Made by a program: the position numbers and the translations under genes
Notes under the pieces: generated by a model
Seen by the model: only the letters and a program-made list of their open reading frames with translations
What the model was told of the DNA's origin: nothing
The model's database searches: none
Assembly: GCA_964594415.1 (NCBI GenBank)
Contig: CAZQLQ010000006.1
Location: 1-54,140, forward strand
DNA from: an uncultured Candidatus Saccharibacteria bacterium
GTDB taxonomy: Bacteria > Patescibacteriota > CPR2 > UBA1875 > CAIMLA01
Length of the DNA stretch: 54,140 nucleotides
Direction of reading: 5' to 3'
Shown here: piece after piece, positions 1 through 54,140 of the stretch
Numbering within the stretch: position 1 is the first letter of the stretch
Layout: every line of letters begins with the position of its first letter

Positions 1-470
1 TATTTTGTCATCCTGAGGGAGCGGAGCGATTCGAAGGATCTAGAGATCCCTCGACAGGCTCGGGATGACCACAGCACTATAAAAAGTGCTGGGCGAAGCA
101 GAGATACAGGTAGATCCCCGCGTGCGCGAGGATGACAAGAAGGGCAGTTCTCACATTCGTTCGAACGATAACCACGTTGTCACCCCTGGCGACATTCCAG
201 GGGTCTATACAAATAGAAAATGGATTCCTGGGCTTGAGACCAGGAATGACAAAAGATAAATAATGTCATTCCCGTGAAAACGGGAATCCAGATCCCCGCG
301 TGCGCGAGGATGACAAAAAACGCTTGAAGAGTAGTTCTCGGCTTCGCCTCGAACGATATTCTTCGAGTGAAGCGAGAAGTTACCCATTTTAGTAGTTCTC
401 ACATTCGTTCGAACGATAGAAGTGTTATCCTGAAGGAGCAAAGCGATTGTAACAGACTCCTGTATCAATC
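1..470. repeat. Mosaic cluster of short palindromic REP-like repeats (BIME-like)
   Basis: Recurring units: gttctc(acattcgt/ggcttcgcc)tcgaac at 147, 334, 395; gatccccgcgtgcgcgaggatgac at ~114 and ~291; gtcattcccg..cgggaatcca at ~265; gtcatcctgag..gaaggatct at 7. Positions 1-61 are identical to 10930-10990. Confidence 0.9.
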
Positions 471-490
471 AATAATCTACCAAGATAAAC

Positions 491-937
491 TTAGATATCT
501 GTTCCGGTGATTGCCATAATAAGCATTGCGATAGCTACAAAAATTATTGCAACATAATATTGCCATGGCTGTTTTTTGTAATATAGGACACCTAAGGCTG
601 CGAAGGTAATAAGAACCCCAGATGCATAAGAAATTGCTGGCCATTGATAAAAGGTGATACCAGATCCGACCATGATAATAGCAAATGGGACCGTTAGAAA
701 TGTCGCTTTTACTAAAGTAGAAAACTTTGTCAGAAAAGTTAGGCAGCCGAATATAAGAAAGACAATAATTGCAGCAACTGGCATCTTGATTGCTGGAATA
801 TCTCCTTCTTTAATAAATAAACCTAAGAATCCAACTATTCCTGCAACCATCATAAATGCAATGATTAGTAATACGAAGCCGAAAAACAAAACCGAAATAA
901 CTGATAAAATATTCTTCTTTGTAAGATACTTTCTCAT
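491..937 (-). CDS. Hypothetical multi-pass membrane protein
   Basis: 148-aa ORF, several hydrophobic segments, SD (aggaggagg) upstream. Confidence 0.75.
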   Translation of the reverse strand: MRKYLTKKNILSVISVLFFGFVLLIIAFMMVAGIVGFLGLFIKEGDIPAIKMPVAAIIVFLIFGCLTFLTKFSTLVKATFLTVPFAIIMVGSGITFYQWPAISYASGVLITFAALGVLYYKKQPWQYYVAIIFVAIAMLIMAITGTDI

Positions 938-1200
938 AAATCGCCTCCTCCTTTACCTCTTCTGAAAATGTCAATTATTGACAAAACTATACCAATTCCC
1001 ATAAAGCTATATCCAACAACCCTGTCGTTAATGAAAAACATTCCAGCCAAGACAAAAACAAATGCGAGAGCCGATAACCTTGATAACTTTTCCCTCTTCT
1101 TTTTCCTAGTAGAGGCTACAAGGTAGGCAATAATTGCCAAGACAATAATTGATATTAGAATATATAGTTGCGAAACATTCAAAACGCCTCCTATTATCAA
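934..1200 (-). CDS. Small membrane protein (3 TM); start uncertain
   Basis: TM1, basic linker RKKKREK, two more TMs; overlaps the next gene by 4 nt. Confidence 0.7.
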   Translation of the reverse strand: MIIGGVLNVSQLYILISIIVLAIIAYLVASTRKKKREKLSRLSALAFVFVLAGMFFINDRVVGYSFMGIGIVLSIIDIFRRGKGGGDL

Positions 1201-1217
1201 TATTATAACAGATTAAA

Positions 1218-1964
1218 TCAGTGATTCGTATCGCTTGCGGGCTCTTTTATTCTTGATTTTGCCTTGACGCATTCATGATATATAGGCGCTATCTTAAATG
1301 CCAGTATGAAAGCAAATATTATTGCAAACCCACACATTATTGAGGCTATTGCTACTCTAGCAATCGGGATCAAAATATATACTAAAGTAAGCGGCAAAAT
1401 AAAAGACAGATAGCCAATTATAAACCAGAATAATGCCCTCTTTGTCATCCTTTTCTTATTATCGGACCTGATTCCACTGAGTGCTTCCCAGATACCGAGT
1501 AATAAAAATCCAAAGTAATAATAACCGTACAACGAATGAATACTTGAGTTAATATGAAAAATGATATAATTTCCGCCACAAGTGGCACCGTTTATTGTTT
1601 CGGGAACAAACACAAAAAAGGCCACAAAAGCTATTGCGATAAAAAAACCTAGTTTTAAGAATCTGGAATTTTTGTTTAGCTTAGTTATCAGGTAATATCC
1701 GAGAACTGGCAAAAAAGTGATTACGAAAAGACCGATTCTTGACCAAAACAGGGGACTCAGTCCACCACATATCTGGTATTCAGAAAGTTGAAAAATTGCC
1801 AAGAAAACAAGAGCCAAGACGATACCGACATCAGAGCCTGCCTTACGGCTTTTTATAAATACATATATTGCCAGCCCCATCTCAATAACAAACGTCGCTA
1901 TCATTATAGGCGGTGAAAAACAATACAGCGTAGTGGTTCCCTTTTCTCTATCTTTTAGATCCAT
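1218..1964 (-). CDS. Multi-TM membrane protein, resembling a stand-alone 7TM sensor (HisKA_7TM-like) domain
   Basis: 248 aa, about 7 hydrophobic helices, FQLSEYQIC motif, SD ggagg; no kinase domain. Confidence 0.65.
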   Translation of the reverse strand: MDLKDREKGTTTLYCFSPPIMIATFVIEMGLAIYVFIKSRKAGSDVGIVLALVFLAIFQLSEYQICGGLSPLFWSRIGLFVITFLPVLGYYLITKLNKNSRFLKLGFFIAIAFVAFFVFVPETINGATCGGNYIIFHINSSIHSLYGYYYFGFLLLGIWEALSGIRSDNKKRMTKRALFWFIIGYLSFILPLTLVYILIPIARVAIASIMCGFAIIFAFILAFKIAPIYHECVKAKSRIKEPASDTNH

Positions 1965-1988
1965 TTTTCCTCCAGTATTTATTTTAAA

Positions 1989-2594
1989 TTAAAATAGATA
2001 GGGAATGATTCCTCTAGCAACTAGATTTGTAATAATTAGTGCGAATGTCAGGTCGGCTAAAATAATAATTTTGTTCATCTTCACAATAGGATATTTTATT
2101 GCCGCCAAAAAAAGAATCATAATATCGTTTGGTAAAGGTAAAATGCCAATATATATAAATGCTATTACTGGAGTAGCTTTGCCCAGCCACTCTTTACTCT
2201 TAAAAAACTTGGCGAATCCGTTTATCTTTTTATCCCATTCGCCTGTTACTAACTCCCTGCCCTTCGTCCCGATATAGAACATAATCATATCTCCAATGGC
2301 CAAACTGACTCCCGCAACAATCCCCAAGATAATCGGATCGACGCCACCCGCTACGAGAGTAATAAGCAGACCGATAAAAGTCGCCGAGCCTCCCGCCGAA
2401 AAACCACCGAAAAAAGAAACAAAAAAAGCTAATATATAACTGTTATGAATGCCTATGATATCTACAATTTGAGCCGGTCCCACCAGAGACACCAAGACAA
2501 AAACTAATACTAAAAAAGCAATCAATAATATAAATTCTAGCACCCTGCTAGTATTTTTTTTATTGATAAGACCTTGATTCATATTTCCTTGCAA
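1989..2594 (-). CDS. DedA/VTT(SNARE-associated)-like membrane protein
   Basis: Hydrophobic ORF with GxAIGD-x-x-MFYIG and PLPND motifs typical of VTT domains. Confidence 0.6.
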   Translation of the reverse strand: MQGNMNQGLINKKNTSRVLEFILLIAFLVLVFVLVSLVGPAQIVDIIGIHNSYILAFFVSFFGGFSAGGSATFIGLLITLVAGGVDPIILGIVAGVSLAIGDMIMFYIGTKGRELVTGEWDKKINGFAKFFKSKEWLGKATPVIAFIYIGILPLPNDIMILFLAAIKYPIVKMNKIIILADLTFALIITNLVARGIIPYLF

Positions 2595-2697
2595 ACCACA
2601 TCTCCATAATTATAAAAAGTATATCAGAGTTTAATTCATTGAAACAGAATCAAGGCGCTTAAAATCTATAAGTAATGAGGCTATACGAACCAATGCA

Positions 2698-3471
2698 CTA
2701 CATATACGTTGTATATAGCGCATGATAGCCAAAAAGAATACAGTTAAATCTTCTTAATACCCATGCCACTAGTAAAATTCCAGCAATAAACATAAAAGCT
2801 TGCCAACCAAAATTTACTTCATCATTTTGTTTTTCCATATCTGCAAACAGGTCGTGCATAGAAATATAAAGAAACCATCCTGCCAAAATTGCCATAAAAA
2901 TTGGAACGATATTATAGATATCCTCTTTTAAATAATAACCAATTCCTGCGCCAATTATCGTTGGAATGGTCCACAAAATATTCAGCATTAGAGCCTTTTT
3001 TCTAGTTAATCCTGAATGAATTAATTTTCCAAATACCCCGATTTCGTGAGGGATGTCACTAATAGCCAAAAAAATTGCAATTCTCAGCCCGTGAGCATAA
3101 TAGGAAGCAAAAACCGCAATCAATCCCCCAAAGATTAAGTTATGAATAATACTGGTAACTCCTAGTGAATAAATAACAGATTTTGCCCCCTTATCATTCT
3201 TGCTTTCGTGTTTCTTTAGCCAAAGTTCAAAAAGAAACACGGCAGAAATAGCAACCACAAACCATACAAGAGCGACTGTATAAATAAAAGGGATCAGATC
3301 TGGAAGGATATCCAGAAGTGCAGTAGCTAGTAATACTCCAGCTAGAAGCGGAATCAGATAGCGCATAAGCTTTTTAGTTCTTTCATTATGGAACAGAACA
3401 ATTGCGCCTCCACCAACCGAAATGACTCCATTGATAAACGCAAGTCCTAAAATAGTTATAAACTCTTTCAT
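2698..3471 (-). CDS. ZIP family metal transporter
   Basis: AGVLLATALLDILP, IIHNLIFG, DIPHEIGVFG and FLYISMHDL motifs. Confidence 0.85.
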   Translation of the reverse strand: MKEFITILGLAFINGVISVGGGAIVLFHNERTKKLMRYLIPLLAGVLLATALLDILPDLIPFIYTVALVWFVVAISAVFLFELWLKKHESKNDKGAKSVIYSLGVTSIIHNLIFGGLIAVFASYYAHGLRIAIFLAISDIPHEIGVFGKLIHSGLTRKKALMLNILWTIPTIIGAGIGYYLKEDIYNIVPIFMAILAGWFLYISMHDLFADMEKQNDEVNFGWQAFMFIAGILLVAWVLRRFNCILFGYHALYTTYM

Positions 3472-3630
3472 ATCACCCTAATTGCTTTAAAATGTTTTTT
3501 AAATAGATAAAATATAATATTGATAGTTTTAGCTGCTCTAAGTTTTAGTTGATTATCAAACAAACTGAAACAAAAAATAAGTTCGTACAATCAAAAGATT
3601 GTGAGCAAAATTTACAGATAAGCCTAAAAA

Positions 3631-4395
3631 CTATTTATTACTAATCTTCTTTGCAATCCTATCTATCCCGCTATTTTCAAACGCACGGAGAACCTCTAAA
3701 GGAATAGCGAAGATAACCGTATTTGACTGATCAGAAGAGAGATCGTTTAAAGTATTAAGCGTTCTAAGATGTAGAGCACCATCGGCTTCCGATAAGGTTT
3801 TTGCGGCTTTGGCCAAATTGGTGGAAGCAATCACTTCACCTTCTGCTTTTGTGATGACCGCTCTCTTTTCTCTTTCTGCTTCTGCTTGTTTTGCTATAAC
3901 TCTCTTCATATCTTCAGGCAAAACGACATCTTTCAAGTCAACATTATCAACCTTGATACCCCAAGGATCAGTAAGTTTATCTACAATAGTTTTTATCTGA
4001 TTTGAAACACTATCTCTTTCGGAAAGAAGGGTATCTAAGTCAACCGAGCCTACAATGTTTCTCATCGTTGTTTGTGCTAACTGAGAAATCGCATAGTAAA
4101 AGTTTTCTACTTCCAAAACAGCTTTTGAGACATCATCTACTTTATAGTAAATAACCGCGTTTATACCTACCGAGATATTATCCTTAGTAATTGCTTCCTG
4201 GTTTGGAACGTCAACAGCTTTTACCCTTATGTCTACTTTCGTCATAGATTCAATAATGGGGATGATCAATCTCCACCCCGGTTCAACTATTTTCACAAAT
4301 CTTCCAAGTCTAAACTTCACCCCTCGTTGGTATTGATTTACCTGCCTGATGCTGACCAAGATTATTCCCAAGACAATTCCCAAAAAATACCACAT
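3631..4395 (-). CDS. SPFH/band 7 (stomatin-like) protein
   Basis: N-terminal TM; QEAITKDN, AQTTMRNIVG, AKQAEAERE motifs. Confidence 0.92.
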   Translation of the reverse strand: MWYFLGIVLGIILVSIRQVNQYQRGVKFRLGRFVKIVEPGWRLIIPIIESMTKVDIRVKAVDVPNQEAITKDNISVGINAVIYYKVDDVSKAVLEVENFYYAISQLAQTTMRNIVGSVDLDTLLSERDSVSNQIKTIVDKLTDPWGIKVDNVDLKDVVLPEDMKRVIAKQAEAEREKRAVITKAEGEVIASTNLAKAAKTLSEADGALHLRTLNTLNDLSSDQSNTVIFAIPLEVLRAFENSGIDRIAKKISNK

Positions 4396-4569
4396 AATAT
4401 CTCCTTTTTATGTTTTTATTATAGCACAAGCAAAAGCGAGGACAATTCTATTCTATTTTACAATTTCAACCTTATGTATAATAATTTATAAGTATACAAT
4501 CTTGTTAAAACGAAATAATATGGAAACCGACAATACTTTATCTTATTAACTTATAACCCATAAGAAGAA

Positions 4570-5442
4570 ATGAGAATAACAAGAATAGCTAGAAGCTTAA
4601 TTAAATATTTTTCTAAATATATCTATAAGATTGTTTTAGTAATAGGATTGCTCTATCTTTTTATTTTGTTAATTTCGTACTTTTATCAAGAAAAACTGAT
4701 ATTCTACCCACAACCCATAAGAGAACAAGTCGTGGAAGCGCATAAACAAAATGGGGGAAATGTAGAGGAACTGAGCATCAGAACCTCTGATGAAAACCTA
4801 CTCAACGGATGGCTTGTCAATAATACTAATCAGAAAAAAAGTCCTTTGGTAATATATTTTGGCGGAAATTCCGACGAAGTCTCATATATGATTAGCGAAT
4901 CAAGAAAAACCGAAAACTGGGCATGGGCACTTGTAAACTATAGAGGCTTCGGTGCAAGTACCGGTACCCCAAACGAAGAAAATTTGTTCAAAGACTCTCT
5001 TGCGATTTATGATCATCTATCGGCCAGGGAAGACATCGACAACGAAAAAATAATCGTTTTTGGAAGAAGCCTAGGAACTGGGGTAGCAATGTATGTTGCC
5101 CAGAACCGAAAAGTACAAGGAGCAATACTTGCTACTCCTTATGATAGTATCACTAGCGTAGCTCAAGAAAAGTATCCCCTCTTACCTATTACCTTTATTT
5201 TGAGAAATAACTTCGATTCTCTTTCGAGGGCAGAATTTATTGAGATTCCCGTTCTAATAATTGCTGCAAAAAACGATGAAGTCATACCAATTGCTCATAC
5301 TGAAAGGTTAGCCGAAGAACTAGAAGATAATTGCGACTTTAAGACAATTGAAAATACTGGACACGAAACAATTAGCGACAGTCCCTTATATTTTGACTAC
5401 ATCAATCAGTTTCTAAAACAATTTATTTCTGAGGGTACTTAG
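4570..5442 (+). CDS. Alpha/beta hydrolase (ABHD13/Bem46-like) with N-terminal TM
   Basis: YFGGN, NYRGFG, GRSLG nucleophile elbow, D-EVIP, GHE. Confidence 0.9.
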   Translation: MRITRIARSLIKYFSKYIYKIVLVIGLLYLFILLISYFYQEKLIFYPQPIREQVVEAHKQNGGNVEELSIRTSDENLLNGWLVNNTNQKKSPLVIYFGGNSDEVSYMISESRKTENWAWALVNYRGFGASTGTPNEENLFKDSLAIYDHLSAREDIDNEKIIVFGRSLGTGVAMYVAQNRKVQGAILATPYDSITSVAQEKYPLLPITFILRNNFDSLSRAEFIEIPVLIIAAKNDEVIPIAHTERLAEELEDNCDFKTIENTGHETISDSPLYFDYINQFLKQFISEGT

Positions 5443-5446
5443 AACT

Positions 5447-5917
5447 CTAAATCTGAGCAATTATAACCGTATAGTTTTTTCCATATTTTTTGGCGCACTT
5501 CGGACAATAAACATACCACATATACCATTTTTTAATTTTAAGCCCTTTGTTCTTGGCATATTTTTCGAAGTCCGCTGTCCACTTCCCCGTATCCTTGTAC
5601 GGCCCTTCATAAACCTTGCTTAAAAATTTTCCAGACAAGGTGTTGTTTTCAGCACCTGGAATTTCTCTGTCAACAGCAAGATAGATATCCATATTTGACT
5701 TTGAGATATGGTCTGATAAACAGAGATTGTCTGGTATGGTAGCCTCAGCACTTTCAACAAGATTCACCAATTTTGTCATTGCTTTTCCAAAACCAATCGG
5801 CATATAGAGAAAGGTCCTCACTTTTCCCTTGATGAATTTCTTGTCTTTCCATTCAAACTCTTTTTCATCCCATGGCTTGGGATCAAACTTAGGGCAGCAA
5901 ACATCTTCACTTTTCAT
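5447..5917 (-). CDS. Conserved hypothetical protein (CCPKFDP...CPKCAKKYGKNY family)
   Basis: Recognisable conserved N- and C-terminal Cys motifs and KVYEGPY; SD ggagg. Confidence 0.75.
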   Translation of the reverse strand: MKSEDVCCPKFDPKPWDEKEFEWKDKKFIKGKVRTFLYMPIGFGKAMTKLVNLVESAEATIPDNLCLSDHISKSNMDIYLAVDREIPGAENNTLSGKFLSKVYEGPYKDTGKWTADFEKYAKNKGLKIKKWYMWYVYCPKCAKKYGKNYTVIIAQI

Positions 5918-6027
5918 ATTTACCTCCTTTTTTATAGTTATATTATACTATTCAAAAAACCAACTTGAAACAGATAAAAAGGAGCGACTTTTTGTCGCTC
6001 CTAATTTTTAAGAATTATTTTTTGTTA

Positions 6028-6711
6028 TTATATACCGTAAAACAAGCGAATAAACCAACCAAGTAAAGTAAATCCTTCGTCCTCGGCGTCAAGCTGGTTT
6101 GCTAAATTCAGATTTTGAAGTTCTAAAACATTAATTTGATTTTGGATCTCGGTTTTGTCGCTTTCGTTACTTAGTTTTGTCATGATTTGCTGGAGTTCCT
6201 GAATCCTTAATTGATTTTGTTCCATGACTTTCTTAACTTCTTTTATCTGCTTATAGTTGGGCCCTATAAAGAATTCGGCGAATCCAGTTCTGCTTTGAAT
6301 CTTATCCATTGCCTTATTTGCATCATCTTCTGCTTGATTTTGTTCCTTTGCAATATTTCGAATTTGATCGCCAATGCCTTGATCGTTCACACGATTCGCA
6401 ACTGTGAGCATCCCCTGGACAGCTTTCGCCACTTCACTTGAACGGCTTCCGGCAGTTTCGTTTTTTACTTCGTATTTTTGTTTGGATGCCTCAATGTCTT
6501 GCTCAGTTTGGGCCTGAATCTGTTCTTCCGTTTTTGTTTGAGTTTGGATCTGAGATTCCTCGCCTTGGTTATTAGTCTGAGCTTGAACCTGGTTTGATAC
6601 GGCATTTACGCTTTTTGTAGTTGTCGCTTGATTAGCGTTATTAGAAACAGCAAACACTACTGCAGGTAACGCAAACAAAGTTAATACAACCATGGTTATC
6701 CCTTTTTTCAT
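6028..6711 (-). CDS. Secreted/anchored Q/E-rich coiled-coil hypothetical protein
   Basis: Start refined to MKKGITM after SD ggaggga; signal peptide, QTQ-rich linker, C-terminal LLGWFIRLF. Confidence 0.8.
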   Translation of the reverse strand: MKKGITMVVLTLFALPAVVFAVSNNANQATTTKSVNAVSNQVQAQTNNQGEESQIQTQTKTEEQIQAQTEQDIEASKQKYEVKNETAGSRSSEVAKAVQGMLTVANRVNDQGIGDQIRNIAKEQNQAEDDANKAMDKIQSRTGFAEFFIGPNYKQIKEVKKVMEQNQLRIQELQQIMTKLSNESDKTEIQNQINVLELQNLNLANQLDAEDEGFTLLGWFIRLFYGI

Positions 6712-6942
6712 CTTCCCTCCTTTTATTTCCATTATTATACCCCCCCCTAAATCATAATCAATATTAATTAGTCTGATTAGCAATAGTTTCCTTAAGAAAT
6801 TTGGTCAAGATTTGAAAAATAATGGGCAGAAAGACAAAGATCAGCCCTATCAACATAACGCCAGAAGAGTCATCGGTCTATACAATATAAGTAAAAAACG
6901 GCATAAACTATCACCCTGGTTGAATAACCACCATACTAGAAT

Positions 6943-7386
6943 TTATTCTTTAGATAAAGGGGTGTGAGTACGTAGGTTAACAATTATTTGAATAATTAAA
7001 AGTCCGAGCATTATCGCACCCCCCATTTGGGAGTAGTACCTCCAAGTCATTATCACAAATCCATAATTCATCGCGTAGTACAAAAATAAGTACGGTGTTA
7101 CTTGTTTCCAATATTTCTTCATATTTTCACGGAAAGGAATTTTCCATACATAGTCATAAAGATACTCCAGAGCTAGAAATGCCAAGAATATACCCAAAAA
7201 GATACTATATCGCACCGATTGCTGTTCCTGCTGAACCAAAAATATTCCATAGATAGCCGGGATTGCCAAAATGAAATAGAGTTTCCCAACCCGTTGTAAA
7301 ATAGTCATATTCTTTCGAATCAAAAAGATGAATATTAAATATAGATTATTTATTAACCCTAGAATGAAAAATAATTCTTCTAACAT
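6943..7386 (-). CDS. Hypothetical membrane protein (leaderless)
   Basis: 147 aa, about 4-5 TM; TATAAT lies 6 nt upstream of the ATG. Confidence 0.75.
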   Translation of the reverse strand: MLEELFFILGLINNLYLIFIFLIRKNMTILQRVGKLYFILAIPAIYGIFLVQQEQQSVRYSIFLGIFLAFLALEYLYDYVWKIPFRENMKKYWKQVTPYLFLYYAMNYGFVIMTWRYYSQMGGAIMLGLLIIQIIVNLRTHTPLSKE

Positions 7387-7440
7387 ACCATAATTATACC
7401 CCTTTTATGCCAAAATGTTCCAACAGCAAATTTGGTATAT

Positions 7441-7464
7441 AAAAAATGACCTTGTTAAGCCATT
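7441..7464 (-). terminator. Intrinsic terminator candidate
   Basis: aatggc-ttaacaa-ggtcatt hairpin followed by a T-run on the minus strand. Confidence 0.5.
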
Positions 7465-7469
7465 AATTT

Positions 7470-7535
7470 ATGGTGGACTACATAAGACTTCATTGGAACC
7501 AGATTGTGAAGGAGATGTCGAAATGGCAGGAACTT
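7470..7535. other. Degenerate tRNA-Ala 3'-end-like relic / conserved short coding frame, copy 1
   Basis: atggtggac..a.gact..gaacc resembles 9401-9426; the + frame reads MVDYIRLHWNQIVKEMSKWQEL. Confidence 0.5.
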
Positions 7536-7546
7536 TGCGAAGTGAT

Positions 7547-8191
7547 TCATGAAAATAGTTCCTTGATATCCTGCAACGATACGAAATTCTTATAAGCAAC
7601 CTCTTTTAAGTATTCTTCTGACGTATGGACGCTTAGCCCTTTGCCCGTAGCGATGAAGATATCAATATCATTTTCACCATCACCGACGAAATAAATATCT
7701 TTGATTGATACACCGTTCTTATCAGCGATTTCGGTGACCTGTTCAACTTTTATCTGACCCTGTTCGTGAATCCGTTGGTCAATCCTTGAAATGATTCCTT
7801 CCTCGTCAAATATTATCTCCGCATTTGAATAATAACCGTCAGGTTTTAACCTTTTCGCAATTCCTTCGACAAAGAACTTGTTTGACCCAGAAACCAAATA
7901 TATTAAGAATCCCCTGCTTCTTAAAAATTCAAATAATTCTTCAACCCCTTCTCGAACATCAACTTTTTCATAAACCTTTTTGAGATTTTCCTGGGTGGCA
8001 TTTCCACTGTCCCTCCAAATACCAACCAGTTCCCTCTCACCCTCTTCAAAAGTGATCTTCCCCGAAAAAGTATTTTGGTAAAGTTCAACGTGCTTCACTA
8101 CGGGACAGTTTAACCCTTCCGTTAATAGCAACCAGGAATTGCCATCTATTAACGTCCCATCGATATCAAAACAAATTATCTTCTTTTGCAT
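7547..8191 (-). CDS. HAD-IB hydrolase (phosphoserine phosphatase-like), leaderless
   Basis: DIDGT motif I, VSG motif II, K, GDGEND motif IV. Confidence 0.9.
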   Translation of the reverse strand: MQKKIICFDIDGTLIDGNSWLLLTEGLNCPVVKHVELYQNTFSGKITFEEGERELVGIWRDSGNATQENLKKVYEKVDVREGVEELFEFLRSRGFLIYLVSGSNKFFVEGIAKRLKPDGYYSNAEIIFDEEGIISRIDQRIHEQGQIKVEQVTEIADKNGVSIKDIYFVGDGENDIDIFIATGKGLSVHTSEEYLKEVAYKNFVSLQDIKELFS

Positions 8192-8197
8192 AACAAG

Positions 8198-8233
8198 ATA
8201 TTAACACAAAAAGAAGCATTTCTGCTTCCTTTG
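8198..8233 (-). promoter_or_regulatory. Terminator plus extended -10 promoter module, copy 1
   Basis: Hairpin gaagc-agaaat-gcttc plus T-run, then TG-T-TAATAT, 6 nt, ATG(8191). Confidence 0.7.
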
Positions 8234-8263
8234 TTTGTTCCAACCAGGTAATCTTTGGTTAAT

Positions 8264-8329
8264 TTGTTGGACTACTTGAAAAATAGTTGGAACGATTTGA
8301 TCAAGGAGTTGAGAGAATGGGAGAAGTTG
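8264..8329. other. Relic / conserved short coding frame, copy 2
   Basis: + frame LLDYLKNSWNDLIKELREWEKL aligns without gaps to copy 1. Confidence 0.5.
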
Positions 8330-8335
8330 AACCAA

Positions 8336-8974
8336 CTATACTTTAGCGGCAATCTCAGTTAACGACGCAATTTTGTTGTCTACACCCTGATACTTATTTT
8401 TTCTGTCAATCAGTAAACCCCCCATACCAAGTTTCCTTGATGCAAGAATATCATCTTCGTGGGAATCACCGACCATCAGAGCCTCCCCTGGTTCAACACC
8501 GAGCTTTTGGAGTGCTGTGTTAAATATCCGACCATCTGGCTTGATACACTTGCAATCATAAGAAGTCACAACTACATCGAACAGATTTGAGATATTATAC
8601 CTATCTTGGAGAGACTTATAGCTCGGATAACTTGTGTTTGTTACTAACCCCAACTTATATTCTGATTTTAACTCCTTCAACACGTTTAGAGTTTCAGGGA
8701 AAGGAATGGCTAATTTGTTACCCTCAACTAAAAGACTACTCAATCCATCGACTAATTCTTCTTCGGGTTTAATGTTTAAGTCATTGAGAAGATTCACAAT
8801 TGAGTCGTTCAGTGTGTCAACTTTTTCAAGCATTAAATGCTTTTCAAATTTCTTTAAAAAATCATAATCATCAAAACTCATACCAATTATATTTGCCAAG
8901 ACGCCGAAAGGGTGTGGTGTTTTGTCGGTAAAAAATAGCGTGTCCCAACAATCAAAAATAATAGCTTTTATCAT
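8336..8974 (-). CDS. HAD-IA hydrolase, leaderless
   Basis: FDCWDT motif I, VTN, KPD, GDSHEDD; start refined to MIKAIIF. Confidence 0.9.
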   Translation of the reverse strand: MIKAIIFDCWDTLFFTDKTPHPFGVLANIIGMSFDDYDFLKKFEKHLMLEKVDTLNDSIVNLLNDLNIKPEEELVDGLSSLLVEGNKLAIPFPETLNVLKELKSEYKLGLVTNTSYPSYKSLQDRYNISNLFDVVVTSYDCKCIKPDGRIFNTALQKLGVEPGEALMVGDSHEDDILASRKLGMGGLLIDRKNKYQGVDNKIASLTEIAAKV

Positions 8975-8980
8975 AAGGAA

Positions 8981-9014
8981 ATAATAACACAAAAAGAGGT
9001 ATTTCCACCTCTTT
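8981..9014 (-). promoter_or_regulatory. Terminator plus extended -10 promoter module, copy 2
   Basis: gaggt-ggaaat-acctc plus T-run, TG-T-TATTAT, 6 nt, ATG(8974). Confidence 0.7.
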
Positions 9015-9032
9015 ATTCTAGTGGTGTAATAA

Positions 9033-9203
9033 TTAGATCTTATTATTCTTAATGTATTTGAATGTTGTGATTATGATGGGTAGAAGAACGATAATAAAAC
9101 CAAGTAATGCAACGCCTGGAGCATCATCCTTTTCACCAAATTCGAGCAGTGGCGGCATTAAAAACACTAATAACAATATACTTAAAAAAATAGCTTTTTT
9201 CAT
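9033..9203 (-). CDS. Small 2-TM protein (DDAPG motif), 56 aa
   Basis: Start refined to MKKAIF; TM-GEKDDAPG-TM. Confidence 0.65.
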   Translation of the reverse strand: MKKAIFLSILLLVFLMPPLLEFGEKDDAPGVALLGFIIVLLPIIITTFKYIKNNKI

Positions 9204-9211
9204 TAATATAA

Positions 9212-9246
9212 AGAATAACACAAAAAGAGGCATTTCTGCCTCTTTT
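9212..9246 (-). promoter_or_regulatory. Terminator plus extended -10 promoter module, copy 3
   Basis: gaggc-agaaat-gcctc plus T-run, TG-T-TATTCT, 8 nt, ATG(9203). Confidence 0.65.
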
Positions 9247-9272
9247 CTTTCCAACAATTTTTTTGGTCCAAA

Positions 9273-9345
9273 TGGTGAACCCTACCCTCCTTCGTAATAC
9301 TACGGAACGGGCAGGCAGGACTTCCTCCAGAGGCGGATAAACTTC
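9273..9345 (-). pseudogene. Degenerate tRNA-Ala 3' fragment interrupted by palindromic inserts
   Basis: tggtgaaccctac-[cctccttcgtaatactacggaacgggcaggc]-aggact versus tggtggaccctacaggact at 9402. Confidence 0.55.
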
Positions 9346-9369
9346 TCGTCCTTAGCAAAATTAACCATC

Positions 9370-9391
9370 AAAAAACCCACCACGTTGGGTG
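9370..9391 (-). terminator. Terminator candidate downstream of the tRNA-Ala locus
   Basis: accca-acgtgg-tgggt hairpin plus TTTTTT on the minus strand. Confidence 0.55.
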
Positions 9392-9401
9392 AGTTGTTTG
9401 A

Positions 9402-9497
9402 TGGTGGACCCTACAGGACTCGAACCTGCCACCTCCTCGGTGCAAACGAGGCGCTCCCCGCCCGTACCGAACGGTACGTTCGGGCGGGTACCAGATG
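9402..9497 (-). pseudogene. 3' part of the outer (split) tRNA-Ala(TGC): D-loop with 32-nt insert, anticodon arm, T arm, acceptor 3' strand and CCA
   Basis: Reverse complement catctggta[32 nt]gagcgcctcgtttgcaccgaggaggtggcaggttcgagtcctgtagggtccacca; lacks nt 1-12. Confidence 0.9.
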
Positions 9498-9501
9498 GAC
9501 T

Positions 9502-9631
9502 TAATAAAATAGAGTTTGCTGAATAATTGGTGGACCTGACAGGACTCGAACCTGCTACCTCCTCGGTGCAAACGAGGCGCTCTACCAGGTGAGCTACAGG
9601 CCCGCGTTATTCAGCAAACTCTATTTTATTA
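9502..9631. repeat. Perfect 25-bp inverted repeat (9502-9526 / 9607-9631) enclosing tRNA-Ala
   Basis: taataaaatagagtttgctgaataa and its exact reverse complement. Confidence 0.95.
9528..9603 (-). tRNA. tRNA-Ala(TGC), intact inner copy
   Basis: 76-nt cloverleaf, G3:U70, anticodon loop TT-TGC-AC, encoded CCA. Confidence 0.97.
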
Positions 9632-9635
9632 TCAG

Positions 9636-9878
9636 TTATTCTTCGATAATTTTGTTTATAAACCTTCTACCAGCCGCCGATTTAAAGTACTTTTCTCTAA
9701 TCAGCGCCTCGTTCAAAGTTTCAACTTTTTCATAGTATTTAATTTTTAATTTACCCTTCATTTTAGAAGTAGTTTTTGTGTGACCTCCGTTATGCTCCTG
9801 CAACCTTCTTTTGAGATTGTTTGTGTATCCTTTATATAAGGTGCCGATTTCGTCTTCTAAGATATATACGTAATACAT
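9636..9878 (-). CDS. Small stand-alone GIY-YIG endonuclease (YhbQ/UPF0213-like)
   Basis: YYVYIL...LYKGYT-NL-RRL-EHN...YYE...EA-IREKYFKS; conserved Y/R/H/E residues present. Confidence 0.92.
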   Translation of the reverse strand: MYYVYILEDEIGTLYKGYTNNLKRRLQEHNGGHTKTTSKMKGKLKIKYYEKVETLNEALIREKYFKSAAGRRFINKIIEE

Positions 9879-9901
9879 GCTTGATATTTTACCACAACCT
9901 T

Positions 9902-9962
9902 AGGCGCTCCCCGCCCGTACCGAACGGTACGTTCGGGCGGGTACCAGATGAGCTAAGGGCCC
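9902..9962 (-). pseudogene. 5' part of the outer (split) tRNA-Ala: acceptor 5' strand and D arm with 32-nt insert
   Basis: gggcccttagctcatctggta[32 nt]gagcgcct; acceptor gggccct pairs perfectly with agggtcc of the 9402 piece; 9902-9950 is identical to 9449-9497. Confidence 0.9.
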
Positions 9963-10169
9963 TCATCGAAATCCGCTGTCAAGCTTCTTAAATAGCTTTC
10001 ACTATTTATTTCGCTTTTACGCGATTTCTCCTCTTCCCCTAAAAATCTACGATTTTTGGGGACCCCACAGAAACGAACTAAATTTCAAAAAATTCTTAAA
10101 ACCTTTTTGTACTTTCGCAACGCTTCCTTTTTCGCAAAAATTTATAATTTTTTGCGAGATGACTTATGT

Positions 10170-10198
10170 ATTTTACTCTTTTAAAAGGATTTTTTCAA
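10170..10198 (-). promoter_or_regulatory. Sigma70 promoter upstream of the split tRNA-Ala/GIY-YIG unit
   Basis: TTGAAA-17-TAAAAT. Confidence 0.6.
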
Positions 10199-10204
10199 GC
10201 TAGA

Positions 10205-10453
10205 TTACATTGCCCCAAGAGAACCGAGTAATCCGTCATAGATGTAATCAGCAACGCCAATCATCACCAGAATAGAGACAATAATCATTAGTGTGCCGAG
10301 AATTCTATAAAAAGTATAGGTCCCTGCCGGGCCAAGGTATTCCTCCGCAAATCCTATGCGAAAAGTATTATCAACAATTTGATGCGTATACGCAACAAAG
10401 CTTGTTCCGAGTGCTATACCAATAATCCCAAAGATAAACTTTCCTATTGTCAT
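10205..10453 (-). CDS. Conserved small 2-TM protein (AEEYLGPAGTY motif)
   Basis: 82 aa, SD aggagg; family recognised as common in CPR genomes (from memory). Confidence 0.75.
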   Translation of the reverse strand: MTIGKFIFGIIGIALGTSFVAYTHQIVDNTFRIGFAEEYLGPAGTYTFYRILGTLMIIVSILVMIGVADYIYDGLLGSLGAM

Positions 10454-10578
10454 ACCCCTCCTGTTGAATTAGTTTACCCGTCGAGAAAATTTCTAATTTT
10501 CTCGATAAAGGAGGAAACGCGATAAGTTGCAGTAATTTTATTATTTAAAATTATGAAACCTGCCAGCAGTTTCCGACG

Positions 10579-10655
10579 TGGTGGGCGATCGAGGACTTGA
10601 ACCTCGGACCTCGTCATTATCAGTGACGCGCTCTAACCACCTGAGCTAATCGCCC
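10579..10655 (-). tRNA. tRNA-Ile(GAT)
   Basis: 77-nt cloverleaf, anticodon arm cgtca-CTGATAA-tgacg, encoded CCA. Confidence 0.97.
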
Positions 10656-10680
10656 GTGAAATCAATTTTCAACACATAAT

Positions 10681-10709
10681 ATTTTACCAAATAAAGGGCA
10701 ATATTTCAA
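10681..10709 (-). promoter_or_regulatory. Sigma70 promoter of tRNA-Ile
   Basis: TTGAAA-17-TAAAAT about 25 nt upstream of the tRNA. Confidence 0.65.
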
Positions 10710-10765
10710 CAAGTAAGTGAGATGTACAAAAAGTCCATCGAAAGTAATATAAGGTTTAAGATGGA

Positions 10766-11230
10766 GCAGTTCTCACATTCGTTCGAACAATAAACCCCTT
10801 GAAAAACTGTTCGTCCCGAGGACCGACTATTTTAAAAAGAAGTTCAGTTTTTCTTGAACTTTGCATCACTTTCTTTCAAGAGAAAGTGAGAAAAGAAATT
10901 AGATTCTTCGACTTCGCTCAGAATGACACTATTTTGTCATCCTGAGGGAGCGGAGCGATTCGAAGGATCTAGAGATCCCTCGACAGGCTCTCCGACGGAG
11001 TCCGACACGAACTCATCGGAGTCGTCGGACGGGATGACATAGGGAAGGAGTGGATCCCTGGAATGACGCCAGGGATGACCACAGCACTATAAAAAAGTGC
11101 TGGGCGAAGCAGAGAAATAGGTAGATCCCCGCGTGCGCGAGGATGACATAGGGAAGGAGTGGATCCCTGGAATGACGCCAGGGATGACAAAAAACATTAT
11201 AAAAGTAGTTCTCTGATTCGCCTCGAACAT
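10766..11230. repeat. Second mosaic cluster of REP-like palindromes
   Basis: Same units as 1-470; direct repeat of about 40 nt (catagggaaggagtggatccctggaatgacgccagggatgac) at ~11038 and ~11146; 10795-10839 matches 54087-54131 with one mismatch. Confidence 0.9.
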
Positions 11231-11264
11231 GATTGGCATTGTAAAGATGCGGGGGTAAACAATT

Positions 11265-11293
11265 AAAAAACTCCACACAAGGCGGAGTTTTTT
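11265..11293 (-). terminator. Bidirectional-type terminator just downstream of the 16S processing stem
   Basis: aaaaaactcc-acacaaggc-ggagtttttt. Confidence 0.7.
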
Positions 11294-11297
11294 CGGC

Positions 11298-12938
<1,641 letters not shown>

Positions 12939-13027
12939 TACTAAACTTTAGACGCATAAAAGATTACATAGCTCATTACTGAGCTGTTTTTATGCTCATT
13001 TTTTATTCATTTGTCTAAAGCAAAACA

Positions 13028-13056
13028 ATATTATCAATTTTGAGGTAAAATGTCAA
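13028..13056 (-). promoter_or_regulatory. 16S promoter
   Basis: TTGACA-17-TAATAT. Confidence 0.75.
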
Positions 13057-13103
13057 GCATAATTTAAGAAATTATTTGCCTCGAAGCCTTAACAGAAATT
13101 ATC

Positions 13104-13541
13104 TTACCTTTTCTTCTTCTTAGGAAGCCATTTTTCCTTGCGCTGAATGTTTCTAAAATCAAATATCTCTTCCTTTATTTTCTTTCTTCTGTGATAAAGA
13201 AAATAAAAATTATACCCAACGACTGTTAATAGTATCAGATAGCTCCAAATTCTCCATGACAAAGTGGCAAGACGCTCAAAACGGAAAAACCAGAATACAA
13301 GTCCTACTAATACAATACCTCCATTAACCCAAATGAACTCAGAAGCATATTTCTCGATTGGCCTATCAGTTTTTGATTGTTTATAAAAATAGAAATAAGC
13401 AAAACAAAATACATAAATAAGAAAAATATATAACCCGAGCCAATACCAAATAGCTTTTGTATCAGGAGGGACGGAGAAAAAATATTCTGTATTAAATCTA
13501 GACAAAAAATTAGTTATTTTCGTCGTCATCATCACCACCAA
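13104..13541 (-). CDS. Hypothetical 3-TM membrane protein; start uncertain
   Basis: Three hydrophobic segments, basic C-terminus WLPKKKKR. Confidence 0.75.
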   Translation of the reverse strand: MVVMMTTKITNFLSRFNTEYFFSVPPDTKAIWYWLGLYIFLIYVFCFAYFYFYKQSKTDRPIEKYASEFIWVNGGIVLVGLVFWFFRFERLATLSWRIWSYLILLTVVGYNFYFLYHRRKKIKEEIFDFRNIQRKEKWLPKKKKR

Positions 13542-13734
13542 AATAATCTATTTCCGTGTCACAGTGTGAACAATAAATTCTGCCGTCTTCGTTTATCATC
13601 CTGTTGCCGCATTTTTCACAAATAGGAGAAATAAACCCATCCTCATCATCCATAGCAGTCGCATTGTCCAGCTTAATTATTAATTCATCACCGCTTATAT
13701 TTTTCTGCTCTTCTATTCCCATATCCACCTCCAA
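13510..13734 (-). CDS. Small Zn-ribbon protein
   Basis: CEKC...CSHC, acidic tail, SD ggagg. Confidence 0.65.
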   Translation of the reverse strand: MEVDMGIEEQKNISGDELIIKLDNATAMDDEDGFISPICEKCGNRMINEDGRIYCSHCDTEIDYFGGDDDDENN

Positions 13735-13840
13735 GCTTATTATACCTAAAACCAGGCATAAATAAAGAGATTTTCAAACAATTAACGAAAAGGTCAAAGA
13801 TGACCCCTTCGTTAATAATTAGTATTTTGTACTTATTTGT

Positions 13841-15742
13841 TTATTTTTTGTTTTTACCGTTTCCGTTGCCGCCCTTTTTCTCGATCGTTACAACAGGCTC
13901 TTCTTCCTCTTCAGGTTTTTGTACCCAGAAAAGATACCCGCCTAGTGCTAGAAGGAAAATTAAAGCGATGATCCCCCAGGTAGGGAATTCTTTTTCGTCG
14001 CTTTCATTGTCCTCTCCGTCTATAGGAGCAGTGGTATCGGTTGTACTGTCAGCTTTTACTTCTCCAGTTACCTCAGTCGTATCCCCTTCGCTGGCATTAA
14101 CAACCTCACTTGTTGAAGCACTGCCAGAATAATAAGAATAAGAGTAAGTAACAGGTTTTGCCGCAGGAACAGAAATATAAACAGGCATTGTTGTGGTTTC
14201 ATTCCCAGCTGCATCAACAACAATAATCTGATATGAATAGGTCTTCCCCTTTAATACTGTACCGTCCTCAAAATAATTTACTTTTCCTGGATTAAAAGTA
14301 ACAGTTTCTGAACCTGACTTCCTGATTATTTTTATGTGATCAAAAGTCGCAGCGTCTGGATTTGTCCAACTGATTATGACGCTATTGCTAGTTTGTGAAT
14401 ACCTAATTACTAAATTGTTAGCTGCACTAGGCGCCTTGGTATCAATAGTTAGCTCTTCATCGTAAGTAGCTTTGTTCCCATAGACGTCTTCCGTGTCCAA
14501 AACTACGTCATGCAGTCCTTCTTCCAAAACATCAGCGATTTCAATAGTCCAAGTATTACCATTTATTGTAGCTTCGCCACCTATATCCTCACCGTCAATA
14601 GTAATCCACAGTGTAGCTTCCGGATCATCAATAGTTCCTGAAAGAATTGGGCTTGTACTATTAACAGCCTTGGTGACCAAAGCTGCTTTAGGAGCCGTAT
14701 CGTCAATTTTTATCGTTTGAATCTTTGAACTTTTTCCGATTATTTTTGAAGCGTCTATGTCGAATAATATATAGCTTATCTCATAGATTCCACCTTTTAT
14801 AATGTTCATTTCCTCAAAGACTATTTCTAAACCGTTTTTTATTTCTTCTTTTTCTGAAGAAAAATCTTCTGGGTTTTCTGGATATCCGATTACCAAAACG
14901 CTTGCATCGGTGATAGCAAGATCAGCTAGCTCTTCGCTGGTCGCAAGCAACTCATCAGCCTCATCACCATCAATCATTATATCTGCAGGATTGATAGCTG
15001 CTTTATCTTTTCTGGAAATTAGAGTATAAATCTTTGCCTCATCGTTACTGACATCATCATAAAGATTGCCTTTGATAGTTACCGTATCATCAAAAGATTC
15101 AGTAGCCCCATATATGGCTTCGGGAGTGGTTCCCGTAACGTCTAGGCTAGTTTCCGCAATTGTGATAACTTGAGAAACAAGGCTTTGTCCAATTTTTACA
15201 AAACCCTCTTCTACGTCATCTAAATCGGGACCAGAATATACATAATACGAGACACTATATACACCTTTTTTTGCAAAGGTTAATTTGCCTGAGTCTAGGT
15301 AGCCAAGGCCTTCTATGTCATCTTTCTTTGAATCTAACGAAAATCCATCGTCATTACCAAAAGCAATAACTAGGTCGTCAGAATCTACCAAAGCTTTTTG
15401 TTCGCTGTCTGATGATAAAACCTCTACCCCATCAGCTTCTAGATTTGTCGAGTCAATTGCAACAGGATTGGAAGGAACAGTCACATCCTTAATAACTCCA
15501 TAAATCCTAGCATCGTTTTCCTCAACATCCTCAAAAACCGTTCCCTGAACTTTCACTCCGAATTCAAATTCGGTATTGAGCCCTTGAATCAAACTGTTTC
15601 CCTCAATTGATGGAGTTACAGTCAAATTCGTCGTTGTTATAGGGGCCGAAGCATAAGCGCTACCGACACCTAGAAATGCTAATTGCATAACCAAAAGAAC
15701 ATTTGTAGCAATAGCAATTTTTCGCATTATCCCTTTTAACAT
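13841..15742 (-). CDS. Surface protein: signal peptide, duplicated acidic domain, Ig-like, FN3, S/T linker, C-terminal TM
   Basis: DDTAP..SPILSGTIDD (Ig-like), SWTNP...YSYQIIVVDAAGN (FN3), TM FPTWGIIALIFLLALGGYLFW. Confidence 0.85.
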   Translation of the reverse strand: MLKGIMRKIAIATNVLLVMQLAFLGVGSAYASAPITTTNLTVTPSIEGNSLIQGLNTEFEFGVKVQGTVFEDVEENDARIYGVIKDVTVPSNPVAIDSTNLEADGVEVLSSDSEQKALVDSDDLVIAFGNDDGFSLDSKKDDIEGLGYLDSGKLTFAKKGVYSVSYYVYSGPDLDDVEEGFVKIGQSLVSQVITIAETSLDVTGTTPEAIYGATESFDDTVTIKGNLYDDVSNDEAKIYTLISRKDKAAINPADIMIDGDEADELLATSEELADLAITDASVLVIGYPENPEDFSSEKEEIKNGLEIVFEEMNIIKGGIYEISYILFDIDASKIIGKSSKIQTIKIDDTAPKAALVTKAVNSTSPILSGTIDDPEATLWITIDGEDIGGEATINGNTWTIEIADVLEEGLHDVVLDTEDVYGNKATYDEELTIDTKAPSAANNLVIRYSQTSNSVIISWTNPDAATFDHIKIIRKSGSETVTFNPGKVNYFEDGTVLKGKTYSYQIIVVDAAGNETTTMPVYISVPAAKPVTYSYSYYSGSASTSEVVNASEGDTTEVTGEVKADSTTDTTAPIDGEDNESDEKEFPTWGIIALIFLLALGGYLFWVQKPEEEEEPVVTIEKKGGNGNGKNKK

Positions 15743-15967
15743 TTTTCCTCCTTTTATCTTTGAATCCTTAAGTTATTCTGAGAAAAGTTGAAGAATCTTT
15801 GAAATACTTCAATAAATCCAGTATAACTTTTTTTATAAACTTTCTAATACTAATAGACAATTAATGATTTGTTTTGTTTTTATTATTTATTTATTTCGGA
15901 AATAGACAAACTAAAAACCGAACACCCTCCCTCCAAGTTGTATATTTTTTGACAATAAAAACTTCGA

Positions 15968-16068
15968 GGAACTGTGATCGGTTTCACCACTTGCTATTTC
16001 CCATAGGCACTTGTGAACAACCGAGTCCAACAACAGTATCGCACCCATAAGTCAAAGCAATCACTTCC
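15968..16068 (-). ncRNA. Candidate c-di-GMP-II-like riboswitch (variant), leader of the 633-aa surface protein
   Basis: P1 ggaa-gtga/tcac-ttcc, P2 tgct/agca, TGA/GGA K-turn-like element, P3, loop tcggt..ttcac complementary to 3' gtgaa-accga. Confidence 0.55.
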
Positions 16069-16168
16069 TTATATAGATATATAGATTTGTGATTAAAATT
16101 TGTTTTTGTTTTGCTCAGGTTTTGTTTTTATTTCTGTACCCCTTGTTTCCAAAAGGTTTGTAAAATTG

Positions 16169-16196
16169 ATTATAACAACATTACAGATTATGTCAA
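16169..16196 (-). promoter_or_regulatory. Sigma70 promoter upstream of leader A
   Basis: TTGACA-16-(TG)TATAAT. Confidence 0.7.
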
Positions 16197-16264
16197 CATT
16201 CAAAACCAACTATATTTATAGAAACTGCTATCAGCTTAAACAAAAATCGGTTGGGCGAAAAGAA

Positions 16265-16432
16265 CTAGTCCTTTTTAAAAAACTTTGTTTTTGCCGTACT
16301 ATAAACTTCCCCGCCTTTCTTATAAGCCTTTCTTGGAACAGTAGAAACAGAGGAAAGCAGATTCTTTGCCTTATAGACAACAAACCTAACAGACTCTTTT
16401 CTTGATCTGTTTTCAGATGATTTTCTATCCAT
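16265..16432 (-). CDS. Putative 55-aa basic peptide (below the ORF-track cutoff)
   Basis: AAGGAGG SD, ATG, MDRKSSENRSRK...KFFKKD. Confidence 0.4.
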   Translation of the reverse strand: MDRKSSENRSRKESVRFVVYKAKNLLSSVSTVPRKAYKKGGEVYSTAKTKFFKKD

Positions 16433-16612
16433 AGGTGCCTCCTTCTTTGTTAGTTTGCTTGCTTTTATTTTACCAAGTAGCTGATAAATAACAACTAGAC
16501 AAAATTTTGTTTATTTCGTATCAGTTTTAAATACTTTTATTTTTCTAACGCAGTGTGAAGTTCTCAAGATTAATAGTTCTCGTAATCACTCAATCGGTAA
16601 TCTCTATTTTAA

Positions 16613-16632
16613 AAGGGGCCTTACGGCCCCTT
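16613..16632 (-). terminator. GC-rich hairpin after the InlB-repeat gene
   Basis: aaggggcc-gtaa-ggcccctt followed by tt. Confidence 0.7.
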
Positions 16633-16638
16633 AAGTTT

Positions 16639-18837
16639 TTATTTCTTGTTCTCTTCTTCATCTGTAAACAACCAGTAGATTGCTGTAAGAATCAGTATTG
16701 CCAATGGAACAATCGCCCAATACCATTTACAGAATATAGTGTCTTCATACCCGTCGTGTAGATATTTATGAATCAACCAAGCTGCTAAACCAAACACTAC
16801 AGGCCAGGCATATAGAAGTTTAGCTTTTCTTTCCTTGTTGTGTTCATATCCATAGTATACAGAAGTACCAGCAACAAGGATTAATAGAATAATCCACCAC
16901 CAAGGACAAGCTCCTTTATCTTCTGTAGCCGTACCCTTGACCTCCTCTGCCTTCGTAGTTGTAGTAGTCTGAGGAATTGTTGTAGTAGTTGTGGTGGTAG
17001 TTGTGGTAGCGCTAGTTACACCTGTCGTACCAGCCACTCCAGTAGCAATTACTATTGGAGTAATTGGGGTAGATGGGCTAGTCGTAGGCGTAGTAACTAA
17101 TCTCCACTGAGCAACCAACGTTTTCCCGCCTAATGGCATCGTAGATGGAAATGCCGGAGACCATCCAGTAAATATATAGCCAGGCCTTGTTGGATTTGCT
17201 GGAGCAGAAATACTTGAGCCATAGTCAGCAGTAATTGGAGCAATTTCCGAACCCCCATTTGTGTCGAAGTAGATAGTATATTTGTTCGCTATCCATTTAG
17301 CGTACAGCGTCATATTGCTTTCTACGTCATCGTTAAAGTCCCAGGCGCTTGTAAGCGCCGAGTCAGAATACCAACCGTCAAAAGTGTAGCCTGGTTTTGT
17401 TGGATCTGTTGGCTCTATAATCTCATCTCCATCTTCTACTTGCTGGCTGTCAACAGGAGTTCCACCGTTTGAATTGAATATCACCGTATATGCTTCCTTG
17501 ACCCATTTTGCGTATAGATCGGTCTCGCCTGTTACTCTCATAGTTGAGAAGTTCCATGGTTGCGCAAAAGTATTGTCGTCCAGATACCAGCCAGAAAAAA
17601 CATAGTGATTTCTTGTCGGATCTGTAGGCTTTGTAATCAATTCGTTATATATAACATCCATATCGTCTATATGCGTTCCGCCGTTTGAATGAAAATCAAC
17701 CTCATAAGTATTTATCTGCCACTGCGCGTAAAGAGTGACGTCTTGCGACATTGTTATTTCATCGCCTTCAGAATATGTAGTACCGGTCCCGTCGGCTTTT
17801 GTATTCCAGTCATTAAACGTATAACCGGTTTTATATAGTCCTGCATCATTGCCATAGACTTCAATCTCTGTGCCATAGTCATATGTCCTGTTTGAGTCAG
17901 GAACAAGACCGCCAGTATTTCCATTACCATTATAGGCAAGAATGTACCTATTGAGGCCCCATTTTGCGTATAACGTTGTATTCGCATTTACTACGTCAGT
18001 AGTAAAGTTCCAATCATCAGTACAACAAGCATCCTTGTACCATCCGATAAAGTAATAATTAACTTTTGTTGGATCTGTAGGTTTTGTAATTGTGTTTCCA
18101 TATTGAACATTCGTGATAGGAGATACGCTACTTCCTCCTTTAGAGTCAAAGGTTACAGTATAAGTGGCTTTAGCGGCTGCGTTGACATATATATTATCAA
18201 TGCTATTATAACCATCATTATTTATTGTTCCACTTCCTGCTGCCCTATGATTGCTAGAAATCTGCCATCTTAAAATCACTTTAGCCTGATTGTCTAATGC
18301 TGAAGGGAGTGTAAGATTATTCAATGCCCCGCTGTTGTTCCAGCTTGCATTAGTAATTTGATAATCACTTCCGCTCACCTTTGTCCATGTGCTTCCATTA
18401 TTTAGGCTGTAATCGATATGAAAGTCTCTAGGACCATCATTTTCACTTCTTTGCTTTGATGACAAAGTCAAAGTTTTATAGCCGGTTGTGCTAAACTCAA
18501 TATACCAATAATTAGCGTTATATCCGCTATTGTAGTCCCAATCTTTTGCTGCCGCTGCTTTGTCAGTGCCTGAATCGATACCATTCGAATCATACCTTTC
18601 CCCACTCAAATGATCGCCTTCTAGTTCACTAATTCCAACATTTGCTGCAATACCAACATCCGCATATTTATCCGCTGAACCACTTGGGAAAGTCCAACCG
18701 ACTATTGTAGTTGTCGGAACTACTGCAAACGCTGGTGTAACGCCAAGAAAAAATAAATTTAAGACCAAAAGCGTTGACGTCACCACTGCAAAAATATCTT
18801 GCATCCTTTCTTTTAGATTTTTCGTCCTTACCCTCAT
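16639..18837 (-). CDS. Surface protein with 5 InlB B-repeat (Listeria-Bacteroides repeat) domains, T-rich linker and 3-TM C-terminal anchor
   Basis: Repeats Y-x-V-x-F-x-S-N-GG...P-T-K...F-x-GWY...LYAKW; N-terminal signal peptide. Confidence 0.9.
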   Translation of the reverse strand: MRVRTKNLKERMQDIFAVVTSTLLVLNLFFLGVTPAFAVVPTTTIVGWTFPSGSADKYADVGIAANVGISELEGDHLSGERYDSNGIDSGTDKAAAAKDWDYNSGYNANYWYIEFSTTGYKTLTLSSKQRSENDGPRDFHIDYSLNNGSTWTKVSGSDYQITNASWNNSGALNNLTLPSALDNQAKVILRWQISSNHRAAGSGTINNDGYNSIDNIYVNAAAKATYTVTFDSKGGSSVSPITNVQYGNTITKPTDPTKVNYYFIGWYKDACCTDDWNFTTDVVNANTTLYAKWGLNRYILAYNGNGNTGGLVPDSNRTYDYGTEIEVYGNDAGLYKTGYTFNDWNTKADGTGTTYSEGDEITMSQDVTLYAQWQINTYEVDFHSNGGTHIDDMDVIYNELITKPTDPTRNHYVFSGWYLDDNTFAQPWNFSTMRVTGETDLYAKWVKEAYTVIFNSNGGTPVDSQQVEDGDEIIEPTDPTKPGYTFDGWYSDSALTSAWDFNDDVESNMTLYAKWIANKYTIYFDTNGGSEIAPITADYGSSISAPANPTRPGYIFTGWSPAFPSTMPLGGKTLVAQWRLVTTPTTSPSTPITPIVIATGVAGTTGVTSATTTTTTTTTTIPQTTTTTKAEEVKGTATEDKGACPWWWIILLILVAGTSVYYGYEHNKERKAKLLYAWPVVFGLAAWLIHKYLHDGYEDTIFCKWYWAIVPLAILILTAIYWLFTDEEENKK

Positions 18838-19135
18838 ATATCCCCCTTTCCTTTCCCCTCCTGCTTAATATTCTATAAATCAACTATTATCTATTAAATA
18901 AATAAAATTATTTTGAGATCTTGAAAAAGTGATAGAAAATTCGTGTATATCAAAAAATAACAGAATTTCTGTGCATTCCGCTCCTATATAAGCTCAATAT
19001 TCAGGTTTTTAGTATTTGTGAGAGCTTATGATTCGAAGCAGTCACGATATAAAAAGTATATAATTCCAATGTAAAACATTTTGCTTTTTTGTTTTTATTT
19101 CTGAAACCCTCGACAAATTCCGAAGGATATGGCCT

Positions 19136-19164
19136 GATAATACACCTAAGACCAAAAAAAGTCA
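19136..19164 (-). promoter_or_regulatory. Sigma70 promoter giving a 5' leader of about 290 nt for 16639-18837
   Basis: TTGACT-17-TATTAT. Confidence 0.55.
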
Positions 19165-19179
19165 ATAATAAAGGAAAAA

Positions 19180-19908
19180 TCAATACCCTGGGGTCGGATC
19201 GATCCTTTCAATAAAATCAGCTGAGGTGTCTGAATCGGTCCCCAAATGTTCTCTTTCTAATGAGTGACCTTCATCCACATCAATACATGCCGGGTCAAAT
19301 ATCTCAGTATCGTCTCCATAGCTAATTTGATCCACTATATCGCCTTTATCGTCCCTGAGTATCACCCGATCTCCGCTGTTGCTCATTCGATCATGACTAC
19401 CCGAAAGATTTATCTTTACAACGTTATCTTCTGTTATATTTTCCCAAAAATGCCAAGTATCATTACCATGGGATAAAAGTGCAAAGCCATAAGCCGGTAT
19501 TTCGACATTTGAATTTATAATGCTTGGCCATGAATCGCCCGAAATAGACCATTTTTTCAAGCTTATTGCAACTCCTGTCGGGTTATAGAGTTCAACCCAT
19601 TCATTATCATCCTCCCTTTCAAATCTAGAGCAATCATTATCATTAAAGATTCGGCACCCGGTATCGTAATAAACCTCGTTGATAAGCACTTGCAGCTCTG
19701 GCAATTCATTTTCTCCGGTGGTGATAATGTTATTTGAAATCGTTGCCGTATCAGAGAAGTAACTTCCAGTGGAACCAATAGTAACAGCAGCCGTAATCAA
19801 AATAATATAAAGGCATTTAAAAATATTTTTCAAATTATTTTTAGTAGAGTAACTCATTCTTTTCTTTTGTTTCGCTTTTCTCTTTCTTTTTTGTCTTAAT
19901 TTTTTCAA
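19180..19908 (-). CDS. Lamin-tail-domain protein with SipW-class signal peptide (true start probably 19857)
   Basis: GSTGSYFSD signal motif; LINEVYYD...EWVELYNP...GDRVIL...VDQISYG (LTD). Confidence 0.85.
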   Translation of the reverse strand: MKKLRQKRKRKAKQKKRMSYSTKNNLKNIFKCLYIILITAAVTIGSTGSYFSDTATISNNIITTGENELPELQVLINEVYYDTGCRIFNDNDCSRFEREDDNEWVELYNPTGVAISLKKWSISGDSWPSIINSNVEIPAYGFALLSHGNDTWHFWENITEDNVVKINLSGSHDRMSNSGDRVILRDDKGDIVDQISYGDDTEIFDPACIDVDEGHSLEREHLGTDSDTSADFIERIDPTPGY

Positions 19909-20404
19909 GCTCTTTTTTGATTTTCCCTATTTCTCCATAAATAATAATAAGAGCTGGGATAAGAATAAATAGGACAAGACCCTTTGGCGTCTTTAGGAAT
20001 GATACCGCATTGCCGATATAAGGAACGCTATAAACTACTTTTCCAATTACGTTCTCTTTAATTACTTTTTCTGAGTCAGCAGATTTATTGGCATCACCTT
20101 TGACAATATAAAAGGTTGTATCTCTTTCTTGCTCAATACCTACAATTCTATGAGTAACCGTATCTGTTTCGTTTGATATCTTAAAAGTAATAATGTCGTT
20201 TATGCTATAAACATCCTGCTTTCTGTCCAAAACTACACTGTCCTTGCTGAACTCGGGTTCCATACTTCCAGATCTCACCACAAACATTCTATAACCGCTA
20301 ATTTCAAAAGAAGAAAAAATAACAAGCAATGCCATAATAGCCAATAAAATATAGGCGATAAAGCTTACTGTATTTACTAATATTGAACCCTTTTTAATTG
20401 CCAT
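19841..20404 (-). CDS. sipW: Signal peptidase I, SipW type
   Basis: VRSGSMEP, TVTHRIV (Ser-His type), VKGDAN, GKVVYSVPYIG. Confidence 0.88.
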   Translation of the reverse strand: MAIKKGSILVNTVSFIAYILLAIMALLVIFSSFEISGYRMFVVRSGSMEPEFSKDSVVLDRKQDVYSINDIITFKISNETDTVTHRIVGIEQERDTTFYIVKGDANKSADSEKVIKENVIGKVVYSVPYIGNAVSFLKTPKGLVLFILIPALIIIYGEIGKIKKELEKIKTKKKEKSETKEKNELLY

Positions 20405-20436
20405 TTTGCTGTTTTCTCCTCTTTTATTTTTATTAT

Positions 20437-20468
20437 TATACAGCAGGGTGTTAAGGCCCTGCTGTATA
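20437..20468. other. Strong intergenic hairpin between the tasA-like gene and sipW (no minus-strand U-tract)
   Basis: tatacagcaggg-tgttaagg-ccctgctgtata. Confidence 0.75.
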
Positions 20469-20478
20469 AATACGCGAA

Positions 20479-21411
20479 TTAGGATTTGATATAATCGACA
20501 AGCCCTGTTTCAAACAAATAATCAGCTGGGTGCCAACCGATCATTTGACTACCATTGAAGTCGCTTGACTTTACTAACCATATCTTAGCATTTGAGAAGC
20601 TACCAAGATTTTGATCGAAGGTGATTGTCAGACTTCCTCCACTTGAAACACCAGTATTTAGCAAGACAGATCCTGCACCTGGCCAAGGATCATTATATTT
20701 GATCAGGGAGTAATCTCCGGCTGGCAAACCTGTTGCTGTGAATGTTCCCTTGAAGGTAGAATCCATTACCCCGTAAGATAGGGTTCCCTTGATGCCATCC
20801 TGAATAACATCCCAATTCGGCTCCCCTGTTTTATTCTCCAATACTAGGTTACCGCTTAGCTGCTCACCCATTATCTCAATATTAAACACTAGGGTTTTGT
20901 CCTGATAAGTATTATCAGCGGTATCCTTCATCTTGTAACTTTCAGTAACATACATTACATAATTTTCGGTATTAGTATCAGCAGGAAGCATTCCTAAAAA
21001 CACTTTTGAATTATTAACGCCGTTTAAAGTTACATCGTAGTTATAGATTGCTTGTTTCCAGTAAAAAATGCCGTTCTTTTTGATCTCTACCGATAGACCA
21101 TAAAGTATTTGCGTACTCAAGTTGCCAACATCATTTGGAATAATCACTTTCTTAGTTATGTTGGCGGGATTGCTTCCGTTTGCATTATCTACTTTAAGGT
21201 TGCCGTACTTTACATAGCCCGGCTTCATATCAGTCAAATAGAACGGATTCAAAACGTCACTTCCCTCATCGTTAACTACAATATCCAATGTCCCAGTTGA
21301 CAATGTATTCCCGTTTATTTCAGCCGTGTCGCTAAAAAGTGCTCCGGTTGCACTAATCGACAACGCAGCTACTGAAGCAATAGTAAACAAACTCATTAAA
21401 ATTCGTTTCAT
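20479..21411 (-). CDS. TasA/CalY (camelysin)-like protein with SipW-class signal peptide
   Basis: MKRILMSLFTIASVAALSISATGALFSDTAEINGNTLSTGTLDI, MKPG motif; start refined to the ATG after SD aaaggtgg. Confidence 0.85.
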   Translation of the reverse strand: MKRILMSLFTIASVAALSISATGALFSDTAEINGNTLSTGTLDIVVNDEGSDVLNPFYLTDMKPGYVKYGNLKVDNANGSNPANITKKVIIPNDVGNLSTQILYGLSVEIKKNGIFYWKQAIYNYDVTLNGVNNSKVFLGMLPADTNTENYVMYVTESYKMKDTADNTYQDKTLVFNIEIMGEQLSGNLVLENKTGEPNWDVIQDGIKGTLSYGVMDSTFKGTFTATGLPAGDYSLIKYNDPWPGAGSVLLNTGVSSGGSLTITFDQNLGSFSNAKIWLVKSSDFNGSQMIGWHPADYLFETGLVDYIKS

Positions 21412-21531
21412 ATTACCACCTTTCTTTTTTAAAATTAATAAATCGTTTTTGGCTTCTGTTTCAAAGCTGTCGACCATAGCTTGCCCTCAAAACAAAAACC
21501 GATCAGATTCTCTCCAGATTTAAAATATCTC

Positions 21532-21640
21532 GAGAAAATGTGACCGGTTTCATTTATATCCGTAGAAATAATTACTTACTCCACAAGAACAACTGCAATT
21601 TGCAACCTTACATTCATTGCATCAATTTTTACACATTCTC
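21532..21640 (-). ncRNA. Possible degenerate c-di-GMP-II-like leader of the tasA-like operon
   Basis: TGC-AAT-GA / GGA-GTA-AGTA core and 3' TGAAACCGG, P1 gagaatgtg/cacattttctc; pseudoknot partner poor. Confidence 0.35.
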
Positions 21641-21743
21641 TTTTTTAGTTTTTTAGCTATTTGTATTTTGATGTTATACCTAAAATTTTACCTTGTCAAT
21701 GGCAAAAAATGATGAATTTAGCAAATTTGTATAAACAATTTTC

Positions 21744-22052
21744 TTATTGGCAACTCTCTGGTCTAAAGATAAAAAAAGGGGTGCTGTCTGTAGACAGCAC
21801 CCATATTGGTACACCTATTTTAATTAATCTTTTTACTTGTTTGAATTTTTCTATTTCTTGTTTTTCTTTTTTTATCATATTTACTTTTTTCCTGAAGCTC
21901 CGCTCAACAGGATTGGGGTAATTTGCCACCAGCCTTTTAGGCTGAATCTCTTTAAAGCATTTCCTGCATATTTGGAACCCCTTTTTTGTTGTTTTGATTT
22001 GTTCCCCACAAATCCCGCAATAGTTCTTCATCCTTTTATCCGCTTTAGCCAC
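21744..22052 (-). CDS. Small Zn-finger hypothetical protein
   Basis: CGIC...CRKC; SD aggagggg, GTG start. Confidence 0.5.
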   Translation of the reverse strand: MAKADKRMKNYCGICGEQIKTTKKGFQICRKCFKEIQPKRLVANYPNPVERSFRKKVNMIKKEKQEIEKFKQVKRLIKIGVPIWVLSTDSTPFFIFRPESCQ

Positions 22053-22289
22053 AAAACCCCTCCTTTAAAGGAATAATTTAATGGAAAACGAAAGCCAGTT
22101 CTCCTTTTGTCGGGATTGGTGGGAAATTACAACTATTTTTCCTTGAAGTTTGAGTAGCAAACCAGCGGATAACTGCATAGCGCTTTTTGTCCTTCATATT
22201 GTCACGAAATCTACTTCCCGCTGATTTTATTTCGTTGGCTTCATTATGATACAAAAGACCACCTCAATTCAATTATTTACAGTTTGACA

Positions 22290-22580
22290 TTAGAGTATGA
22301 CTCTTAATACTCTTGGTTCCTCTCCATGCGTACGCTGAACCCCTATTTCTTCATTTATCAAGCTAGCCATACTTGGACTTTTTGGAACCACTGCATTGCA
22401 ATGAGGACACCTACTGTGCTTACTGGGAGATGATTTTGAATTATGACTACGACCACAGTTAGAACATTCAAACCTATAATGCTTCATGAACCCTTTTTCT
22501 AAATCTTTTGCCCAAGACACAATTCCTACTCCTTTTAAATCTAGCGGACACAATACAAAAGCTCTTACCCAGGATACCAA
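22290..22580 (-). CDS. Small Zn-ribbon hypothetical protein
   Basis: CSNC...CPHC. Confidence 0.5.
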   Translation of the reverse strand: MVSWVRAFVLCPLDLKGVGIVSWAKDLEKGFMKHYRFECSNCGRSHNSKSSPSKHSRCPHCNAVVPKSPSMASLINEEIGVQRTHGEEPRVLRVIL

Positions 22581-22670
22581 TCTCTGCCAGTAAGATTCAC
22601 AACATCCCTCCTTAATAAGTAGACTCCGCTATTCGCCCTCCTTTCACCCGAAAACAACAAGTGAGAAATT

Positions 22671-22886
22671 TCAATAATCCAACATTGCATCCTCGATCGG
22701 ACGTAGATCCTTAAACAATTTGGACGCTACAATCGGTGGTTTAACTAGAGCCCTAGACCTAGCTTTTGAAATTGCCTCTTTGATAATCAAAGTACTTGAA
22801 TCAATATAAACTGGGCCTAGATTCAGCGATTTAAGCACTAAATTTAATTGATCAAAAAGTTCTTGATCCAAGGGTATCCCCTCCAA
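22671..22886 (-). CDS. Hypothetical protein
   Basis: 71-aa ORF co-oriented with neighbours; no recognised motif. Confidence 0.35.
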   Translation of the reverse strand: MEGIPLDQELFDQLNLVLKSLNLGPVYIDSSTLIIKEAISKARSRALVKPPIVASKLFKDLRPIEDAMLDY

Positions 22887-23030
22887 CCAGATTCTCTGAG
22901 TAAATAGGACCTAGCCATAATCCCCTTCAAAAAAAAGCATAAGCACCACCCCCTCACTAATTATCAATGTTCAATAAATAAAGCTAACGCTAAATTAAAA
23001 CTAACACTCATGAAAAACCATGTCAATAAA

Positions 23031-23059
23031 AAATAAGCGGGAGGGTGAACCGCTTATTT
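23031..23059 (-). terminator. Terminator after the NTG-repeat operon
   Basis: aaataagcgg-loop-ccgcttattt followed by a T-run on the minus strand. Confidence 0.75.
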
Positions 23060-23086
23060 CTTATCATATATAATGACTAATAACTT

Positions 23087-23986
23087 CTATACGGCCTTAT
23101 GTATCTTTTGCTGATGTCTTACTCTGATTGCATAGAAAGCAAGGTAGGCAATAACAATTTCTGCAATTATTACCTTGTCATACCCTTCGGCAAACCAGCC
23201 TATTCCTGTGCCATAGTGAGCAATCGTATGAACTATCCATGCTAAATATCCAAAAACTGCAGGCCATAAATACCAGAGACCCAAAATACCTTTTGGATTT
23301 TCTGTTCTAGATAGATAAAATCCGTATCCTCCTAGAAGAACTGCTAGTGCAATAACTATTGCGATACACCAAGGACAATTTTGCTCATCCCCTATCAGAA
23401 CATTTCCAGTATCAGCTCCTTTAATATCCTCGCTTCCTAAAGCGATTATCTCATTATCAGTACTTTCATTGTCTGACTCAGCAAGAGTTTGCTCAACTCC
23501 GTCAGATCTGTATGTTGCTACAAAACTACCGGAATACCCGCTAGTATGGATATTCACGCCACCGCCACTAGTTGTAATCTTTATCGTGCCACCCGAGGGA
23601 GAAGTAATTACAGTAGTTTTGGGGTTTGTGGTAGTTGTAGTAGTAGTTTCATTGTCATTGTCGCCGTCTTCGCTATTTATAGAACAATAATTGACTTCGT
23701 TAGTAACACTTAGAGAAACGTCAATATCTCCGGTTTTTACGCTGCCATCACCGGTATTTCCGTTTGCAGTATTTTCTCCAGTACTTATCTTAAGATCGAT
23801 TTCATTATCAATTGCTGCGTTATTTTCAACCTCTATCTTAGTTCCATTTTCTACAGAAATAATTGTTTTATTTACTGAGTTATAGCCTGTAATCTCATTT
23901 GAGATGTCAGCCGCCAGAGCAACCCCCCCTACCAGAAATACAGCAAAAATTGGGATAATTAATATTTTTTTACGTTTTGTTTTCAT
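23087..23986 (-). CDS. NTG-repeat protein 3: signal peptide, 1 repeat, T-rich linker, 3-TM anchor
   Basis: ISNEITGYNSVN...STGENTANGNTGDGSVKTGD; C-terminus homologous to that of 16639-18837. Confidence 0.8.
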   Translation of the reverse strand: MKTKRKKILIIPIFAVFLVGGVALAADISNEITGYNSVNKTIISVENGTKIEVENNAAIDNEIDLKISTGENTANGNTGDGSVKTGDIDVSLSVTNEVNYCSINSEDGDNDNETTTTTTTNPKTTVITSPSGGTIKITTSGGGVNIHTSGYSGSFVATYRSDGVEQTLAESDNESTDNEIIALGSEDIKGADTGNVLIGDEQNCPWCIAIVIALAVLLGGYGFYLSRTENPKGILGLWYLWPAVFGYLAWIVHTIAHYGTGIGWFAEGYDKVIIAEIVIAYLAFYAIRVRHQQKIHKAV

Positions 23987-24044
23987 GGCAGCCTCCTTTC
24001 TAATAGGTGACCCTCACTACGGCGCCAACTTTTTATGACCCATT

Positions 24045-26213
24045 TTATGCTCCACTTTTCTTTTTTTTGCCAAAATAAACTGAAAGAAACGAAAGATAAA
24101 CTATTGTCAGAAACGCCAGAATTTGCATCTTGAATTTACCCAGCATAGACAAAAAGTTGTTAGAATCGTTTGTCTGACTAATCGTATTAACACCAAGAAC
24201 GCTACTTCCTCCATCCTGGTTGCTGTTGCTTGATGCCAGAAGAACTGCATTGTTATCATTATCAGGTAATATATTTTCTAACGCTATTGATCCGTCTACA
24301 GGAACCTTCACACCTGCCGAAGTGAATATTTTAAACACACTTGAGTCAACTGGTTCAGTAGAAATATGGATTTCTGTAGGAATTTGGGTAATCACTTGCG
24401 TTGTTGCAGTAGTTTGCGCTACCTCTTTTTCTACATCTATGTTTCCATCCCAGTCCCCAAAGATATTTACTACCAGGAATACGAACTTTTTAGCCACTAC
24501 ATTAACATTCATAATGTTTGCGATGTTGGCAAGTACATTAGAGTCACCTGTTGTTATATTCCCGTTTCCGGTATTATAGTCTGCCTTGTTATCGCCGGTG
24601 TTTGCAGTGATTGAAATATTATTAGACAAAACTCCTTCATTTTCGTTGTCTATATCAATTAAGCTTGATGCATCTACCGTTGCCGTATTTTCTGACTCGG
24701 CTCCGGTATTTTCGTTAGAAGCTGCAAGGTTGCAAACATTTTCACTATCACAACCGTTATTTACTATCCCTAGATAAGGAGACAGGAGATTTTCTCCTGA
24801 CCATTGACCCGCTACATTTACTATGAAGAAAAATATAGTATCTCCTATCAAGTTTTGATTTAAAAGGTTGCTTACACTCAATTCCGTGTTTACGTCACCA
24901 GTTTGGACCGAACCACTACCAGTATTATATCCGCTTGTGTTATCACCTGTATTATTAGCAATCTTAATATTATTTAAGACTTCTGCATTATTATCGTTAT
25001 CGATATCTAGTGCATTATTTACGTTCGCTGAAGATATATTACTCGAATCAAATCCTGTGTTTTCATTACCTGCAGTTATCGCACCACCGCTATTATTTGA
25101 ATTAATCGAATTCCCTGCCAGGCTTTTTGGTATCAATAAGTCCCCTAGCCAATCCCCAAAAATGTTTAATACGCCAACAACCCCAAGATCAGAAGCAGTA
25201 AAGGAGCTGTTAATGAAATTTAACAAGTTCAGCGATACATTAGAGTCACCAGTAGTTACGTTGCCGTCGCCTGTATTGTAACTGGCGTCATTATCGCCTG
25301 TATTTGATTCGATATTAAAATTATTTGAAGCGTTCGCATCATTATCGTTATTCACAAACGTTGAGTTGTTAGTATTGATAATGGCCGAGTTAGTAGATTC
25401 GGCACCTGTATTTTCGTTTTCTGCACCAACCCTACTACCAGTCAAGGTATATTTTTCACCAGAATTAGGGTCAACGAGATAATTACCAAATAGATTCCCT
25501 GCAACATTTTCAAAAAGGAGTTTTATCTCTCCACCAGGGAGTGCAACAAAAGCGGTATTAATCATATTTAGAATAGAGAGAATTATATTTGAATCCCCTG
25601 TCTTCACGCTTCCGCTACCCGTATTGTAGTTGGCATCGTTATCTCCGGTATTTGAAGAAACAACAAGGCCATTATTTACTTCCGCCTGATTATCGTTATT
25701 TACCACTAGTTTGCTAGCATCCAATACAACCGCCTCGTTCACTGAACCCGCTCCAGTATTTTCGTTACTAACGCCAGACTCTGTTGATTCGGATCCGCTT
25801 CCTTCAGCTAAAGTAGGAATAGTTTGTCCCGACTCAGCTCCCAGATCTCCCGCAACCTCTTCATTTAGAGGACAGGACTCTGATGGATTAGCGGTAGACG
25901 AACCAGTATCTGCCGTAGGAGCCGTATTTTCGGTAGGATTGCTTGTACCCTGGGTATCGCCGGTAGTTCCCGAATTTGTTTCCTCGCTCCCAGGCAAAGC
26001 AGGAGCTGTTGGCGAGACTGGAGTCTCAGGTGCTGTCGGAGCTACTATGACTTTCGGGGTAGTAGTTGGCGTAGTCGGTAATGCTGGACGGACTGGAGCC
26101 GCAGGCAATTGAGGAGCCTCCGAGAAGGCAAGACCTAAAGGAGCCACAACTAACAAAACAGTCACAAAAGCTGTGCCTAATCTTTTTAATCTTATTAATA
26201 ATCTTGTATTCAT
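24045..26213 (-). CDS. NTG-repeat protein 2: signal peptide, P/T-rich region, 4 repeats, C-terminal TM
   Basis: Four copies of NENTG-x-x-S-x-N...NTGDN-x-x-x-YNTG-x-G-x-V-x-TGD. Confidence 0.85.
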   Translation of the reverse strand: MNTRLLIRLKRLGTAFVTVLLVVAPLGLAFSEAPQLPAAPVRPALPTTPTTTPKVIVAPTAPETPVSPTAPALPGSEETNSGTTGDTQGTSNPTENTAPTADTGSSTANPSESCPLNEEVAGDLGAESGQTIPTLAEGSGSESTESGVSNENTGAGSVNEAVVLDASKLVVNNDNQAEVNNGLVVSSNTGDNDANYNTGSGSVKTGDSNIILSILNMINTAFVALPGGEIKLLFENVAGNLFGNYLVDPNSGEKYTLTGSRVGAENENTGAESTNSAIINTNNSTFVNNDNDANASNNFNIESNTGDNDASYNTGDGNVTTGDSNVSLNLLNFINSSFTASDLGVVGVLNIFGDWLGDLLIPKSLAGNSINSNNSGGAITAGNENTGFDSSNISSANVNNALDIDNDNNAEVLNNIKIANNTGDNTSGYNTGSGSVQTGDVNTELSVSNLLNQNLIGDTIFFFIVNVAGQWSGENLLSPYLGIVNNGCDSENVCNLAASNENTGAESENTATVDASSLIDIDNENEGVLSNNISITANTGDNKADYNTGNGNITTGDSNVLANIANIMNVNVVAKKFVFLVVNIFGDWDGNIDVEKEVAQTTATTQVITQIPTEIHISTEPVDSSVFKIFTSAGVKVPVDGSIALENILPDNDNNAVLLASSNSNQDGGSSVLGVNTISQTNDSNNFLSMLGKFKMQILAFLTIVYLSFLSVYFGKKKKSGA

Positions 26214-26240
26214 TTAGACCCCCAATTAATTTATCTGGCG

Positions 26241-26268
26241 CTGGTAAGGCTCAATTGAGCCTTACCAG
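26241..26268. repeat. Perfect 28-bp palindrome between NTG genes 1 and 2
   Basis: ctggtaaggctcaattgagccttaccag. Confidence 0.9.
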
Positions 26269-26281
26269 ACCTAATCAAATA

Positions 26282-26872
26282 TTAGTTTACCTCAACATCA
26301 CTTGTGTTTACGGTTGTACTAAAATCGATAGTTACAGAGGAATCGCCTGTTTCGACGCTTCCATCACCAGTGTTGTAACTCGCTCTATTGCCGCCAGTTG
26401 TTGCTTCTATGTAAGCATCATTTGATACGCAAGCCTTATTCTCTACTTCTATCTCGAGACGATTGTTTTCGTCAATCTTAGCGATATTTGTAGACTCTGC
26501 TCCTGTAGTTTCATTGCTGATACTATAAGAAGCGCCGCAAGTGCCACCACATCCAATGCTTTCAACATCGATTTCTGTGCCGTTAGCTTCGTTTGTAGCG
26601 GTAATGCTTACGTCTGCATCACCAGTCATCACTTCGCCGTCCCCAGTGTTTTTATTTGCTTTATTATAACCGGTAGCAACTGTGCCATTAACACCATTAT
26701 GTAGTCTAACGCTGTTCTCAACTTCGACTTCTGTCTTGTTGTTTTGGTCAACCTTAGCTACGTTTAATGAACCGTATCCGGTCTCTTCGTTACCTATAGA
26801 TGCCATTGCAAAGCCTGATAGTAAGCTTACTCCAACCCCGGCAATAGCGATTTTTTTAGCTAGATCTCTCAT
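26282..26872 (-). CDS. NTG-repeat protein 1: signal peptide plus 2 repeats, no anchor
   Basis: Start refined to MRDLAKK (SD ggagg); two repeats linked by CGGTCG. Confidence 0.85.
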   Translation of the reverse strand: MRDLAKKIAIAGVGVSLLSGFAMASIGNEETGYGSLNVAKVDQNNKTEVEVENSVRLHNGVNGTVATGYNKANKNTGDGEVMTGDADVSITATNEANGTEIDVESIGCGGTCGASYSISNETTGAESTNIAKIDENNRLEIEVENKACVSNDAYIEATTGGNRASYNTGDGSVETGDSSVTIDFSTTVNTSDVEVN

Positions 26873-27034
26873 TTCATTCACCTCCCTTCTTAAATAACTT
26901 TACCTAATCAGTTAGGAGAAATAAGATGAAGGATAATTCCTCAAAATAGTTCGCCCAACTGCCGACCGTACATTTTAGCGGAGATTTTAAAAACCGACCA
27001 TATATCTAGACGTGGTGTTACAGAGTAACTGTTA

Positions 27035-27157
27035 GAAACAAGTCGGTTTCACTATTTGCGCTTCTCTATTTTGGAGTCCTCAGTGCTAGATCTTGTGACC
27101 AATCCCTTCTGAAAAGTTTGAGTTACATAAGCCCTGAGTCAAAGGCGCCCTTATTCC
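27035..27157 (-). ncRNA. Candidate c-di-GMP-II-like riboswitch (variant), leader of the NTG operon
   Basis: P1 ggaataag/cttgtttc, P2 gcgc/gcgc, TGA/GGA, P3 ctcag/ctgag, loop TTGG-TCAC complementary to 3' GTGA-AA-CCGA. Confidence 0.65.
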
Positions 27158-27225
27158 ATATTATTAAATTTTCGAATTTCGGCTTTCATTAGTATTTTTG
27201 TTTTGGTTTTTGTCTCCTTACGAAC

Positions 27226-27255
27226 ATTATAGATACAAAAAAATCCCTATGTCAA
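27226..27255 (-). promoter_or_regulatory. Sigma70 promoter upstream of leader B
   Basis: TTGACA-18-TATAAT. Confidence 0.65.
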
Positions 27256-27357
27256 GGACTTTCTTGTGAGCCCATACAAATTAAGCACAAAATCATTTTT
27301 TTTCAGCTAAAAATCAACTAAAAATAAGCCGTCAAAATTCATAGTTTTGATTTGTTT

Positions 27358-29859
27358 TTATAGATCCAGGGATGGCTCTTCTGCATCAATTTCCTGTTCT
27401 TCAACACAAGCCACCGAGGCAATATAATCATTTTCATCTATTCGCATAATTCGAACGCCCTGGGTGGCTCTGGATATTTTTGAAATTGACTTGAGAGGCA
27501 CGCGAATTACTTGCCCCTTGCTAGAAATTACCATTACGTCTTCGCCAACTGAGGTAATCACCCGAACATCTACCATTTTTCCTGTTTTTGTGGTTACTAC
27601 TCCTGCTTTAATGCCCACTCCGCCCCTGTTATGGCTAGTGAATTGTTTTAGCTCAGTTCTTTTGCCATATCCGTTTTCCATCATAACCAAAAGCTCTGCG
27701 TCATTTATAACAATATCCATTCCAACTACTTTATCGTTTTTCTTGAGCCTAATTCCACGAACGCCCCTCGCGCTTCTTCCCATTGGTCGAACGTTTTTCT
27801 CGCTGAATCTGATCGCCTGAGCAAGGCTTGTAGCCATAATTATTTCATCATTTCCAGAGGTCTGCTTGACCCACCTCAGCTCATCACCCTTATCAAGTCC
27901 AATCGCTATAATTCCGGTCTTACGAATATTTTCAAACGCAGCAACCGAGGTTTTCTTCACCGTTCCCAATGTTGTTGCCATCATTAAAAATTTATCTTTT
28001 TCAAACTTCTCAATATTAATAATCGAAGTTACTTTCTCTTCAGGAGCAAGCTGAACCAAGTTTACGACTGGCTGACCTTTTGCTGTTCTTGAAACCATCG
28101 GAATCTCCCAAATCTTGATTTGGAAAACTCTACCAAGATTCGTAAACAACAAGAGATTGTCATGATTTCTCGTTTGAATTAGTTGCTGAACGACATCTTC
28201 CTCTTTGATCCCTCCTGTAACCCCTTTTCCGCCCCTTCCTTGAGATTTATAGGTAGAACTAAGCATCCTCTTGATATAACCACCATTTGTGAGGGTTACT
28301 ATCACATCTTCGTTTGGAATCAAATCTTCTTCGTTGAATTTATTTAAAGAATGACCGACTAGTTTTGTTCTTCTTTCGTCGCCATATTTTTCTTTGATCT
28401 CAATCAATTCGTCTTTGACTACTGCAAGTATCTTTTCTTCATGTGCAAGTAAATCCTCAAGATAGGCTATCAACTTCTGAAGTTCATTATATTCATCCTC
28501 TATCTTTTTTCTTTCAAGCCCAGCCAGGGTTCTCAGTTGCATTGCGAGAATTGCAAGAACCTGAGGCTCCGAAAAACCAAATCTGCTCATTAAGTTTTGC
28601 TTGGCTTCTTCCTGACTCGAGCTCTCCTTGATTGTCTGAATTACTTCGTCAATATTTTCAAGCGCCTTGATAAGCCCCTCTAAAATATGTGCGCGGTCTT
28701 TAGCTTTTCTAAGTTCAAACTCGCTTCTTCTTGTTACAATAATCTTCCTATGCTTAATAAACTCCTCAAGGATCATTTTAAGATTAAGAAGTCTTGGCTG
28801 AATACCGTCTACAAGAGCAATCATATTAAAGCCAAAAGACGTTTGCATCGACGTCAACTTGTAAAGCTGGTTTAAAATCTTATTCGCATAAGCATCTTTT
28901 TTGAGCTCAATAATTATTCTGACCGAAGTCTTCCTATCCGATTCGTCCCTAATATCCGAAATACCAACGACTTTCTTCTCTTTTACAAGTTCTGCAATTT
29001 TGGTAATCAAACTAGCTTTATTTACCTGATAAGGCAATTCGGAAATGAGGATATGCTGGTCTCCGCGTTTTCCCTCTTCTATTTCGGCTACTGCACGCAT
29101 TATAATACTTCCTCGCCCGCTCGCATAAGCAAGTTTGATCTGCTCGGGATCAAATATTTGTCCTCCTGTAGGAAAATCAGGACCAACAATATGCTTCATC
29201 AGATCGTCTATAGTCGCATTTTCGTTGTCTATAAGCTCAATCAAGCCGTTTACTAGCTCAGATAAGTTATGGGGCGGTATATTTGTCGCCATACCAACTG
29301 CAATCCCCATTTGGCCGTTCAAAAGCAAAACAGGAAGGCGAGTAGGGAGAATCTTTGGCTCCTTAAGAGAACCGTCATAGTTGGGTACGAAGTCAATAGT
29401 ATCCTTATCTATATCAGATAGCATTTCTTCAGCGGCCTTGGTCATTCTGGCTTCGGTATAACGCATAGCTGCAGCAGAATCTCCGTCCATCGACCCAAAG
29501 TTACCTTGTCCATCAACTAGAGGGTAGCGCATTGACCAGTATTGCGCCATACGAACCATAGATTCATAAACAGCTGAATCCCCATGCGGGTGATACTTAC
29601 CCAAAACTTCACCGACAATTAACGCAGATTTACGAAATTTGGTATTTGAACGAATCCCAAGAACGCTCATTGCGTATAGAATACGGCGATGAACCGGCTT
29701 CAAACCATCGCGAACATCAGGTAGAGCTCTCGATACTATAACGCTCATAGCGTAGTCAAGAAAGCTCTCTCGCATCTCAAGGCTTATTTCACGATCTTTT
29801 ATATATCCTATCTCTTCACCAATTGTTAATTGGTTTTCACTTCTTTCTTTTTTTGCCAT
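27358..29859 (-). CDS. gyrA: DNA gyrase subunit A
   Basis: [14 protein letters not shown] catalytic Tyr, GyrA-box QGRGGKG, CTD blades. Confidence 0.98.
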
Positions 29860-29887
29860 TACACTTCCATTTCAGATTTATTTTTAA

Positions 29888-31942
<2,055 letters not shown>

Positions 31943-32114
31943 TTATCGTTTCTTCCTTTTTTATAGCACAACCTTAACATATCACTTTTAAAAGTGATTA
32001 CACTTAATTAATTACATATGTAAAATACATACTTTTATAAGAAAAGTATACACTTATTTTATCCCTTATGCAAGGTCAATAGTGCTTAAAAAATAAATTA
32101 AAGAGTGCCAAAAT

Positions 32115-34166
32115 TTACCCCAATTGTTCTTTGAGGCTGGCAATCTCCTTATCAATATTCTTTAATTCAATCTCGTATTTTTCGAGTAATTTTTTATTCG
32201 TTTCTCTAGTTTTTATAAATTCTTCATATATTCTGTTTGAGTTCACTACAATATTGGCCTTCTTTTCTGATTTTTCATTTATTTCCTCATGAAGATTTTC
32301 TATTTTGCGAATATTCTTGTTCAGCTGTCTGTTAAGATCGTTAACGAGATCCAGGGTTCTCTTCCTGTAATTTTCTATAATTTTGTGAGCAGACTGTAGT
32401 GCTTGCATCTTGTCATTAATCGCTGCGCTATGTCTGACTTGCTTCAAATTATCCATTCTAATCTTTTGTAGCTGAAGCTCTCCAACTAAATAAGTCATAT
32501 TTGATATCAATTGGCTCAGAGCCTTTTCTTTGCTAATTTCAATAATAAATAAGCTATTCAACCCGTTTCTTATTTTAAAAGTCCTACTATAAATATCTTG
32601 GCTGCTTAATATTTCCTTTATAAGAATTTGCTTGATTCTTTCCTGTTCGACAAACAAATCAATATATCTATCAAATTCTTTTGAACCAAAAACATGAGTC
32701 AGAATTTTCCGCACAATGTTTTCGCTCAAATGTTTTTCCCTTGCTTTTACGTCAAATATTCGCCTAAGTTTGTTTTCTAAGACTAGCCTGATATGATTCT
32801 CATTTGAAATTTCAACGTCTATTTGATTCCTTGAAATAGTAATTTTTTCCTTATCATGAGCGACCTCTTTAATGCCAAGTTTGGCACAGAATCTCTTCTC
32901 AAAGTCATCAGCTTCTTTGACAAGTGAGGCAAGATAAGAGATTTCCGACATCGATGAAGCCAATTCTTCGATTTTGGGGTTTATCGAATTGTAAAGACTT
33001 AGAAATCTTGCTAAATCGGGCTGGAACAAAGAATCAATGCTAGAAAGGCTTTCTAAATTTTTGGCATAGCCATCCATTAATAAGTTGAATTCTTTGCTCT
33101 TGCTTTCTATTGAAGAAAGTTTTTCAAAATATTCAGCCCTTGAAATATCGTCAACCCTTTTTTCATTAACTATTTTTTCTGAAAAGTTTTTGTGGGTCTC
33201 GACATTTTTTTTATTTTTTTCATTTTCAACTTTTAGTTTATTAAATACTTCTCTTTCCTCTAAAGCTAGCTTGTTATTCGCATAATGAAAATTTTTGTAT
33301 CCGGTAACAATTTTGGAAAGAAGATCCTTTCTGAGGCTCGAAATAAAATTCTCTCCAACAGCAGTTACCGCGACTAATTGACCGTTTTTGCTAATCATAA
33401 TGTCATCATGCAATATACTGTCTTTTATCCGTTTTAAGACTTCTTCATTACTGTTAATCCTAATAATTTCAACTAAATCGTTTTTGGCTTTAAAAATTCT
33501 AAAATAGGTTTTCGGCACCGAATTCTCTGAATTTGAAGCAAAATACTCTTTGTTTGCAGCATCCAAAATCTCTTCCTTGGCTTTTTTAAGAATCTTATCG
33601 CCCGCAATACTTGTTGGAACCAACTTTCTTCCTCTACCCAAAACAATTTCTTTCTTTAAAAAAGCCGCATAAACGTCTTGCAGGATTGAGCTAGTTGAAT
33701 CAAGAAGCATATACAGATCGTTTGACAGATTTGGTTCTTTCGAGCTTAGAATCCTAATTAATCTTCCTTCACGATCTTCATCGTCAAATTTTTCTATACC
33801 CATTTCTGTAAAAAAAGTGTTTACCTTCGCCTTGATCAAGTTTTCGGAAGAGCCTATTAGCTCTTTCCTTGCACTTATTAACTCATCAACATACTCTTTG
33901 TACTGGACTGGTGTTTTGCCCTGTTTAGCAAGCATTGCCAACGCATCTACTATGAGGTCCACGTTTTTCCCATCACGAAGAGATTTCTTAAGATCGATAA
34001 TTTCTTTGACCACTTTAAGAACTTCCGGATCAAATAAGCTGATCTTACTAGACAATTCATTATACCTCTTATGAGCCAAAAGAAATTCTTTTTTATATGC
34101 TTCTAGCTCTGTCTTGAATTCAGGTATTAACGAACTCTCACTATTTGTATCTCTTCCCTCCTTCAA
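32115..34166 (-). CDS. Large coiled-coil hypothetical protein
   Basis: 683 aa, K/E/L-rich heptad character; starts 9 nt after the ATPase stop. Confidence 0.75.
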   Translation of the reverse strand: MKEGRDTNSESSLIPEFKTELEAYKKEFLLAHKRYNELSSKISLFDPEVLKVVKEIIDLKKSLRDGKNVDLIVDALAMLAKQGKTPVQYKEYVDELISARKELIGSSENLIKAKVNTFFTEMGIEKFDDEDREGRLIRILSSKEPNLSNDLYMLLDSTSSILQDVYAAFLKKEIVLGRGRKLVPTSIAGDKILKKAKEEILDAANKEYFASNSENSVPKTYFRIFKAKNDLVEIIRINSNEEVLKRIKDSILHDDIMISKNGQLVAVTAVGENFISSLRKDLLSKIVTGYKNFHYANNKLALEEREVFNKLKVENEKNKKNVETHKNFSEKIVNEKRVDDISRAEYFEKLSSIESKSKEFNLLMDGYAKNLESLSSIDSLFQPDLARFLSLYNSINPKIEELASSMSEISYLASLVKEADDFEKRFCAKLGIKEVAHDKEKITISRNQIDVEISNENHIRLVLENKLRRIFDVKAREKHLSENIVRKILTHVFGSKEFDRYIDLFVEQERIKQILIKEILSSQDIYSRTFKIRNGLNSLFIIEISKEKALSQLISNMTYLVGELQLQKIRMDNLKQVRHSAAINDKMQALQSAHKIIENYRKRTLDLVNDLNRQLNKNIRKIENLHEEINEKSEKKANIVVNSNRIYEEFIKTRETNKKLLEKYEIELKNIDKEIASLKEQLG

Positions 34167-34175
34167 ATGTGTTTC

Positions 34176-36632
34176 CTACAAATCTTTATTAAATTTCGCA
34201 TTTATTTCATTGTTAACTATATCACGTTGTATGCCGTACTTCAAACGAGATAATTCTTTGATTGCTTTACCCAACTCGTTATTTGGATTAGGAGGATAAG
34301 GATATCCACTCATGCTAAATGGAACGGACGGCTTTGAGCCGATAAGCACCTTTGCTATACTTGTATAATTTTCCATATTTATAAGATCGCTTTCATTGAA
34401 TATCGGCGTAAATTGTTTTGCCAGATATTCAGCATCATCGTTCCCGACTCTAAACGATATCAAGTTGCCAACGTTACCAAATACTGCATTGCGAATCTCG
34501 TCTTTCAGCTGTCCTATAAACTGGTTTGCCACAGTAAGATTTAAACGAAATTTTCTTGCCTCTGAAAGAATGGAGGCAAAGGAGTCTGTCGCAAAATTCT
34601 GAAACTCATCGACATAAAGATAGAAATCTTTTCTCTGTTCTTCCGGAATATCAGCCCTTGACATAGCTGCCATCTGAATCTTCGCTACCAAAATCATCCC
34701 GAGAAGCATCATATTCATCTCGCCAATCTCTCCCTTGGAAAGGTTTACTAGCAATATTTTCTGTTCGTCCATAATCTTTCTAAGGTTGAGTACCGATTTA
34801 TTTTGGCCGAGAATATTTCTCATTGTAGCATTTGTCATAAAAGCACCGAATTTACCGACAAACCATCCGAGCATTTCGGATTTGTGAAAATCACTTGTTT
34901 GTCCCATCTCGTTCACCCAGAAATTACGAACAAAAGGGTCCTCAACATACTTAAGTTTTTCTTTCATAAATTCATCGTCGGTAAATATTCTTGGAATTTC
35001 AATGAAGGTTCCTCCGTCAGCACCTGACATCAGAAGCAAAGCCGCATTCCTAAACCAATGTTCAAATCTTGGCCCCATTATTCCTGTATGTCCAGGGTCA
35101 TAGAGCCGATATAGCATCGCTATTGCTTCTTGGATTACAAAATCTTTCTCCTCTTGAGTTTGCGCAGAAAAAAGGTTTATGCCGATAGGACGCTCAACAT
35201 CGCTAGCGTCGAATAAAATAACATCTTCCGCTCTTTCTTTTGGAATATACGGCAAAATGTGTTCTTCTAGATCTTGTCCATGAGGATCGATGAAACAAAC
35301 TCCTTTACCTTCTTTGATATCCGAAATAATCATATTGGCCATCGTAGTAGTCTTGCCGGATCCGGTCTGTCCTATTATATAAACATGGCGGCGGCGGTCG
35401 TTTTCTGCAATGCGAATTACTTTGTCTTCGCCCCTAAAATAACTGTGACCGATTATTACTCCAGTTTCCGAAACGAAAGTGGGCGGGGCTGCTTTTTTTG
35501 ACGGTAGCCAGCGAATCCCTGGAGTAGTCACTAAATAGTTCGGCAGATGAAATATTGTTGCAAGCTCCTCGGTATTCAGTATTAATTGACGACCACCGTA
35601 AAACCAAGAAAAAATATCAGATTTGAAAAAACGATTATGAAAAAACCTAAATATATAATCGGTTGCTAATTTGTCTGCATTAACTTCTTCAAAATGAAAA
35701 CTATTCATATTTTTGTTTCCAAACTGCTCAAACGCAGAACAAATGTCTCTAACAATAGCGTCCGACCTTGTCTTTGAAGAAGTTGAGGCGATAACCCTTA
35801 TAACAGTTTCTAGATTGAGCTTGGAGGATTTTTTCTCAACCAGCTTAATAGTCTCTTCCTCCATCGGAGTCAAACGATAATTTTCTTTATCATCCGCTTC
35901 TTTTACTAGTGCAGCATCTACTAAATCGGTCATCAAAGAGGTACTTCTGTTCCCCTTTTGCATGCTTTTTGCTACTTGATTCGCCCTCATAGAATGTCGA
36001 TGACTAGTAGGTCTAAAAAGTATCTGTATCGCAGCTCCTTCCTCTTTATCTAGCTTAAATAAGGAGTTAGTAAGGCTTTCAAGCGGTTCGCTATCAAGCT
36101 CATGATAAGTTCTAAAAGGGAAATAATAAGGCTTCGTAGCAAGAAGTTCTCCTCCCGAAATGTTTTCTAGCCCCCAACCTTCGTAAAAAATATTATGCTC
36201 CTCGCTGCGCTCTATATGACAATCAGGATATTGTGCGCTTATGTTTTTTTCTACCAGATCCAAATAAGCGAAAGGTACTGCAAAGTAAAAGAATATTTCG
36301 TTGTGCTTAGCTACTATTTCGGCAGCGATATGGGGGGTACCAACAAAATAATTCCTGATAAACCTATGCCTATTATAAGTAACCCCAATATTTGAGTAAA
36401 ATGTTTCCGCAACAGAAATTACTTCTTTTAGTGCATCCCTATTATCCCTAGATTGGCCATGATTGTCTTTGGATCCACTATCCCTTGGTACCGTAATAAG
36501 AAGAGGAACCATCTTCAATGATCTTTCAATCTGTTTCTTCCAATACTTACTTCTTCGAAATACCAAAAAAGCAATAACCAATACTACCGTTAACGCCAAA
36601 AAGATTATTAATAATAATGAATAGAACTGCAT
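34176..36632 (-). CDS. VirB4/TraG/HerA-like P-loop ATPase with N-terminal TM (CPR type)
   Basis: Walker A GQTGSGKTT, IDPHG, Walker B LYVDEFQNF, SEARKF...ANQF. Confidence 0.9.
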   Translation of the reverse strand: MQFYSLLLIIFLALTVVLVIAFLVFRRSKYWKKQIERSLKMVPLLITVPRDSGSKDNHGQSRDNRDALKEVISVAETFYSNIGVTYNRHRFIRNYFVGTPHIAAEIVAKHNEIFFYFAVPFAYLDLVEKNISAQYPDCHIERSEEHNIFYEGWGLENISGGELLATKPYYFPFRTYHELDSEPLESLTNSLFKLDKEEGAAIQILFRPTSHRHSMRANQVAKSMQKGNRSTSLMTDLVDAALVKEADDKENYRLTPMEEETIKLVEKKSSKLNLETVIRVIASTSSKTRSDAIVRDICSAFEQFGNKNMNSFHFEEVNADKLATDYIFRFFHNRFFKSDIFSWFYGGRQLILNTEELATIFHLPNYLVTTPGIRWLPSKKAAPPTFVSETGVIIGHSYFRGEDKVIRIAENDRRRHVYIIGQTGSGKTTTMANMIISDIKEGKGVCFIDPHGQDLEEHILPYIPKERAEDVILFDASDVERPIGINLFSAQTQEEKDFVIQEAIAMLYRLYDPGHTGIMGPRFEHWFRNAALLLMSGADGGTFIEIPRIFTDDEFMKEKLKYVEDPFVRNFWVNEMGQTSDFHKSEMLGWFVGKFGAFMTNATMRNILGQNKSVLNLRKIMDEQKILLVNLSKGEIGEMNMMLLGMILVAKIQMAAMSRADIPEEQRKDFYLYVDEFQNFATDSFASILSEARKFRLNLTVANQFIGQLKDEIRNAVFGNVGNLISFRVGNDDAEYLAKQFTPIFNESDLINMENYTSIAKVLIGSKPSVPFSMSGYPYPPNPNNELGKAIKELSRLKYGIQRDIVNNEINAKFNKDL

Positions 36633-36657
36633 AATTCTTCTTATTTATTCCTTTTTC

Positions 36658-37017
36658 TTATTTCTTAACATCAACACCAAGGCTCTTTAAATACTTTTTC
36701 TGAAGACCCTCAACATCTTGCTCTTCTCTATATGGATTATTTTTGTCTTCCTCCATAATTTTTTCCGCTTCCTTAACATAGGAAACACTCTCTTCTTCGC
36801 CTTTTTCAATAATGACGCTGTTACCCTCATTATCTGCGTCAATTATCTCAGCACTTTGATCAATCAGTTGTTTGGCCGCTGCGACGTTGCTAGCGATTTC
36901 TTCAAAAGATACTACCGGATTTGATTCATAAGACTTTTTAAGAGTTTCGTGTTTATCGGGGACTGTTAAAGATTCCGTATCTTCTTGCCTAGCTTCTATC
37001 TTACGTTCATTTTCCAT
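36658..37017 (-). CDS. Small acidic hypothetical protein
   Basis: Start refined to MENERK after SD ggagg. Confidence 0.7.
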   Translation of the reverse strand: MENERKIEARQEDTESLTVPDKHETLKKSYESNPVVSFEEIASNVAAAKQLIDQSAEIIDADNEGNSVIIEKGEEESVSYVKEAEKIMEEDKNNPYREEQDVEGLQKKYLKSLGVDVKK

Positions 37018-37028
37018 TTCGCCTCCTA

Positions 37029-38837
37029 TTAATAATGCACTATCACCGGTGTTCCTACTGGAGCCCAATCGTAAATAAACTTTGCGACATCATAAGTAGC
37101 ATTTACACATCCATGGGAACCATTCCATTTATAATCCATACTCCCAAATGTAGTTCTCCAGTAAGCCTCGTGGATTGAATAACCCCCGCCTTTAAACCAA
37201 GTTACCCAGTGGACATTCGGCAAGTCGTAATAGTCAACGCCGGGAGTTCCTCCTGTCATTCTAGTTACCGCTGTCTTTCCAGTAACAAGCCAAGTACCAA
37301 CAGGTGTGGAATGGTAAAGGTTTCCTGTAGTGATTTTCCAACTTCCGACAGCCTCCCCTCCTTTGAGATACGCCGTCATTGTTTGAGTTGAAATATTTAC
37401 ATCGATATATTTATCCCAATTCGCAACAGTTACATATTCATAAACAACTTTTGGATCGACTACGTACGTTGGAATCTCCAATCTTACCGATTCCTGTATT
37501 GAGAGCTTATCCGCAATATTCTTGCCTAGAACCTCGGTGTTAACTGCAAGTCCGCTCTTCCCTTCTTGGATGACTGTCTGCTTATCGCCATTCTCAACCC
37601 TTATCTTTTTATTCACCGTCGCTATGTCAATCTCTGACTGTAAAAAGGAAAAATAGTTTACCATTTTAGCCGTATCTATGACCAAAGTGTACTTGGTTTC
37701 ATCAACTTTTTTGGAATAAGAAATCCACGAGGATATCGTTTCTTTGTCAGGAGAATAAATCTTCCCGTTATAAGCCAATAGAATTTTCTTATTCATTATT
37801 TTTTGTGTTTCCAGGATGGTTTCTTCGGCTGAATTATCGATGACCGCTGGCTCTACCTGTTTTGTCGCAACTGTGATCTGGGTTTGGCCAAAATTTTTTA
37901 TTGCGCTTAATACATCTGCGCTAAGTTTAGAAACAACGACCTCCCGTCCATAAACTGCCGGTATGAGTGTCACGACACCATTACTGACAGATACCTCGGA
38001 ATCCCTAGCAGTAATATTTATGTTATCTACAATTCCTTGCACAAAAGTATTTACTGCATCATTATCAATCTCATAACTTGGCTGTACCTGAAGATCAGAA
38101 CTTTTTGTGATTATCTGATCATTCACGAAAGATACTTTGTTGAATAATAGCTTTATTCTAGTGATATAATTTCCGAAGTAAGAGCTGGTTCTGCCTTTTG
38201 AATAAGCGCTAAGCGCCATAGTTTCACTATTGAAAACGATTCCTAGGTCCTCAGCCTTTGCTTGATACGTCTGGTCTGGTCCTTTTATAGTTATTACACT
38301 ATTATTTATTTTTTTCGTAATCAACCCTTGGACCTCGCTCATTGTCTTTCCACCGGCATCAATGCCCCAAACTGTAACTCCCGGGAAAACTTTATTTTCA
38401 TAGATAAACTTGTCAGCGTAAGCGGCTCCTGCTAAGGAAATCGTTATAAAGGATAAGACTATAACCGTAGTGCTCCAAGCCATAATCTTACGATGAATTT
38501 TTTTCTTTTTAGTCAAAACTTTTTTAGGTTTAGCTTTCTTTTTGCTGACTTCAGCTACGCCAAACTCTTTAAATTTTTTTTCTAAAACCTCTTTCTCTTT
38601 TTGTTCCTCATCCGTATCCCTGATTAGCATTTTCTGCTCTTCTTTCTTTAAAAAAGAAAGTAATCCCCGTGATTGTTTTTCTGCTATAATCGGCTTTTCT
38701 TGTTTGCTTTCTGCCTCAAATGAAGCTTCTTCCCTCTCAGAAACTAAACGTGAAAGCTGGAGAATATCGTCTTTAACGGACTTCGAATAATTGTGCTTTT
38801 TTATATCAAAAAATTTCTTATTTGTTTCCTGATCCAC
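37029..38837 (-). CDS. L,D-transpeptidase (YkuD) with PG-binding/VanW-like region and N-terminal TM
   Basis: IDVNISTQTM, TPVG, IHEAYW...GSHGCVN catalytic motif. Confidence 0.92.
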   Translation of the reverse strand: MDQETNKKFFDIKKHNYSKSVKDDILQLSRLVSEREEASFEAESKQEKPIIAEKQSRGLLSFLKKEEQKMLIRDTDEEQKEKEVLEKKFKEFGVAEVSKKKAKPKKVLTKKKKIHRKIMAWSTTVIVLSFITISLAGAAYADKFIYENKVFPGVTVWGIDAGGKTMSEVQGLITKKINNSVITIKGPDQTYQAKAEDLGIVFNSETMALSAYSKGRTSSYFGNYITRIKLLFNKVSFVNDQIITKSSDLQVQPSYEIDNDAVNTFVQGIVDNINITARDSEVSVSNGVVTLIPAVYGREVVVSKLSADVLSAIKNFGQTQITVATKQVEPAVIDNSAEETILETQKIMNKKILLAYNGKIYSPDKETISSWISYSKKVDETKYTLVIDTAKMVNYFSFLQSEIDIATVNKKIRVENGDKQTVIQEGKSGLAVNTEVLGKNIADKLSIQESVRLEIPTYVVDPKVVYEYVTVANWDKYIDVNISTQTMTAYLKGGEAVGSWKITTGNLYHSTPVGTWLVTGKTAVTRMTGGTPGVDYYDLPNVHWVTWFKGGGYSIHEAYWRTTFGSMDYKWNGSHGCVNATYDVAKFIYDWAPVGTPVIVHY

Positions 38838-41217
38838 TTCTTACTTTCCCTCCATTTGCTTCTATTAGCGAAATTATTTTATTGGTCACAATATCAATAT
38901 CATTTTCATTTAATGTCTTCTTTTCGCTTTGTATATCTATTCTAATAGTAATGCTCTTTTTGTTTTCACTTAGAAGCTTGCCCCTGTATATATCAATCAC
39001 TTCTGTGCTTGATACTAGCTCATCTGAAGAGTTGACGATATCCAATAAATCTTGAACATTTTTATTATTATCCACAATAAAGGAAATATCCCTTACTACC
39101 TTTGGAAATTTGCTGAATGCTTGGTAGCTTACTTCTTTAGTTTTGAAAGAGAATAATTTATCGAGGTCTATCAAGAAAACCGCTGCATCTTTTTTGATGT
39201 CGAAGTCATTCAATATCTGTCTTTTTACTTCACCAATAGAGCCTATAACAACTTCTCCCATTATGATATCGCAAGCCCTTCCCTGATTATATATAGTATT
39301 TTCGCTTGGGCGAAATTCAATTCTTTCAGACGTAAAGCTATTACTTGCCAGCAAATTATCAACCAACCCCTTAGCCACATAAAAGTCATTTCCATCTGTA
39401 TATGTTATCGGCCAGCTTATTCCTCCAATCACCCCCCCAGAAAGCCATTTTCTTTCTTCTGGAAGTTCTTTTTCACTTTTATTGACAAAAACATTACCGA
39501 TCTCAAAAAATTGCAAAGTTTCTTTATTAAACTGATTATTTCTTAAAGCCGTTAAAATACCTGGAAGCAGACTAGTTCGCATATACTCCTGGGTAGAAAC
39601 CAAGGGATTTGCAATCCGTGGAGCCATTGAGATGTTTTCCCCAATATCAATAAGTTCTTTCTTGCCGAGAAAAGAATAAGTAAGGATTTCAGTCATACCC
39701 AGAGAGGAAAGAAGTGTTCGAATCCCTTTAGTAAATTGATACATTTTATTTTGCTTAGGTATCGTATCTCCGGTGGATGGCAACGTGGAGGTAATCCTAT
39801 CGTATCCATAGATTCTTGCAACTTCTTCGTAAACATCCGCTGATACAAGAATATCTTCTCTCCACCATGGAGGTGTAACTATAAATTTATCGTTATTTTT
39901 ATCGATCTTAAAACCAAGACTAAGAAGGATACTCTCTATCTCTTCAAGAGAAATACTTGATCCTAAAAATTTATTAATTTTACCAGAATCTACTTCTAAA
40001 GAACCAGCTTCTTTCTTTTTCTCAAATACATCTATCTTGCCCGAACAAACCTCTCCGTTAGCAATTTCAGCAAGTAAATGCGCCGCATGGTCTATCGCAA
40101 TATCGGGAAGATTAAAAGGAACACCTTTTTCAAATCGAGCGACCGCCTCGGTTCGAAGACCTAACGCTCTTGCCGTTCTCCTAATTGAAGCCTTATTGAA
40201 AACAGCTGCCTCAACAAGTATATTTTTCGTATTTTCGTCTATCTCAGAATTATTTCCACCCATTACTCCCGCAATAGCTATAGGCTTCTCCTTGTCTGCT
40301 ATAAGCAACATTCCATCTGCGAGGTCTCTTTCTTCACCATCTATTGTGGTTAGTTTTTCTCCATTTTTTGCAGCACGAACGATTATCTCTGCCTTTCCTT
40401 CCTTCTGATCTATTTTGTCTAAATCAAAGAAATGAAGAGGCTGGCCAAGCGCCAACATAACATAGTTTGATATATCAACCAGGTTGTTAATTGGACGAAT
40501 TCCACACGAGCTAAGTTTTTCTTTAAGCCAATCCGGCGATTCAGATATGGTTAAGTTTCTCACGATTCTAGCCTCGTATCTTGAGCATAAACTAAAATCT
40601 TCAACAACTACATTTGCAATATCATCGGTTTTTTGATCTACTTCTCTCAAAGTTGGTAATTTCGTCTTTAGTTCTGCCTTAAGACAAACCGCAACCTCTC
40701 TTGATAATCCCAAGACGCCCATACAGTCAGGACGATTTGCAGGAATATTAACATCTATGATTTCCTCGGCTTCTAGGTGTCCACTAAGCTTATCTCCAAT
40801 TACTGATTCAGACGGCAAGACCATAATCCCATCATGATCATCACTTATCCCAAGCTCTTTTTCGCTACAAATCATACCTTCTGAATCTATACCTCTTAGC
40901 GTTGCTTTTTTTATCTCAAAATCACCGATCTTTGCACCAACCAAAGCAACAGGGACTTTTTGCCCTTTTTCTAAATTTGGTGCACCACAAACTATTTGTA
41001 GCTCTTTATCTCCCACATTTACTTGTGCCACTCTTAGCTTGTCTGCATTTGGATGTTTCTCCACTCTCAGCACTTCGCCGACAACAATATTTTCAAAACT
41101 GGCGGCAGAAAGTACTTCCTCCACCTCAAGACCAACCATAGTCAGCTTGTCTGCGATACTACCTGCGCTTTCATTTGTTTCAACAAATTCTTTCAACCAA
41201 TTATAAGGTAACTTCAT
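38818..41217 (-). CDS. pheT: Phenylalanyl-tRNA synthetase beta subunit
   Basis: KHPNADKL, CGAPN, NRPDC, RFEKG, C-terminal FPKVVRDIS (FDX-ACB). Confidence 0.98.
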   Translation of the reverse strand: MKLPYNWLKEFVETNESAGSIADKLTMVGLEVEEVLSAASFENIVVGEVLRVEKHPNADKLRVAQVNVGDKELQIVCGAPNLEKGQKVPVALVGAKIGDFEIKKATLRGIDSEGMICSEKELGISDDHDGIMVLPSESVIGDKLSGHLEAEEIIDVNIPANRPDCMGVLGLSREVAVCLKAELKTKLPTLREVDQKTDDIANVVVEDFSLCSRYEARIVRNLTISESPDWLKEKLSSCGIRPINNLVDISNYVMLALGQPLHFFDLDKIDQKEGKAEIIVRAAKNGEKLTTIDGEERDLADGMLLIADKEKPIAIAGVMGGNNSEIDENTKNILVEAAVFNKASIRRTARALGLRTEAVARFEKGVPFNLPDIAIDHAAHLLAEIANGEVCSGKIDVFEKKKEAGSLEVDSGKINKFLGSSISLEEIESILLSLGFKIDKNNDKFIVTPPWWREDILVSADVYEEVARIYGYDRITSTLPSTGDTIPKQNKMYQFTKGIRTLLSSLGMTEILTYSFLGKKELIDIGENISMAPRIANPLVSTQEYMRTSLLPGILTALRNNQFNKETLQFFEIGNVFVNKSEKELPEERKWLSGGVIGGISWPITYTDGNDFYVAKGLVDNLLASNSFTSERIEFRPSENTIYNQGRACDIIMGEVVIGSIGEVKRQILNDFDIKKDAAVFLIDLDKLFSFKTKEVSYQAFSKFPKVVRDISFIVDNNKNVQDLLDIVNSSDELVSSTEVIDIYRGKLLSENKKSITIRIDIQSEKKTLNENDIDIVTNKIISLIEANGGKVRSGSGNK

Positions 41218-41229
41218 AACACTTTCTCT

Positions 41230-42228
41230 TTAAAATTGTTCCAAAAATCGCGTATCCGGATGCCAAAAAAATCTTACATCAGGTATCCCGTACTTTATCA
41301 TTGCAATTCTCTCAACCCCCATACCGAAAGCAAAGCCAGTATACTCCTCTGGATCTATTCCCATATTAATTAGTACTTGGGGATGAACCATTCCAGAACC
41401 CAGGAGTTCAAGCCATCCCGTATAACCGCAAGATCTACAACCCTTCCCACTGCAATGAGGACAGCTTGCGTCCATCTCGGCGCTTGGTTCAGTATATGGG
41501 AAGAAATTAGGGCGAAAACGAGTCTTAGTTTCGGAGCCAAATATTTGCTTCGTAATCATTTCAAGAGTTCCTTTGAGGTCACCAAACGTAATATTCTTGT
41601 CGACAACAAGCCCTTCTATCTGGTGAAAAACCCAACTATGAGTTGCATCTTCATTTTCATTTCTATGAACTTTCCCTGGAGAAATTATTCTAATCGGAGG
41701 CTTATTTTGCTCCATGTATCTAATTTGAACTGACGAAGTATGTGTTCTCGGTAAATTGCCATTCGTGAGATAAAATGTATCCTGCATATCCCTAGCTGGG
41801 TGATCGGCATGCATATTCAATGCCTCAAAGTTATGCCAGTCATCTTCCACTTCAGGGCCATCTACAATTTCGTAGCCTAGAGAAGAAAAGATGGTAAGTA
41901 ATTCATCCATAATTCTATTAATCGGATGTATGTGACCGATATTGTAAAGTCGCCCTGGTGCAGTAACGTCAATAAAAGGCAGCTCAAGAGAGCCAAGGGT
42001 TTTTTCTTTTTCTTCAATTAAAACGTTTATCTCTTTCTGTGCATTATTTGCCAAGGCGCCTATTTCTTTTCTTTCGTTTATCTCAAGAGTACCTAGACTC
42101 TTAAGAATAGTTCCCAGTGAGCTTTTTCGCCCAAGATATTTATGCCTGACCGCTTCCATATCGCTTGATTTTGCAAGAGCAATTTCTTTCTTTGCCTCTT
42201 CAAGAATCTCTAAAATTTCTTCTTTCAT
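41230..42228 (-). CDS. pheS: Phenylalanyl-tRNA synthetase alpha subunit
   Basis: HPARDMQDTF, RTHTS, FHQIEG, FFPYTEPS, GFAFGMG. Confidence 0.98.
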   Translation of the reverse strand: MKEEILEILEEAKKEIALAKSSDMEAVRHKYLGRKSSLGTILKSLGTLEINERKEIGALANNAQKEINVLIEEKEKTLGSLELPFIDVTAPGRLYNIGHIHPINRIMDELLTIFSSLGYEIVDGPEVEDDWHNFEALNMHADHPARDMQDTFYLTNGNLPRTHTSSVQIRYMEQNKPPIRIISPGKVHRNENEDATHSWVFHQIEGLVVDKNITFGDLKGTLEMITKQIFGSETKTRFRPNFFPYTEPSAEMDASCPHCSGKGCRSCGYTGWLELLGSGMVHPQVLINMGIDPEEYTGFAFGMGVERIAMIKYGIPDVRFFWHPDTRFLEQF

Positions 42229-42344
42229 AAAAATTTCTTCTGTAAATCATTAATAATAAAATTGGCTCTCATCCATAGTAAAGAATACACTAAAAAATGC
42301 TTCCTTGTAAAGCACAAACTCATATTTATTAGCATCTAAAGAGG

Positions 42345-42743
42345 TCAGAATCTACGAGGACGATTTTCGCTACGCTTAGTCGTCGAGCCGAAGTAAATAT
42401 CTAATGCTATTAACGAAACAGCGATAATCGCTACATCCCACCAGACGAGGAGGTCAAACCAGCCAAGGAGGAGAACAGAAACAGCAAGCAAGCCGACAAG
42501 AAGTCCTTGCCTCATAGAAATCTTTCTGTTTCTGAAGATAGCTTCGTTATTTGACGCCTTTCTTCGCAATAAATAACTAACTATGCTGAAAAGGAAAAAA
42601 ATCGAAAAAAAAGCCGATATTATCAGAGTAAAAACTAAAAAATTATTTTCACCCGGAGCCGTTTTCGTCAAAATCAACAAAACAACTATCGAAAAAATCA
42701 CAAATCCGGAAAACATAAACTTTATAAAGGGCCTACTTTCCAT
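42345..42743 (-). CDS. Hypothetical 4-TM protein, leaderless
   Basis: SMRQGLL motif; TG-T-TAACAT lies 6 nt upstream of the ATG. Confidence 0.75.
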   Translation of the reverse strand: MESRPFIKFMFSGFVIFSIVVLLILTKTAPGENNFLVFTLIISAFFSIFFLFSIVSYLLRRKASNNEAIFRNRKISMRQGLLVGLLAVSVLLLGWFDLLVWWDVAIIAVSLIALDIYFGSTTKRSENRPRRF

Positions 42744-42781
42744 AAAAATATGTTAACACAAAATTGGAATATTTTTTATTT

Positions 42782-43819
42782 CTAAAAATCGCTGTTTGGT
42801 TTGTCCAGTTCGAACAATTCCGAACCGATTGATTCTCCAGTAATTTTCATTACATCCTTATCAATCTTGGCGTATTCCTTATAAGCATTATTGTAGGTGT
42901 TCACTGTAGTTCCGAGGTTATCGCCAAGCTTCTTGAAATAAGATTCATACGAACTGAGATGCGTACCTAGCTTATGAATGTTCGCAACAATATCCTTTAC
43001 AGATTCTTCTACCGCAAGTGCTCTGAGGCCCTGAAGAACGGTCTGCAGATAAGCCGCAAATGAAGTTGGAGAAACTATTATGACTTTTTTTTCCTTGAAG
43101 GCATACTCTATCAAATCTCTAGTATTTACTTTCAGAGCTCCTATTTGATTGACTAAAAGGTCATAATATATACCCTCAGACGGGATAAACATAAAAGCAA
43201 AGTCCATAGTACCTTCTTTTGGTCGTATATATTTTGCAGTTTCGTCAATTCTGTTTTTGAGATCTTGCTTAAAAGCTTTTTGAAGAATCTCTCTCTTGCT
43301 CTCATCTTTTTCTTCGATAATCTTATTGTATTTCTCAAGCGAAAACTTTGAATCAATTGGAATTATTTTATCTTTAATAAAAATTACCGCATCGACAATT
43401 TCACCGTTTTTAAAGCCATATTGCATTTTATACTGATTTGGCTGAAAAAGGTTTTTAAGTAAAGTTTCAAGATAATATTCGCCCAAGATTCCTCTTTGCT
43501 TTGGATTCTTGAGTACCTGTTCGAGCCCGTTTAATTGCTCCGCCACTCCAACAATCTGCTTATTCGTATCTTCTAGCTTCACAAGTTTTTCAGTAACATC
43601 CCGAATGATTCCAGTGCTCGAACGGAATTGCTGCTGGAGAGCTTCGGTCGTTTTATCTAATCGTTCGTGCATGCCTTGAATGTTCTGGTTTAACATAACC
43701 AAAGAAGCGTCGTCCTTCTTTCGAGATAGTACTTCTAGTTTTTGACTAATAAAATAGGCAAGCATAGCGAAACCCAAAACAATCAGGCCGACAATAATCA
43801 AAAAATAATTCATATCCAT
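42782..43819 (-). CDS. rmuC: DNA recombination protein RmuC, leaderless
   Basis: KQRGILGE, PIDSKF, FAFMFIPSE, IVSPTS. Confidence 0.93.
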   Translation of the reverse strand: MDMNYFLIIVGLIVLGFAMLAYFISQKLEVLSRKKDDASLVMLNQNIQGMHERLDKTTEALQQQFRSSTGIIRDVTEKLVKLEDTNKQIVGVAEQLNGLEQVLKNPKQRGILGEYYLETLLKNLFQPNQYKMQYGFKNGEIVDAVIFIKDKIIPIDSKFSLEKYNKIIEEKDESKREILQKAFKQDLKNRIDETAKYIRPKEGTMDFAFMFIPSEGIYYDLLVNQIGALKVNTRDLIEYAFKEKKVIIVSPTSFAAYLQTVLQGLRALAVEESVKDIVANIHKLGTHLSSYESYFKKLGDNLGTTVNTYNNAYKEYAKIDKDVMKITGESIGSELFELDKPNSDF

Positions 43820-43862
43820 AGCTTAATTCTAAGTCTATTGTTTTTATTTACAAGTAGACAAT

Positions 43863-44144
43863 TTATTTTAACTGGACTCCCTCTATCGCTTGGTCAGTCA
43901 ATATAAAATGCTCGCTCTCCGACCTGCCCTCCGTAACAATAAAAGTAGTAGAGGTAGTAGAACTAGCCGCATTTATTGATTCTTCAGATAATTTTTTATT
44001 CAAGAAGTATACTAAAGCCATACTAATACAAATAACAAGAATCAAAAGGAATATAAAAATTACAAAAAAGATCTTTTTGTATCCCTTGAAAAAATCAAAT
44101 GTTTTCCTTAGATGCTTTTTCATCTTACAAATATTACTATTCAT
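43863..44144 (-). CDS. Small single-TM hypothetical protein
   Basis: Basic N-terminus, TM, S/T-rich tail. Confidence 0.55.
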   Translation of the reverse strand: MNSNICKMKKHLRKTFDFFKGYKKIFFVIFIFLLILVICISMALVYFLNKKLSEESINAASSTTSTTFIVTEGRSESEHFILTDQAIEGVQLK

Positions 44145-44649
44145 CTTTCTTTTTTACAATATACTGAATGATTGTTTTGGGAATCTTCGCATCAGGTTTT
44201 GTAAGATAGACTTCCTCATGATCTCCAGAAATTTCATACCCATTTTCGATAATAAATTTGTGTAAATTTTTTATTGTCTGTTCCTCTTCGGTATATTTTC
44301 CCTCATACAAAACTCCAGCAACTGTGCCGCCTTTCCAGATCTCCATATTGACAGAAATATCAGGATTCTTTTGGATTAAGTCGCTTTCCGTAACATAATC
44401 CGGAATTTCAACGCCCCAAATACCAGTCCATTCATTTTTTGGCTTCAAATGGGCATCAGGCCAAAAAGCGCTTAGTTTTCCAACCTCCATTTTGATGCCT
44501 TTCGGTTTAAATGTTTTGAATTTAGTTCCATAAACAGTTCCATAAAGTGCCCCTAATGCATCCTCGGAATCATTAGGGTCTCCGATTGTCGTAACAGTAA
44601 GAACTTTTCTATCTTTTATTGTATAGATTTCCGGAATAAATGCCTTCAT
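44137..44649 (-). CDS. GyrI-like small-molecule-binding protein
   Basis: ALYGTVY, LYEGKYTEE, HEEVYLT..TIIQY. Confidence 0.8.
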   Translation of the reverse strand: MKAFIPEIYTIKDRKVLTVTTIGDPNDSEDALGALYGTVYGTKFKTFKPKGIKMEVGKLSAFWPDAHLKPKNEWTGIWGVEIPDYVTESDLIQKNPDISVNMEIWKGGTVAGVLYEGKYTEEEQTIKNLHKFIIENGYEISGDHEEVYLTKPDAKIPKTIIQYIVKKKDE

Positions 44650-44669
44650 GCTTCCTCCTTTCTCATTAA

Positions 44670-44927
44670 TTAGTTATTGATCGTAGTTGAGGGAATTATT
44701 TTTTTATTCCCTTCATCAGTTAATTGTTGAGTAAAAGATCTGCCATCGGGAGTTGTACAGATTGGGGGATACATCTCCATAATTGGGTATCCTTGATTTG
44801 CGCATTCTTCAAAGCTATCAATATTTCTTATCCTCCTATCTTTTACCCAAAATAGGATAAACCCCAACACCATAATTGCAAGCAGAATAATGACAAACCA
44901 GACTATCCCATTACTTTTCTTAATCAT
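44670..44927 (-). CDS. Small anchored protein with C-x3-GYP-x-ME-x-YP-x2-C-x2-PDG motif
   Basis: TM followed by FEECANQGYPIMEMYPPICTTPDGRSF. Confidence 0.75.
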   Translation of the reverse strand: MIKKSNGIVWFVIILLAIMVLGFILFWVKDRRIRNIDSFEECANQGYPIMEMYPPICTTPDGRSFTQQLTDEGNKKIIPSTTINN

Positions 44928-45011
44928 TACTATTTTCCCCTTAAGTTAATTATAACCTAATATTTTGTTGTTGTAGGACGGTTTTGGCGTTAAAATATTA
45001 CTGGAGACATT

Positions 45012-46751
45012 ATGAATACTTCTCTTATAAATAAACTTACAAAAATAATTCTTTGTATTTTCGTATTCGTTTTGATGCCAGCGCCCAAACAAGCCATTGC
45101 AAGATCCGTAATAACGGATTGGTATATAAAAGATATGCATTCTGACATAATAGTAAATGAAGACTCTTCACTTCTTATTACCGAAACGATTATTGCCGAC
45201 TGTGGTAATTTGCCAGATAAACATGGAATTTTTAGAATCCTACCGACTATTTATAAATCCGGGCTGAAGGCTACCAAAACTCCGGTTGAGCTTATTAGCA
45301 TTGAAGACGTTTATGGGACAAGGCTTCCCTTTACTACAATTAACGATAGCCTAAACCATACTACTACTTGGAAGATAGGAGATCCCGATGTTACTGTGAC
45401 TGGAGAAAACTCCTATGTCATTACCTATCTTGTCAAAAATACTATTCGCTTTACAAATGAAAGTTTTGACGAGTTTTATTGGAACCTTAGCGGAAATTAT
45501 TGGGATATTGAGATTGATAGCTTCTCTTCAACGATTTATTTTCCCAATTCAATAACTAAGGAAAATGCGAAACTTAACTTATACAGTGGGAAAAAAGACG
45601 AAAATACTAATATGTATTCAACCTATAAATGGGAAGATGATAATACCTTGACTATAAGTTCGACAAAAACTCTTCCCGTAAGAACCGGCATTACGGCATC
45701 GGTTACTTTCCCTAAGAACATAATCAAACCTTACGAAATAACTTTCATTGAACAATATGGTGAGTATTTATTTTTGATGCTCCCGTTCTTTTCAATTATT
45801 ATTTGTTTGCTAGTTTGGAGAAAATATGGCAAAGACCCTGTCATCAATCCTACCATCGCTCCTGAATTTGAAATTCCAGAAAACTTCTCGCCAATCGAAA
45901 TGGGAATGATATATACAGACGGAATAATGAAAAAAGAATTCATATCCGCCTCGATAATAAGACTGGCAGTAAAAAAGCTGATAAAAATTGACGAAATAGA
46001 ACCGCAGGGACTATTTGAATCAAAGGATTTCAAACTTTCCTTAATAAGTAAGGATTTTTCAAAGCTAAATATAATCGAGATAGTCTTAATAAATAAACTA
46101 TTTGGAGATGATAAAAAAGAAATTACTATTTCAAGTCAAAAAAATAAATTCTATAAAAAAGTAGAAGAAATTTCTAAACAAGTCAAAGAAGATTTATATA
46201 AGAAAAACTTACTACTGAAAAGCTCTAGAGTTCTTCAGGCAATTTTTATTGGAGTTTCTGTTTTTCTATTTTTCTTTGGTGTAGGTATCGGCTCTGTTTC
46301 GATTTTTGGCAGTATCGGGATGATGGTTTCAGCGGTTATTTTCTTTATTTTTTCATTTTTCATGACAAAAAGAAACATAGAAGGCGCTGAAATGAAAAGA
46401 AGAATTGAAGGATTCAAGCTTTATCTCCAAACTGCAGAAAGATATAGACAAAAGTTTAATGAAAAAGAAAATATTTTTGATGAATTTTTGCCATATGCGA
46501 TTATGTTCAATATGACCAAGGAATGGATTAAAAAGATGAAAATTATGTATGGAGAAGAAAAATTTAACTCTTATGCGCCGTACTGGTACACTAGCTTTAG
46601 CTCTGGTGCCTTTGACGCAAATACCTTTACTGATTCCATTCAGAGCTTATCATCTGAAATAGCATCAGACTTATCTTCTTCTCCTTCGGGATCTGGCGGA
46701 GTCGGTGCTTCCGGAGGTGGCGGTGGAGGTGGCGGTGGAGGTGGCTGGTAA
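45012..46751 (+). CDS. DUF2207 family membrane protein
   Basis: HGIFR, FYWNL-GN-W, F(K)LYL..E..LPYA, C-terminal GGGGGGGGGGW. Confidence 0.92.
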   Translation: MNTSLINKLTKIILCIFVFVLMPAPKQAIARSVITDWYIKDMHSDIIVNEDSSLLITETIIADCGNLPDKHGIFRILPTIYKSGLKATKTPVELISIEDVYGTRLPFTTINDSLNHTTTWKIGDPDVTVTGENSYVITYLVKNTIRFTNESFDEFYWNLSGNYWDIEIDSFSSTIYFPNSITKENAKLNLYSGKKDENTNMYSTYKWEDDNTLTISSTKTLPVRTGITASVTFPKNIIKPYEITFIEQYGEYLFLMLPFFSIIICLLVWRKYGKDPVINPTIAPEFEIPENFSPIEMGMIYTDGIMKKEFISASIIRLAVKKLIKIDEIEPQGLFESKDFKLSLISKDFSKLNIIEIVLINKLFGDDKKEITISSQKNKFYKKVEEISKQVKEDLYKKNLLLKSSRVLQAIFIGVSVFLFFFGVGIGSVSIFGSIGMMVSAVIFFIFSFFMTKRNIEGAEMKRRIEGFKLYLQTAERYRQKFNEKENIFDEFLPYAIMFNMTKEWIKKMKIMYGEEKFNSYAPYWYTSFSSGAFDANTFTDSIQSLSSEIASDLSSSPSGSGGVGASGGGGGGGGGGGW

Positions 46752-46763
46752 AGATTGACTTTT

Positions 46764-46793
46764 AAAAAAAGTGGCACAAAAGCCACTTTTTTT
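46764..46793. terminator. Bidirectional terminator between convergent genes
   Basis: aaaaaaagtggc-acaaaa-gccacttttttt. Confidence 0.85.
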
Positions 46794-46794
46794 G

Positions 46795-47529
46795 TCACAA
46801 CCCAGACTGGCTGTCTGAGCTTGGATTCTCTTTCATTTTTTGTAACACAATACCTTTTAGGGTTTCTGCACTAATCTTACTCATTCCTGGAATATTGATT
46901 CTATTGCCATAAGAGCCAACCCCTGCGTCTTGATTTTGATTAGTTTTAGAGACGATTGCAAAAACGTCACCCCAGTCGTATTCTTTTTTTCCTCCTAGGA
47001 TTCCCTTGCCACCACCATCTGAGGCATTCTCAATCCGGAGCGTAGCCAATCCAAATATTCTGTCAAATAAATCTTGTTTTACAAAAATATTCTGGATTAC
47101 TCCGTAGGGCAAATTATGTTGCTTCTTGGAAATTACGCCCTGCCTAACAACAAAAAACTTGTCATCTGTTGAGTAATGGAAATTTGCCCGTATTAAGGCA
47201 TTTATAATTAGAGAAACCGGAATCATCGCTATTAGATATGGGAACCAATAACCGAAGAAAATAGCTATAATTGAAACAAAAATGATAATAATAAAAGTCT
47301 TGAAAATCCATAATCTGGTTATTGGATATTCTTTTTCGGTTGCAATAATGCCTGAGGCTTGAGAGATGTTAGTAAGAGGGGTTACCGATTCAAATGCTTC
47401 TTCTATGGCGCTACTTTGCCATCCCGCCTGCAATAGTGAGCTTATTATTTTTTCTTTGCTTACACCCCTTGCAAACTCGGAGTTAATATAATTTACTGCT
47501 TCGTTGTTTTCCATTTCATTTCCTTCCAA
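46795..47529 (-). CDS. Bacterial PH-domain (bPH_2/YdbS-like) membrane protein
   Basis: RQGVI...LPY..IQNIFVKQDLFDRIFGLA. Confidence 0.85.
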   Translation of the reverse strand: MEGNEMENNEAVNYINSEFARGVSKEKIISSLLQAGWQSSAIEEAFESVTPLTNISQASGIIATEKEYPITRLWIFKTFIIIIFVSIIAIFFGYWFPYLIAMIPVSLIINALIRANFHYSTDDKFFVVRQGVISKKQHNLPYGVIQNIFVKQDLFDRIFGLATLRIENASDGGGKGILGGKKEYDWGDVFAIVSKTNQNQDAGVGSYGNRINIPGMSKISAETLKGIVLQKMKENPSSDSQSGL

Positions 47530-47532
47530 AAG

Positions 47533-48105
47533 CTATTTATTTGTTGCCTGAACCGGGGAATCAGAGGCTGAAGGCGTTGTCGCTTTTTTCCCAATTCGTT
47601 CACTCACTGTTTCTAAAAGTTCCTTCCTTAGTCCATCAGCCGCCTCTTTCTCTACTCCGTCAATATGAGCAGCCATTCCTGATGATATTGTCGCGCTCGA
47701 TAAATGCACGTCATATAGCCCAAAAATCCTATCTAATAAGTCTTGATCAACATACACATCCTGAATTCTTTCATAAGGAATTGTTATCTCACTTGGAGTA
47801 ATCGGCCCTTTTCTTATAACTATATAATCAGGTGTTAGGTCATAAAAATAAACCGCATAATACCATTTCTCATAAAAATAAATTGTAGAGGTGACTAGTA
47901 AAAAAATCGCAAAGATTACCGAATATGTTGCCCATGAAATACTTCGAATCCCCTCATCAAAGGCAGAAATCGAGCCAAAAGTAAATACAAAGATAATCAT
48001 TATTATAAATATTATCCATATATAGACCGAGGATAATGTCTTCTTTATAACTTTTTTTGTACTTAATGGGAACTGTTCTCTCGTCTTGCTTGTCACTACT
48101 CGCAT
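47533..48105 (-). CDS. Bacterial PH-domain (bPH_2/YdbS-like) membrane protein
   Basis: RKGPI...IPYERIQDVYVDQDLLDRIFGL. Confidence 0.88.
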   Translation of the reverse strand: MRVVTSKTREQFPLSTKKVIKKTLSSVYIWIIFIIMIIFVFTFGSISAFDEGIRSISWATYSVIFAIFLLVTSTIYFYEKWYYAVYFYDLTPDYIVIRKGPITPSEITIPYERIQDVYVDQDLLDRIFGLYDVHLSSATISSGMAAHIDGVEKEAADGLRKELLETVSERIGKKATTPSASDSPVQATNK

Positions 48106-48214
48106 AATTTCTCCTTTTAAAATAACATAACTACTTCAATATAATAGTTTGAATAAATAGCTTTTTCAATAAATTTTGAAAAACTTCTCTATAATTATAA
48201 AAACCATAACGACT

Positions 48215-48790
48215 TTAGATCTCCTCGCCTTTCCTGAGAACGATATGTGAAGCACCAGTAAAATCAACTAAAGTTGAAGGCTCGGATTCTAAAATACCGC
48301 CATCAACATAAAAATCAGCATTTTCTCCAAAATAATCTATCGCCTCATCTATGTCTTTTGCTGGTTTTTGCCCTTCAGGATTCGCACTTGGTGCGACAAG
48401 AGGACCGGTTTCTTGGATTAATCCGACCAGCTCACTATCATTAGAAAAACGAAAAGCGATAGAATTCGCACCCCTGTGGAGATACTCAAATTTATCCCTT
48501 TCTACAGGTAAAATTACACTTACCTTTCCTGGCCAATGTTTCTGGAGAAATTCTAATTTTTCAGCACTTAAGCTAACTTTAAATTTTTCTAAATCAAAAA
48601 AGGAACCGATAAGAACGATTAATGGTTTCTTCGAATTTCTATCCTTAATCTCGTATATTTTCTCAACTGCTTTCCCATCAAGAGCTTTTGCCACAACGCC
48701 ATATATAGTGTCTGTTGGGATAACCCCGACACCACCACTATCTAATATTTCGGCAATTTCTTTTGAATTAAAGTCTTTAAAAATTTTCAT
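48215..48790 (-). CDS. tsaC: Threonylcarbamoyl-AMP synthase (Sua5/YrdC)
   Basis: PTDTIYG, IKDR-x-x-KPL, WPG, APSAN, STLVD. Confidence 0.93.
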   Translation of the reverse strand: MKIFKDFNSKEIAEILDSGGVGVIPTDTIYGVVAKALDGKAVEKIYEIKDRNSKKPLIVLIGSFFDLEKFKVSLSAEKLEFLQKHWPGKVSVILPVERDKFEYLHRGANSIAFRFSNDSELVGLIQETGPLVAPSANPEGQKPAKDIDEAIDYFGENADFYVDGGILESEPSTLVDFTGASHIVLRKGEEI

Positions 48791-49340
48791 AAATTGTTTC
48801 TTGAATATTACGAAAAATATTTAAGCCTTCTTCAGAAACTATCGTTTCTATGAATTGTTTTTTATCAGCTTCAGAAAGAACCAAAAGATCGTCAATAGGC
48901 CAAGCTTCAAACCCAATAGCGTGACCCTCCTCAATCTCAAGGGCCTGAACTCCCTTATCATAAAAAACGGCATAAACCGCGCGAATGACATTATTAATCT
49001 TATGTGTAATTGGATCGCTCCTGTTACTTCTAAGCATTTTGATAAATATTAGATCTTCTTTTTTTACTTTTACGCCAGTTTCTTCTTCAATTTCCCTTAG
49101 CGCTGCTTTTTCGTAACTATCTCCGATCTCAACATGTCCTCCAACTGTAGCATCTAGCAGATTTGGAAAAGTATCTGCTTTTTCCGAACGGCGTTGGAAA
49201 ATAATTTCATTTCTGGGAGTAAAAAACCAAACATGAATCTCTTGATGAAGCAGTCCCTTGGAGTGAATAGTCTCTCTAGACTCTTGTCCAATGATATTGC
49301 CCTCTTCATCAACAACATTTTTTTTACGAGTATCTTTCAT
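48777..49340 (-). CDS. NUDIX hydrolase (IDI-like)
   Basis: GGHVEIGDSYEKAALREIEEETG Nudix box. Confidence 0.9.
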   Translation of the reverse strand: MKDTRKKNVVDEEGNIIGQESRETIHSKGLLHQEIHVWFFTPRNEIIFQRRSEKADTFPNLLDATVGGHVEIGDSYEKAALREIEEETGVKVKKEDLIFIKMLRSNRSDPITHKINNVIRAVYAVFYDKGVQALEIEEGHAIGFEAWPIDDLLVLSEADKKQFIETIVSEEGLNIFRNIQETIYENF

Positions 49341-49418
49341 ACTTCTCCGAACAATTCTACAAATTAATATAAATTAAAACCAAAAACCTATAATCCATTA
49401 TTTACATAGCAATATTTC

Positions 49419-49608
49419 TGATCGGGGCGGCGGGATTTGAACCCACGAGCCAATAGTCCCTTGTCTAGGACATAAAATAATATCTTGGTCGGGGATGCGA
49501 GACTCGAACTCACGACCTCAGCGTCCCGAACGCTGCGCGCTACCAACTGCGCTAATCCCCGATTTTAAATTATGTCCTAGACGCGCTACCGAGCTGCGCT
49601 ACGCCCCG
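49419..49608 (-). pseudogene. Outer tRNA-Pro-like gene whose anticodon arm is replaced by a 13-bp stem enclosing an intact tRNA-Pro
   Basis: Acceptor cggggcg/cgccccg plus A73, D arm gcgc/gcgc, T arm gtggg-TTCAAAT-cccgc; inverted repeat 49463-49475/49570-49582; ends in TCA, not CCA. Confidence 0.85.
49486..49561 (-). tRNA. tRNA-Pro(CGG), intact inner copy
   Basis: 76-nt cloverleaf, anticodon arm cagcg-TTCGGGA-cgctg, encoded CCA. Confidence 0.97.
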
Positions 49609-49716
49609 TAGCTTCATATTTTACTCCTCTAGCTTAATTTTTTGAAGTACTGAAATTCACGTTATGTGACAAATTCAGAAAACTAACCTATAATCTTAAG
49701 CTATAAGGGAGGATAT

Positions 49717-50877
49717 ATGAAAAAAACATTGGCAATATTTTTCGGTGGCCCCTCAGTAGAACACGACGTATCAGTTATTTCTGGCATTCAAGCATATAAT
49801 AACGCGAACTCAGATAAATATAATAAGATTGCAGTTTATTGGTCACGAGACGGGCATTTCTACATACCAAAACAAGCCAAAAACATAAAAGGCTTGAGCG
49901 ATTTCAAGGAACAGTTTAAGACGCTTTTTTCTGAAAAAATAAGAGTAATTCCTGATCGGAAAAGTCTTAAGATAGACCAAAAAGGTTTTAGTATTTCATC
50001 TAAATCAATTAACGTCGATGTAGTTTTGCCGGTCTTTCATGGAACTACTGGAGAAGATGGATCTGCACAAGGTCTATTTGAAACGATGAACGTGCCATAC
50101 TGCTTCTCAGGAGTAACAGCATCAGCGATAGGAATGGACAAGATCATTTTCAAATCATTAATGCAAGCAAATAAAATTCCTGTTCTAGATTTTACTTATG
50201 CTGATAAAAATAGTGGCATAAATAAGCTAATTGAAAAGTTTTCGTTTCCACTAATTGCAAAACCGGCACATCTCGGCTCCAGTATAGGAGTAAAAAAAGT
50301 TGAGAATCTAAGAGAGTTAGATGATGCGCTTAAGATTGTTTTCGAGCTTGATACAAAGGCAATAATCGAACCCTATCTTGGAAACATGTTCGAAGTGAAT
50401 TGCGCAGTCTTGGGTTCTTCCTTCAATCCAGAAAAGATCAAAACATCCGCTTGCGAACAACCGATGACCAAAGAAGAAATTTTGACTTTTGAAGATAAAT
50501 ATTTGAGAGGCGGTAAGGGAGCAAAAGGTAAACTCAAGTCTGAATCCTCTTCGGGTATGGCCAGCCTGGAAAGAAAGATTCCTGCCGATATCCCAAAAAA
50601 AACAGAGGAGTTCATCAGAGAGACAGCTAGGAAAATATTTGAGGTTTGCGGATGCTCAGGAACAATGAGAGTTGATTTTATGATAGATAAGAATACGAAT
50701 GAAATTTATGTTACCGAAATAAACACAATACCCGGTTCTCTTTCCTTTTATCTCTGGGAAGCCACGGGGATAAGTTTCCCTGAGCTAATCGATAAATTGG
50801 TGGAGATCGCTGAGAATGAATTCAATTTCAAAAGCGGATTACTTAGAAGCTACGAATCTTCTCTACTTAACGACTAG
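49717..50877 (+). CDS. ddl: D-alanine--D-alanine ligase
   Basis: GGPSVEHDVS, HGTTGEDG, KPAHLGSSIG, EINTIPG. Confidence 0.95.
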   Translation: MKKTLAIFFGGPSVEHDVSVISGIQAYNNANSDKYNKIAVYWSRDGHFYIPKQAKNIKGLSDFKEQFKTLFSEKIRVIPDRKSLKIDQKGFSISSKSINVDVVLPVFHGTTGEDGSAQGLFETMNVPYCFSGVTASAIGMDKIIFKSLMQANKIPVLDFTYADKNSGINKLIEKFSFPLIAKPAHLGSSIGVKKVENLRELDDALKIVFELDTKAIIEPYLGNMFEVNCAVLGSSFNPEKIKTSACEQPMTKEEILTFEDKYLRGGKGAKGKLKSESSSGMASLERKIPADIPKKTEEFIRETARKIFEVCGCSGTMRVDFMIDKNTNEIYVTEINTIPGSLSFYLWEATGISFPELIDKLVEIAENEFNFKSGLLRSYESSLLND

Positions 50878-50879
50878 TT

Positions 50880-52220
50880 CTAACTCCAATAAGTATCAGG
50901 CAACTCGTTCTGAATTAGAACAACATCTCTTGACTTCAGTATCCGACCCAACAATTCAGGAGTTTTTTCAGGTGAGCTAGATTCGTAAACCAGAATCTTG
51001 AAACCGCTTTCCTTAATGCCTCTTTTAATAAACCTATGAAGAGTATTTTTTGCAATAATTACGACATCTGCGACCGCAGCAATTTGCCGGCCAAATTCAA
51101 CATTAGAAGATTCTTCAAAATCTCCCTGATCTACAATCCCCCCAGTAACTAAAACCTTTCTGCCTTTTTGTTTTTTTAGATATTCAAGTGCCGATTTTGC
51201 GCTATCTGGGTTTATATTATACGTATCATCTATTATTTTAATATCCCCTTGCACCTGTTCTTCCATACGCCTTTCTAGAGGTTCTATGTTTTGAACGACT
51301 GCCATAATCTCCTTGTGGTCCATACCAAGATTTTTCGCAAGAATAATTGCGCCTGCGATATTTTGTCTAAACGATTCGTTTTTTTGCCAATTTTTATCTA
51401 TTGTCAGATTGACGTCTTTGGAACTAAAAAACTTTGGAGAACCGTCATATCCGACAATCACCCTATTTACTCCTATATTATCTCTGTTTAGAAATTGGGT
51501 CTTTTTCTTCGTAAGCTCAAGGAGTGAAATAAACTCGTTATCAATATCTTCCTGCGTACCAAAAGTATGCAAATGCTGAGGACCCACTGAAGTTAAAACG
51601 ACAATCTCGGGATTAAGCAGTTTTACAAACTTTTCAAAGTCCCTTTTATGATATTCACCAAGCTCTACAAGATATATCTCGGTATTCTTATCTAGACTGC
51701 CTAAGATATCGTCTGATATCGAAACAATGGTGTTGTGATTTTCAATTGGGGTTTGTACATTAAACTTTTCAGACAAAATTAAGTTTGAAAAGTGTCTAAT
51801 TGTAGATTTTCCGTAACTGCCAGCGATAGCGACGACTTTACACCTCGTTTCAATAAGCTTTTTCTTGGCTTTTCGAATTAGGAAGAACTTATAGACAAAA
51901 TCGATAGGAGCAAGGACTAGAGCCGCATCAAGAACGAACAATGGTATCAAAACAGTAAATAAGCCCGTAAAAATAAATCTGTTGATCAGAAAAGGGTCAA
52001 AATAAAACATCAAAAAGATTGCCGTGAAGAAGAAGGATACTGACAGCAATAAGCTTGCTTTGGCTCTGGGCGTCCAATTAATTTTTCCCACCTTTTGAAA
52101 GCCTCTTTTGAAAAATCTCTTCTTGATCCATTTGCAATATTCTTTGCAAGAGTATTCTTCCAGCTGAAGAATGTAGACAAAATCAACAAAAGGGAATAAG
52201 TTATTTAGAACTTTTTTCAT
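50880..52220 (-). CDS. murF: MurF-like Mur ligase with N-terminal TM region
   Basis: IAGSYGKST P-loop, DDTYN-x-NP, LVTGGIV. Confidence 0.85.
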   Translation of the reverse strand: MKKVLNNLFPFVDFVYILQLEEYSCKEYCKWIKKRFFKRGFQKVGKINWTPRAKASLLLSVSFFFTAIFLMFYFDPFLINRFIFTGLFTVLIPLFVLDAALVLAPIDFVYKFFLIRKAKKKLIETRCKVVAIAGSYGKSTIRHFSNLILSEKFNVQTPIENHNTIVSISDDILGSLDKNTEIYLVELGEYHKRDFEKFVKLLNPEIVVLTSVGPQHLHTFGTQEDIDNEFISLLELTKKKTQFLNRDNIGVNRVIVGYDGSPKFFSSKDVNLTIDKNWQKNESFRQNIAGAIILAKNLGMDHKEIMAVVQNIEPLERRMEEQVQGDIKIIDDTYNINPDSAKSALEYLKKQKGRKVLVTGGIVDQGDFEESSNVEFGRQIAAVADVVIIAKNTLHRFIKRGIKESGFKILVYESSSPEKTPELLGRILKSRDVVLIQNELPDTYWS

Positions 52221-52917
52221 TTATAAACCCCCTTATGACTCCACAAAATAAATTTGAGTTTTCTAGATGTGCAAAATGTCCATTCTTAGGCAAAATCTTC
52301 AACTCGGAATTTGCAATCGTTTTGTGCATTTTTTTAGCGGTACGAACCGAAACCTGGTTGTCATTTTCGCCGATAATCAGCAAAACCGGTTGATCAATTT
52401 TCTTCATAAAAGGTAGCAAGTCAAAATTGATTGCTAACTTAAATATTTCTCTCATATCGCCAGCATTTTTATAATCTTCCGAACTGATTTTATCCTTGAT
52501 GGTCTTTGCAAAAGGAACTTTTTCGCGATCAATACCGATTTTAATTGCTAAATAATTCATGGACTTGAAAAATGAGGCTTTTTTAGTGTTTGGCTCTTTG
52601 AATCCTGGAGTCCCATATAAAATCAATTTATCAATTCTTGCGTCTAGACCCGAAAGTACGATAGCAACTCTGCCCCCAAAAGAGTGTCCAATAACGGCTA
52701 GTCTCTCGATTTGCAAAAGATCAATTTGCTTCTTTACCCATTCGGCATAATCCAGAACTGTCCAAGCGTCCTTAGGGGTTGGAGCAACCCCAAAACCCGG
52801 AAATTCTAAAGTATAACAGTTAAATTCATTCTCTAAATTATGAATAACCAGATCCCAGCTATCGCTCGTTTCCATCCAACCATTTAAAAACAATATGTTT
52901 CTTTTATTTCGATTCAT
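52201..52917 (-). CDS. Alpha/beta hydrolase
   Basis: GHSFGG, GENDNQV, GHFAH. Confidence 0.9.
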   Translation of the reverse strand: MNRNKRNILFLNGWMETSDSWDLVIHNLENEFNCYTLEFPGFGVAPTPKDAWTVLDYAEWVKKQIDLLQIERLAVIGHSFGGRVAIVLSGLDARIDKLILYGTPGFKEPNTKKASFFKSMNYLAIKIGIDREKVPFAKTIKDKISSEDYKNAGDMREIFKLAINFDLLPFMKKIDQPVLLIIGENDNQVSVRTAKKMHKTIANSELKILPKNGHFAHLENSNLFCGVIRGFINEKSSK

Positions 52918-52920
52918 AAC

Positions 52921-53541
52921 TTAAAAGAATTGATTTTTTCTTTCTTCCTCAATAGTTGTCTCTCTCATGTGTCCAGGGTAAACCCTTATTTTACCGTCTA
53001 GAGAAAGTAGCTTGCTCAGACTCTCCCCCATCTCCTTTGGACTTGAATATGGCAAATCCAGCCTCCCATAGGTGTGATAAAAAAGTGTGTCCCCACTAAA
53101 AAGACTATTATCTACAAGGTAGCAAACGCCACCGATCGTATGGCCTGGTGTTGCAATAACTTTAATCCGATATTTTCCAAATATGAGCTCGTCTTTTTCT
53201 GCTATACCATTAAGCTCAGTTTTAATATCCGGTATCTCCTCCCCCCATATTTTACTTTGTCCAGCCATATCTTTAACTAGCTCGATATCATCTACTCCAA
53301 TATATACTTTTGTATCAGGAAACTCCTTCTTCAACCCGTCAACACCCATCAGATGATCAAAGTGTCCGTGTGTAAGTAAGATATATTTGAGTTTCATATT
53401 TTCAATTTTATTAAGCTCAGCAATAATCCGTTCCGACTCGTCACCCGGATCAACTATTAGAGTTTCTCCATCTAAAAGACTAGCAATATAACAATTTGTT
53501 CCAATAGGTCCAACAACAAGTTTTTTTATATTTATATCCAC
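52921..53541 (-). CDS. MBL-fold metallo-hydrolase (glyoxalase II-like)
   Basis: THGHFDH, TPGHT, FSGDTLF, YPGH. Confidence 0.92.
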   Translation of the reverse strand: MDINIKKLVVGPIGTNCYIASLLDGETLIVDPGDESERIIAELNKIENMKLKYILLTHGHFDHLMGVDGLKKEFPDTKVYIGVDDIELVKDMAGQSKIWGEEIPDIKTELNGIAEKDELIFGKYRIKVIATPGHTIGGVCYLVDNSLFSGDTLFYHTYGRLDLPYSSPKEMGESLSKLLSLDGKIRVYPGHMRETTIEEERKNQFF

Positions 53542-54005
53542 CTTATAACCAACTTTCTCTTTATTTTTCTTTTTGGATTAACTTTTCTGGGCAAGTGATT
53601 ATTGACGTATTCTTTCCAATTTGCCTTAAGCCATTTTTTTTGTTCTTTAATTTCTTTTTCTAGGCCTCTTTTTACGAGCTCTCTATCTACCGCTCCCCCT
53701 GCATGGGGATGATCATATTTCCTCACTAACGGCGAATGGAAGCCATGAGTGTAATGAGCCAACTCATGCGCGATAGTGGCAGTAACTATAAATTCCGGGA
53801 TACTTTCATCTTTGAAAAGGCTGTTTATAGTAATAATCGTTTCTGCGTGTTCTCCAAATCTTTTATTCCCTTGCTTAATCGAACCTAGCCGATTCCGAGC
53901 TTTTCTACCCCAAACAATCATCACATCATTAAGCTGAGGGACGTCAGAAAAATACTTGTCCCACACTTCATCAAGCTTCGAAAATAACCAGTTATCGTCT
54001 CGCAC
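53532..54005 (-). CDS. SprT-like zinc metalloprotease domain protein, leaderless GTG start
   Basis: HELAH...HPH motif; TG-C-TAAAAT lies 6 nt upstream. Confidence 0.8.
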   Translation of the reverse strand: MRDDNWLFSKLDEVWDKYFSDVPQLNDVMIVWGRKARNRLGSIKQGNKRFGEHAETIITINSLFKDESIPEFIVTATIAHELAHYTHGFHSPLVRKYDHPHAGGAVDRELVKRGLEKEIKEQKKWLKANWKEYVNNHLPRKVNPKRKIKRKLVIRWI

Positions 54006-54055
54006 CGCACTATTTTAGCACAAAATACTAAACTTTTCGATTACGAAGAGCGTTT

Positions 54056-54140
54056 TTAGTTCTCGGCTTCGCCTCGAACAATACCCCCCCTTGAAAAACT
54101 GTTCGTCCCAAGGACCGACTATTTTAAAAAGTTATTCTTT
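54056..54140. repeat. Start of a third REP-like mosaic cluster
   Basis: gttctcggcttcgcctcgaac plus a 45-nt block matching 10795-10839. Confidence 0.85.

What the first reader, a model, noticed from the sequence alone, without database searches (positions are those of the whole stretch)
6943..9400. Integrase-free cassette array downstream of tRNA-Ala
Seen, on the minus strand: the order relic, terminator, promoter, 1-2 short genes repeats three times (relic 9273 with genes 9203 and 8974; relic 8264 with gene 8191; relic 7470 with gene 7386). Known: tandem islands leave repeated tRNA 3' fragments. Inference: here the units are only ~0.8-1 kb and carry no integrase, suggesting serial capture of tiny gene cassettes at a tRNA, integron-like in effect.
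Basis: inference. Interest (0 to 1): 0.65.

Follow-up and report, generated by a model that had tools for sequence, protein, structure and literature searches.

The report
Serine-recombinase scar cassettes behind tRNA-Ala
The short gene units behind this alanine tRNA gene are real: they are bounded by footprints of mobile elements that a large serine recombinase inserts at the very end of tRNA genes, and the recombinase itself is gone from this tiny (Patescibacteria-type) genome, so the stretch is a fossil gene-import hotspot, not an integron.

Summary
Relic, terminator hairpin and 1-2 short genes repeat three times at the stated coordinates, well beyond chance. The relics are of two kinds.

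- **Relics 8264 and 7470** share only the last 8 nt (GTCCACCA) with the tRNA. The rest is the cut-off last 22-40 codons, read antisense, of a large serine recombinase (LSR) gene whose attP lies inside its own 3' end. Relatives show the intact gene (G020) and a complete attL/attR pair (G023).
- **Relic 9273** is a displaced tRNA-Ala 3' end fused to a 32-nt arm. The same arm also sits behind tRNA-Pro and tRNA-Asn in this genome.

The repeated "terminator + promoter" module is the native sequence that follows intact tRNA-Ala(UGC) in sister genera. The module after 7470 follows tRNA-Ala(GGC) in a same-order relative.

Close homologues of both HAD genes (92% and 84% identity) lie on other contigs with the same tail. 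Homology stops exactly at the core. In one contig the HAD2 unit sits directly behind tRNA-Ala.

No serine recombinase gene is left in the 863-kb genome.

Verdict: a recombinase-less array of att-bounded cassettes. It most resembles cis-mobilisable elements (CIMEs) and the Dehalococcoides ssrA islands. How the units moved is inferred, not shown.

The parts
9402..9497 (-). 3' part of the disrupted tRNA-Ala(UGC). Its last 8 nt, GTCCACCA (9402-9409), are the recombination core.
   Evidence: ARAGORN and Rfam. 49-nt direct repeat. Core shared with all tail relics.
9364..9405 (-). Strong terminator hairpin directly after the tRNA.
   Evidence: (I7), 79 and 80: -22.9 kcal/mol, z -4.2.
9273..9353 (-). 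Relic of type 2, made of four pieces:
- a 32-nt arm, AAGGACGAGAAGTTTATCCGCCTCTGGAGGAA (9322-9353)
- GTCCTG (9316-9321)
- a 30-nt insert (9286-9315)
- GTAGGGTTCACCA (9273-9285)

It is a displaced tRNA-Ala 3' end.
   Evidence: Sequence. The same arm is fused to the 3' ends of tRNA-Pro (C1:20186-20235) and tRNA-Asn (C3) in this genome. Homologous relics occur in G001 and G018.
9204..9272 (-). Alpha flank, copy 1: TTTGGACC...TTGGAA, GNRA hairpin 9222-9247, TTTTTGTGTTATTC.
   Evidence: Aligns with the sequence that directly follows intact tRNA-Ala(UGC) in G004, G001:C9 and G007:C2.
9033..9203 (-). 56-aa membrane-protein ORF (cargo).
   Evidence: Only a weak DUF2975 hit.
8975..9032 (-). Partial alpha flank: hairpin 8993-9014 + TTTTTGTGTTATTATT, ahead of HAD1.
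   Evidence: fold of 8984-9030: z -2.0, marginal.
8336..8974 (-). HAD-superfamily hydrolase 1 (HAD_2 type), cargo.
   Evidence: Pfam. An 84%-identical homologue with the same tail lies on another contig.
8264..8362 (+). Severed LSR gene tail 1 (LLDYLKNSWNDLIKELREWEKLNQLYFSGNLS*), antisense to the array. Its core on the minus strand is GTCCAACA (8265-8272). It overlaps the HAD1 stop.
   Evidence: (E 7e-10). 92% DNA identity to a G007 tail. Homology with L064 ends at the core.
8192..8264 (-). Alpha flank, copy 2: AATTAACC...TTGGAAC 8237-8243, GNRA hairpin 8213-8228, TTTTTGTGTTAATAT.
   Evidence: About 90% identical to the flank that follows the tRNA-Ala 3' end in L063.
7547..8191 (-). HAD-superfamily hydrolase 2 (HAD-IB / phosphoserine-phosphatase-like), cargo.
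   Evidence: Pfam. Absent from the 27 other genomes of the order. A 92%-identical homologue lies directly behind tRNA-Ala in L063.
7470..7595 (+). Severed LSR gene tail 2 (MVDYIRLHWNQIVKEMSKWQELCEVIHEN...). Its core on the minus strand is GTCCACCA (7471-7478). It overlaps the HAD2 stop.
   Evidence: E 3e-12; aligns to residues 504-532 of the intact 538-aa LSR of G020. Homology with L063 ends at the core.
7387..7470 (-). Beta flank: hairpin TAATGGCTTAACAAGGTCAT, ATATACC, TTGGAAC 7417-7423, TATAAT.
   Evidence: The same module follows intact tRNA-Ala(GGC) in G012, and follows tails in G001, G002 and G020.
6943..7386 (-). 147-aa multi-pass membrane ORF with no family hit. It is the first gene after the last scar.
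6764..6900 (-). Possible degenerate second copy of the 56-aa gene, with an in-frame TAG. Weakly supported.
   Evidence: alignment score z about 2.7; 14 of 30 residues identical.
6028..6735 (-). Conserved 235-aa secreted coiled-coil protein. It marks the far end of the variable stretch.
   Evidence: 68% identical orthologue 1.8 kb behind tRNA-Ala in G004.

Best explanation
The stretch is a recombinase-less array of small gene units. Each unit is bounded by attachment-site scars left by site-specific integration at the 3' end of tRNA-Ala.

**The recombinase.** A family of large serine recombinases (LSRs), common in this order of Patescibacteria, carries its attP inside the last ~30 codons of its own gene. 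It recombines at the ...GTCCACCA end of tRNA genes.
- At attL, integration joins the body of the recombinase gene to the antisense tRNA.
- At the far end it leaves attR = severed gene tail + 8-nt core + the tRNA's native downstream flank.

**Reading of the window.**
- Relics 8264 and 7470 are attR junctions of this type.
- The repeated hairpin/promoter module (alpha flank) is the native flank of tRNA-Ala(UGC).
- The module after 7470 (beta flank) is the flank of tRNA-Ala(GGC).
- Relic 9273 is the tRNA's own displaced 3' end. It was pushed away by a second kind of small insertion that crosses over in the T-loop.

**Order of the array** (tRNA orientation): tRNA | terminator + type-2 scar | alpha-56aa-HAD1-tail | alpha-HAD2-tail | beta-147aa...

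**Shown:** the identity of the scars, the identity of the flanks, breakpoints at the cores, and the absence of any LSR gene.

**Inferred:**
- The units were delivered by LSR elements through tandem accretion and excision at alternative att sites (cis-mobilisation). In this route the element leaves and the unit next to it stays.
- Each flank now serves as terminator plus promoter for the next gene.
- The array is at present frozen.

**Confidence.** The figure of 0.75 is for the whole statement. For the scar identity alone I would give about 0.9. For the accretion route alone I would give about 0.5.
For: **1. The tails are 3' ends of LSR genes.**
- 21 copies from 9 genomes share MVD[YC]xxxxWNxxVKELxEWxxL and are open over 22 codons.
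- A profile built from them hits the C-terminus (residues 504-524) of an intact 538-aa protein in G020 (E 8e-6; sequence).
- That protein has Resolvase + Recombinase + Zn_ribbon_recom domains.
- The window tails align to its residues 503-532.

**2. A complete example exists in G023:C2**.
- tRNA-Glu | LSR body ...KKSS|LVARRGIEPLLPG*, where the tail is read from the antisense tRNA.
- Then 7 kb of cargo.
- Then the severed tail LVDYLRFNWNSLIKELLEWQRLQVEFGV* + GTCTACCA.

**3. attL junctions at tRNA-Ala** occur in G020, G002 and G023:C39.
- Four further LSRs (G031, G007:C19, G001:C1, G024) end in tRNA-antisense peptides such as GLEPTT.
- The G020 tandem array shows an LSR that carries a foreign tail.

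**4. The flanks are native tRNA flanks.**
- The alpha flank follows intact tRNA-Ala(UGC) in G004, G001:C9 and G007:C2. It also follows tRNA-Val(GAC) in G002.
- The beta flank follows tRNA-Ala(GGC) in G012.

**5. Breakpoints lie at the cores.**
- L063 (HAD2 92% identical) is about 90% identical to the window to the right of the core. To the left of the core it has tRNA-Ala where the window has an LSR tail.
- At the other end, homology runs through HAD2 and the tail and stops at the core.
- L064 (HAD1 84% identical) shares HAD1 + tail and diverges at the core.

**6. The same architecture carries other cargo.**
- A 590-bp tail|alpha-GNAT-tail cassette in G007:C55.
- A HAD2 homologue in a cassette with a tRNA-Glu-type core.

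**7. The two window tails are nearer to tails of other genera than to each other.**
- Protein level: 82% and 68% against 41%.
- DNA level: 86% and 92%.

**8. Variable gene content.** The genes between tRNA-Ala and the conserved 235-aa gene are entirely different in G004. HAD2 is absent from the rest of the order.

**9. No LSR or Resolvase-domain gene** is present in the genome.
Against: - No remnant of an LSR body lies in the window. Simple 'integrate, then decay' would be expected to leave some.
- Every internal core is followed by a target-type (B') flank, not by an element-type arm. Canonical attP x attB integration at the tRNA does not produce that by itself. It needs either alternative-site excision or action of the recombinase on attR-type sites. 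Neither is demonstrated.
- Codon-position statistics on the tails are not decisive: position 2 is the least variable, but position 3 is not the most variable.
- The cargo genes have ordinary G+C content (0.37-0.38 against a genome mean of 0.377). Composition therefore gives no sign of foreign origin.
- L063 starts inside the tRNA sequence. Its left end could be a long tRNA relic rather than the live gene.
- The assembly has 21 contigs. A recombinase-bearing element could have been left out of the bin.
Confidence: 0.75

Rival explanations
1. A serine-recombinase counterpart of an integron. Recombinase-less one- or two-gene circles [flank-gene-tail] carry a single tail-core-flank site. An LSR supplied in trans by a passing element excises and re-inserts them one at a time at the tRNA core.
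For: - Every unit begins with a promoter-bearing flank and ends with tail + core. This is exactly what circle x site recombination would give.
- The same gene family (HAD2) sits in such units at a tRNA-Ala core and at a tRNA-Glu-type core.
- Tail types and flank types assort independently.
- Units are very small: 590-1140 bp.
Against: - LSRs as known recombine attP x attB, or attL x attR with a directionality factor. Recombination of attR-type sites with attB is not known.
- Accretion with alternative-site excision gives the same products without new enzymology.
Confidence: 0.18
2. Local tandem duplication. The units arose in place by unequal crossing-over of one ancestral [flank + gene + relic] unit and then diverged. 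The relics are inherited, not separate insertion scars.
For: - In G018 the array behind tRNA-Ala holds paralogous genes (MEPEKKHKYLPV...) with about 90% identical flanks. That looks like duplication or gene conversion.
- Three copies of the hairpin module lie within 1.1 kb.
Against: - The window's genes are unrelated to each other: two different HAD subfamilies and membrane proteins.
- The two tails are 41% identical to each other but 68-82% identical to tails in other genera.
- One unit carries an alpha flank and the other a beta flank.
- L063 and L064 show each unit with different neighbours.
Confidence: 0.04
3. The repeats are functional host elements: conserved terminator/promoter or RNA modules, or small antisense proteins. 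Selection keeps them between genes, and they have no link to mobile DNA.
For: - The modules are conserved at 74-92% DNA identity across genera while the neighbouring genes are not.
- The hairpins show compensatory changes.
- The mini-ORFs are open.
Against: - No Rfam family matches.
- TTGGAAC is not a general promoter word in this genome: 146 found against 108 expected, and few in a promoter context.
- The 'peptide' is the C-terminus of a recombinase.
- Some copies carry stop codons (G018c and G029b).
- The flanks are simply what follows tRNA-Ala genes.
Confidence: 0.03

Closest known systems
Dehalococcoides ssrA-specific genomic islands with the serine recombinase DsiB (McMurdie et al. 2011, PMC3146451)
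   Same: - Tandem islands downstream of a tRNA-like gene, each bounded by a repeat of its 3' end.
- The integrase is a serine recombinase whose gene always overlaps attL at its 3' end. The authors suggest it may be complete only on the circle.
- Some islands lack the integration module and were proposed to be cis-mobilisable.
   Different: - The target here is a true tRNA, and the crossover is at the CCA end, not in the T-loop of tmRNA.
- Only 8 nt are repeated, not 20.
- The arm next to the repeat is a conserved, recognisable protein tail.
- The units are 0.6-1.1 kb with one or two genes, not 10-30 kb.
- No integration module is left anywhere in this genome.
CIMEs and site-specific accretion (ICESt1/ICESt3 of Streptococcus thermophilus; review by Guedon et al. 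2017, PMC5704250)
   Same: - Elements that have lost their integration and transfer genes but keep attL/attR.
- They are stacked in tandem at the 3' end of a target gene.
- They can be mobilised together with an incoming element.
   Different: - Those systems use tyrosine integrases and long att identity.
- Here the recombinase is an LSR with an 8-nt core.
- Mobilisation has not been shown.
SSV-type 'suicidal' integrases and gene capture in archaea (She et al. 2001; review PMC8371274)
   Same: - attP lies inside the integrase gene.
- Integration at a tRNA gene cuts the gene.
- Trapped elements accumulate next to tRNA genes.
   Different: - Those are tyrosine recombinases of archaea, and their gene is split near its 5' part.
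- Here the enzyme is a bacterial serine recombinase that loses only its last ~30 residues.
Myxophage Mx8 IntP/IntX (from my own knowledge and scan note e1-5200557; not read here)
   Same: - A bacterial integrase whose attP lies within its own coding sequence.
- Integration at a tRNA gene changes the C-terminus of the protein.
   Different: - It is a tyrosine recombinase.
- It is a single prophage, not an array of recombinase-less units.
Integrons
   Same: The effect is similar: a row of small gene units separated by recombination sites next to a fixed entry point.
   Different: - No intI, attI or folded attC sites.
- The cassettes carry their own promoters.
- The sites are hybrids of a recombinase-gene tail and a tRNA flank.
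Tandem tRNA-gene islands as catalogued by Islander (Hudson et al. 2015, PMC4383910)
   Same: A tRNA gene plus co-oriented 3' fragments that mark island ends.
   Different: - Islander requires a tyrosine integrase in each island.
[quoted passage not shown]
- Here the fragments are 8 nt long and the enzyme is a serine recombinase.

Membership tests
Integron | intI tyrosine integrase gene next to the array | tested here: not met
   The genome has one tyrosine recombinase, on contig C12 and far from the array. There is none in the window.
Integron | attC sites: imperfect palindromes that fold as hairpins and bound promoterless cassettes | tested here: not met
   The boundary repeats are a recombinase-gene tail + 8-nt core + tRNA flank. 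Each gene has its own hairpin/-10-like module.
attR scar of a large serine recombinase element | The element-side arm is homologous to the attP arm of a real LSR element | tested here: met
   The tails match the C-terminal coding end of the intact G020 LSR and the severed tail of the G023:C2 element.
attR scar of a large serine recombinase element | The target-side arm equals the sequence that follows the unoccupied target | tested here: met
   The alpha flank follows intact tRNA-Ala(UGC) in three sister genera. The beta flank follows tRNA-Ala(GGC) in G012.
attR scar of a large serine recombinase element | The matching attL (target + recombinase body) exists for the same family and target | tested here: met
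   G020:C36, G002:C19 and G023:C39 at tRNA-Ala; G023:C2 at tRNA-Glu. None is present in the window itself.
attR scar of a large serine recombinase element | The recombinase catalyses attP x attB at these sites | not testable with these tools
   This needs a recombination assay.
CIME (cis-mobilisable element) | Bounded by att sites and lacking its own integration and transfer genes | tested here: met
   Cores lie at 9402-9409, 8265-8272 and 7471-7478. No recombinase is present in the window or the genome.
CIME (cis-mobilisable element) | Derived from, and mobilisable with, an autonomous element by accretion | tested here: inconclusive
   A tandem LSR array with tail swapping exists in G020. Units occur in different contexts.
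Tandem tRNA-gene islands (Islander sense) | Each island has its own tRNA fragment and its own tyrosine integrase | tested here: not met
   No integrase lies in any unit. The fragments are 8 nt long, except in relic 9273.

The most novel reading that the evidence does not exclude
Patescibacteria run an integron-like gene-exchange system on a large serine recombinase. In this reading, recombinase-less one-gene circles are excised and inserted one by one at tRNA 3' ends. Each circle carries a promoter-bearing tRNA flank and the recombinase's own detached gene tail as its two site arms. The enzyme that moves them is supplied by passing elements. That enzyme gene is itself cut and re-capped by every recombination, which would act as a built-in directionality switch.
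Probability: 0.18. Interest if true: 0.8.

Novelty: new variant of a known kind. Interest (0 to 1): 0.5.

Why it matters
**A gene-import route in ultra-small bacteria.** These bacteria have reduced genomes and no known conjugation. This array shows a concrete route by which they gain accessory genes: serine-recombinase elements that use tRNA 3' ends. A standard catalogue (Islander, 2015) states that this target class is unknown for serine recombinases.

**A searchable marker.** The scars are recognisable because each still encodes the enzyme's detached tail. That gives a simple marker for imported genes, and for past integration events, in genomes that no longer hold any recombinase.

**A possible tool.** The short sites (an 8-nt core with defined arms) and the self-truncating gene could be of use as recombination tools, if the directionality idea holds.

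**For this window specifically.** The result mostly explains away an apparent 'integrase-free' mechanism.

Tried and rejected
**Readings rejected**
1. *The relics are decayed tRNA T-arm/acceptor minihelices used as RNA punctuation.* No 5' partner for the acceptor strand exists, and Rfam gives nothing.
2. *Xer/dif-like sites.* There is no dif-type dyad.
3. *The mini-ORFs are N-terminal stubs of a gene.* I held this reading until one search showed that the motif is a C-terminal tail.

**Tests that did not help**
4. Codon-position and synonymous/non-synonymous counts on the 22 tail copies were inconclusive.
5. TTGGAAC as a general -35 word was not supported.
6. G+C content of the cargo genes is ordinary.
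7. Exact-protein look-ups for HAD2 and the neighbouring hydrolase found nothing.
8. A metagenome scan anchored on the 82-aa ORF between tRNA-Ile and tRNA-Ala found one distant relative only.
10. The sortase cassette shared by G001 and G007 looked like a clean breakpoint in BLAST. On alignment, the homology continues through the flank, so I do not count it as a breakpoint.
11. The second copy of the 56-aa gene at 6764-6900 is only weakly supported.


Full report
**Setting.** The window is a whole 54-kb contig of an 863-kb assembly with 21 contigs and 37.5% G+C. The assembly is a Patescibacteria-type genome. On the minus strand lie, in order:
- 16S rRNA;
- tRNA-Ile;
- an 82-aa membrane ORF;
- a tRNA-Ala(UGC) gene that is broken by a 453-bp GIY-YIG + spare-tRNA insertion;
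- the stretch in question.

Other agents have treated the GIY-YIG insertion (scan notes e1-5110311 and e1-5110313).

**Observation.**
- The motif GTTCCAA-N-GTCCAMCA occurs twice, against 0.01 expected.
- A 59-nt module (GNRA-loop hairpin, then TTTTTGTGTTA, then ATG after about 12 nt) occurs three times with compensatory stem changes.
- Terminator-like sites are enriched, 7 against 2.0.
- Sigma-70-type promoter matches are not enriched, so the promoter part is inferred.

**What relics 8264 and 7470 are.**
- The two relics belong to a homologous module of 70-140 nt.
- A DNA search of 40 related genomes gave 74-92% identical copies of these modules. The copies are often multiple and co-oriented with a tRNA-Ala gene, while the genes between them were not conserved. 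Pattern matches are, and the alignment is.
- On the opposite strand all copies read MVD[YC]xxxxWNxxVKELxEWxxL.
- I first took this peptide for an N-terminus. A profile search in the order then showed the same motif at residues 504-524 of an intact 538-aa protein in G020.
- That protein has Resolvase, Recombinase and Zn_ribbon_recom domains. It is therefore a large serine recombinase (LSR), and the 'relic peptide' is its C-terminal tail.

**Proof of mechanism in relatives.** G023:C2 holds a complete integrated element.
- At one end, tRNA-Glu abuts the 3' end of a 515-aa LSR gene. The last 13 residues of that LSR (LVARRGIEPLLPG) are read from the antisense tRNA.
- 7 kb away lies the severed tail LVDYLRFNWNSLIKELLEWQRLQVEFGV*, joined to GTCTACCA.
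- attP therefore lies inside the 3' coding end of the recombinase gene. Integration at the CCA end of a tRNA cuts off the last ~28 codons.

Further cases:
- The same attL junction at tRNA-Ala is seen in G020:C36, G002:C19 and G023:C39.
- Four more LSRs end in tRNA-antisense peptides.
- G020 carries a tandem array, tRNA-Ala | LSR-A ... | tail + LSR-B ... | tail | flank. LSR-B wears a tail of another subtype, and a tail of its own subtype sits at the far end.

**What the 'terminator + promoter' modules are.**
- The thrice-repeated module (alpha flank: TTTTGACC...GTTGGAAC, GNRA hairpin, TTTTTGTGTTA) is the sequence that directly follows intact tRNA-Ala(UGC) in three sister genera: G004, G001:C9 and G007:C2. 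It also follows tRNA-Val(GAC) in G002.
- The module after relic 7470 (beta flank) follows tRNA-Ala(GGC) in G012.
- Each relic plus its flank is thus a full attR: element arm (tail), core, target arm.
- Tail subtypes and flank types assort independently. That is expected if the two arms have separate histories joined at the core.

**Relic 9273 is a different kind of scar.**
- It keeps GTCCTG and GTAGGGTTCACCA of the tRNA, separated by a 30-nt insert. A 32-nt arm precedes it.
- The same arm is fused to the last ~18 nt of tRNA-Pro and of tRNA-Asn just downstream of those genes in this genome.
- The alpha flank follows it. I therefore read it as the original tRNA-Ala 3' end, displaced by a small insertion that crosses over in the T-loop.
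- What made that insertion is not resolved.

Protein searches nevertheless found close homologues of both HAD genes on short public contigs.

| Contig | Gene and identity | Finding |
|---|---|---|
| L063 | HAD2, 92% | Reads ...GGCAGGTTCGAGTCCTGTCGGGTCCACCA \| alpha flank - HAD2 - tail - ATCCACTA \| a different terminator, then YggT and DUF218 |
| L063, left end | | To the right of the core it is about 90% identical to the window. To the left it is tRNA-Ala where the window has LSR tail 8264 |
| L063, right end | | Homology runs through HAD2 and the tail and ends at the core |
| L064 | HAD1, 84% | Shares HAD1 and tail 8264 and diverges at the core |
| L060/L061 | HAD2 homologue, 78% | Sits in a unit with a tRNA-Glu-type core and a degenerate tail |
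| G007:C55 | GNAT | A 590-bp tail \| alpha - GNAT - tail unit |

Relative to L063, the window carries an extra 1.14-kb unit inserted exactly at the tRNA core. The newest unit lies nearest the tRNA.

At coarser scale, G004 has tRNA-Ala - alpha - [ECF sigma, anti-sigma, 160 aa] - orthologue (68%) of the window's 235-aa gene. The window has the 56-aa, HAD1, HAD2 and 147-aa genes in that position. HAD2 is absent from the other 27 genomes of the order.

**No recombinase.** tblastn with the G020 LSR, a class-wide search, and a Resolvase-family search all find nothing in this genome. The only tyrosine recombinase is on contig C12.

**How the units came to lie here (inferred).** Plain attP x attB integration at the tRNA would put recombinase-gene sequence, not a tRNA flank, after each internal core. 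Two routes give the observed form.
- *Route A: accretion and alternative-site excision, as for CIMEs.* An element excises from a previous host with a distal attR and so takes along the neighbouring [flank-gene-tail]. It integrates here. It later leaves through the proximal attR, and the unit stays behind.
- *Route B: direct action of the LSR on tail-core-flank sites.* This is the integron-like route.

I favour route A because it needs no new enzymology. The data do not separate the two.

**Comparison with what is known.**
- The nearest described case is the Dehalococcoides ssrA islands (PMC3146451). These are tandem islands behind tmRNA. Their serine recombinase gene always overlaps attL, and some integrase-less islands were proposed to be cis-mobilisable.
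- CIME/accretion is reviewed in PMC5704250.
- attP inside the integrase gene, with gene capture at tRNAs, is known for archaeal SSV-type tyrosine integrases (PMC8371274). From my own knowledge it is also known for myxophage Mx8.
- Islander (PMC4383910) states that serine recombinases are not known to target tRNA genes. I found no later paper that describes this family.
- After I had reached this reading, the scan's notes showed that other agents had reached the same reading in other genomes. These notes are AI notes, not independent proof.

**Verdict.**
- It is half wrong: two relics are not tRNA fragments, the mechanism is not integrase-free, and the array is not an integron.
- The window itself holds only scars and cargo.

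Noticed in passing
own genome C2:877-4200 (outside the window): A second scar array lies behind tRNA-Asp(GTC). The tRNA's downstream flank (AATAGAACAGACTTAATAAGC...TTTCTATTAATGACGCAAA) recurs at about 1680, 2295, 2925 and 4110. Each copy is preceded by ...(C/T)TCGCCA and followed by TTTTTGTGTTA + a short gene.
   Followed up: partly
window 9322-9353; own genome C1:20186-20235 and C3 ~25500-25560: A 32-nt arm, (G)AGAAGTTTATCCGCCnnnGGCGGAA, is fused to the last ~18 nt of whichever tRNA precedes it (Ala, Pro or Asn), only 13-80 nt behind the intact tRNA. It looks like a T-loop-crossover scar of a tiny insertion. The agent that made it is unknown.
   Followed up: partly
own genome, downstream of about 15 of the 46 tRNA genes (for example window 10470-10578, after tRNA-Ile): A conserved element of about 100 nt (CGTCAGCGATAGCTGACGCC...AAAATTATAAATTTTT) directly follows many tRNA genes.
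   Followed up: no
L011 (G018:C2) 1-4520: Behind tRNA-Ala lie at least five paralogous membrane-anchored proteins (MEPEKKHKYLPVLITVF...) with variable C-terminal domains. Each is preceded by a nearly identical tRNA flank and followed by an LSR tail. This looks like tail-bounded units amplified or homogenised in place.
   Followed up: partly
window 10205-10453: An 80-95-aa two-pass membrane ORF between tRNA-Ile and tRNA-Ala is conserved across the order (G018, G008, G004 and G023). No 23S rRNA follows the tRNAs.
   Followed up: no
L033 (G020:C36) 3558-4637 and 10365-12438: The LSR elements stacked behind tRNA-Ala in G020 carry a group II intron-type reverse transcriptase, a cytosine DNA methyltransferase with a partner gene, and an XRE-family regulator.
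   Followed up: no
window 7500-7530 compared with L063 770-800: Within the tail behind HAD2, the half next to the gene is about 90% identical between the window and L063. The half next to the core is much more diverged and belongs to another tail subtype. This may be a recombination point inside the tail, at GGTTCCAATGA.
   Followed up: no

Follow-up and report, generated by a model that had tools for sequence, protein, structure and literature searches.

What are two short, similar blocks that share a peptide frame doing near a tRNA-Ala gene in a small bacterial genome? They lie in a 54,140-nt stretch of DNA (hereafter the window) from an uncultured Candidatus Saccharibacteria bacterium. A preliminary description had read them as att-like scars of successive integrations at tRNA-Ala, possibly retaining the C-terminus of a recombinase, or else as expressed micro-proteins.

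Two repeated blocks 3′ of an interrupted tRNA-Ala

The blocks at 7470-7535 and 8264-8329 (relics 1 and 2, Table 1) align without gaps, as described, with 41 of 66 nt identical, and their similarity ends at both borders. By codon position of the plus-strand frame, the matches number 8/22, 18/22 and 15/22, and the encoded peptides are MVDYIRLHWNQIVKEMSKWQEL and LLDYLKNSWNDLIKELREWEKL. No other copy is present in the 863-kb genome. The degenerate pattern GAYTAY-N12-TGGAAY-N12-GAR matches the two blocks only (0 matches in 100 shuffles), and each block peptide finds the other as its sole second match genome-wide (E = 6e-4 and 8e-4).

Relic 1 has its core at 7471-7499 (TGGTGGAC-N15-TGGAAC), followed by tail codons to WQEL; in relic 2 the core carries one change, TGTTGGAC, a single mismatch to the core pattern. 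The open frames had been placed at 7470-7595 and 8264-8362, convergent on the HAD genes. The first stands (41 aa from an ATG, stop at 7595), the second is really 8255-8362 (35 aa), with the aligned block beginning at an internal TTG at 8264, and the two do converge on the minus-strand genes, overlapping the 3′ ends of HAD1 and HAD2, respectively.

Table 1. Features of the locus (window coordinates).
Feature	Coordinates	Strand	Evidence or remark
Flank beyond relic 1	7387..7469	-	Comparison with relatives' tRNA-Ala(ggc) trailer and relic flanks
Relic 1	7470..7535	+	Probably codes for the displaced C-terminal end of a large serine recombinase (LSR); alignment, tblastn, HMM
HAD1, HAD-family hydrolase	7547..8191	-	Pfam PF00702 (1e-16), PF12710 (1e-14)
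Flank beyond relic 2	8192..8263	-	Flank comparison; terminator-like site; repeat family D2
Relic 2	8264..8329	+	Probable second displaced recombinase tail, LLDYLKNSWNDLIKELREWEKL; alignment, tblastn
HAD2, HAD-family hydrolase	8336..8992	-	Pfam PF00702 (6e-24), PF13419 (1e-21)
74-aa predicted membrane protein	9033..9257	-	ORF; between tRNA-Ala end and HAD2
3′ part of interrupted tRNA-Ala	9402..9456	-	Ends GGGTCCACCA; repeat family D1
Intact tRNA-Ala(tgc)	9528..9603	-	ARAGORN; Rfam RF00005, 65 bits

HAD1 is the sole gene remaining between the two relics, and the true start of HAD2 is probably the ATG at 8974. The two HAD proteins show no detectable similarity; they are unrelated, and a HAD unit duplicated recently in tandem was therefore rejected. 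The 74-aa protein has no Pfam match.

Both relics lie on the plus strand at coordinates below the tRNA-Ala end at 9402, that is, 3′ of the tRNA and antisense to it. At 9402-9477 ARAGORN reports a tRNA-Ala, but this is no more than the 3′ portion of a gene that has been interrupted, the intact tRNA-Ala(tgc) being carried on a GIY-YIG insert; the 3′ part is the attB-side anchor of the array. The start of relic 1 had been said to resemble the reverse complement of the tRNA-Ala 3′ end, and this resemblance is real: positions 7470-7478, ATGGTGGAC, read the same as 9401-9409, where the tRNA-Ala 3′ end GTCCACCAT lies in reverse complement, and the wider match, repeat family D10, is 17/23. Nine bases by themselves would not reach significance; the match gains it because TGGTGGAC does not vary across the block family and coincides with the point at which the tails of recombinase homologues switch. 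Only TGGTGGAC (8 bases, up to 13 in some copies) is common to block and tRNA.

The sequences beyond the relics also have counterparts after tRNA genes. We compared the flank beyond relic 1 with the tRNA-Ala(ggc) trailer of G012 and with the sequences flanking relics 192607 and 200251 of G001. In relatives, the homologous stretch immediately follows tRNA-Ala(ggc). Within the relic 1 flank, a degenerate hairpin (AATGGCTT..AAGGTCATTTTTT) is followed by TTGGAA-N19-TATAAT, which directly precedes the start ATG of the gene at 6943-7386. The flank beyond relic 2 contains an inverted GTTGGAAC and a terminator-like hairpin (8213-8228) with a T-run, then the ATG of HAD1, and is homologous to the 'B-type' flank found after tRNA-Ala(tgc) in G004 and at several relatives' relics.

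The block family in other genomes

A single strict pattern, NTGGTGGAC-N15-TGGAAC-N12-GAR-N9-TGG, located the block at about 70 loci, mostly in Patescibacteria and usually immediately beyond the stop of a convergent gene. With a profile of the two window peptides, clustered copies were found in 25/61 relatives. A tRNA-Ala with a relic 3′ of it and antisense to it was present at 12 of the 60 loci scanned, and the arrangement is also seen in G018, G001, G007, G012 and G008. Read antisense, both tRNA-Ala and tRNA-Val begin (TG)GTGGAC. A viral origin was rejected, as the strict pattern returned from IMG/VR two GC-rich chance matches only.

Across the family the plus-strand frame behaves as a coding frame, in keeping with the conserved peptide frame noted in the preliminary description. 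It is open in nearly all relatives' copies, with 1 stop in 1716 codons, whereas each of the other five frames has 48-107. Among 58 pairs of moderate divergence, pN/pS was 0.37 in the plus frame and 0.58-1.15 in the others; this close-pair version alone discriminates, the all-pairs dN/dS being saturated and uninformative. An antisense coding frame (LPFxxLLxxxVPxxxxVV, with an ATGA overlap with HAD1 at its start) was suggested by the first plus-frame codon position being the least conserved (8/22, in the two window copies alone). We rejected it because it is full of TAA stops in relatives, whereas the plus frame stays open.

An HMM search of 1.8 billion proteins returned 107 matches, most of them short ORFs with the motif at or close to the C terminus, and none with the motif heading a long protein. 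These positions rule out an N-terminal integrase fragment (SSV-like intN) and speak against an independent protein.

The peptide matches the C-terminal tail of a large serine recombinase

Profile searches with the peptide motif identified it as the C-terminal ~30 residues of an LSR family of ~528 aa, with relics near tRNA-Ala ends in many genomes. In L104, L073 and L132 the motif ends proteins of 534-573 aa that carry Resolvase, Recombinase and Zn_ribbon_recom domains. The earlier suggestion of a serine or tyrosine recombinase C-terminus thus holds for the serine class and not for the tyrosine class. The label 'tRNA-like relic' fits TGGTGGAC, which is common with the tRNA, but overstates the tRNA part because everything else in the block derives from a recombinase reading frame.

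The relic HMM matches 35 of 85 LSR homologues, essentially always within the last ~30 residues. All 85 have a common pre-tail ('...GFGTAKLGLIYELNRTxGxxKSxLV') and then, at a switch codon that is identical in both and follows ...KSx(L/M/V)V, split into two classes. Class A ends in the block motif, D.....WN....EL..W. Class B continues instead with, for example, DPSGFEPLTSSVQARRSTK, and its tail (e.g., VDPSGFEPLTSSVQARRSTK) is the antisense of tRNA-Ala. A shared pre-tail leading into either a motif tail or an antisense-tRNA tail places the predicted attachment site within the recombinase gene itself, with class A as the putative free form and class B as the putative integrated form, whose tail is the antisense of the tRNA 3′ half.

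The same tails can be located in the window by tblastn. At relic 1, residues 489-522 of LSR P0108 match 7422-7541 (E=2e-5), the tails of P0108 and P0140 falling on 7422-7550; at relic 2, whose nearest relatives are P0016 and G007:C55, residues 499-524 of P0108 and 503-525 of P0140 match 8264-8341. The class-B LSR P0186 matches the tRNA-Ala antisense, with residues 520-538 on 9401-9457 and residues 520-539 on 9527-9586, and the antisense of the tRNA-Ala 3′ part reads VDPTGLEPATSSVQTRRS, the same tail as that of the integrated recombinases. Apart from these tail residues, tblastn detected no LSR body in the window, and the 863-kb genome contains no Resolvase or Recombinase domain. Since the genome is without an LSR, both copies would be orphan scars and not an active element. 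Because no recombinase gene or fragment survives here, the link between this locus and LSRs rests on homology and on other genomes. At E<=1e-3 the class A/B family is absent from the close family f1, and in the window's own family a single LSR, that of G009, abuts a relic, its frame and that of the tail being offset by 1 nt. The LSR family is apparently undescribed in the literature searched, and a non-exhaustive search found no published description of an attP located in the enzyme's own tail.

Complete elements and a proposed mechanism

Two complete elements have a tRNA and an LSR at one end and an orphan tail at the other. In L156, a relic at 256 is followed by ~9.3 kb of cargo and an LSR (8039-9661) that reads into tRNA-Ala(tgc) at 9599-9672. 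In L170 (G023), tRNA-Glu (1450-1524) and a class-B LSR (1484-3031) are accompanied by a relic at 8696, 7.2 kb away, in the same order as in the window.

We propose that the 66-base blocks are, very probably, orphaned LSR 3′ ends left at the tRNA-distal junctions of elements that inserted at the CCA end of tRNA-Ala. The attP would lie inside the last ~30 codons of the LSR gene, where (L/M)-V-D is encoded by NTG-GTG-GAC, which is the tRNA-Ala 3′ end GTCCACCA in reverse complement. A crossover within this short common core would join the body of the recombinase gene to the tRNA, and the integrated enzyme would end in residues read antisense off the tRNA. Its original tail (VDxxxxxWNxxxxELxxW...stop) would be stranded at the other end of the insert, beside the sequence that formerly followed the tRNA. 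Conservation of the peptide frame would then be due to protein-level selection while the tail was part of the recombinase, not to present translation of the relics. That the blocks are att-like scars of successive integrations at tRNA-Ala, as first suggested, is supported by the homology to LSR tails, the tail switch, the complete elements and the position of relics relative to tRNA-Ala in many genomes.

Two stranded tails in series point to two insertion events. The outer island would have been reduced to HAD1, and the inner island would comprise HAD2 and the 74-aa gene; HAD1 would be cargo of the older insertion and HAD2 cargo of the newer one. The recombinase genes themselves would have been lost from the whole genome. 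Simple serial integration predicts the older element's recombinase gene before the inner relic. Instead, the inner relic is preceded by a short hairpin/promoter flank like those after tRNA-Ala genes, so that an extra step is needed, either loss of the recombinase module or insertion of a recombinase-free cassette. We infer, rather than observe, how the recombinase modules were lost and the LSR-free arrays arose, as well as the order of the two insertions and the exact crossover dinucleotide.

Alternative explanations

The coding signature of the blocks could also be taken to mean that each of the two ORFs (41 and 35 aa) encodes an independently expressed micro-protein, an amphipathic helix with conserved W9, N10, E15 and W19 located at a cassette end. 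Nearly all copies are open in frame with coding-like substitutions, most start with ATG, TTG or GTG, and some subfamilies are conserved across all 32-36 residues. The same residues, however, are the LSR C-terminus, which accounts for the coding signature. The base before TGGTGGAC is unconstrained (any of A, T, C and G), giving CTG in about 9 of 78 copies (~11%). Neither window copy is preceded by a visible Shine-Dalgarno-like sequence, a hairpin abuts the supposed start, and gene callers extend the ORF upstream by arbitrary lengths. The peptide has no Pfam family and forms no independent protein family. The micro-protein proposal is therefore poorly supported as well as unneeded, and we regard it as very unlikely. 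More improbable still is an origin of the blocks by duplication and decay of the tRNA-Ala 3′ half, with an accidental peptide frame. The blocks and the tRNA-Ala antisense do have TGGTGGAC in common, the match reaches 13 bases in some relatives, and TTGGAACC resembles the T-loop antisense TTCGAACC. But alignment to the tRNA does not extend past 8-13 bases, the T-arm spacing is 5 nt off, the other ~55 bases match recombinase coding sequence, and no tRNA-like match was returned for 7350-8450 by Rfam at E<=10 or by ARAGORN. A tRNA-like RNA, T-box-like or primer-binding-site-like pairing with the tRNA-Ala 3′ end, and a 3′-UTR processing element were rejected for lack of an Rfam signal; the absence of a consistent cloverleaf and a three-base periodicity indicative of coding also speak against such structured-RNA readings.

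A further proposal, which we entertain only tentatively, extends the orphan-tail explanation and does not exclude it: the blocks would be working recombination sites of an integron-like platform, at which cassettes (gene, tail and core) move at tRNA-Ala or at relics. The enzyme would be an LSR acting in trans from a passing element, or excision would use an alternative relic. Relics occur in arrays of 2-8, and each relic ends a run of one to seven genes that share a strand; recombinase genes are nearly absent from these arrays. An orthologous 143-aa gene in G002 and G009 has kept its distal tail while the core-proximal codons differ, relic flanks equal tRNA-Ala gene trailers in other genomes, and some flanks contain an inverted core copy, generating a palindromic site. 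G007 has a 1468-bp one-gene cassette that is absent from G002 and flanked on both sides by the core as a perfect 29-nt direct repeat, although homologous recombination across these repeats could equally have deleted it. No LSR is present in the window's genome, and LSRs of the phiC31/Bxb1 type are not known to act on hybrid sites unless a directionality factor is present. Were the proposal correct, orphan tails would be live landing pads, and a tRNA-Ala with its train of tails and cores a gene-capture platform in Patescibacteria, a view we consider possible but doubtful. Recombinase-free cassettes would be deposited, excised and exchanged between genomes by serine recombinases that arrive and leave on small elements or phages; excision at an alternative relic is one way in which this might occur. 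On this view, the tail swap might itself toggle the enzyme between its free form and its integrated form.

Comparison with known systems

The parent proteins of the stranded tails resemble serine integrases (phiC31, Bxb1, A118, TP901-1 and SPbeta SprA) in their Resolvase catalytic domain, recombinase domain and zinc ribbon, in a long coiled-coil-like C-terminal region, and in their position at the element end beside the attachment site. They differ in that the predicted attP lies in the enzyme's own last ~30 codons, with the tail replaced on integration, and in that they target tRNA genes at the CCA/acceptor end; the targets of well-studied serine integrases are mostly protein-coding genes or intergenic sites. 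A recombinase gene that spans its own attP is familiar from the SSV-type (fusellovirus) integrases, in which integration into an archaeal tRNA gene splits the integrase gene. In archaea, orphan integrase fragments beside tRNA genes mark old insertions with retained cargo ('gene capture'). The likeness lies in the gene spanning attP and in the orphan fragments at tRNA genes. SSV-type integrases, however, are tyrosine recombinases of Archaea, with a ~44-bp core over the tRNA 3′ half and sizeable N- and C-terminal parts, whereas here a serine recombinase in bacteria would use a core of ~8 bp and exchange a tail of only ~30 residues.

Classical tandem islands of tyrosine integrases likewise arise by serial insertion at one tRNA gene, with direct repeats of the tRNA end at their borders and later integrase decay. 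Here, in contrast, the repeat unit is mostly recombinase coding sequence rather than tRNA sequence, and no more than one or two genes are left in each island. Arrays of integron cassettes are alike in holding unrelated genes in the same direction, each closed by a similar ~60-nt site, and in that some sites are palindromic. Unlike integrons, the locus has no IntI and no attI. An attC site (RYYYAAC ... GTTRRRY) is conserved in structure, while the sites described here are conserved in sequence and derive from coding sequence. The sites depart from the R-box consensus; the outer boxes TTCCAAC and GTTGGAA each fail one attC consensus position and are absent in many copies. The genome's single PF00589 gene, a Xer-like tyrosine recombinase, is on another contig (C12), and relatives have one PF00589 gene each, whatever their relic content. 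With no IntI and a lone Xer-like recombinase present with or without relics, an integron or Xer/dif module was rejected.

Implications

For this locus, the analysis means that HAD1, HAD2 and the 74-aa gene, lying between the tRNA-Ala and 7470, would be imported cargo of two old insertions, and that the 'hidden peptides' of the window need no gene annotation. More broadly, the relics point to a large family of serine integrases that would carry the attachment site in their own tail and be aimed at tRNA CCA ends. Searching sequences for orphan tails may be an inexpensive way to find past insertions; the loci located here belong mostly to Patescibacteria, a group in which mobile elements are poorly known. 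If confirmed, serine integrases with short, conserved tRNA-end targets are possible tools. If the tail swap does control activity or direction, or if the arrays do capture genes, the finding would bear on how these tiny genomes gain genes.

The two relics and their surroundings

The two copies (relic 1 and relic 2 in the table) align without gaps, with 41/66 bases identical and a sharp loss of similarity at both edges, which confirms the similarity and the + strand peptides of the preliminary description. Their open frames run towards the HAD-family genes HAD1 and HAD2 on the other strand and overlap each at its 3′ end. When compared, the two HAD proteins showed no similarity, and a HAD unit duplicated recently was therefore ruled out as the source of the copies. 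A degenerate codon pattern matched at the two copies only, with no match in 100 shuffles, and in searches of the whole 863-kb genome each peptide retrieved only the other (E about 7e-4). The start of relic 1 had been likened to the reverse complement of the tRNA-Ala 3′ end; its first nine bases, ATGGTGGAC, are identical to the reverse complement of 9401-9409. The core shared by relic starts and the antisense of the tRNA-Ala 3′ end, TGGTGGAC, is otherwise invariant and is altered in relic 2 (TGTTGGAC).

Following the genes for 16S rRNA, tRNA-Ile and tRNA-Ala, the same-strand order is 74-aa gene, HAD2, relic 2, HAD1, relic 1, and a membrane-protein gene. The insertion array sits where the 23S rRNA gene normally comes after this group (9402-12860); no 23S rRNA gene is present anywhere in the window.

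Features of the window and of loci bearing relics or large serine recombinases (LSRs)
Feature	Location	Strand	Remarks
Relic 1	7470-7535	+	MVDYIRLHWNQIVKEMSKWQEL; within open frame 7470-7595
Relic 2	8264-8329	+	LLDYLKNSWNDLIKELREWEKL; within open frame 8255-8362
HAD1	7547-8191	-	PF00702
HAD2	8336-8992	-	PF00702
74-aa gene	9033-9257	-	
Hairpin/T-run/TGTGTTAT sites	8192-8231, 8975-9014, 9205-9247	-	
GC-rich stretch	9262-9345		ends, tRNA sense, in ..AAGGAGGGTAGGGTTCACCA
tRNA-Ala gene, split	9402-9962	-	32-nt GC palindrome in D-loop
Insert in tRNA-Ala	9498-9901		404 nt
Intact tRNA-Ala of insert	9528-9603		between perfect 25-nt inverted repeats
GIY-YIG nuclease of insert	9636-9878		
Direct repeat flanking insert	9449-9497 = 9902-9950		perfect, 49 nt
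16S rRNA gene	11401-12860	-	
L156 (metagenome contig), orphan tail	256		IVDLVRNEWNQILDELKMWHH...
L156, LSR	8039-9661		ends ...VVDPSGFEPLTSSLQMRRSTN; overlaps tRNA-Ala(tgc) 9599-9672, opposite strand
G023 (genome of the window organism's order), class-B LSR	1484-3031		reads into tRNA-Glu 1450-1524
L051 (G009:C122), LSR	1271-2953	-	
L051 (G009:C122), relic	1243-1314	-	frame slip exactly at junction base
L080, relic and tRNA-Ala(ggc)	6247-6439		

The window tRNA-Ala gene is split by an insert coding for a GIY-YIG nuclease. With an intact tRNA-Ala of its own, this insert resembles a homing-type element replacing the tRNA that it breaks. The GC-rich stretch next to this gene, another tRNA-3′-like end, is conserved downstream of tRNA-Ala or relics in two relatives (G018 and G001) and had no match in Rfam. 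A conserved hairpin, T-run and TGTGTTAT motif (AAAGAGGCAGAAATGCCTCTTTTTGTGTTATT) lies 15-25 nt upstream of the start codons of three genes, and also upstream of cassette genes in the related genomes G002, G007 and G009. In all, 7 terminator-like sites were counted where 1.6 would be expected, and the motif may combine a terminator with an extended -10 promoter after it, travelling with each cassette.

The relics carry a protein-level signature

Between the two window copies, + frame identities by codon position are 8/22, 18/22 and 15/22. The weak conservation of the first position raised the suspicion that the antisense frame is the coding one, which was ruled out by TAA interruptions in relatives: profiles of both frames retrieved identical loci in 25 of 61 related genomes, and in these copies the + frame is open almost everywhere and the antisense frame is broken by TAA. 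Across 78 copies, the + frame holds 1 stop in 1716 codons versus 48-107 stops in other frames. For moderately diverged pairs, the third + frame position is the most variable and pN/pS is 0.37, versus 0.58-1.15 in other frames; alignments of the copies show synonymous variation at Leu, Glu, Gln and Val codons. The preserved + strand peptide frame is therefore a real protein-level signature.

This signature could belong to an expressed micro-protein, as had been offered as an option, or to the end of a larger protein. The base preceding TGGTGGAC can be any nucleotide, with CTG in about 9 of 78 copies, and no Pfam family matches the relic peptide. An HMM of 70 copies had 107 matches among 1.84 billion proteins, most of them short ORFs in which the motif is C-terminal, or nearly so, behind upstream extensions of arbitrary length; in none does the motif head a long protein. 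On these grounds the relic is unlikely to be an independent small protein.

The relics are orphan tails of large serine recombinases

Two of the 107 matches (P0038 and P0051) have a real upstream domain. Extending the frame upstream in fetched loci yielded three proteins of 534-573 aa ending in the motif (L104, L073 and L132), all with Resolvase and zinc-ribbon domains and two with a Recombinase domain; by domain content they are LSRs. A search with the last 115 residues of the L104 protein retrieved 85 homologues, typically 528 aa, which share '...FPEGISY..GFGTAKLGLIYELNRTxGxxKSx(L/M/V)V' and beyond it divide into classes A and B. In class A the sequence runs on as D.....WNQII.EL..W..L... with a stop ~30 residues later, which is the relic motif. 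Class B continues as, for example, DPSGFEPLTSSVQARRSTK, DLRRLELLTPSLQTRCSTN or APAGFEPA, which are 3′ halves of tRNAs translated in antisense; the window tRNA-Ala translates in antisense to VDPTGLEPATSSVQTRRS (ORF 9389-9526). This split is decisive for the identity of the relics. The relic HMM matches 35/85 homologues, essentially always in the last ~30 residues, and many other LSRs of relatives likewise terminate in antisense-tRNA residues. The suggestion that the peptide derives from a recombinase C-terminus reading into a tRNA end is thus borne out by HMM and tblastn searches, the recombinases being of the serine type.

When the LSRs were searched against the window with tblastn, the two relics were matched by tail residues alone and both tRNA-Ala copies by class-B tail residues alone; nowhere did a recombinase body match. 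As the whole genome lacks a serine recombinase, the window relics are orphans. Its single Xer-like tyrosine recombinase lies on another contig, and the same holds in relatives with or without relics.

Proposed integration mechanism

The tails switch at codons NTG-GTN, the complement of the tRNA discriminator base plus CCA; in tRNA-Ala-specific tails GAC follows, the complement of the acceptor end GTC. Given this complementarity, the attachment site would lie within the recombinase gene. Recombination in the short shared core, whose exact crossover dinucleotide we infer, would fuse the gene body to the tRNA, producing a class-B tail, and would strand the original class-A tail, stop codon included, at the opposite junction. 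Exactly the predicted layout is seen in two complete elements. In L156, the orphan tail is followed by about 9.3 kb of genes, among whose products are a ClpP-like protease and a Toprim protein; in G023, the orphan tail LVDYLRFNWNSLIKELLEWQRL is 7.2 kb from the LSR and tRNA-Glu. The parent LSRs are ordinary in domain content; what is unusual is an attachment site within the enzyme's own 3′ end and a tRNA-CCA target. The nearest analogy to the tail swap is the SSV-type tyrosine integrase gene, partitioned at archaeal tRNA genes. In a non-exhaustive literature search, we came across no account of such a layout in either serine recombinases or Patescibacteria.

These complete elements, with the LSR tail homology, support the main proposal of the preliminary description, att-like scars of successive integrations at tRNA-Ala. 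The relics themselves are scars, and the presence of two successive orphan tails on the 3′ side of tRNA-Ala implies that insertion took place twice. At 7470, the outer scar would close an island now reduced to HAD1 alone, and the inner scar (8264) one with HAD2 and the 74-aa gene. The conserved peptide would be a trace of selection from its time as recombinase codons.

Distribution and tRNA association

Searching one-genome-per-species bacteria with the strict DNA pattern TGGTGGAC-N15-TGGAAY-N12-GAR-N9-TGG, we found 82 stretches, about 70 of them real, mostly in many Patescibacteria lineages and a few in Omnitrophota, TA06 and others. Copies form arrays, with as many as 8 in one genome, and usually start a few bases after a convergent gene's stop codon. 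Among 60 loci scanned, the relic block lies 3′ of and antisense to tRNA-Ala (tgc, ggc or cgc) in 12, tRNA-Val(gac) in 2 and tRNA-Met in 2; the close relatives G018, G001, G007, G012 and G008 have the tRNA-Ala arrangement. The antisense of these associated tRNAs begins (TG)GTGGAC. At locus L080 a relic lies only about 53 nt past tRNA-Ala(ggc), an insertion scar with essentially no cargo remaining. The tail subfamily LVDLMRTQWNRVLKELYDWHTLINSETLKFYGYKPA shows high DNA similarity across Curtiss-, Giovannoni-, Azam- and Sungbacteria MAGs (loci L084, L095, L099, L119, L122, L126, L131 and L139), which suggests that one element lineage may have spread recently across distant Patescibacteria.

Origin of the recombinase-free arrays

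Simple serial integration would place the older element's recombinase before the inner relic. A recombinase preceding a relic was seen once, in the related genome G009, where a 560-aa LSR adjoins a relic 1 nt out of frame and ends in ...ISLGGPPVTSLEPVGS in place of ...IS-LVDRLLPHWNQ..., which marks it as a pseudogene, an assembly error or a hybrid junction. Elsewhere a short flank, with a hairpin and a promoter-like sequence, takes the place of a recombinase before each relic, and such flanks correspond to trailers directly after tRNA-Ala genes of other genomes: that of relic 1 resembles the trailer of G012 tRNA-Ala(ggc), and that of relic 2 the 'B-type' trailer of G004 tRNA-Ala(tgc), which holds an inverted copy of the core. 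In G007, a 1468-bp one-gene cassette absent from G002 is bounded by a perfect 29-nt core repeat. The trailer-like flanks and this cassette fit movement of recombinase-free cassettes in trans, or their deposition by excision via an alternative relic; they are equally compatible with plain homologous recombination and deletion.

The relics are of interest mainly as markers of a widespread, little-described integrase design, and also of the cassette-like acquisition of genes at tRNA-Ala among Patescibacteria.

Follow-up and report, generated by a model that had tools for sequence, protein, structure and literature searches.

The locus described here raises the question of how a tRNA-Ala(UGC) gene came to lie in two parts around a small nuclease gene and a second, complete tRNA-Ala gene. 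A first-pass annotation of the window (the whole stretch of 54,140 nucleotides that was analysed) had read the intervening DNA as one selfish unit, inserted between two direct repeats. Comparison with about 120 related loci upholds the core of this reading, whereas neither its single 453-bp unit nor its promoter is borne out; most likely, the window holds a two-step compound, in which an ancestral nuclease insertion was followed by conversion with a tRNA cassette and a hairpin. In broader terms, we consider it probable that this locus of a Patescibacteria-like genome is the compound scar of a selfish element at a resident tRNA-Ala(UGC), with a two-step history and a structure-directed nuclease.

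Organization of the locus

The structural elements reported in the first-pass annotation (Table 1) are confirmed. In particular, the two direct repeats are identical at 49 of 49 positions, with a start-to-start distance of 453, and joining of the outer pieces with removal of the 32-nt hairpin does rebuild a 76-nt tRNA-Ala(UGC/TGC). The rebuilt gene (9962-9942 plus 9456-9402, minus strand) adopts a canonical cloverleaf with a G3:U70 pair and is identical at 76/76 positions to the functional tRNA-Ala of the relative L004. The compensatory differences claimed for the acceptor stems are also present, GGGCCCT/AGGGTCC in the outer gene being replaced by GGGCCTG/CAGGTCC in the inner one through changes at pairs 6:67 and 7:66. 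As previously stated, the insert contains a GIY-YIG gene, intact and coding for 80 aa, together with a second tRNA-Ala that is complete. The former, a PF01541 member, is the sole credible ORF between the repeats and no tyrosine or serine recombinase is encoded there, in agreement with the notion of an integrase-free element. The latter scores 65 bits against the Rfam tRNA model and is a differing allele, which bears out the proposal that an own tRNA copy is supplied; it is presumably the functional copy.

The direct repeat spans the internal tRNA positions 13-29 together with the hairpin, and not the tRNA 3' end (att core). The 32-nt hairpin core is found at two sites only in the window, with 0 matches in 100 shuffles. 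A feature missed by the first-pass annotation is the perfect 25-bp inverted repeat that flanks the inner tRNA-Ala. When the whole window was searched against Rfam at gathering scores, tRNA and 16S were the only families retrieved, and a search of positions 9300-10250 at an E-value threshold assigned neither the hairpin nor the inverted repeat to any family; MIR781 and HPnc0260 came up below threshold, as artefacts due to the AT-richness of the inverted repeat. Likewise, the ARAGORN 'tRNA' at 9402-9477 is spurious: it scores 24 bits, below the gathering score of 29, and takes part of the hairpin for its acceptor.

Table 1. Features of the split tRNA-Ala locus and of a second nested locus in the window
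Feature	Position	Strand	Basis or remark
Outer (resident) tRNA-Ala, positions 1-21	9942-9962	-	Sequence; with 9456-9402 rebuilds a tRNA identical to that of L004
Hairpin copy 1, between tRNA positions 21 and 22	9910-9941		Member of the conserved hairpin family
Outer tRNA-Ala, positions 22-29, end of 5' fragment	9902-9909	-	Sequence comparison
Direct repeat copy 1 (tRNA 13-21, hairpin, tRNA 22-29)	9902-9950		100% identity
Spacer with extended -10-like TGGTAAAAT (9894-9886)	9879-9901	-	Sequence reading
Minimal GIY-YIG nuclease gene, 80 aa, own TAA stop	9636-9878	-	PF01541
Inverted-repeat arm upstream of inner tRNA	9607-9631		25/25 complementary; unique in the window
Inner complete tRNA-Ala(TGC), presumably functional copy	9528-9603	-	73/76 identical to L089
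Inverted-repeat arm downstream of inner tRNA	9502-9526		Pairs with 9607-9631
Direct repeat copy 2, including hairpin copy 2 (9457-9488)	9449-9497		Identity
Outer tRNA-Ala, positions 22-76	9402-9456	-	100% identical to L004; flank orthologous to L100/L102
Terminator-like hairpin and T run after outer tRNA	9364-9395	-	Conserved in empty-site relatives
Second nested locus, split tRNA-Pro-like gene	49422-49608	-	5' part 49608-49577, 3' part 49468-49422

As for transcription signals, a promoter-like match is located at 10198-10170, the candidate promoter of the first-pass annotation, but such matches are no commoner here than by chance (2 found against 3.0 expected from shuffles). The extended -10-like box TGGTAAAAT is positioned 7 nt upstream of the nuclease ATG by sequence reading, and a similar TGnTAAnAT motif is found at equal distance from the ATG in L004 and L002. 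In this box we infer only a candidate promoter element of the nuclease gene.

The GIY-YIG protein

The 80-aa protein scores 54 bits with PF01541, for which the curated cut-off is 22.6 (E=2e-14), and it holds all the catalytic-core residues (Y5, Y15, G17, R25, H29 and E62), which are invariant or nearly so among 37 homologues. Specifically, a single domain covers residues 1-70, with no joined DNA-binding domain, and no NCBIfam model matches the protein. The best Foldseek matches of its AF2 model (pLDDT 89) are 1zg2, 1ywl and the Slx1 structure 6seh (TM 0.67), with UvrC at rank 27, and a profile search returned UPF0213 and SLX1 matches in the same order. On sequence and model, the window protein is assigned to the SLX1/UPF0213 branch of the GIY-YIG superfamily and is a predicted nuclease. 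SLX1 is a structure-specific nuclease that cuts branched and hairpin-like DNA and works with SLX4 in repair, an activity that fits a hairpin or cruciform as putative target of the window protein. Proteins of the SLX1/UPF0213 group (YhbQ-type; PDB 6seh, 1zg2, 1ywl; PMC1564403) have an equally minimal domain, devoid of auxiliary domains. In the searchable papers, no link of UPF0213 to tRNA genes, hairpin repeats or mobility was found. The nuclease activity and the way in which the element would move are both inferred. In a weakly resolved neighbour-joining tree of these proteins (~74 aa), some ORFs cluster by tRNA type.

The conserved hairpin

On the minus strand, the hairpin of the window reads CCCGCCCG-AACG-TACCG-TT-CGGTA-CGGGCGGG, and the family follows the same plan, with CCCGCCCG, an AACG bulge, a covarying 5-bp helix and CGGGCGGG. 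The outer stem and the AACG bulge are invariant while the inner helix covaries at 5/5 pairs, and 0 of 500 shuffles reach the observed score. Searches were carried out with a family-specific pattern, as a generic finder of GC-rich palindromes is too permissive and picks up acceptor stems and terminators. With this pattern, 0 family hairpins were found in 111 kb of control loci and two copies only in the 54-kb window. The hairpin is identical across lineages whose ORFs are 45-72% identical, including a Bacteroidota locus, and the spacers cannot be aligned although the hairpin is the same across phyla. The hairpin is a conserved hallmark of the family and not incidental; its connection with the protein rests on co-occurrence and conservation.

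In general, the hairpins sit at stem-loop junctions in either orientation, position 21/22 of the D-loop being the commonest site, and a tRNA junction can be recognised for at least 57 of 73. The tRNA sequence is interrupted precisely (for example GGTA-hairpin-GAGC) and without target duplication. Among 70 instances, 32 have one orientation and 29 the other, and at least one GC hairpin is carried by each of the 35 recognisable 5' fragments examined. When the Patescibacteria loci were searched with the family pattern, no hairpin was detected in 15 of 64, and in 41 of 64 the hairpin is upstream of the ORF only, where the tRNA copy typically consists of a 5' fragment that has no 3' counterpart.

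A different possibility is that the hairpin acts in RNA, as an intron-like insert or a handle for trans-joining, with the GIY-YIG protein as an RNA-processing endonuclease and the outer tRNA functional. This would agree with the undecayed state of the outer halves (76/76 against L004), and pairing of the palindrome between two RNAs would juxtapose positions 21 and 22 in a geometry that resembles that of archaeal split tRNAs. Moreover, a TrmH fusion once hinted at an RNA link for bacterial Slx1-like proteins (PMC1564403). It is nevertheless the least credible of the readings weighed here, as in those 41 loci the hairpin-bearing fragment typically lacks the partner to be joined, an intact hairpin-free tRNA copy is always adjacent, both orientations relative to transcription are equally used, many hairpin-bearing copies are decayed or hold multiple hairpins, and no Rfam family matches.

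A family of nuclease genes on tRNA genes

Members of the family are found mainly in Patescibacteria and also in Bacteroidota, and throughout it a minimal SLX1/UPF0213-type GIY-YIG gene directly abuts a working tRNA gene. The ORF stop falls inside the tRNA at 50 of 83 loci, against a background expectation of ~0.006 per locus, and exactly at tRNA positions 8-10 at 40 of the 83; the stop codon usually corresponds to U8-A9-G10 of the downstream tRNA. GIY-YIG homologues are strongly enriched beside tRNAs and tRNA fragments, an association that the first-pass annotation had suggested surveying. As many as 18 isoacceptors are involved, with several copies per genome, and next to the working tRNA are one or more hairpin-bearing fragments or disabled copies of it.

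The nested layout of the window recurs at tRNA-Val, tRNA-Ile and tRNA-Thr genes. Specifically, the loci L010, L048, L008 and L021 contain repeat-bounded units of ORF plus tRNA, 327-428 bp in size, with the hairpin within the repeat. Their repeats are imperfect (88-97%; L010 92%, L048 88%, L008 97%) and have boundaries that vary from locus to locus. In L021 and L010, the acceptor stems of inner and outer tRNA differ, each being internally complementary, and L048 retains, after the ORF, the decayed remnant of a once-fused tRNA 5' end. One locus, L083, contains a 7-unit tandem array.

These loci bear on the suspicion that the 49-bp repeat marks a mis-join, arising for example from strain variants or from a small circle threaded into the chromosome, which a perfect repeat shorter than a typical read in a metagenome-type assembly would invite. 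We regard such an artefact as highly improbable: independent assemblies show this architecture too, with repeats too imperfect to be collapsed k-mers, and a genome free of the insert would keep only a hairpin-disrupted tRNA-Ala(UGC).

Empty and occupied sites and the order of events

The tRNA-Ala site is occupied in the window and in L001, L002, L004 and L120, and it is empty, in the same gene order, in L085, L087-L089, L100, L102, L107, L111 and L113. The syntenic relatives with empty sites possess an intact tRNA-Ala, with neither nuclease gene nor hairpin, which identifies the outer gene as resident. Its 3' part, like the terminator behind it, has its orthologue in L100/L102; orthology is limited to the downstream flank, the upstream intergenic region of the window giving no BLAST match with L100. 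Together with the empty-site relatives, this orthology upholds the first-pass view that the two outer halves belong to one resident tRNA-Ala. The inner tRNA-Ala is identical at 73/76 positions to that of the empty-site locus L089 and at 70/76 to the outer gene, and on this sequence basis it is a foreign allele.

The variation in presence among orthologous sites also bears on a non-mobile origin, through local tandem duplication of the tRNA, neutral GC-rich palindromes in dead copies and a housekeeping repair GIY-YIG gene that happens to be nearby. Stand-alone proteins of SLX1/UPF0213 type are indeed widespread and uncharacterised (PMC1564403), and tandem copies with no ORF are known (L015). 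This origin is nonetheless improbable in view of the polymorphism, the 18 isoacceptors occupied with several copies per genome, the absence of the hairpin from the 111 kb of controls and from the remaining window, its identity across phyla between unalignable spacers, and the foreign allele of the inner tRNA.

As to the order of events, in the five closest relatives the nuclease gene occupies the same site and is fused to an outer-type tRNA, with no inner tRNA; the fused tRNA of L004 is wholly outer-type and not a chimaera. The window is collinear with these five across the 5' fragment, the spacer and all but the last 5 codons of the ORF, where it diverges. Since the inner tRNA is missing from all five, the 453-bp piece probably did not arrive as the single inserted unit of the first-pass annotation. 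A single step would require that a ~404-bp unit (spacer, GIY-YIG gene and inverted-repeat-flanked tRNA-Ala) entered a hairpin-bearing tRNA-Ala, either through staggered cuts flanking the hairpin (or cruciform) or, as a circle of 453 bp, by recombination through the 49-bp segment, both routes duplicating that segment. The perfect 49-bp repeat is what such an event would leave, units of similar size (327-428 bp) with the hairpin in the repeat exist in L010, L048, L008 and L021, and the differing acceptor stems of L021 and L010 are expected if the unit brings its own tRNA. We hold it to be unlikely, albeit worth serious consideration, as it leaves aside the five relatives, the outer-type fused tRNA of L004 and the fused-tRNA remnant of L048, it requires as target a tRNA-Ala already disabled by a hairpin and non-functional, and the repeat boundaries are inconsistent across loci.

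The two-step history rests on the five relatives, with a protein identity of 71-77%. In the first step, common to L004, L120, L002 and L001, a nuclease gene would have inserted into the resident tRNA-Ala, whose 5' part was duplicated in the process, leaving a hairpin-bearing 5' fragment upstream and a nuclease gene fused to an intact tRNA. In the second, confined to the window, a foreign-allele tRNA-Ala with the 25-bp inverted repeat would have taken the place of tRNA positions 1-12 and of the last part of the nuclease gene, after which the upstream fragment may have served as the template for copying the hairpin and its flanks into the resident gene, by then dispensable. Such copying is proposed as the reason for the perfect 49-bp repeat. 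Against this history, the perfect repeat is also expected from a single insertion of Campbell type or by staggered cuts, and one insertion with later loss from the relatives can be envisaged, a course that we grade as less parsimonious.

Concerning the mechanism, the nuclease, which lacks a DNA-binding domain, would probably recognise DNA by its structure, the targets being the hairpin or a cruciform along with those arms of tRNA genes that resemble a hairpin, and would nick or break DNA there. Recombinational repair could then copy hairpin, nuclease gene and tRNA, giving rise to partial duplications. The host would not easily lose the element, because its sole working tRNA is physically linked to the nuclease gene and hairpins have spoiled the other copy. 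An origin of the inverted repeats around inner tRNAs by template switch is speculative.

Relation to known systems

The GIY-YIG endonuclease SegB of T-even phages cleaves within tRNA genes, with recombination-dependent amplification of segB and tRNA (PMC13096335), and its gene is embedded among tRNA genes and statistically associated with tRNAs of many isotypes (PMC2330249; PMC13096335). A tRNA-linked GIY-YIG gene and the duplication of segments are shared features, to be compared with the duplications in the family and the array of L083. However, SegB is a phage gene product of some 200 aa or more that includes a DNA-binding part and comes from the I-TevI/UvrC-side lineage, whereas the family protein consists of a catalytic domain of 80 aa, belongs to the SLX1/UPF0213 branch and is encoded in cellular genomes; moreover, we know of no conserved hairpin module, stop-tRNA overlap or disabled tRNA copies in the case of SegB. 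A Seg-like homing endonuclease is expected to have a joined sequence-specific DNA-binding domain, absent from the window protein, and to give rise to presence/absence polymorphism at the orthologous site, which is observed. A difficulty for homing is that a site wholly within the tRNA would not be immune, because the adjacent functional tRNA is intact.

In the rRNA genes of CPR bacteria, sparse non-intron insertions encoding GIY-YIG proteins have been reported at the top or base of stem-loops (PMC11270868). Bacterial group, GIY-YIG genes within structured-RNA genes and stem-loop sites are in common with the present family, but the host genes are rRNA and not tRNA genes, and no hairpin module, duplication of gene parts or replacement gene has been described for them. 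Integrase-borne islands and archaeal elements also target tRNA genes and restore them, as exemplified by a tRNA-Thr fragment with a recombinase element in Caldiarchaeum (PMC3293823). There, as here, the tRNA is interrupted, its function is restored by a copy of the displaced part that the element bears, and a fragment remains; these islands differ in employing tyrosine or serine recombinases and in being kilobases long. Most bacterial islands duplicate the tRNA 3' end, whereas in the window locus and the family no recombinase is present, a 5' or internal part is duplicated and the unit measures 0.3-0.45 kb; at the window locus neither a recombinase gene nor direct repeats of a tRNA 3' end are found.

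The hairpin itself recalls IS200/IS605, REP/RAYT, yeast mitochondrial GC clusters and Rickettsia palindromic elements, which are short imperfect palindromes with conserved bulges, inserted in either orientation and with no target duplication, sometimes nested or within genes. The conserved bulge and lack of target duplication are those of the IS200/IS605 and REP/RAYT palindromes, by resemblance only, and no HUH (Y1) transposase gene was found in or near the window element. To our knowledge, known palindromic systems depend on HUH transposases or have no assigned enzyme, and none is tied to a GIY-YIG protein or confined to tRNA stem-loop junctions. The GC clusters of yeast mitochondria are small GC-rich palindromic mobile elements (PMC4478555). 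Group I or other introns, an integrase island and a classical MITE with TIR and TSD were set aside for this locus. A literature search, covering journals outside subscription, returned no account of tRNA-linked minimal GIY-YIG genes with hairpins, and the family of tRNA-dwelling nuclease-hairpin elements is apparently new to the literature.

Implications and further occurrences

If this reading is correct, the orphan stand-alone SLX1/UPF0213-type GIY-YIG proteins of bacteria would gain a biological setting and a candidate DNA substrate, and structure-directed DNA cleavage could be studied in an attractively small system, made up of an 80-residue nuclease and one specific 32-nt hairpin. Some of the smallest known bacterial genomes would tolerate, on essential single-copy tRNA genes, a parasite whose reading frame overlaps the tRNA gene and which duplicates or replaces the gene that it damages. 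Genome annotation would also be affected, with false tRNAs called across hairpins by tRNA finders, hairpin-bearing fragments that mimic split or intron-containing tRNAs, and small ORFs extending into tRNA genes.

More tentatively, the family may represent an unrecognised class of mobile elements, in which a GIY-YIG nuclease made up of the catalytic domain only recognises its cognate bulged hairpin and the hairpin-like tRNA arms, disables the resident tRNA by setting the hairpin into its stem-loop junctions, and spreads as an undiscardable unit of ORF and tRNA, much like a poison and antidote acting on an essential tRNA gene. Solo hairpins and inverted-repeat tRNA cassettes, such as the tRNA-Pro of the window, would be non-autonomous relatives moved in trans. 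Inverted-repeat-flanked tRNAs lying within split tRNAs with no ORF are found at this tRNA-Pro and in L033, L034 and L042. Specifically, the split tRNA-Pro-like gene encloses a complete tRNA-Pro(CGG) at 49561-49486, with a 13-bp inverted repeat (49582-49570 / 49475-49463), and neither a nuclease gene nor a GC hairpin is found at this nested locus. As for hairpins outside tRNA sequence, a few occur, in L032, L060 and two viral contigs. The 19 pattern matches in viral contigs are nearly all due to chance in GC-rich DNA, none being near a tRNA or GIY-YIG gene; L123 and L134, both viral, apparently carry true family hairpins in a non-tRNA context.

Architecture and setting of the split tRNA-Ala gene

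The first-pass annotation had described a tRNA-Ala gene split by an insert that lies between 49-bp direct repeats and carries a nuclease gene and a second tRNA-Ala. This feature is real and biologically interesting. Specifically, the observation is confirmed by the perfect identity of the two repeat copies, by the outer pieces, which without the hairpin rebuild a canonical 76-nt tRNA-Ala(UGC) with G3:U70, by the compensatory differences between the acceptor stems of the inner and outer tRNAs, and by the ORF of the insert, which encodes a GIY-YIG domain (PF01541, E=2e-14). In addition, a perfect inverted repeat of 25 bp, absent from that annotation, brackets the inner tRNA-Ala. The 32-nt core of the direct repeat has no third site in the 54-kb window (0/100 shuffles).

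Features of the split tRNA-Ala locus of the window, in minus-strand order
Feature	Position	Remarks
Outer tRNA-Ala, positions 1-21	9962-9942	minus strand
GC-rich hairpin, 32 nt, first copy	9941-9910	after outer tRNA position 21
Outer tRNA-Ala, positions 22-29	9909-9902	minus strand; then 23-nt spacer
ORF, 80 codons	9878-9636	minus strand; then 4 nt
Inverted-repeat arm, 25 nt	9631-9607	leader side of inner tRNA; then 3 nt
Inner tRNA-Ala(TGC), complete	9603-9528	minus strand; then 1 nt
Second inverted-repeat arm	9526-9502	trailer side of inner tRNA; then 4 nt
Outer tRNA-Ala, positions 13-21, second occurrence	9497-9489	minus strand
Same 32-nt hairpin, second copy	9488-9457	
Outer tRNA-Ala, positions 22-76	9456-9402	minus strand; terminator-like hairpin next

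A tRNA called by ARAGORN at 9402-9477 was rejected as false, as it borrows half of the hairpin. Such false calls, which use a hairpin half as acceptor strand and recur at the comparison locus L044 (2270-2342), mean that tRNA genes will be miscounted when such genomes are annotated automatically.

On the minus strand, the locus follows the 16S rRNA gene (12860-11401), tRNA-Ile(GAT) and an 82-aa membrane ORF, and no 23S gene lies downstream of it in the window. This rRNA-operon layout (10579-12860 and 9402-10453), with a membrane-protein gene between tRNA-Ile and tRNA-Ala, is unusual, and its tRNA-Ile, membrane ORF, tRNA-Ala portion is kept in many metagenome contigs. Downstream of the locus, two successive small genes are followed by copies of a terminator-like module, AACACAAAAAGAGGnATTTCnnCCTCTTT (8979-9014 and 9210-9245; 89% identical). 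The putative promoter proposed earlier corresponds to a promoter-like site at 10198-10170 (10/12 matches), but sites of this kind show no enrichment. Just 7 nt before the nuclease ATG stands an extended -10-like box, TGGTAAAAT, and like boxes stand at equal distance from the ATG in the relatives' loci L004 and L002, which suggests that the element may have its own promoter and an mRNA almost devoid of a leader.

Occupied and empty sites in relatives

The nuclease has its five closest homologues in L120, L004, L001 and L002/L003 (71-77% protein identity). These loci share the gene order of the window, namely tRNA-Ile, membrane ORF and nuclease/tRNA-Ala locus, but all of them have a simpler, canonical layout. 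In particular, a tRNA-Ala fragment (positions 1 to ~21-28), broken by one or two GC hairpins, is followed by a spacer of ~13-27 nt and by an ORF overlapping a complete tRNA-Ala, whose start lies within the ORF; as the latter ends in ..G GGC CCT TAG, its stop codon is U8-A9-G10 of the tRNA-Ala. The second hairpin of L004 is identical to that of the window, and its tRNA-Ala matches the rebuilt outer tRNA at 76/76 positions.

Metagenome contigs scanned with the membrane protein also provided empty sites of the same gene order, in which the tRNA-Ala is uninterrupted and neither the nuclease gene nor the hairpin is found (L085, L087-L089, L100, L102, L107, L111 and L113). Since L100 and L102 share with the window the GGGCCCT acceptor and the downstream terminator (86.7% over window 9456-9356), the outer gene is the resident tRNA-Ala and the element an insertion. 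The inner tRNA-Ala is closer to that of L089, an empty site of another lineage (73/76), than to the outer gene (70/76). At the empty sites L085 (2520-2545) and L089 (2695-2720), the tRNA-Ala leader pairs with the first tRNA bases (GCCCGCAAATTTGCGGGC), forming a small palindrome over the tRNA-Ala 5′ end.

A family of nuclease-tRNA loci

With each species represented by a single genome, a scan returned more than 554 nuclease relatives, 80 of which were examined; homologues come almost exclusively from Patescibacteria (CPR) assemblies, and the window thus probably belongs to a genome of this group. The anticipated association of these genes with tRNAs was borne out: where an ORF could be recognised (83 loci), its stop falls inside a same-strand tRNA in 50 (~0.006 expected per locus), exactly at tRNA positions 8-10 in 40 of them, and 63 loci have a tRNA that begins no more than 150 nt from where the ORF ends. 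The family involves 18 isoacceptors. In 36/54 loci, the first 8 nt of this tRNA are found again, without mismatch, 54-119 nt upstream of the ATG, and each of the 35 such fragments dissected is broken by one or more GC-rich hairpins. Other arrangements are a complete tRNA followed by the ORF and a hairpin-bearing tRNA copy (L044), the ORF followed by a full-length tRNA copy with two hairpins and an intact copy (L075), two hairpin-bearing fragments in succession (L054), and tandem hairpin-bearing fragments without ORF (L015).

The layout of the window (outer 5′ part, ORF, inner tRNA, outer 3′ part) recurs at four loci, always bracketed by a hairpin-containing direct repeat. These are L010 (tRNA-Val; 65-nt repeat at 92%, spacing 409; acceptors GGGTCCA/TGGACCC outer and GGGCGTT/AACGCCC inner), L048 (tRNA-Val; 48-nt repeat at 88%, spacing 425), L008 (tRNA-Ile, another GIY-YIG subfamily; 37-nt repeat at 97%, spacing 428) and L021 (tRNA-Thr), in which ORF and inner tRNA are fused and the outer halves, GCCAGCG/CGCTGGC, have three hairpins in the 3′ part. 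Misassembly is an unlikely source of the nested layout, as these independent assemblies carry imperfect repeats.

The inverted repeat around the inner tRNA, found in the window, L010, L048 and L008, differs in sequence at every locus, and at L008 and L048 the leader together with the initial 4-5 nt of the tRNA recurs as its reverse complement in the trailer. As a suggestion only, such repeats may derive from template switching across the acceptor-stem palindrome. Nested tRNAs with a flanking inverted repeat and no ORF were found for tRNA-Met (L034, L042), tRNA-Val (L033) and the tRNA-Pro of the window. In the latter (minus strand, 49422-49608), a split, degenerate tRNA-Pro-like gene, whose acceptor halves CGGGGCG/CGCCCCG still match, encloses a complete tRNA-Pro(CGG) between the two arms of a 13-bp inverted repeat; both nuclease gene and GC hairpin are absent from this locus, which is possibly related to the tRNA-Ala element as a non-autonomous form. 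A second GIY-YIG subfamily (86-91 aa, C-terminus ..IISDGIIK..; L001:1776-2192 and L008:1290-1870) has the same design at tRNA-Ile(GAT), with hairpin-bearing 5′ fragment, ORF and tRNA; its hairpin sequence differs, that of L008 being AT-rich with CCCG/CGGG or CTCCG/CGGAG stems.

History of the locus

Alignment of the window with the five relatives is collinear through 5′ fragment, spacer and ORF, and breaks five codons before the ORF end. Past the break, the window has 42 extra nt, comprising the new ORF end and one repeat arm, then an inner-type tRNA, and then 127 nt made of the second arm and the hairpin-bearing outer segment (positions 13-76). As the relatives' ORF at the same site is fused to a wholly outer-type tRNA, and L048 still contains the decayed stub of a once-fused tRNA, a two-step history would be the most economical. 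The nuclease gene would have entered the tRNA-Ala by canonical insertion, and a foreign tRNA cassette would later have replaced the ORF/tRNA junction; the resident copy, by then redundant, would thereafter have acquired the hairpin and flanking sequence by copying from the upstream fragment, and the perfect 49-bp repeat would have been formed in this way. Entry in one step, by staggered cuts around a cruciform or by a circle recombining at the hairpin segment, would make the element a single repeat-bounded unit; it fits L021 and L010 well and is considered unlikely for the window. Of the original reading, the core is supported, that is, a selfish element of minimal size which lacks an integrase, breaks a tRNA and brings the replacement, whereas its single 453-bp unit is probably the compound product of two steps and the hairpin is central.

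The hairpin

The hairpins form one family, characterized by an 8-bp outer stem (CCCGCCCG/CGGGCGGG) and a 4-nt AACG bulge, both invariant, and by a 5-bp inner helix of variable sequence, in which both-sided changes occur at 5/5 pairs, 92% of cells are paired and the observed covariation is matched by 0/500 shuffles. Both orientations relative to ORF and tRNA are used (32 vs 29), which argues for a role in DNA, not in the transcript. The sites in the tRNA sequence are stem-loop junctions, namely 21/22 (39 hairpins), 9/10 (7), 13/14 (3) and the T-loop (8), the remaining 16 being mostly nested or offset; at L005 and L033 hairpins lie within loops of other hairpins. The host is always the dispensable tRNA copy and never the working one. 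From 160 nt upstream to 330 nt downstream of the ORF, a hairpin is present at no fewer than 49/64 Patescibacteria loci and 12/21 loci of other phyla (mainly Bacteroidota), while the pattern has no occurrence in 111 kb of syntenic control loci or elsewhere in the window. The exact 32-mer of the window also lies beside ORFs of 45-72% identity, at tRNA-Val, at tRNA-His and at the Bacteroidota locus L043, with unalignable neighbouring spacers, so the hairpin is either constrained or repeatedly re-copied.

A 36-nt family hairpin in an open reading frame with flanks that are not tRNA-like (L060:1072-1107) may be an in-frame insertion in a protein-coding gene. True family-type hairpins also occur at non-tRNA sites of the IMG/VR viral contigs L123 (12837-12869) and L134 (12244-12279), the latter identical to the L073/L083 variant, with no GIY-YIG gene within 800 nt of either.

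The nuclease and a possible mechanism

Residues Y5, Y15, G17, R25, H29 and E62 are common to 37 homologues. A profile search of solved structures retrieved the UPF0213 proteins EF2693 and BH0048 (E ~1e-11), with SLX1 next, and the best fold matches of the AlphaFold model (pLDDT 89) were likewise UPF0213/Slx1 proteins (Slx1: TM 0.67, rmsd 2.5 Å; UvrC much lower). The protein is too small to hold a DNA-binding domain. A 2006 survey of the superfamily describes bacterial Slx1-like proteins as its minimal stand-alone form and leaves their function unassigned (PMC1564403).

What the data show is the architecture, the ORF-tRNA-hairpin association, the existence of empty sites, the constraint on hairpin structure and the protein family; the mechanism is a proposal. 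The nuclease would recognise the hairpin, or a cruciform, as well as those arms of tRNA genes that resemble hairpins, nicking or cutting at stem-loop junctions, and recombinational repair would spread the hairpin and the ORF-tRNA unit and make duplications. With the sole working tRNA tied to the nuclease gene and the other copy spoiled by hairpins, the element would be hard to lose. In fused forms, RNase P would deprive the mRNA of its stop codon on cleaving the tRNA, and this may, speculatively, keep the nuclease level low. The best experimental precedent is the GIY-YIG enzyme SegB, which is associated with tRNAs of many isotypes, cleaves inside tRNA genes and drives a recombination-dependent amplification in which segB is multiplied together with a tRNA (PMC2330249; PMC13096335).

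Comparison with known systems

The element would work as a free-standing homing-endonuclease gene, with the addition of a replacement for the displaced gene part; it recalls tRNA-targeting islands and an archaeal recombinase element that leaves a tRNA fragment (PMC3293823). Four known types were rejected: a Seg-like enzyme (the nuclease has no DNA-binding domain), an integrase island (recombinase absent; repeat internal, not 3′), a HUH hairpin element (HUH protein absent) and a known intron (Rfam match absent). Non-intron insertions in CPR rRNA genes, located at either the base or the top of stem-loops, have been reported to contain GIY-YIG genes (PMC11270868), which may represent the same biology on another substrate. 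A tRNA-linked nuclease-hairpin family is undescribed in the full-text literature searched, which includes few subscription journals; that the element belongs to a distinct, hairpin-guided class is possible, if somewhat doubtful.

Finally, the Bacteroidales MAG contig CAVUJY010000019.1 (L083:1-2300) contains at least seven tandem 327-bp units, in each of which a GIY-YIG ORF continues into a fragment of a tRNA T-arm that the family hairpin interrupts (GGTTC, hairpin, GATTCC), an array that looks like nuclease-driven segmental amplification, as with SegB.

Follow-up and report, generated by a model that had tools for sequence, protein, structure and literature searches.

A 32-nt palindrome, CCCGCCCGTACCGAACGGTACGTTCGGGCGGG (hereafter pal), which interrupts a tRNA-Ala gene in an 863-kb Patescibacteria genome, is a discrete DNA insertion unit that is near-invariant over at least four bacterial phyla and strongly enriched in leftover tRNA (and 5S rRNA) gene fragments adjoining an intact copy of the gene. 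We consider it an evenly balanced question whether the full explanation we prefer is right, namely, that pal is a mobile element cognate to a neighboring GIY-YIG nuclease and spread by nicking and repair copying. The window, i.e., the whole 54,140-nucleotide stretch that was analyzed, holds two exact copies on the plus strand, where none is expected in shuffled sequence. The genome-wide search for the 32-mer that had been proposed in the earlier note was run and found only these two copies, both at this locus, even with up to 3 mismatches allowed.

At this locus, a cassette made up of a nuclease gene and its own tRNA-Ala with an inverted repeat splits the resident tRNA-Ala gene in the D arm, and the D-loop segment with pal (site TA/GA, nt 21/22, the slash marking the insertion point) stands on both sides of the cassette as a 49-bp repeat (Table 1). 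The outer tRNA reads GGGCCCT TA GCTC ATCTGGTA / pal / GAGC G CCTCG... on the minus strand. When positions 9962-9942 and 9456-9402 are joined, the result is a canonical 76-nt tRNA-Ala(UGC) with G3:U70, and pal therefore lies between A21 and G22. The inner tRNA-Ala is intact, lacks pal, and serves the cell. Both the position of the palindrome and its absence from the inner tRNA, as described in the earlier note, were thus confirmed by exact matches and by the joined halves, while the outer tRNA starts at 9962 and not at 9965.

Table 1. Features of the split tRNA-Ala locus (positions in the window)
Feature	Position	Strand	Remarks
Promoter-like site TTGAAA-17-TAAAAT upstream of the composite unit	10170..10198	-	Consensus match only
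Outer tRNA-Ala(UGC), nt 1-21 (5' strands of the acceptor and D stems, plus the D loop)	9942..9962	-	
49-nt direct repeat, copy 1	9902..9950		Minus strand: CATCTGGTA + pal + GAGCGCCT
pal within the 5' part of the split resident (outer) tRNA-Ala	9910..9941		tRNA nt 21/22; tRNA-sense (minus) strand = CCCGCCCGAACGTACCGTTCGGTACGGGCGGG
TGgTAAAAT extended -10-like box	9886..9894	-	Read from the sequence; lies between pal and the nuclease ATG, 7 nt from the latter
80-aa single-domain GIY-YIG nuclease gene	9636..9878	-	Pfam PF01541, E 2e-14, residues 1-70
Perfect 25-nt inverted repeat around the inner tRNA, arm 1	9607..9631		
Intact inner tRNA-Ala(UGC) of the cassette	9528..9603	-	Without pal
25-nt inverted repeat, arm 2	9502..9526		
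49-nt direct repeat, copy 2	9449..9497		100% identical to copy 1
pal within the 3' part of the outer tRNA-Ala	9457..9488		Identical D-loop position
Outer tRNA-Ala(UGC), nt 22-76	9402..9456	-	
Terminator-like hairpin and T run, just past the outer tRNA 3' end	9374..9395	-	

The direct repeat that contains both pal copies is perfect (49/49), with a spacing of 453 nt. The nuclease gene is thereby flanked by pal, one copy ending 31 nt upstream of its ATG and the other starting 147 nt downstream of its stop codon, past the inner tRNA; pal was found on both sides of the nuclease gene in three further loci (L179, L097, and L177). The -10-like box was not picked up by the -35/-10 scan; if it is used, the nuclease mRNA would be leaderless and would not include the upstream pal. 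Hairpin-plugged tRNA fragments of this kind yield false tRNA calls, such as the ARAGORN tRNA-Ala at 9402-9477, an artifact in which half of pal is borrowed as acceptor and D arm. The Rfam tRNA model had no match at that call, and the Rfam scan of the window at gathering thresholds returned the 16S rRNA and three tRNAs only, with no family at pal.

The closing stem of pal can reach 8 bp (CCCGCCCG/CGGGCGGG). The best DNA fold combines these 8 bp with an AACG/CGTT register, and the best RNA fold combines 7 bp with GUACC/GGUAC (-20.3 kcal/mol). The closing stem of 7 bp reported earlier hence describes the RNA fold but falls one pair short of the DNA fold, whereas the two alternative inner pairings reported with it are both real, DNA and RNA adopting different registers. 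C16/G22 covaries to T/A in 9 pal copies (5 distinct sequences) among the matches listed, which supports the CGAAC/GTTCG helix, i.e., the register of the DNA fold and not that of the RNA fold. Longer relatives of pal, L175 and L192 among them, keep both 16-nt halves, each minus one base, with a variable loop between them.

A scan with one genome per species recovered at least 130 copies of pal in at least 120 stretches from Patescibacteria, Bacteroidota, Bdellovibrionota, and Planctomycetota, and 90 of the at least 130 copies listed were identical to the canonical sequence at 32/32 positions. The assemblies are independent and include one complete chromosome and the isolate Cecembia lonarensis LW9, in which a homolog of the window nuclease adjoins a tRNA-Arg at L083. 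The outcome that the earlier note named as refuting, a hairpin unique to its locus and absent from relatives, was seen in part: this genome has it at a single locus and the same-family relatives lack it, but an identical pal occurs in other families and phyla. It is rare, being found in 4/301 Patescibacteria and 0/250 random Bacteroidota (<1 in 250), and this rarity precluded a within-phylum 2x2 association test, so that base rates below are for the protein clade only. We did not find pal in IMG/VR viral contigs, PLSDB plasmids, or GenBank phages, and therefore no vector in these collections accounts for the cross-phylum identity. Among the matches listed, most copies stand alone, and many lie nested within other repeats, in Bacteroidota and Scalindua.

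Comparison of filled and empty sites gave a difference of exactly 32 bp with no target duplication. When pal was deleted in silico, the fragments aligned without gaps across the junction to the adjoining intact tRNA at 90-100% identity, most at 100%; filled/empty pairs were also found outside tRNAs, in L072/L079 (28/28 matching), L100, and L056/L110. The insertions prefer TN/NA, with T at -2 and A at +2 each in 75/121 sites among the matches listed. The non-tRNA sites listed show the same two bases, each in 49/91 (p 5e-7), and both jointly in 27 sites where 7.4 are expected. Among the matches listed, tRNA-derived DNA holds 29/130 copies (22%), mostly after nt 21-24, and removal of pal regained an intact tRNA in 0/130, the fragments being truncated. 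Other copies lie in T arms, at nt 10, 13, and 18, in 5S fragments, and in many non-tRNA places. Among tRNA-Arg cassettes that are close relatives, the position of pal varies (nt 18, 50, 57, or 61), which indicates repeated insertion. Its orientation relative to the tRNA is found both ways (17:12 among the matches listed), as is that relative to the nuclease gene. In nearly all related loci, the nuclease gene adjoins a copy of the same tRNA that is intact and free of pal.

Among the loci of 14 relatives, all but that of G021 (L018) have a tRNA-Ile followed by a plain tRNA-Ala, and the cassette is present only in this genome, G003, and G021 among the genomes compared. The orthologous G003 cassette has the same nested plan at 77% identity, with two different hairpins and no perfect repeat; the G021 cassette follows the repeat-cargo-repeat plan of this locus with hairpins other than pal. 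The plan in G021 favors, as far as sequence comparison can tell, a pal insertion that accompanied the duplication, one of the two orders of events proposed earlier. The 49/49 identity may equally reflect recent gene conversion, since G003 has differing hairpins and no perfect repeat.

The nuclease has PF01541 over residues 1-70 of 80, lacks a DNA-binding domain, and ends about 10 residues past the catalytic domain with the C-terminal motif KSAAGRRF. Its closest solved structures are the UPF0213 single-domain proteins 1ywl and 1zg2, and it matched no family from NCBIfam or PHROGs. A paralog on C14, flanked by SRM hairpins, shares 35% identity with it (E 4e-8) and has a different C-terminal motif. 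GIY-YIG was the sole protein family recurring near pal among the matches listed: such a gene lies within 700 nt of 15/29 tRNA-context copies listed, and the 15 neighbors form one clade of proteins of about 80 aa with a C-terminal K-S/T-A-A-G-R-R-F. The pattern K[ST][AS][AS][GV]R[RK][FYW] was present in 19/19 proteins linked to pal or to a hairpin with the pal stem. These 19 proteins fall into three supported clades, although the AU test does not reject a single clade (p 0.22), and the pal-linked proteins are 37-56% identical to the window protein. The type of hairpin follows the C-terminal motif of the protein. The clade, at 80 bits or more, was found in 14/19 other pal-bearing genomes versus 7/36 pal-free relatives, and in 24/80 random Bacteroidota.

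However, several observations speak against this link. About 100/130 of the pal copies listed have no GIY-YIG gene within 700 nt, and four pal-bearing genomes (G316, G330, G016, and G025), several of them incomplete, have no strong match to the clade. The protein clade, found in about 30% of Bacteroidota, is far commoner than canonical pal (<1 in 250); KSAAGRRF-type proteins are mostly accompanied by other hairpins, and cassette L186 pairs a KSSAGRKW motif with an unrelated one. The correlation between clade and hairpin is also biased, because the pal-linked proteins were ascertained via pal.

By analogy with the NTS/SRM repeats of the Ssn nucleases, and from its co-occurrence with the gene, we infer that pal serves the neighboring nuclease as its cognate single-strand hairpin site, one of the functions suggested in the earlier note. 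We favor this reading because pal travels with one single-domain GIY-YIG clade and because Ssn proteins bind hairpins that flank their own genes. Pal is probably neither part of a working tRNA nor a mark that shields the locus from its own nuclease. In the proposed mechanism, the nuclease would recognize the pal hairpin in single-stranded DNA and nick beside it at the cassette borders, and repair copying (gene conversion) would then move the hairpin alone, or the hairpin with the cassette, into DNA with short tRNA homology. If the left end were primed at ...GGTA, one round of a circular or tandem donor followed by capture at GAGC... could give the repeat-cargo-repeat layout, and immediate capture could instead give a solo pal. 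This scheme leaves the precise, duplication-free insertion at non-homologous sites unexplained, since a GIY-YIG nuclease cannot ligate DNA; to our knowledge, enzymes of this type neither pass through a covalent intermediate nor reseal DNA.

The alternative that survives best, which we hold to be possible although somewhat doubtful, is that pal is an autonomous parasite of dispensable DNA, moved by host replication or repair or by another enzyme, with the nuclease uninvolved. The pile-up in tRNA fragments would then reflect tolerance in dispensable, structured DNA. The many nested copies, the excess of solo copies among the matches listed, the use of both orientations, and the few pal genomes that lack a strong clade match are all in keeping with it. 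It is less easily squared with the share of copies in tRNA-derived DNA, half of which, among the matches listed, have a member of one protein clade close by, or with the way the hairpin type tracks the C-terminal motif. Moreover, the TN/NA preference points to an enzyme, not to slippage, and this genome has no Y1/RAYT transposase.

The second function suggested in the earlier note, a resistance mark, now appears improbable. The nuclease would be a homing endonuclease that cuts tRNA D-loop DNA, and pal would interrupt the target and prevent recutting of the occupied allele. The insertion does fall in GGTA/GAGC, the stretch that is best conserved in tRNA genes, relatives carry a cassette-free allele, and the phage T4 protein SegB is a free-standing GIY-YIG homing endonuclease encoded in a tRNA gene cluster (PMC2330249). 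However, the intact copy of the same tRNA beside the gene, here and in almost all related loci, leaves the supposed target exposed. In addition, pal occupies several tRNA positions and many non-tRNA sites, and the protein has 80 aa and no DNA-binding domain.

We regard a role at the RNA level, in processing or stability or as an intron-like hairpin, as highly improbable. The 5' arm of one pal and the 3' arm of the other could, for example, loop out the 453-nt insert and rebuild the outer tRNA. The whole composite does lie between one promoter-like and one terminator-like site, the outer halves together make a perfect tRNA-Ala, and pal forms a strong RNA hairpin. Against such a role stand the failure of pal removal to regain a tRNA in any of the 130 copies listed, the occurrence of both orientations relative to the transcript, the covariation, which backs the DNA-fold register and not the RNA minimum-energy fold, the lack of an Rfam match, and the position of the likely nuclease promoter downstream of the upstream pal. 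A tRNA intron proper (group I or bulge-helix-bulge) was rejected, as 0/130 tRNAs among the matches listed were restored and at this locus a restored tRNA would require loss of the 453-nt segment as well as of pal; a tRNA-intron ribozyme was rejected because a 32-nt insert is too short and has no Rfam match. A spliced tRNA insert is thus unlikely. Although the genome is a 21-contig assembly, an assembly or binning artifact or a chance palindrome has negligible probability, given the same nested plan in G003 and G021, the recurrence of the 32-mer in >100 independent assemblies among the matches listed (an isolate and a complete chromosome included), and zero expected chance matches.

Very small palindromic repeats, such as REP-like units, cyanobacterial SDRs, and mitochondrial GC clusters, are common, and for most of them we know of no mechanism of movement. 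Pal may show how such mini-palindromes move, and a test would need little more than the 80-residue protein and some oligonucleotides, because exact filled and empty sites, a TN/NA preference, and a tiny Ssn-related candidate partner are at hand. If the pairing of pal and nuclease is true, Ssn-type nuclease/hairpin pairs would gain a new specificity class, with possible use as a site-specific cutter of single-stranded DNA. It would also account for a widespread splitting, duplication, and repair of tRNA genes in Patescibacteria, Bacteroidota, and other phyla that is undescribed in the literature searched. A bolder proposal, which we think rather unlikely, is that pal and the KSAAGRRF-type mini-nuclease constitute a new mobile system, in which a single-domain single-strand DNA nuclease homes its own 32-nt recognition hairpin, precisely and without duplication, into TN/NA sites exposed in cloverleaf-folded, single-stranded tRNA-gene DNA, the spare-tRNA cassette travels with it, and tRNA sequence serves as portable homology across phyla. 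Were that so, at least one family of tiny palindromes shared across phyla would have its missing mobilizer.

The literature searched on GIY-YIG proteins with tRNA, hairpins, Patescibacteria, or tRNA fragments held no description of this layout. The closest known system is that of the Ssn enzymes, single-domain GIY-YIG proteins of 94 aa whose genes are flanked by the hairpin repeats to which they bind (NTS/SRM, conserved across phyla) and which cleave single-stranded DNA immediately upstream of the hairpin (PMC11893778). The likeness extends to the protein (a single domain of about 80-95 aa without an extra DNA-binding domain), to the 20-50-nt hairpins found next to the nuclease gene and often on each side of it, to the cross-phylum conservation, and to the solo copies elsewhere. 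This genome itself has canonical SRM repeats (38 regex matches versus 1 in the control), and SRM-like hairpins flank the C14 paralog. On the other hand, pal lies outside the SRM consensus HGTCWYN(0-2)YYVSBRHN(0-5)WNVSBRGN(0-2)RNCYNB, whose regex matches on this contig are at 110, 264, 288, and 11121, with none at pal. The window protein belongs to another subgroup, with the C-terminal KSAAGRRF in place of the Ssn K-x-W-K-R, and pal has 2 copies in this genome and not hundreds. The Ssn sites are directional (PMC11893778; Chenal et al. 2025, Nat Commun), whereas pal lies in both orientations. The link with split and duplicated tRNAs also sets pal apart, the word tRNA having 0 occurrences in PMC11893778.

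SegB resembles the present case in having a GIY-YIG gene among tRNA genes and cassette-free alleles in relatives. It differs in that it has DNA-binding modules, which the window protein lacks, cuts double-stranded DNA, and leaves neither duplicated tRNA fragments nor a hairpin element. If the target of the window nuclease were the tRNA D loop, as for a homing endonuclease of the SegB/I-TevI type placed here, the intact inner tRNA would still present it in the occupied allele. REP/RAYT and IS200/IS605 palindromes are recognized as single-strand hairpins by Y1 HUH transposases, and copies without the gene outnumber the enzyme gene. Pal shares with REP/REPIN-RAYT (PMC3116915) and IS200/IS605 the short imperfect palindromes and an insertion without target duplication beside a short target word, but REPs are species-specific, whereas pal is identical across phyla. 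Mobilization of the REP/RAYT type was rejected for this genome, since PF01797 (Y1 HUH) is absent from it and the same search matched 6/14 control genomes. Heterocystous cyanobacteria reportedly carry small dispersed repeats (SDRs), as Elhai et al. are said to have described in 2008, and neither for these nor for the GC clusters of yeast mitochondria do we know of a mobilizer. Like both, pal is a palindromic unit of <40 nt with precise insertion, filled and empty sites, no target duplication, and nesting in other repeats, all of which are features of tiny mobile palindromes; unlike them, it has a candidate partner enzyme, favors tRNA fragments, and is spread over several bacterial phyla.

When the two halves of the outer tRNA-Ala, the resident gene split by the cassette, were joined (9962-9942 and 9456-9402), a textbook tRNA-Ala(UGC) with G3:U70 was obtained, and therefore the 32-nt palindrome (pal) lies exactly at position 21|22, where the earlier note had placed it. 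Its presence in both repeats was likewise borne out, both copies being contained in a perfect 49-nt direct repeat.

Features of the tRNA-Ala locus in minus-strand order, with repeat matches elsewhere in the window
Feature	Coordinates	Strand	Remark
16S rRNA	12860-11401	minus	first in minus-strand order
tRNA-Ile	10655-10582	minus	after 16S rRNA
82-aa ORF			between tRNA-Ile and the composite tRNA-Ala locus in minus-strand order
Promoter-like site	10198-10170		brackets the composite unit together with the terminator-like hairpin
Outer tRNA-Ala, nt 1-21	9962-9942	minus	GGGCCCT TA GCTC ATCTGGTA
pal, upstream copy	9941-9910	read on minus	directly after outer tRNA-Ala nt 21
GAGCGCCT		minus	directly after upstream pal; tRNA sequence stops thereafter
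GIY-YIG gene, 80 aa	9878-9636	minus	PF01541, E 2e-14
Inverted-repeat arm, 25 nt	9631-9607		before the intact inner tRNA-Ala
Inner tRNA-Ala(UGC), intact	9603-9528	minus	
Complementary arm, 25 nt	9526-9502		after the inner tRNA-Ala
pal, second copy	9488-9457	minus	preceded by ..CATCTGGTA, followed by GAGCGCCTCG... on to the outer tRNA 3' end, 9402
Terminator-like hairpin	9395-9374		other bracket of the composite unit
SRM-regex matches	110-137, 264-291, 288-315, 11121-11148		

The inverted repeat that brackets the inner tRNA-Ala is perfect. In G003, which belongs to another genus of the same family, the equivalent arms measure ~26 nt and differ greatly in sequence; in G021 (another family) the equivalent is a 12-nt pair, ATTAAGTGCTTT; and relatives without the cassette show no such repeat. 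It looks like a processing stem or a cassette border kept by compensatory change. The sequence TGgTAAAAT (9886-9894), located 7 nt ahead of the nuclease ATG, points to an extended -10 promoter and to a nuclease mRNA without a leader, in which case expression of the nuclease may not depend on the tRNA promoter. A second tRNA-Ala reported by ARAGORN at 9402-9477 is false, half of pal having been used as its acceptor and D arm; the Rfam tRNA model gave no match there. Counts of tRNA genes can be inflated by hairpin-plugged fragments. Downstream of the terminator, a third tRNA-Ala 3'-like fragment (9273-9345) is interrupted by other GC-rich hairpins, e.g., CCGCCTCTGGAGG and CCTGCCTGCCCG...

The genome (863 kb, 21 contigs, 37% G+C) is Patescibacteria-like, and a search for the 32-mer returned the window's two copies only, with none elsewhere in the 863 kb. 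The prospect raised in the earlier note that the hairpin is unique to this locus and absent from relatives held only within this genome and among same-family relatives; the identical 32-mer occurs in other families and phyla. Among 40 relatives, BLAST found it in three genomes of other families (G033, G016, and G025) and variants in G022 and G033. When one genome of each species was scanned for the pattern CCCGCCCGTACCNNNNGGTACNTTCGG, at least 130 copies were found in at least 120 stretches; the canonical 32-mer is exact in 90 of the 130 listed. Hosts among the matches listed include Kaiser-, Lipton-, Moran-, Nomura-, Vogel-, Wolfe-, Yanofsky-, and Saccharibacteria and Peregrinibacteria within the Patescibacteria, as well as many Bacteroidota, Bdellovibrionales, and Planctomycetota (Scalindua), with the isolate Cecembia lonarensis LW9 and a complete Ekhidna chromosome among them. 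An artefact is ruled out by the identical copies elsewhere and by the nested loci in G003 and G021. pal is rare and patchy: it was present in 4 of 301 Patescibacteria and in 0 of 250 random Bacteroidota, and none was found in the viral contigs, plasmids, or phages searched.

We found pal to be a discrete insertion unit. With the 32 nt taken out computationally, the rejoined flanks aligned ungapped, for 29 listed copies, across the junction to an intact tRNA, usually one within the same locus, at 90-100% identity (most at 100%). Paralogous repeats provided a filled/empty pair outside tRNAs (L072 versus L079, 28/28 matches), and further exact non-tRNA pairs were found at L100, L056/L110, and L066/L068. 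Comparison of filled and empty sites revealed no target duplication. The flanks show a symmetric preference, TN|NA, with T at -2 and A at +2 each in 75 of the 121 distinct sites listed. At non-tRNA sites alone, each was found in 49 of 91 (p 5e-7), and both jointly in 27, against 7.4 expected; the tRNA D-loop site GGTA|GAGC conforms to this preference.

tRNA-derived DNA holds 29 of the 130 listed copies (22%), covering at least 10 isoacceptor types, and most junctions fall after nt 21-24 (others at 7, 10, 13, 17-18, 26, 50, 57, and 61). A tolerated or spliced tRNA insert is very unlikely, because removal of pal restores an intact tRNA in 0 of the 130 listed copies; its tRNA context consists of truncated duplicates adjoining a working gene. 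5S rRNA DNA is also hit: one locus (L131:417-523 and ~640) has an intact 5S gene and a neighboring inverted 5S fragment with pal, and another (L109:161-309) has two copies in 5S-like DNA that is now below the Rfam threshold. The remaining listed copies are intergenic, often nested within other repeat families. The minimum-energy DNA fold of pal uses a CGAAC/GTTCG helix and the RNA fold GUACC/GGUAC. At the inner pair C16:G22, 9 listed copies (representing 5 distinct sequences) have T:A instead, and intermediates are seen as well (4 T:G and 2 C:A), a covariation that supports the CGAAC/GTTCG helix. This covariation in the DNA fold, together with a mixed orientation relative to the tRNA (17:12), points to a DNA-level role.

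When all ORFs within 1 kb of the listed copies were clustered, GIY-YIG was the single recurrent protein family; 15 of the 29 listed tRNA-context copies have it at a distance of no more than 700 nt. Two stereotyped layouts were seen. In one, the nuclease gene is preceded by a 5' fragment of a tRNA, whose D loop contains pal, and followed by an intact copy of that tRNA; in the other, an intact tRNA comes first, and the nuclease gene is followed by a 3' fragment that has pal in its T arm or close to it. This plan recurs, with other GC-rich hairpins in place of pal, in another 20 loci reached via the protein, where the tRNAs are those for Gln, Ser, Cys, Leu, Asn, and Tyr. Hairpin type tracks the protein, within a pal-linked set that was ascertained through pal: the motif K[ST][AS][AS][GV]R[RK][FYW] is present near the C terminus of 19/19 proteins linked to pal or pal-stem hairpins and in 0/20 other proteins of the tree. 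One cassette, L186, is an exception, having the motif but a different hairpin. The tree places the linked proteins in three supported clades (99/95, 99/98, and 84/84), and a single clade is compatible with the AU test (p 0.22, unrejected). Canonical pal is much rarer than the clade, which reaches at least 80 bits in 24 of 80 random Bacteroidota; at that score the clade was found in 14 of 19 pal-bearing genomes taken via solo copies versus 7 of 36 pal-free relatives. That pal might be a resistance mark, as had been proposed, is made very unlikely by the intact pal-free tRNA that adjoins the gene in almost all loci.

pal turns over and re-inserts. The orthologous nested locus in G003 (77% identity) has no perfect repeat, and it carries a 28-nt hairpin at nt 9|10 of the 5' fragment and a 36-nt hairpin, with the pal stem and another loop, at 21|22 of the 3' remainder. 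G021 also shows the repeat-cargo-repeat plan, with a 40-nt repeat containing two unrelated hairpins, and in the tRNA-Arg clade pal occupies four different tRNA positions among close relatives. In the longer hairpins at L175, L192, L111, and L183, a variable loop is enclosed by the two 16-nt pal halves, one base being missing from each half, which makes pal the shortest in a family of bulged hairpins. Both window copies are identical to each other and to copies in other phyla, and the DNA around them differs by 23% from that of G003. The pattern implies that pal arrived or was converted recently, or that it is strongly constrained. Tandem GIY-YIG arrays of the same clade were observed at G407:C2:365027-369130 (at least 13 copies, ~299-bp spacing) and G375:C19:516155-517916 (5 copies at 382 bp). 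A further array on the Ekhidna chromosome (L177, 5080340-5081177; 3 copies at 302 bp) has a unit of tRNA fragment, hairpin, and GIY-YIG, and one intact tRNA closes it.

The window's genome (G000) has three other GIY-YIG paralogs at RNA genes. At C2:380-953, the nuclease gene comes after a 5' fragment of tRNA-Asp, whose D arm contains two GC hairpins, and before an intact tRNA-Asp; at C8:28434-29164, the gene directly follows the tmRNA gene; and at C10:15514-16008, it lies between two tRNA-Ser genes. A hairpin, CGTCAGC-TWNCG-CTGACG (C2:381-400, C2:859-876, and C8:28415-28433), immediately precedes the intact tRNA-Asp, where the copy is imperfect, the duplicated tRNA-Asp fragment, and the tmRNA gene; stable-RNA genes of G000 may share it as a leader or processing element.

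As to how pal spreads, a REP/RAYT system is excluded for G000, which has no Y1 transposase. We infer that nicks beside the hairpin would promote repair in which tRNA-like DNA receives a copy of the hairpin or of the cassette. If priming took place at ...GGTA, with a circular or tandem donor as template, and capture at GAGC..., the outcome would be a solo pal in some cases and the 49-nt repeat arrangement in others, and the tandem cassette arrays in G407 (at least 13 units), G375 (5), and L177 (3) would fit such copying. This proposal does not account for the occurrence of both orientations and the exact, duplication-free insertion at homology-less sites by an enzyme without ligase chemistry.

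The closest characterized system is that of the Ssn enzymes, single-domain GIY-YIG nucleases of 94 aa that bind hairpin repeats (NTS/SRM) flanking their own genes and cleave single-stranded DNA just upstream of the hairpin, the hairpins themselves being conserved across phyla (PMC11893778). Canonical SRM repeats are present in the genome, the published SRM regex giving 38 matches versus 1 in the reversed control, and one example, TGTCATTCCCGTGAAAACGGGAATCCAG, closely resembles the Neisseria NTS consensus. Another paralog, C14:7789-8013, is embedded in arrays of SRM-like hairpins; the window nuclease is only 35% identical to it and is associated with a different hairpin. Given the likeness to Ssn and this SRM-flanked paralog with its own hairpin in the same genome, pal is best interpreted as the putative cognate hairpin for nucleases of a tRNA-associated group that is sister to Ssn.

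What the first reader, a model, noticed from the sequence alone, without database searches (positions are those of the whole stretch)
9402..49608. Recurrent architecture: same-isotype tRNA nested in a split tRNA and wrapped in an inverted repeat
Seen: two loci 40 kb apart (Ala and Pro) share outer 5' half, inverted-repeat arm, intact tRNA of the same amino acid, inverted-repeat arm, outer 3' half. Only the Ala locus has a GIY-YIG gene and a direct repeat, and the inverted-repeat sequences are unrelated. tRNA-Ile in the window is ordinary. Inference: a general mechanism in this lineage that replaces or duplicates tRNA genes by inserting an inverted-repeat-flanked tRNA cassette into the resident gene, with autonomous (Ala) and non-autonomous or decayed (Pro) members. 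This is the best candidate for an undescribed system in the window.
Basis: partly seen in the sequence, partly recalled or inferred. Interest (0 to 1): 0.92.

Follow-up and report, generated by a model that had tools for sequence, protein, structure and literature searches.

The report
Tiny nuclease elements remodel tRNA genes
Two tRNA genes in this candidate-phyla-radiation (Patescibacteria) genome have been broken and replaced from within by a second intact tRNA of the same amino acid, and this turns out to be one face of a widespread, apparently undescribed association between an 80-residue nuclease gene, a conserved DNA hairpin and tRNA genes.

Summary
At both loci an intact tRNA, wrapped in a leader/trailer inverted repeat, sits inside a disrupted tRNA of the same isotype.

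The Ala locus derives from a unit that the nearest relatives carry at the same place: [tRNA-Ala 1-21][32-nt GC hairpin][22-29], an 80-aa SLX1/UPF0213-type GIY-YIG ORF, then an intact tRNA-Ala. In the window that resident tRNA (76/76 identical to a relative's intact gene) lost its first 12 nt to an inverted-repeat-flanked, slightly different tRNA-Ala. It also received a second hairpin copy, which explains the 49-nt direct repeat.

In 85 related loci the ORF abuts a same-strand tRNA in about 80% of cases. Its stop codon is often the tRNA's own U8-A9-G10. A partial, hairpin-interrupted copy of that tRNA lies on the ORF's other side. The full window-Ala architecture recurs in two other genomes, and nested tRNAs without a nuclease gene, as at Pro, recur too.

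Best reading: a selfish nuclease-plus-hairpin element that targets tRNA genes, with replacement tRNAs keeping the host viable. The mechanism is inferred. I found no description in the literature searched.

The parts
9942..9962 (-). Outer (resident) tRNA-Ala, positions 1-21, upstream partial copy
   Evidence: Identical to positions 1-21 of the intact tRNA-Ala of relative L082.
9910..9941 (.). HP copy 1: 32-nt interleaved palindrome CCCGCCCGAACGTACCGTTCGGTACGGGCGGG inserted at D-loop position 21/22
   Evidence: 2 copies in the window, 0 expected by chance. (the same motif in 45 of 80 related loci). (folds as DNA).
9902..9909 (-). Outer tRNA-Ala positions 22-29, end of the upstream partial copy
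9636..9878 (-). 80-aa GIY-YIG ORF of the SLX1/UPF0213 branch
   Evidence: Pfam. (PDB 1ywl and 1zg2 at E about 1e-11; SLX1). (model pLDDT 89; Slx1 TM-score 0.67). (dN/dS 0.08-0.13).
9607..9631 (-). Left arm of the inverted repeat (5' leader of the inner tRNA-Ala)
   Evidence: 25/25 complementary. (long helix, z -9.2).
9528..9603 (-). Inner intact tRNA-Ala(UGC). It differs from the resident copy at linear positions 6, 7, 15, 48, 66 and 67.
9502..9526 (-). Right arm of the inverted repeat (3' trailer of the inner tRNA-Ala)
9402..9497 (-). Outer (resident) tRNA-Ala 3' part: positions 13-21 (9497-9489), HP copy 2 (9488-9457), positions 22-76 (9456-9402). Positions 1-12 are lost.
   Evidence: Positions 22-76 are identical to L082.
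9374..9395 (-). Terminator-like hairpin directly after the resident tRNA-Ala 3' end. It resembles the one in relative L084.
49618..49646 (-). Promoter-like site (TTCAAA-17-TAAAAT) 9 nt upstream of the outer tRNA-Pro
   Evidence: This is a consensus match only.
49582..49608 (-). Outer tRNA-Pro 5' part (positions 1-26)
   Evidence: The 5' end matches tRNA-Pro genes that share the outer 3' end.
49562..49581 (-). Left inverted-repeat arm / leader of the inner tRNA-Pro. With G at 49582 the perfect core is GTCTAGGACATAA.
49486..49561 (-). Inner intact tRNA-Pro(CGG)
49463..49485 (-). Right inverted-repeat arm / trailer of the inner tRNA-Pro
49422..49462 (-). Outer tRNA-Pro 3' part. With C at 49463 it reads as anticodon loop CAAGGGA, 3' stem CTATT, variable loop, T arm, acceptor 3' strand and A73.

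Best explanation
A family of small chromosomal elements lives inside tRNA genes. Each element is a minimal SLX1/UPF0213-type GIY-YIG nuclease ORF plus a cognate structured DNA hairpin (HP). Its normal form keeps the host alive because one intact tRNA copy is regenerated next to the ORF. The other side of the ORF carries a partial copy of the same tRNA, interrupted by HP.

Shown: the window's Ala locus derives from such a unit at the resident tRNA-Ala of the rRNA operon. The resident tRNA has been knocked out twice. A second HP copy with its flanks lies in its D-loop, giving the 49-nt perfect repeat. Its first 12 nt, together with the ORF's tail, were replaced by a segment that carries a slightly different tRNA-Ala between 25-nt inverted repeats.

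Inferred:
- The nuclease breaks tRNA-gene DNA at or near the HP target (TA^GAGC in the D-arm).
- Repair from the neighbouring partial copy spreads HP by gene conversion and keeps the copies identical.
- Breaks are occasionally repaired by capturing a tRNA of the same isotype from a related lineage. That tRNA then becomes the only working copy.
- The leader/trailer inverted repeat insulates folding and processing of the new tRNA from the nearly identical dead halves around it. It may also be a by-product of template-switch repair.

The Pro locus is the same end-state without a nuclease gene. The inner tRNA-Pro(CGG) replaced positions 27-31 of a resident tRNA-Pro, and I infer it is transcribed from the resident's promoter-like site.
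For: 1. Derivation. The five closest relatives (GIY 72-77% identical, same tRNA-Ile / small membrane ORF / GIY / tRNA-Ala context) have [Ala 1-21]HP[22-29], then the ORF fused to an intact tRNA-Ala. L082's intact tRNA equals the window's outer tRNA 76/76. The inner tRNA differs at 6 sites, including two compensatory acceptor pairs.
2. Generality. Among 98 GIY ORFs in 85 loci, 66 have a same-strand tRNA starting within -30 to +70 nt of the ORF end and 14 have one just upstream. The stop codon is tRNA U8-A9-G10 in 37 of 63 cases. Exact copies of tRNA 5' segments of 9, 13 or 20-22 nt end at the HP upstream of the ATG. In Bacteroidota the arrangement is mirrored: intact tRNA, ORF, [23-55]HP[56-73].
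3. HP pairs with the nuclease. It is present in 45 of 80 loci. A second GIY subfamily has a different palindrome type, CCGAYG..CRTCGG. The HP inner helix covaries. HP occurs about 50:50 in either orientation, and is inverted between the orthologous units of L082 and L084. Non-Watson-Crick positions are strand-asymmetric in opposite senses for the two helices. These points indicate a DNA structure rather than an RNA structure.
4. Mobility.
 - L081 has a unit at a tRNA-Ile that is sequence-identical to the window's unoccupied tRNA-Ile.
 - Isotypes are intermixed on the GIY tree.
 - L079 has 9 tandem copies.
 - The family has 7,330 50%-identity clusters at E<=1e-10.
5. The nuclease looks active. 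Catalytic Tyr, Arg, His and Glu are conserved. dN/dS is about 0.1. The fold is Slx1-like.
6. The full Ala architecture recurs independently in L006 and L044. HP-disrupted, full-length same-isotype copies beside an intact one occur in L012, L040 and L062.
Against: - No biochemical evidence exists for any activity or target. An 80-aa protein has no DNA-binding domain, so sequence-specific homing is hard to picture.
- The intact tRNA next to the ORF still carries the presumed target site, so immunity is unexplained.
- Strong purifying selection at one syntenic locus, with saturated dS, is unusual for a fixed selfish endonuclease. It could instead mean a host function.
- The origin of the inverted repeats is not explained by any step I could test. 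Their arms are unrelated between loci.
- The Pro locus has no HP and no nuclease gene, so its link to the system is by analogy: L051 has GIY + nested tRNA-Pro(CGG), and L056 has a nested Pro without a GIY gene beside it.
- The 80 genome loci are the best matches to a tRNA-linked query, so the strength of the linkage may not hold for the whole family.
Confidence: 0.5

Rival explanations
1. Domesticated module. The GIY-YIG protein, the hairpin and the partial tRNA copy are a host-beneficial device at highly transcribed tRNA/rRNA loci. Possible roles are resolving branched DNA or R-loops there, or controlling expression of the adjacent tRNA. The nested tRNAs would be accidental by-products.
For: dN/dS is 0.08-0.13 with dS above 1 at a conserved syntenic position, and the ORF is better conserved than the neighbouring membrane ORF. 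The partial copy and HP are retained in all six members of the clade. SLX1 relatives act on branched DNA and on rDNA stability. The ORF/tRNA overlap suggests coupled expression.
Against: There is presence/absence polymorphism at an identical tRNA-Ile. L079 has tandem arrays of 9 copies. Isotypes are intermixed on the tree. Resident tRNAs are repeatedly destroyed by HP copies. A partial duplicated tRNA has no obvious host role.
Confidence: 0.2
2. The inverted-repeat-flanked tRNA is itself a transposable cassette with terminal inverted repeats and tRNA cargo. It is autonomous when it carries the GIY-YIG gene (Ala) and non-autonomous when it does not (Pro), and it inserts into tRNA genes of the same isotype.
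For: Inverted-repeat-flanked same-isotype tRNAs recur in 10 loci. In three of them (L004, L044, L051) the arms share a core, CTCATCT..AGATGAG, despite different cargo. L029 looks like a clean insertion in the anticodon loop at 35/36.
Against: The GIY ORF, HP and partial copy exist without any cassette in all five closest relatives, so the nuclease gene is not cassette cargo. Arms are unrelated between most loci and unique within the window. There is no target-site duplication; instead 5-19 nt of the target are deleted. No copy of the Ala arm was found in 2.9 million viral contigs.
Confidence: 0.12
3. RNA-level design. The outer tRNA is a functional gene whose insert (inverted repeat + inner tRNA, or HP) is removed from the transcript like an intron, or whose halves are joined as in archaeal split tRNAs. 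One transcript would then yield two tRNAs.
For: The Pro transcript folds as a cloverleaf within a cloverleaf. The insertions lie in loops (D, anticodon, T), as archaeal introns do.
Against: The outer Ala lacks positions 1-12 next to its 3' part, and its 5' part stops at position 29. The outer Pro lacks positions 27-31. HP occurs in both orientations relative to transcription. No Rfam intron or ribozyme matches. An intact same-isotype copy accompanied every HP-bearing or split copy I inspected.
Confidence: 0.04
4. Ordinary tandem duplication and decay of tRNA genes, or a metagenome assembly artefact.
For: Short repeats can mislead assemblers, and tRNA duplicates are common.
Against: The same multi-part architecture with different sequences appears in independent assemblies (L006, L044). 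Perfect 25-nt inverted and 49-nt direct repeats coexist with a conserved hairpin shared across phyla. The disrupted copy is 76/76 identical to a relative's working gene.
Confidence: 0.03

Closest known systems
Phage T4/T6 SegB, a free-standing GIY-YIG homing endonuclease in tRNA gene clusters (PMC2330249; PMC13096335)
   Same: A GIY-YIG nuclease gene sits among tRNA genes. Association with tRNAs of many isotypes is statistically strong. Nuclease action leads to preferential inheritance and to segmental amplification of tRNA genes.
   Different: SegB is phage-borne, whereas I found no viral relatives of this family. It belongs to the I-TevI/Seg lineage, which has a DNA-binding region; that is from my own knowledge, not tested here. 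The protein here is an 80-aa SLX1/UPF0213-type catalytic domain only. Here the ORF is fused onto the tRNA, has a cognate hairpin, and is flanked by a partial copy of the same tRNA.
SLX1 / bacterial UPF0213 (YhbQ-like) structure-specific GIY-YIG nucleases (PDB 1ywl, 1zg2, 6seh; PMC1564403)
   Same: Best sequence and fold matches. Minimal stand-alone domain. SLX1 cuts branched and stem-loop DNA near junctions, which fits a hairpin/cruciform partner.
   Different: No tRNA-gene linkage, cognate hairpin or mobility is described for this branch in the papers I could read. Eukaryotic SLX1 needs SLX4 and a RING domain.
Integrative elements that insert into tRNA genes and restore them (tyrosine-recombinase phages and islands)
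   Same: The element sits in a tRNA gene. A duplicated tRNA segment keeps one functional copy.
   Different: Those duplicate the 3' part as att sites, carry an integrase and are kilobases long. Examples surfaced as the odd partial copies. Here the 5' part (Patescibacteria) or the 3' part (Bacteroidota) is duplicated around a 240-nt ORF, with no recombinase.
Archaeal disrupted tRNA genes: multiple-intron, split and permuted tRNAs, and intron transposition (PMC4390854; PMC10714607)
   Same: Insertions lie in D, anticodon and T loops. tRNA halves are held together by complementary leader sequences.
   Different: Those are spliced at bulge-helix-bulge motifs to give a functional tRNA. Here the disrupted copies are incomplete and an intact copy was beside every one I inspected. 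This is a bacterial system, and I did not look for a splicing endonuclease.
Hairpin-dependent bacterial elements (IS200/IS605 with TnpA; REP/BIME with RAYT; integron attC)
   Same: A short, imperfect, strand-asymmetric DNA hairpin is the conserved partner of a small nuclease or recombinase gene (comparison from my own knowledge).
   Different: The enzyme class differs (HUH or tyrosine recombinase versus GIY-YIG). Those elements do not specifically target tRNA genes or duplicate their target.
Synthetic 'cleave and rescue' gene drives
   Same: The logic is the same if the inferred steps hold: a nuclease destroys an essential gene and a linked, different copy of that gene rescues the carrier.
   Different: Those drives are engineered. 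Here the rescue tRNA retains the presumed target motif, and neither cleavage nor drive has been shown.

Membership tests
GIY-YIG nuclease superfamily | GIY-YIG domain with conserved Tyr..Tyr, Arg, His and Glu, and the alpha/beta fold | tested here: met
   Pfam PF01541 E 2e-14. Y5, Y15, R25, H29 and E62 are invariant or nearly invariant in 37 sequences. The model has pLDDT 89 with a beta-beta-alpha-beta-alpha-alpha order of elements.
SLX1 / UPF0213 branch of GIY-YIG | Closest sequence and structure relatives are UPF0213/Slx1 rather than I-TevI/UvrC; minimal stand-alone domain | tested here: met
   The profile hits 1ywl and 1zg2 at about 1e-11 and SLX1 at 1e-4. Foldseek gives 1zg2, 1ywl and Slx1 (6seh, TM-score 0.67), with UvrC far lower.
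SLX1 / UPF0213 branch of GIY-YIG | Structure-specific cleavage of branched or hairpin DNA | not testable with these tools
   Only the co-occurring hairpin suggests it.
Free-standing homing endonuclease genes (Seg-like) | Nuclease domain joined to a sequence-specific DNA-binding domain | tested here: not met
   The protein is 80 aa and the GIY-YIG domain covers residues 1-70. No other domain is present.
Free-standing homing endonuclease genes (Seg-like) | Presence/absence polymorphism at an otherwise conserved target, with flanks homogenised as expected from co-conversion | tested here: inconclusive
   The unit is present at tRNA-Ile in L081 and absent at the identical tRNA-Ile of the window, L083 and L084. 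Partial and full tRNA copies are identical within a genome but differ between genomes. I did not analyse a direct donor/recipient pair.
Free-standing homing endonuclease genes (Seg-like) | Double-strand cut in the allele that lacks the gene | not testable with these tools
   Needs biochemistry or crosses.
Transposon or MITE with terminal inverted repeats (for the inverted-repeat + tRNA cassette) | Family-wide conserved terminal repeats, a target-site duplication and multiple copies | tested here: not met
   Arms are unrelated between Ala and Pro and unique in the window. Target nucleotides are deleted, not duplicated. Only L004, L044 and L051 share a short arm core.
tRNA introns (group I, or bulge-helix-bulge type) and split tRNAs | Removing the insert restores a complete functional tRNA; a ribozyme or splicing motif is present | tested here: not met
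   Splicing the Pro halves gives no tRNA. The outer Ala parts are 1-29 and 13-76 with HP in both. No Rfam intron or ribozyme was found.
Integrase-mediated insertion at tRNA genes | A recombinase gene and att duplication of the tRNA 3' part | tested here: not met
   No recombinase lies between or beside the halves. The inserts are 118-560 nt. At the Ala locus the duplicated part is internal or 5'.

The most novel reading that the evidence does not exclude
The tiny SLX1-like nuclease and its interleaved-palindrome hairpin form a previously unrecognised class of structure-guided mobile DNA. This class uses the conserved, self-complementary DNA of tRNA genes as its landing site across at least two bacterial phyla. 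In its nested form (nuclease + hairpins that kill the resident tRNA + a linked, different, inverted-repeat-insulated tRNA) it acts as a natural cleave-and-rescue-type drive that replaces tRNA genes between lineages.
Probability: 0.2. Interest if true: 0.95.

Novelty: new variant of a known kind. Interest (0 to 1): 0.8.

Why it matters
tRNA genes are among the most conserved sequences in any genome, so they are ideal targets for selfish DNA. Several consequences would follow if a minimal 80-residue nuclease plus a 32-nt hairpin can colonise them, duplicate parts of them and drive their replacement by foreign copies.
- It would add a new way in which tRNA gene sets turn over. This applies to Patescibacteria, which have tiny genomes and usually one gene per tRNA, and to Bacteroidota.
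- It would explain pseudo-tRNA calls and odd 'double tRNA' predictions in these genomes. ARAGORN mis-called one here.
- It would give a function to the large, uncharacterised bacterial UPF0213/SLX1-like family: 7,330 50%-identity clusters at E<=1e-10.
- It would offer a compact structure-directed nuclease/hairpin pair for study.
- The ORF that ends in the tRNA's own U8-A9-G10 is an unusual case of a protein gene overlapping a tRNA gene on the same strand. It makes the coupling between RNase P processing and translation directly testable.

Tried and rejected
- Exact-protein look-ups of the window's GIY and Nudix proteins found nothing.
- A search of 2.9 million viral contigs for the Ala inverted-repeat arm gave no hit.
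- A search of viral contigs for relatives of the GIY family found none, so I dropped a phage vector.
- I spent the single metagenome scan on the outer tRNA-Pro 3' end. It hit at least 120 contigs, mostly ordinary tRNA-Pro genes of other bacteria plus a few integrase-type partial copies. This confirmed the isotype but gave no close relative of the Pro locus and no empty site. My automatic anticodon parse of those hits was mis-phased and I discarded it.
- Rfam at permissive thresholds found no family for HP, the inverted repeats or the units. The MIR781 'hits' are just the long inverted repeat.
- NCBIfam gave no hit and PHROGs only one weak hit of unknown function (E 0.0012), so neither named the protein.
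- I looked for the window's closest genome through the downstream HAD gene. The only close hit (84%) is on a 1.5-kb contig that does not reach the tRNA.
- Eight literature searches found no description of a GIY-YIG/tRNA/hairpin unit in bacteria. The nearest is phage SegB.
- I considered and rejected an integrase att duplication, a group I or bulge-helix-bulge intron, a functional split tRNA and an assembly artefact. The reasons are in the rival explanations and the membership test.

Full report
**What the window is.** The DNA is about 37% G+C. It carries gyrA, gyrB and pheT, and its GIY-YIG relatives are named Patescibacteria. On the minus strand there is a 16S rRNA gene (11401-12860), tRNA-Ile (10579-10655), an 82-aa membrane ORF and then the Ala locus. 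There is no 23S gene in the window.

**Check of the Ala locus.** Read 5'->3' on the minus strand, the locus contains:
- tRNA-Ala positions 1-21 (9962-9942);
- a 32-nt GC-rich hairpin, HP (9941-9910);
- tRNA positions 22-29 (9909-9902);
- 23 nt of spacer;
- an 80-aa GIY-YIG ORF (9878-9636);
- a 25-nt inverted-repeat arm;
- an intact tRNA-Ala(UGC) (9603-9528);
- the complementary 25-nt arm;
- tRNA positions 13-21, a second identical HP, and positions 22-76 (9497-9402);
- a terminator-like hairpin.

The 49-nt perfect direct repeat is [13-21]+HP+[22-29]. With the repeat collapsed and HP deleted, ARAGORN calls a canonical tRNA-Ala with the G3:U70 identity pair.

**Check of the Pro locus.** The locus contains:
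- outer positions 1-26 (49608-49582);
- an inverted repeat with a 13-nt perfect core;
- an intact tRNA-Pro(CGG) (49561-49486);
- the second arm;
- a 3' part that fits, with exact spacing, an anticodon loop CAAGGGA, a 3' stem CTATT, a variable loop, a T arm and the acceptor strand.

The outer acceptor strands pair 7/7. All complete tRNAs listed from metagenomes that share the outer 27-nt 3' end start CGGGGCG, and by my reading of that listing all carry NGG anticodon loops. The outer gene was therefore a tRNA-Pro. Positions 27-31 are missing or replaced, so a simple splice is not a tRNA. A promoter-like site lies 9 nt upstream of the outer 5' end. The whole locus folds as a cloverleaf inside a cloverleaf. 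None of the repeats occurs elsewhere in the window.

**The nuclease gene.**
- The ORF is a complete GIY-YIG domain and nothing else.
- A profile of 37 relatives hits the UPF0213 proteins 1ywl and 1zg2 (E about 1e-11) and then SLX1.
- A confident model (pLDDT 89) matches the same structures, with Slx1 at TM-score 0.67.
- The catalytic Tyr, Arg, His and Glu are conserved.
- Against its five closest relatives, dN/dS is 0.08-0.13 with saturated dS, so it is a real gene under selection.
- The family is large: 7,330 50%-identity clusters at E<=1e-10. It has no relatives in 2.9 million viral contigs.

**The key comparison.** The closest relatives (72-77% identical; L081-L085) lie in the same context: tRNA-Ile, a small membrane ORF, GIY, tRNA-Ala. 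None has an inverted-repeat cassette. They show [tRNA-Ala 1-21]HP[22-29], about 22 nt, then the ORF running straight into an intact tRNA-Ala. The ORF's last codons are the acceptor stem and its stop codon is U8-A9-G10.

L082's intact tRNA is 76/76 identical to the window's outer tRNA. The window's downstream terminator resembles L084's. So the outer tRNA is the resident gene and its disruption is recent.

The inner tRNA differs at six positions, including two compensatory acceptor pairs (6:67 and 7:66). It therefore cannot be a fresh duplicate and probably came from a related lineage. Relative to L082, about 19 nt (the ORF tail plus tRNA 1-12) were replaced by about 155 nt: a new ORF tail ending IIEE*, the left arm, the inner tRNA and the right arm. 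HP with its flanks was also copied into the resident D-loop.

**How general this is.** One scan of species-representative genomes found at least 554 relatives, and I kept the best 80 loci.
- With the five metagenome loci and the window, these hold 98 GIY ORFs. Of these, 66 have a same-strand tRNA starting within -30 to +70 nt of the ORF end and 14 have one just upstream.
- The stop codon is the tRNA's U8-A9-G10 in 37 of 63 downstream cases.
- Upstream of the ATG, most Patescibacteria loci carry exact copies of the same tRNA's 5' end. The copy is broken at 9/10, 13/14 or, most often, 21/22 by the HP motif CCCGCCCG...CGGGCGGG, then continues to about position 29-38.
- Bacteroidota show the mirror image: intact tRNA-Arg(CCU) or tRNA-Leu, the ORF, then [23-55]HP[56-73].
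- A second GIY subfamily (L004, L051, L081) goes with a different palindrome, CCGAYG..CRTCGG.
- No Rfam family covers these elements.

**The hairpin.** HP is an interleaved palindrome, A-Y-X-Y'-X'-A'.
- A (CCCGCCC/GGGCGGG) and Y (GAACG/CGTTC) are conserved.
- X covaries: GTACC/GGTAC, GACTG/CAGTC and GACCG/CGGTC.
- It occurs about equally in both orientations relative to the tRNA (28 versus 32). It is inverted between the orthologous units of L082 and L084.
- Non-canonical positions are mostly G-T on one strand for X:X' (10 versus 5). For Y:Y' they are A-C on that strand (26 versus 1), which means G-T on the other strand.
- This pattern suggests that each DNA strand folds in its own register. 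That fits a cruciform or single-stranded DNA structure better than an RNA element, and it fits an SLX1-like structure-specific nuclease. This is inference.

**Evidence of mobility.**
- L081 has a unit at a tRNA-Ile that is sequence-identical to the unoccupied tRNA-Ile of the window.
- Isotypes are intermixed on the GIY tree, although the tree is poorly resolved.
- L079 has nine tandem units.
- Within a genome, the partial and full tRNA copies are identical even where genomes differ. An example is the D-loop CAGCTGGCTA in L084 versus CATCTGGTA in L082. This indicates gene conversion or repeated re-insertion.

**Recurrence of the nested form.**
- L006 and L044 (both Val-CAC, different genomes) repeat the window's Ala layout part for part: outer[1-21]HP[22-28], ORF with its own stop, inverted-repeat arm, inner tRNA with a different acceptor stem, second arm, outer[7..21]HP[22-76].
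- L004 (Ile) and L051 (Pro-CGG) have an outer part, a GIY-B ORF and an inverted-repeat-flanked inner tRNA.
- L029 (Val, split at 35/36), L030 and L038 (Met) and L056 (Pro-CGG) are nested with no GIY gene beside the nested tRNA, like the window's Pro.
- Of 136 tRNAs in the 80 genome loci and the window, only 12 have leader/trailer complementarity with score >=9. Most of those are the nested ones.
- Against a panel of 147 tRNAs of all isotypes, outer fragments that give a clear hit match the same isotype. Detection by similarity still biases this result.

**Most likely mechanism (confidence about 0.5).** I read this as a selfish nuclease/hairpin element that lives in tRNA genes. It normally regenerates one intact tRNA.
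- Breaks at the HP target are repaired from the adjacent partial copy. This spreads HP (the window's 49-nt repeat; HP-bearing full-length copies in L012, L040 and L062) and homogenises the copies.
- Occasionally a same-isotype tRNA from another lineage is captured and becomes the working gene.
- The inverted repeat forms a long leader/trailer helix (-64.9 kcal/mol, z -9.2). This helix would isolate folding of the new tRNA from the near-identical dead halves. How the repeat arises is unexplained.
- The main alternative (about 0.2) is that the unit is domesticated. The reasons are the strong purifying selection and the long synteny.

**Comparison with known systems.** The nearest known case is phage SegB. 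It is a GIY-YIG homing endonuclease enriched next to tRNA genes, and it drives preferential inheritance and amplification of them (PMC2330249; PMC13096335). The present family differs in five ways: nuclease lineage, absence of a DNA-binding domain, chromosomal rather than viral location, the cognate hairpin, and the ORF/tRNA fusion with partial target duplication. The 2006 survey of the superfamily describes bacterial Slx1-like proteins as minimal stand-alone domains of unknown role and mentions no tRNA-gene linkage. Eight full-text searches found no description of this system. The library lacks most subscription journals, so prior description cannot be excluded.

Noticed in passing
window 10960-11200 (16S / tRNA-Ile spacer): Two perfect 48-nt direct repeats (11032-11079 and 11141-11188) contain the palindrome ATCCCTGG..CCAGGGAT. 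Several related 'GTCATYC...GGATC'-type small palindromes lie nearby. A CCGACG...CGTCGG palindrome at 10992-11028 resembles the hairpin of the second GIY subfamily (L081).
   Followed up: partly
window 9200-12860: The rRNA operon is 16S, tRNA-Ile, an 82-aa membrane ORF (10205-10453), the GIY unit, tRNA-Ala and a terminator. There is no 23S or 5S gene anywhere in the 54 kb. The small membrane ORF inside the operon is conserved in position, but only weakly in sequence, in relatives L081-L084.
   Followed up: partly
L021-L074 type loci, e.g. L035 3001-3249, L082 2320-2562: In 37 of 63 cases the GIY-YIG ORF ends at the TAG formed by U8-A9-G10 of the downstream tRNA. RNase P cleavage of the transcript would therefore remove the stop codon from the mRNA.
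   Followed up: partly
L023 3305-3470; L074 3303-3475; L040 3335-3530; L045, L046: There is a second kind of insertion at tRNA 3' ends. The last 15-21 nt of the tRNA (sometimes with its terminator) are repeated 120-200 nt downstream. In between lie an inverted copy of the T-arm and a GC-rich, apparently structured segment.
   Followed up: no
L079 385-3300 (Bacteroidales MAG): Nine tandem copies (period about 327 nt) of GIY ORF + HP + the 3' fragment of tRNA-Arg(CCU) follow one intact tRNA-Arg.
   Followed up: no
L081 2495-2536; L082 2217-2246; L085 362-389: A second hairpin variant (CCTGCCCGAATGAA...TTCGTTCAGGCGGG) is inserted at tRNA position 9/10 of the upstream partial tRNA-Ala copy. In L082 it occurs together with the standard HP at 21/22.
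   Followed up: no
L004 2350-2372 and 2778-2800; L051 990-972: In units of the second GIY subfamily, the anticodon arm of the partial tRNA copy is replaced by a perfect palindrome (GTCCGATGTAACATCGGAC; CCCCGATGGCCATCGGGG).
   Followed up: no
L030 2810-2915: An outer tRNA-Met is riddled with several separate hairpin-like inserts in the anticodon loop and T-loop, in addition to the nested intact tRNA-Met.
   Followed up: no
window 9402-9477: ARAGORN reports a second 'tRNA-Ala' here. It is a mis-call that builds an acceptor and D arm out of the hairpin. Rfam scores it below threshold (24 bits). Such calls may flag HP-bearing pseudo-tRNAs in other genomes.
   Followed up: yes
L091, L102, L125, L150, L157 (metagenome hits): These are partial 3' copies of tRNA-Pro with no 5' part. 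They look like ordinary att-site duplications of integrated elements in unrelated soil bacteria.
   Followed up: no
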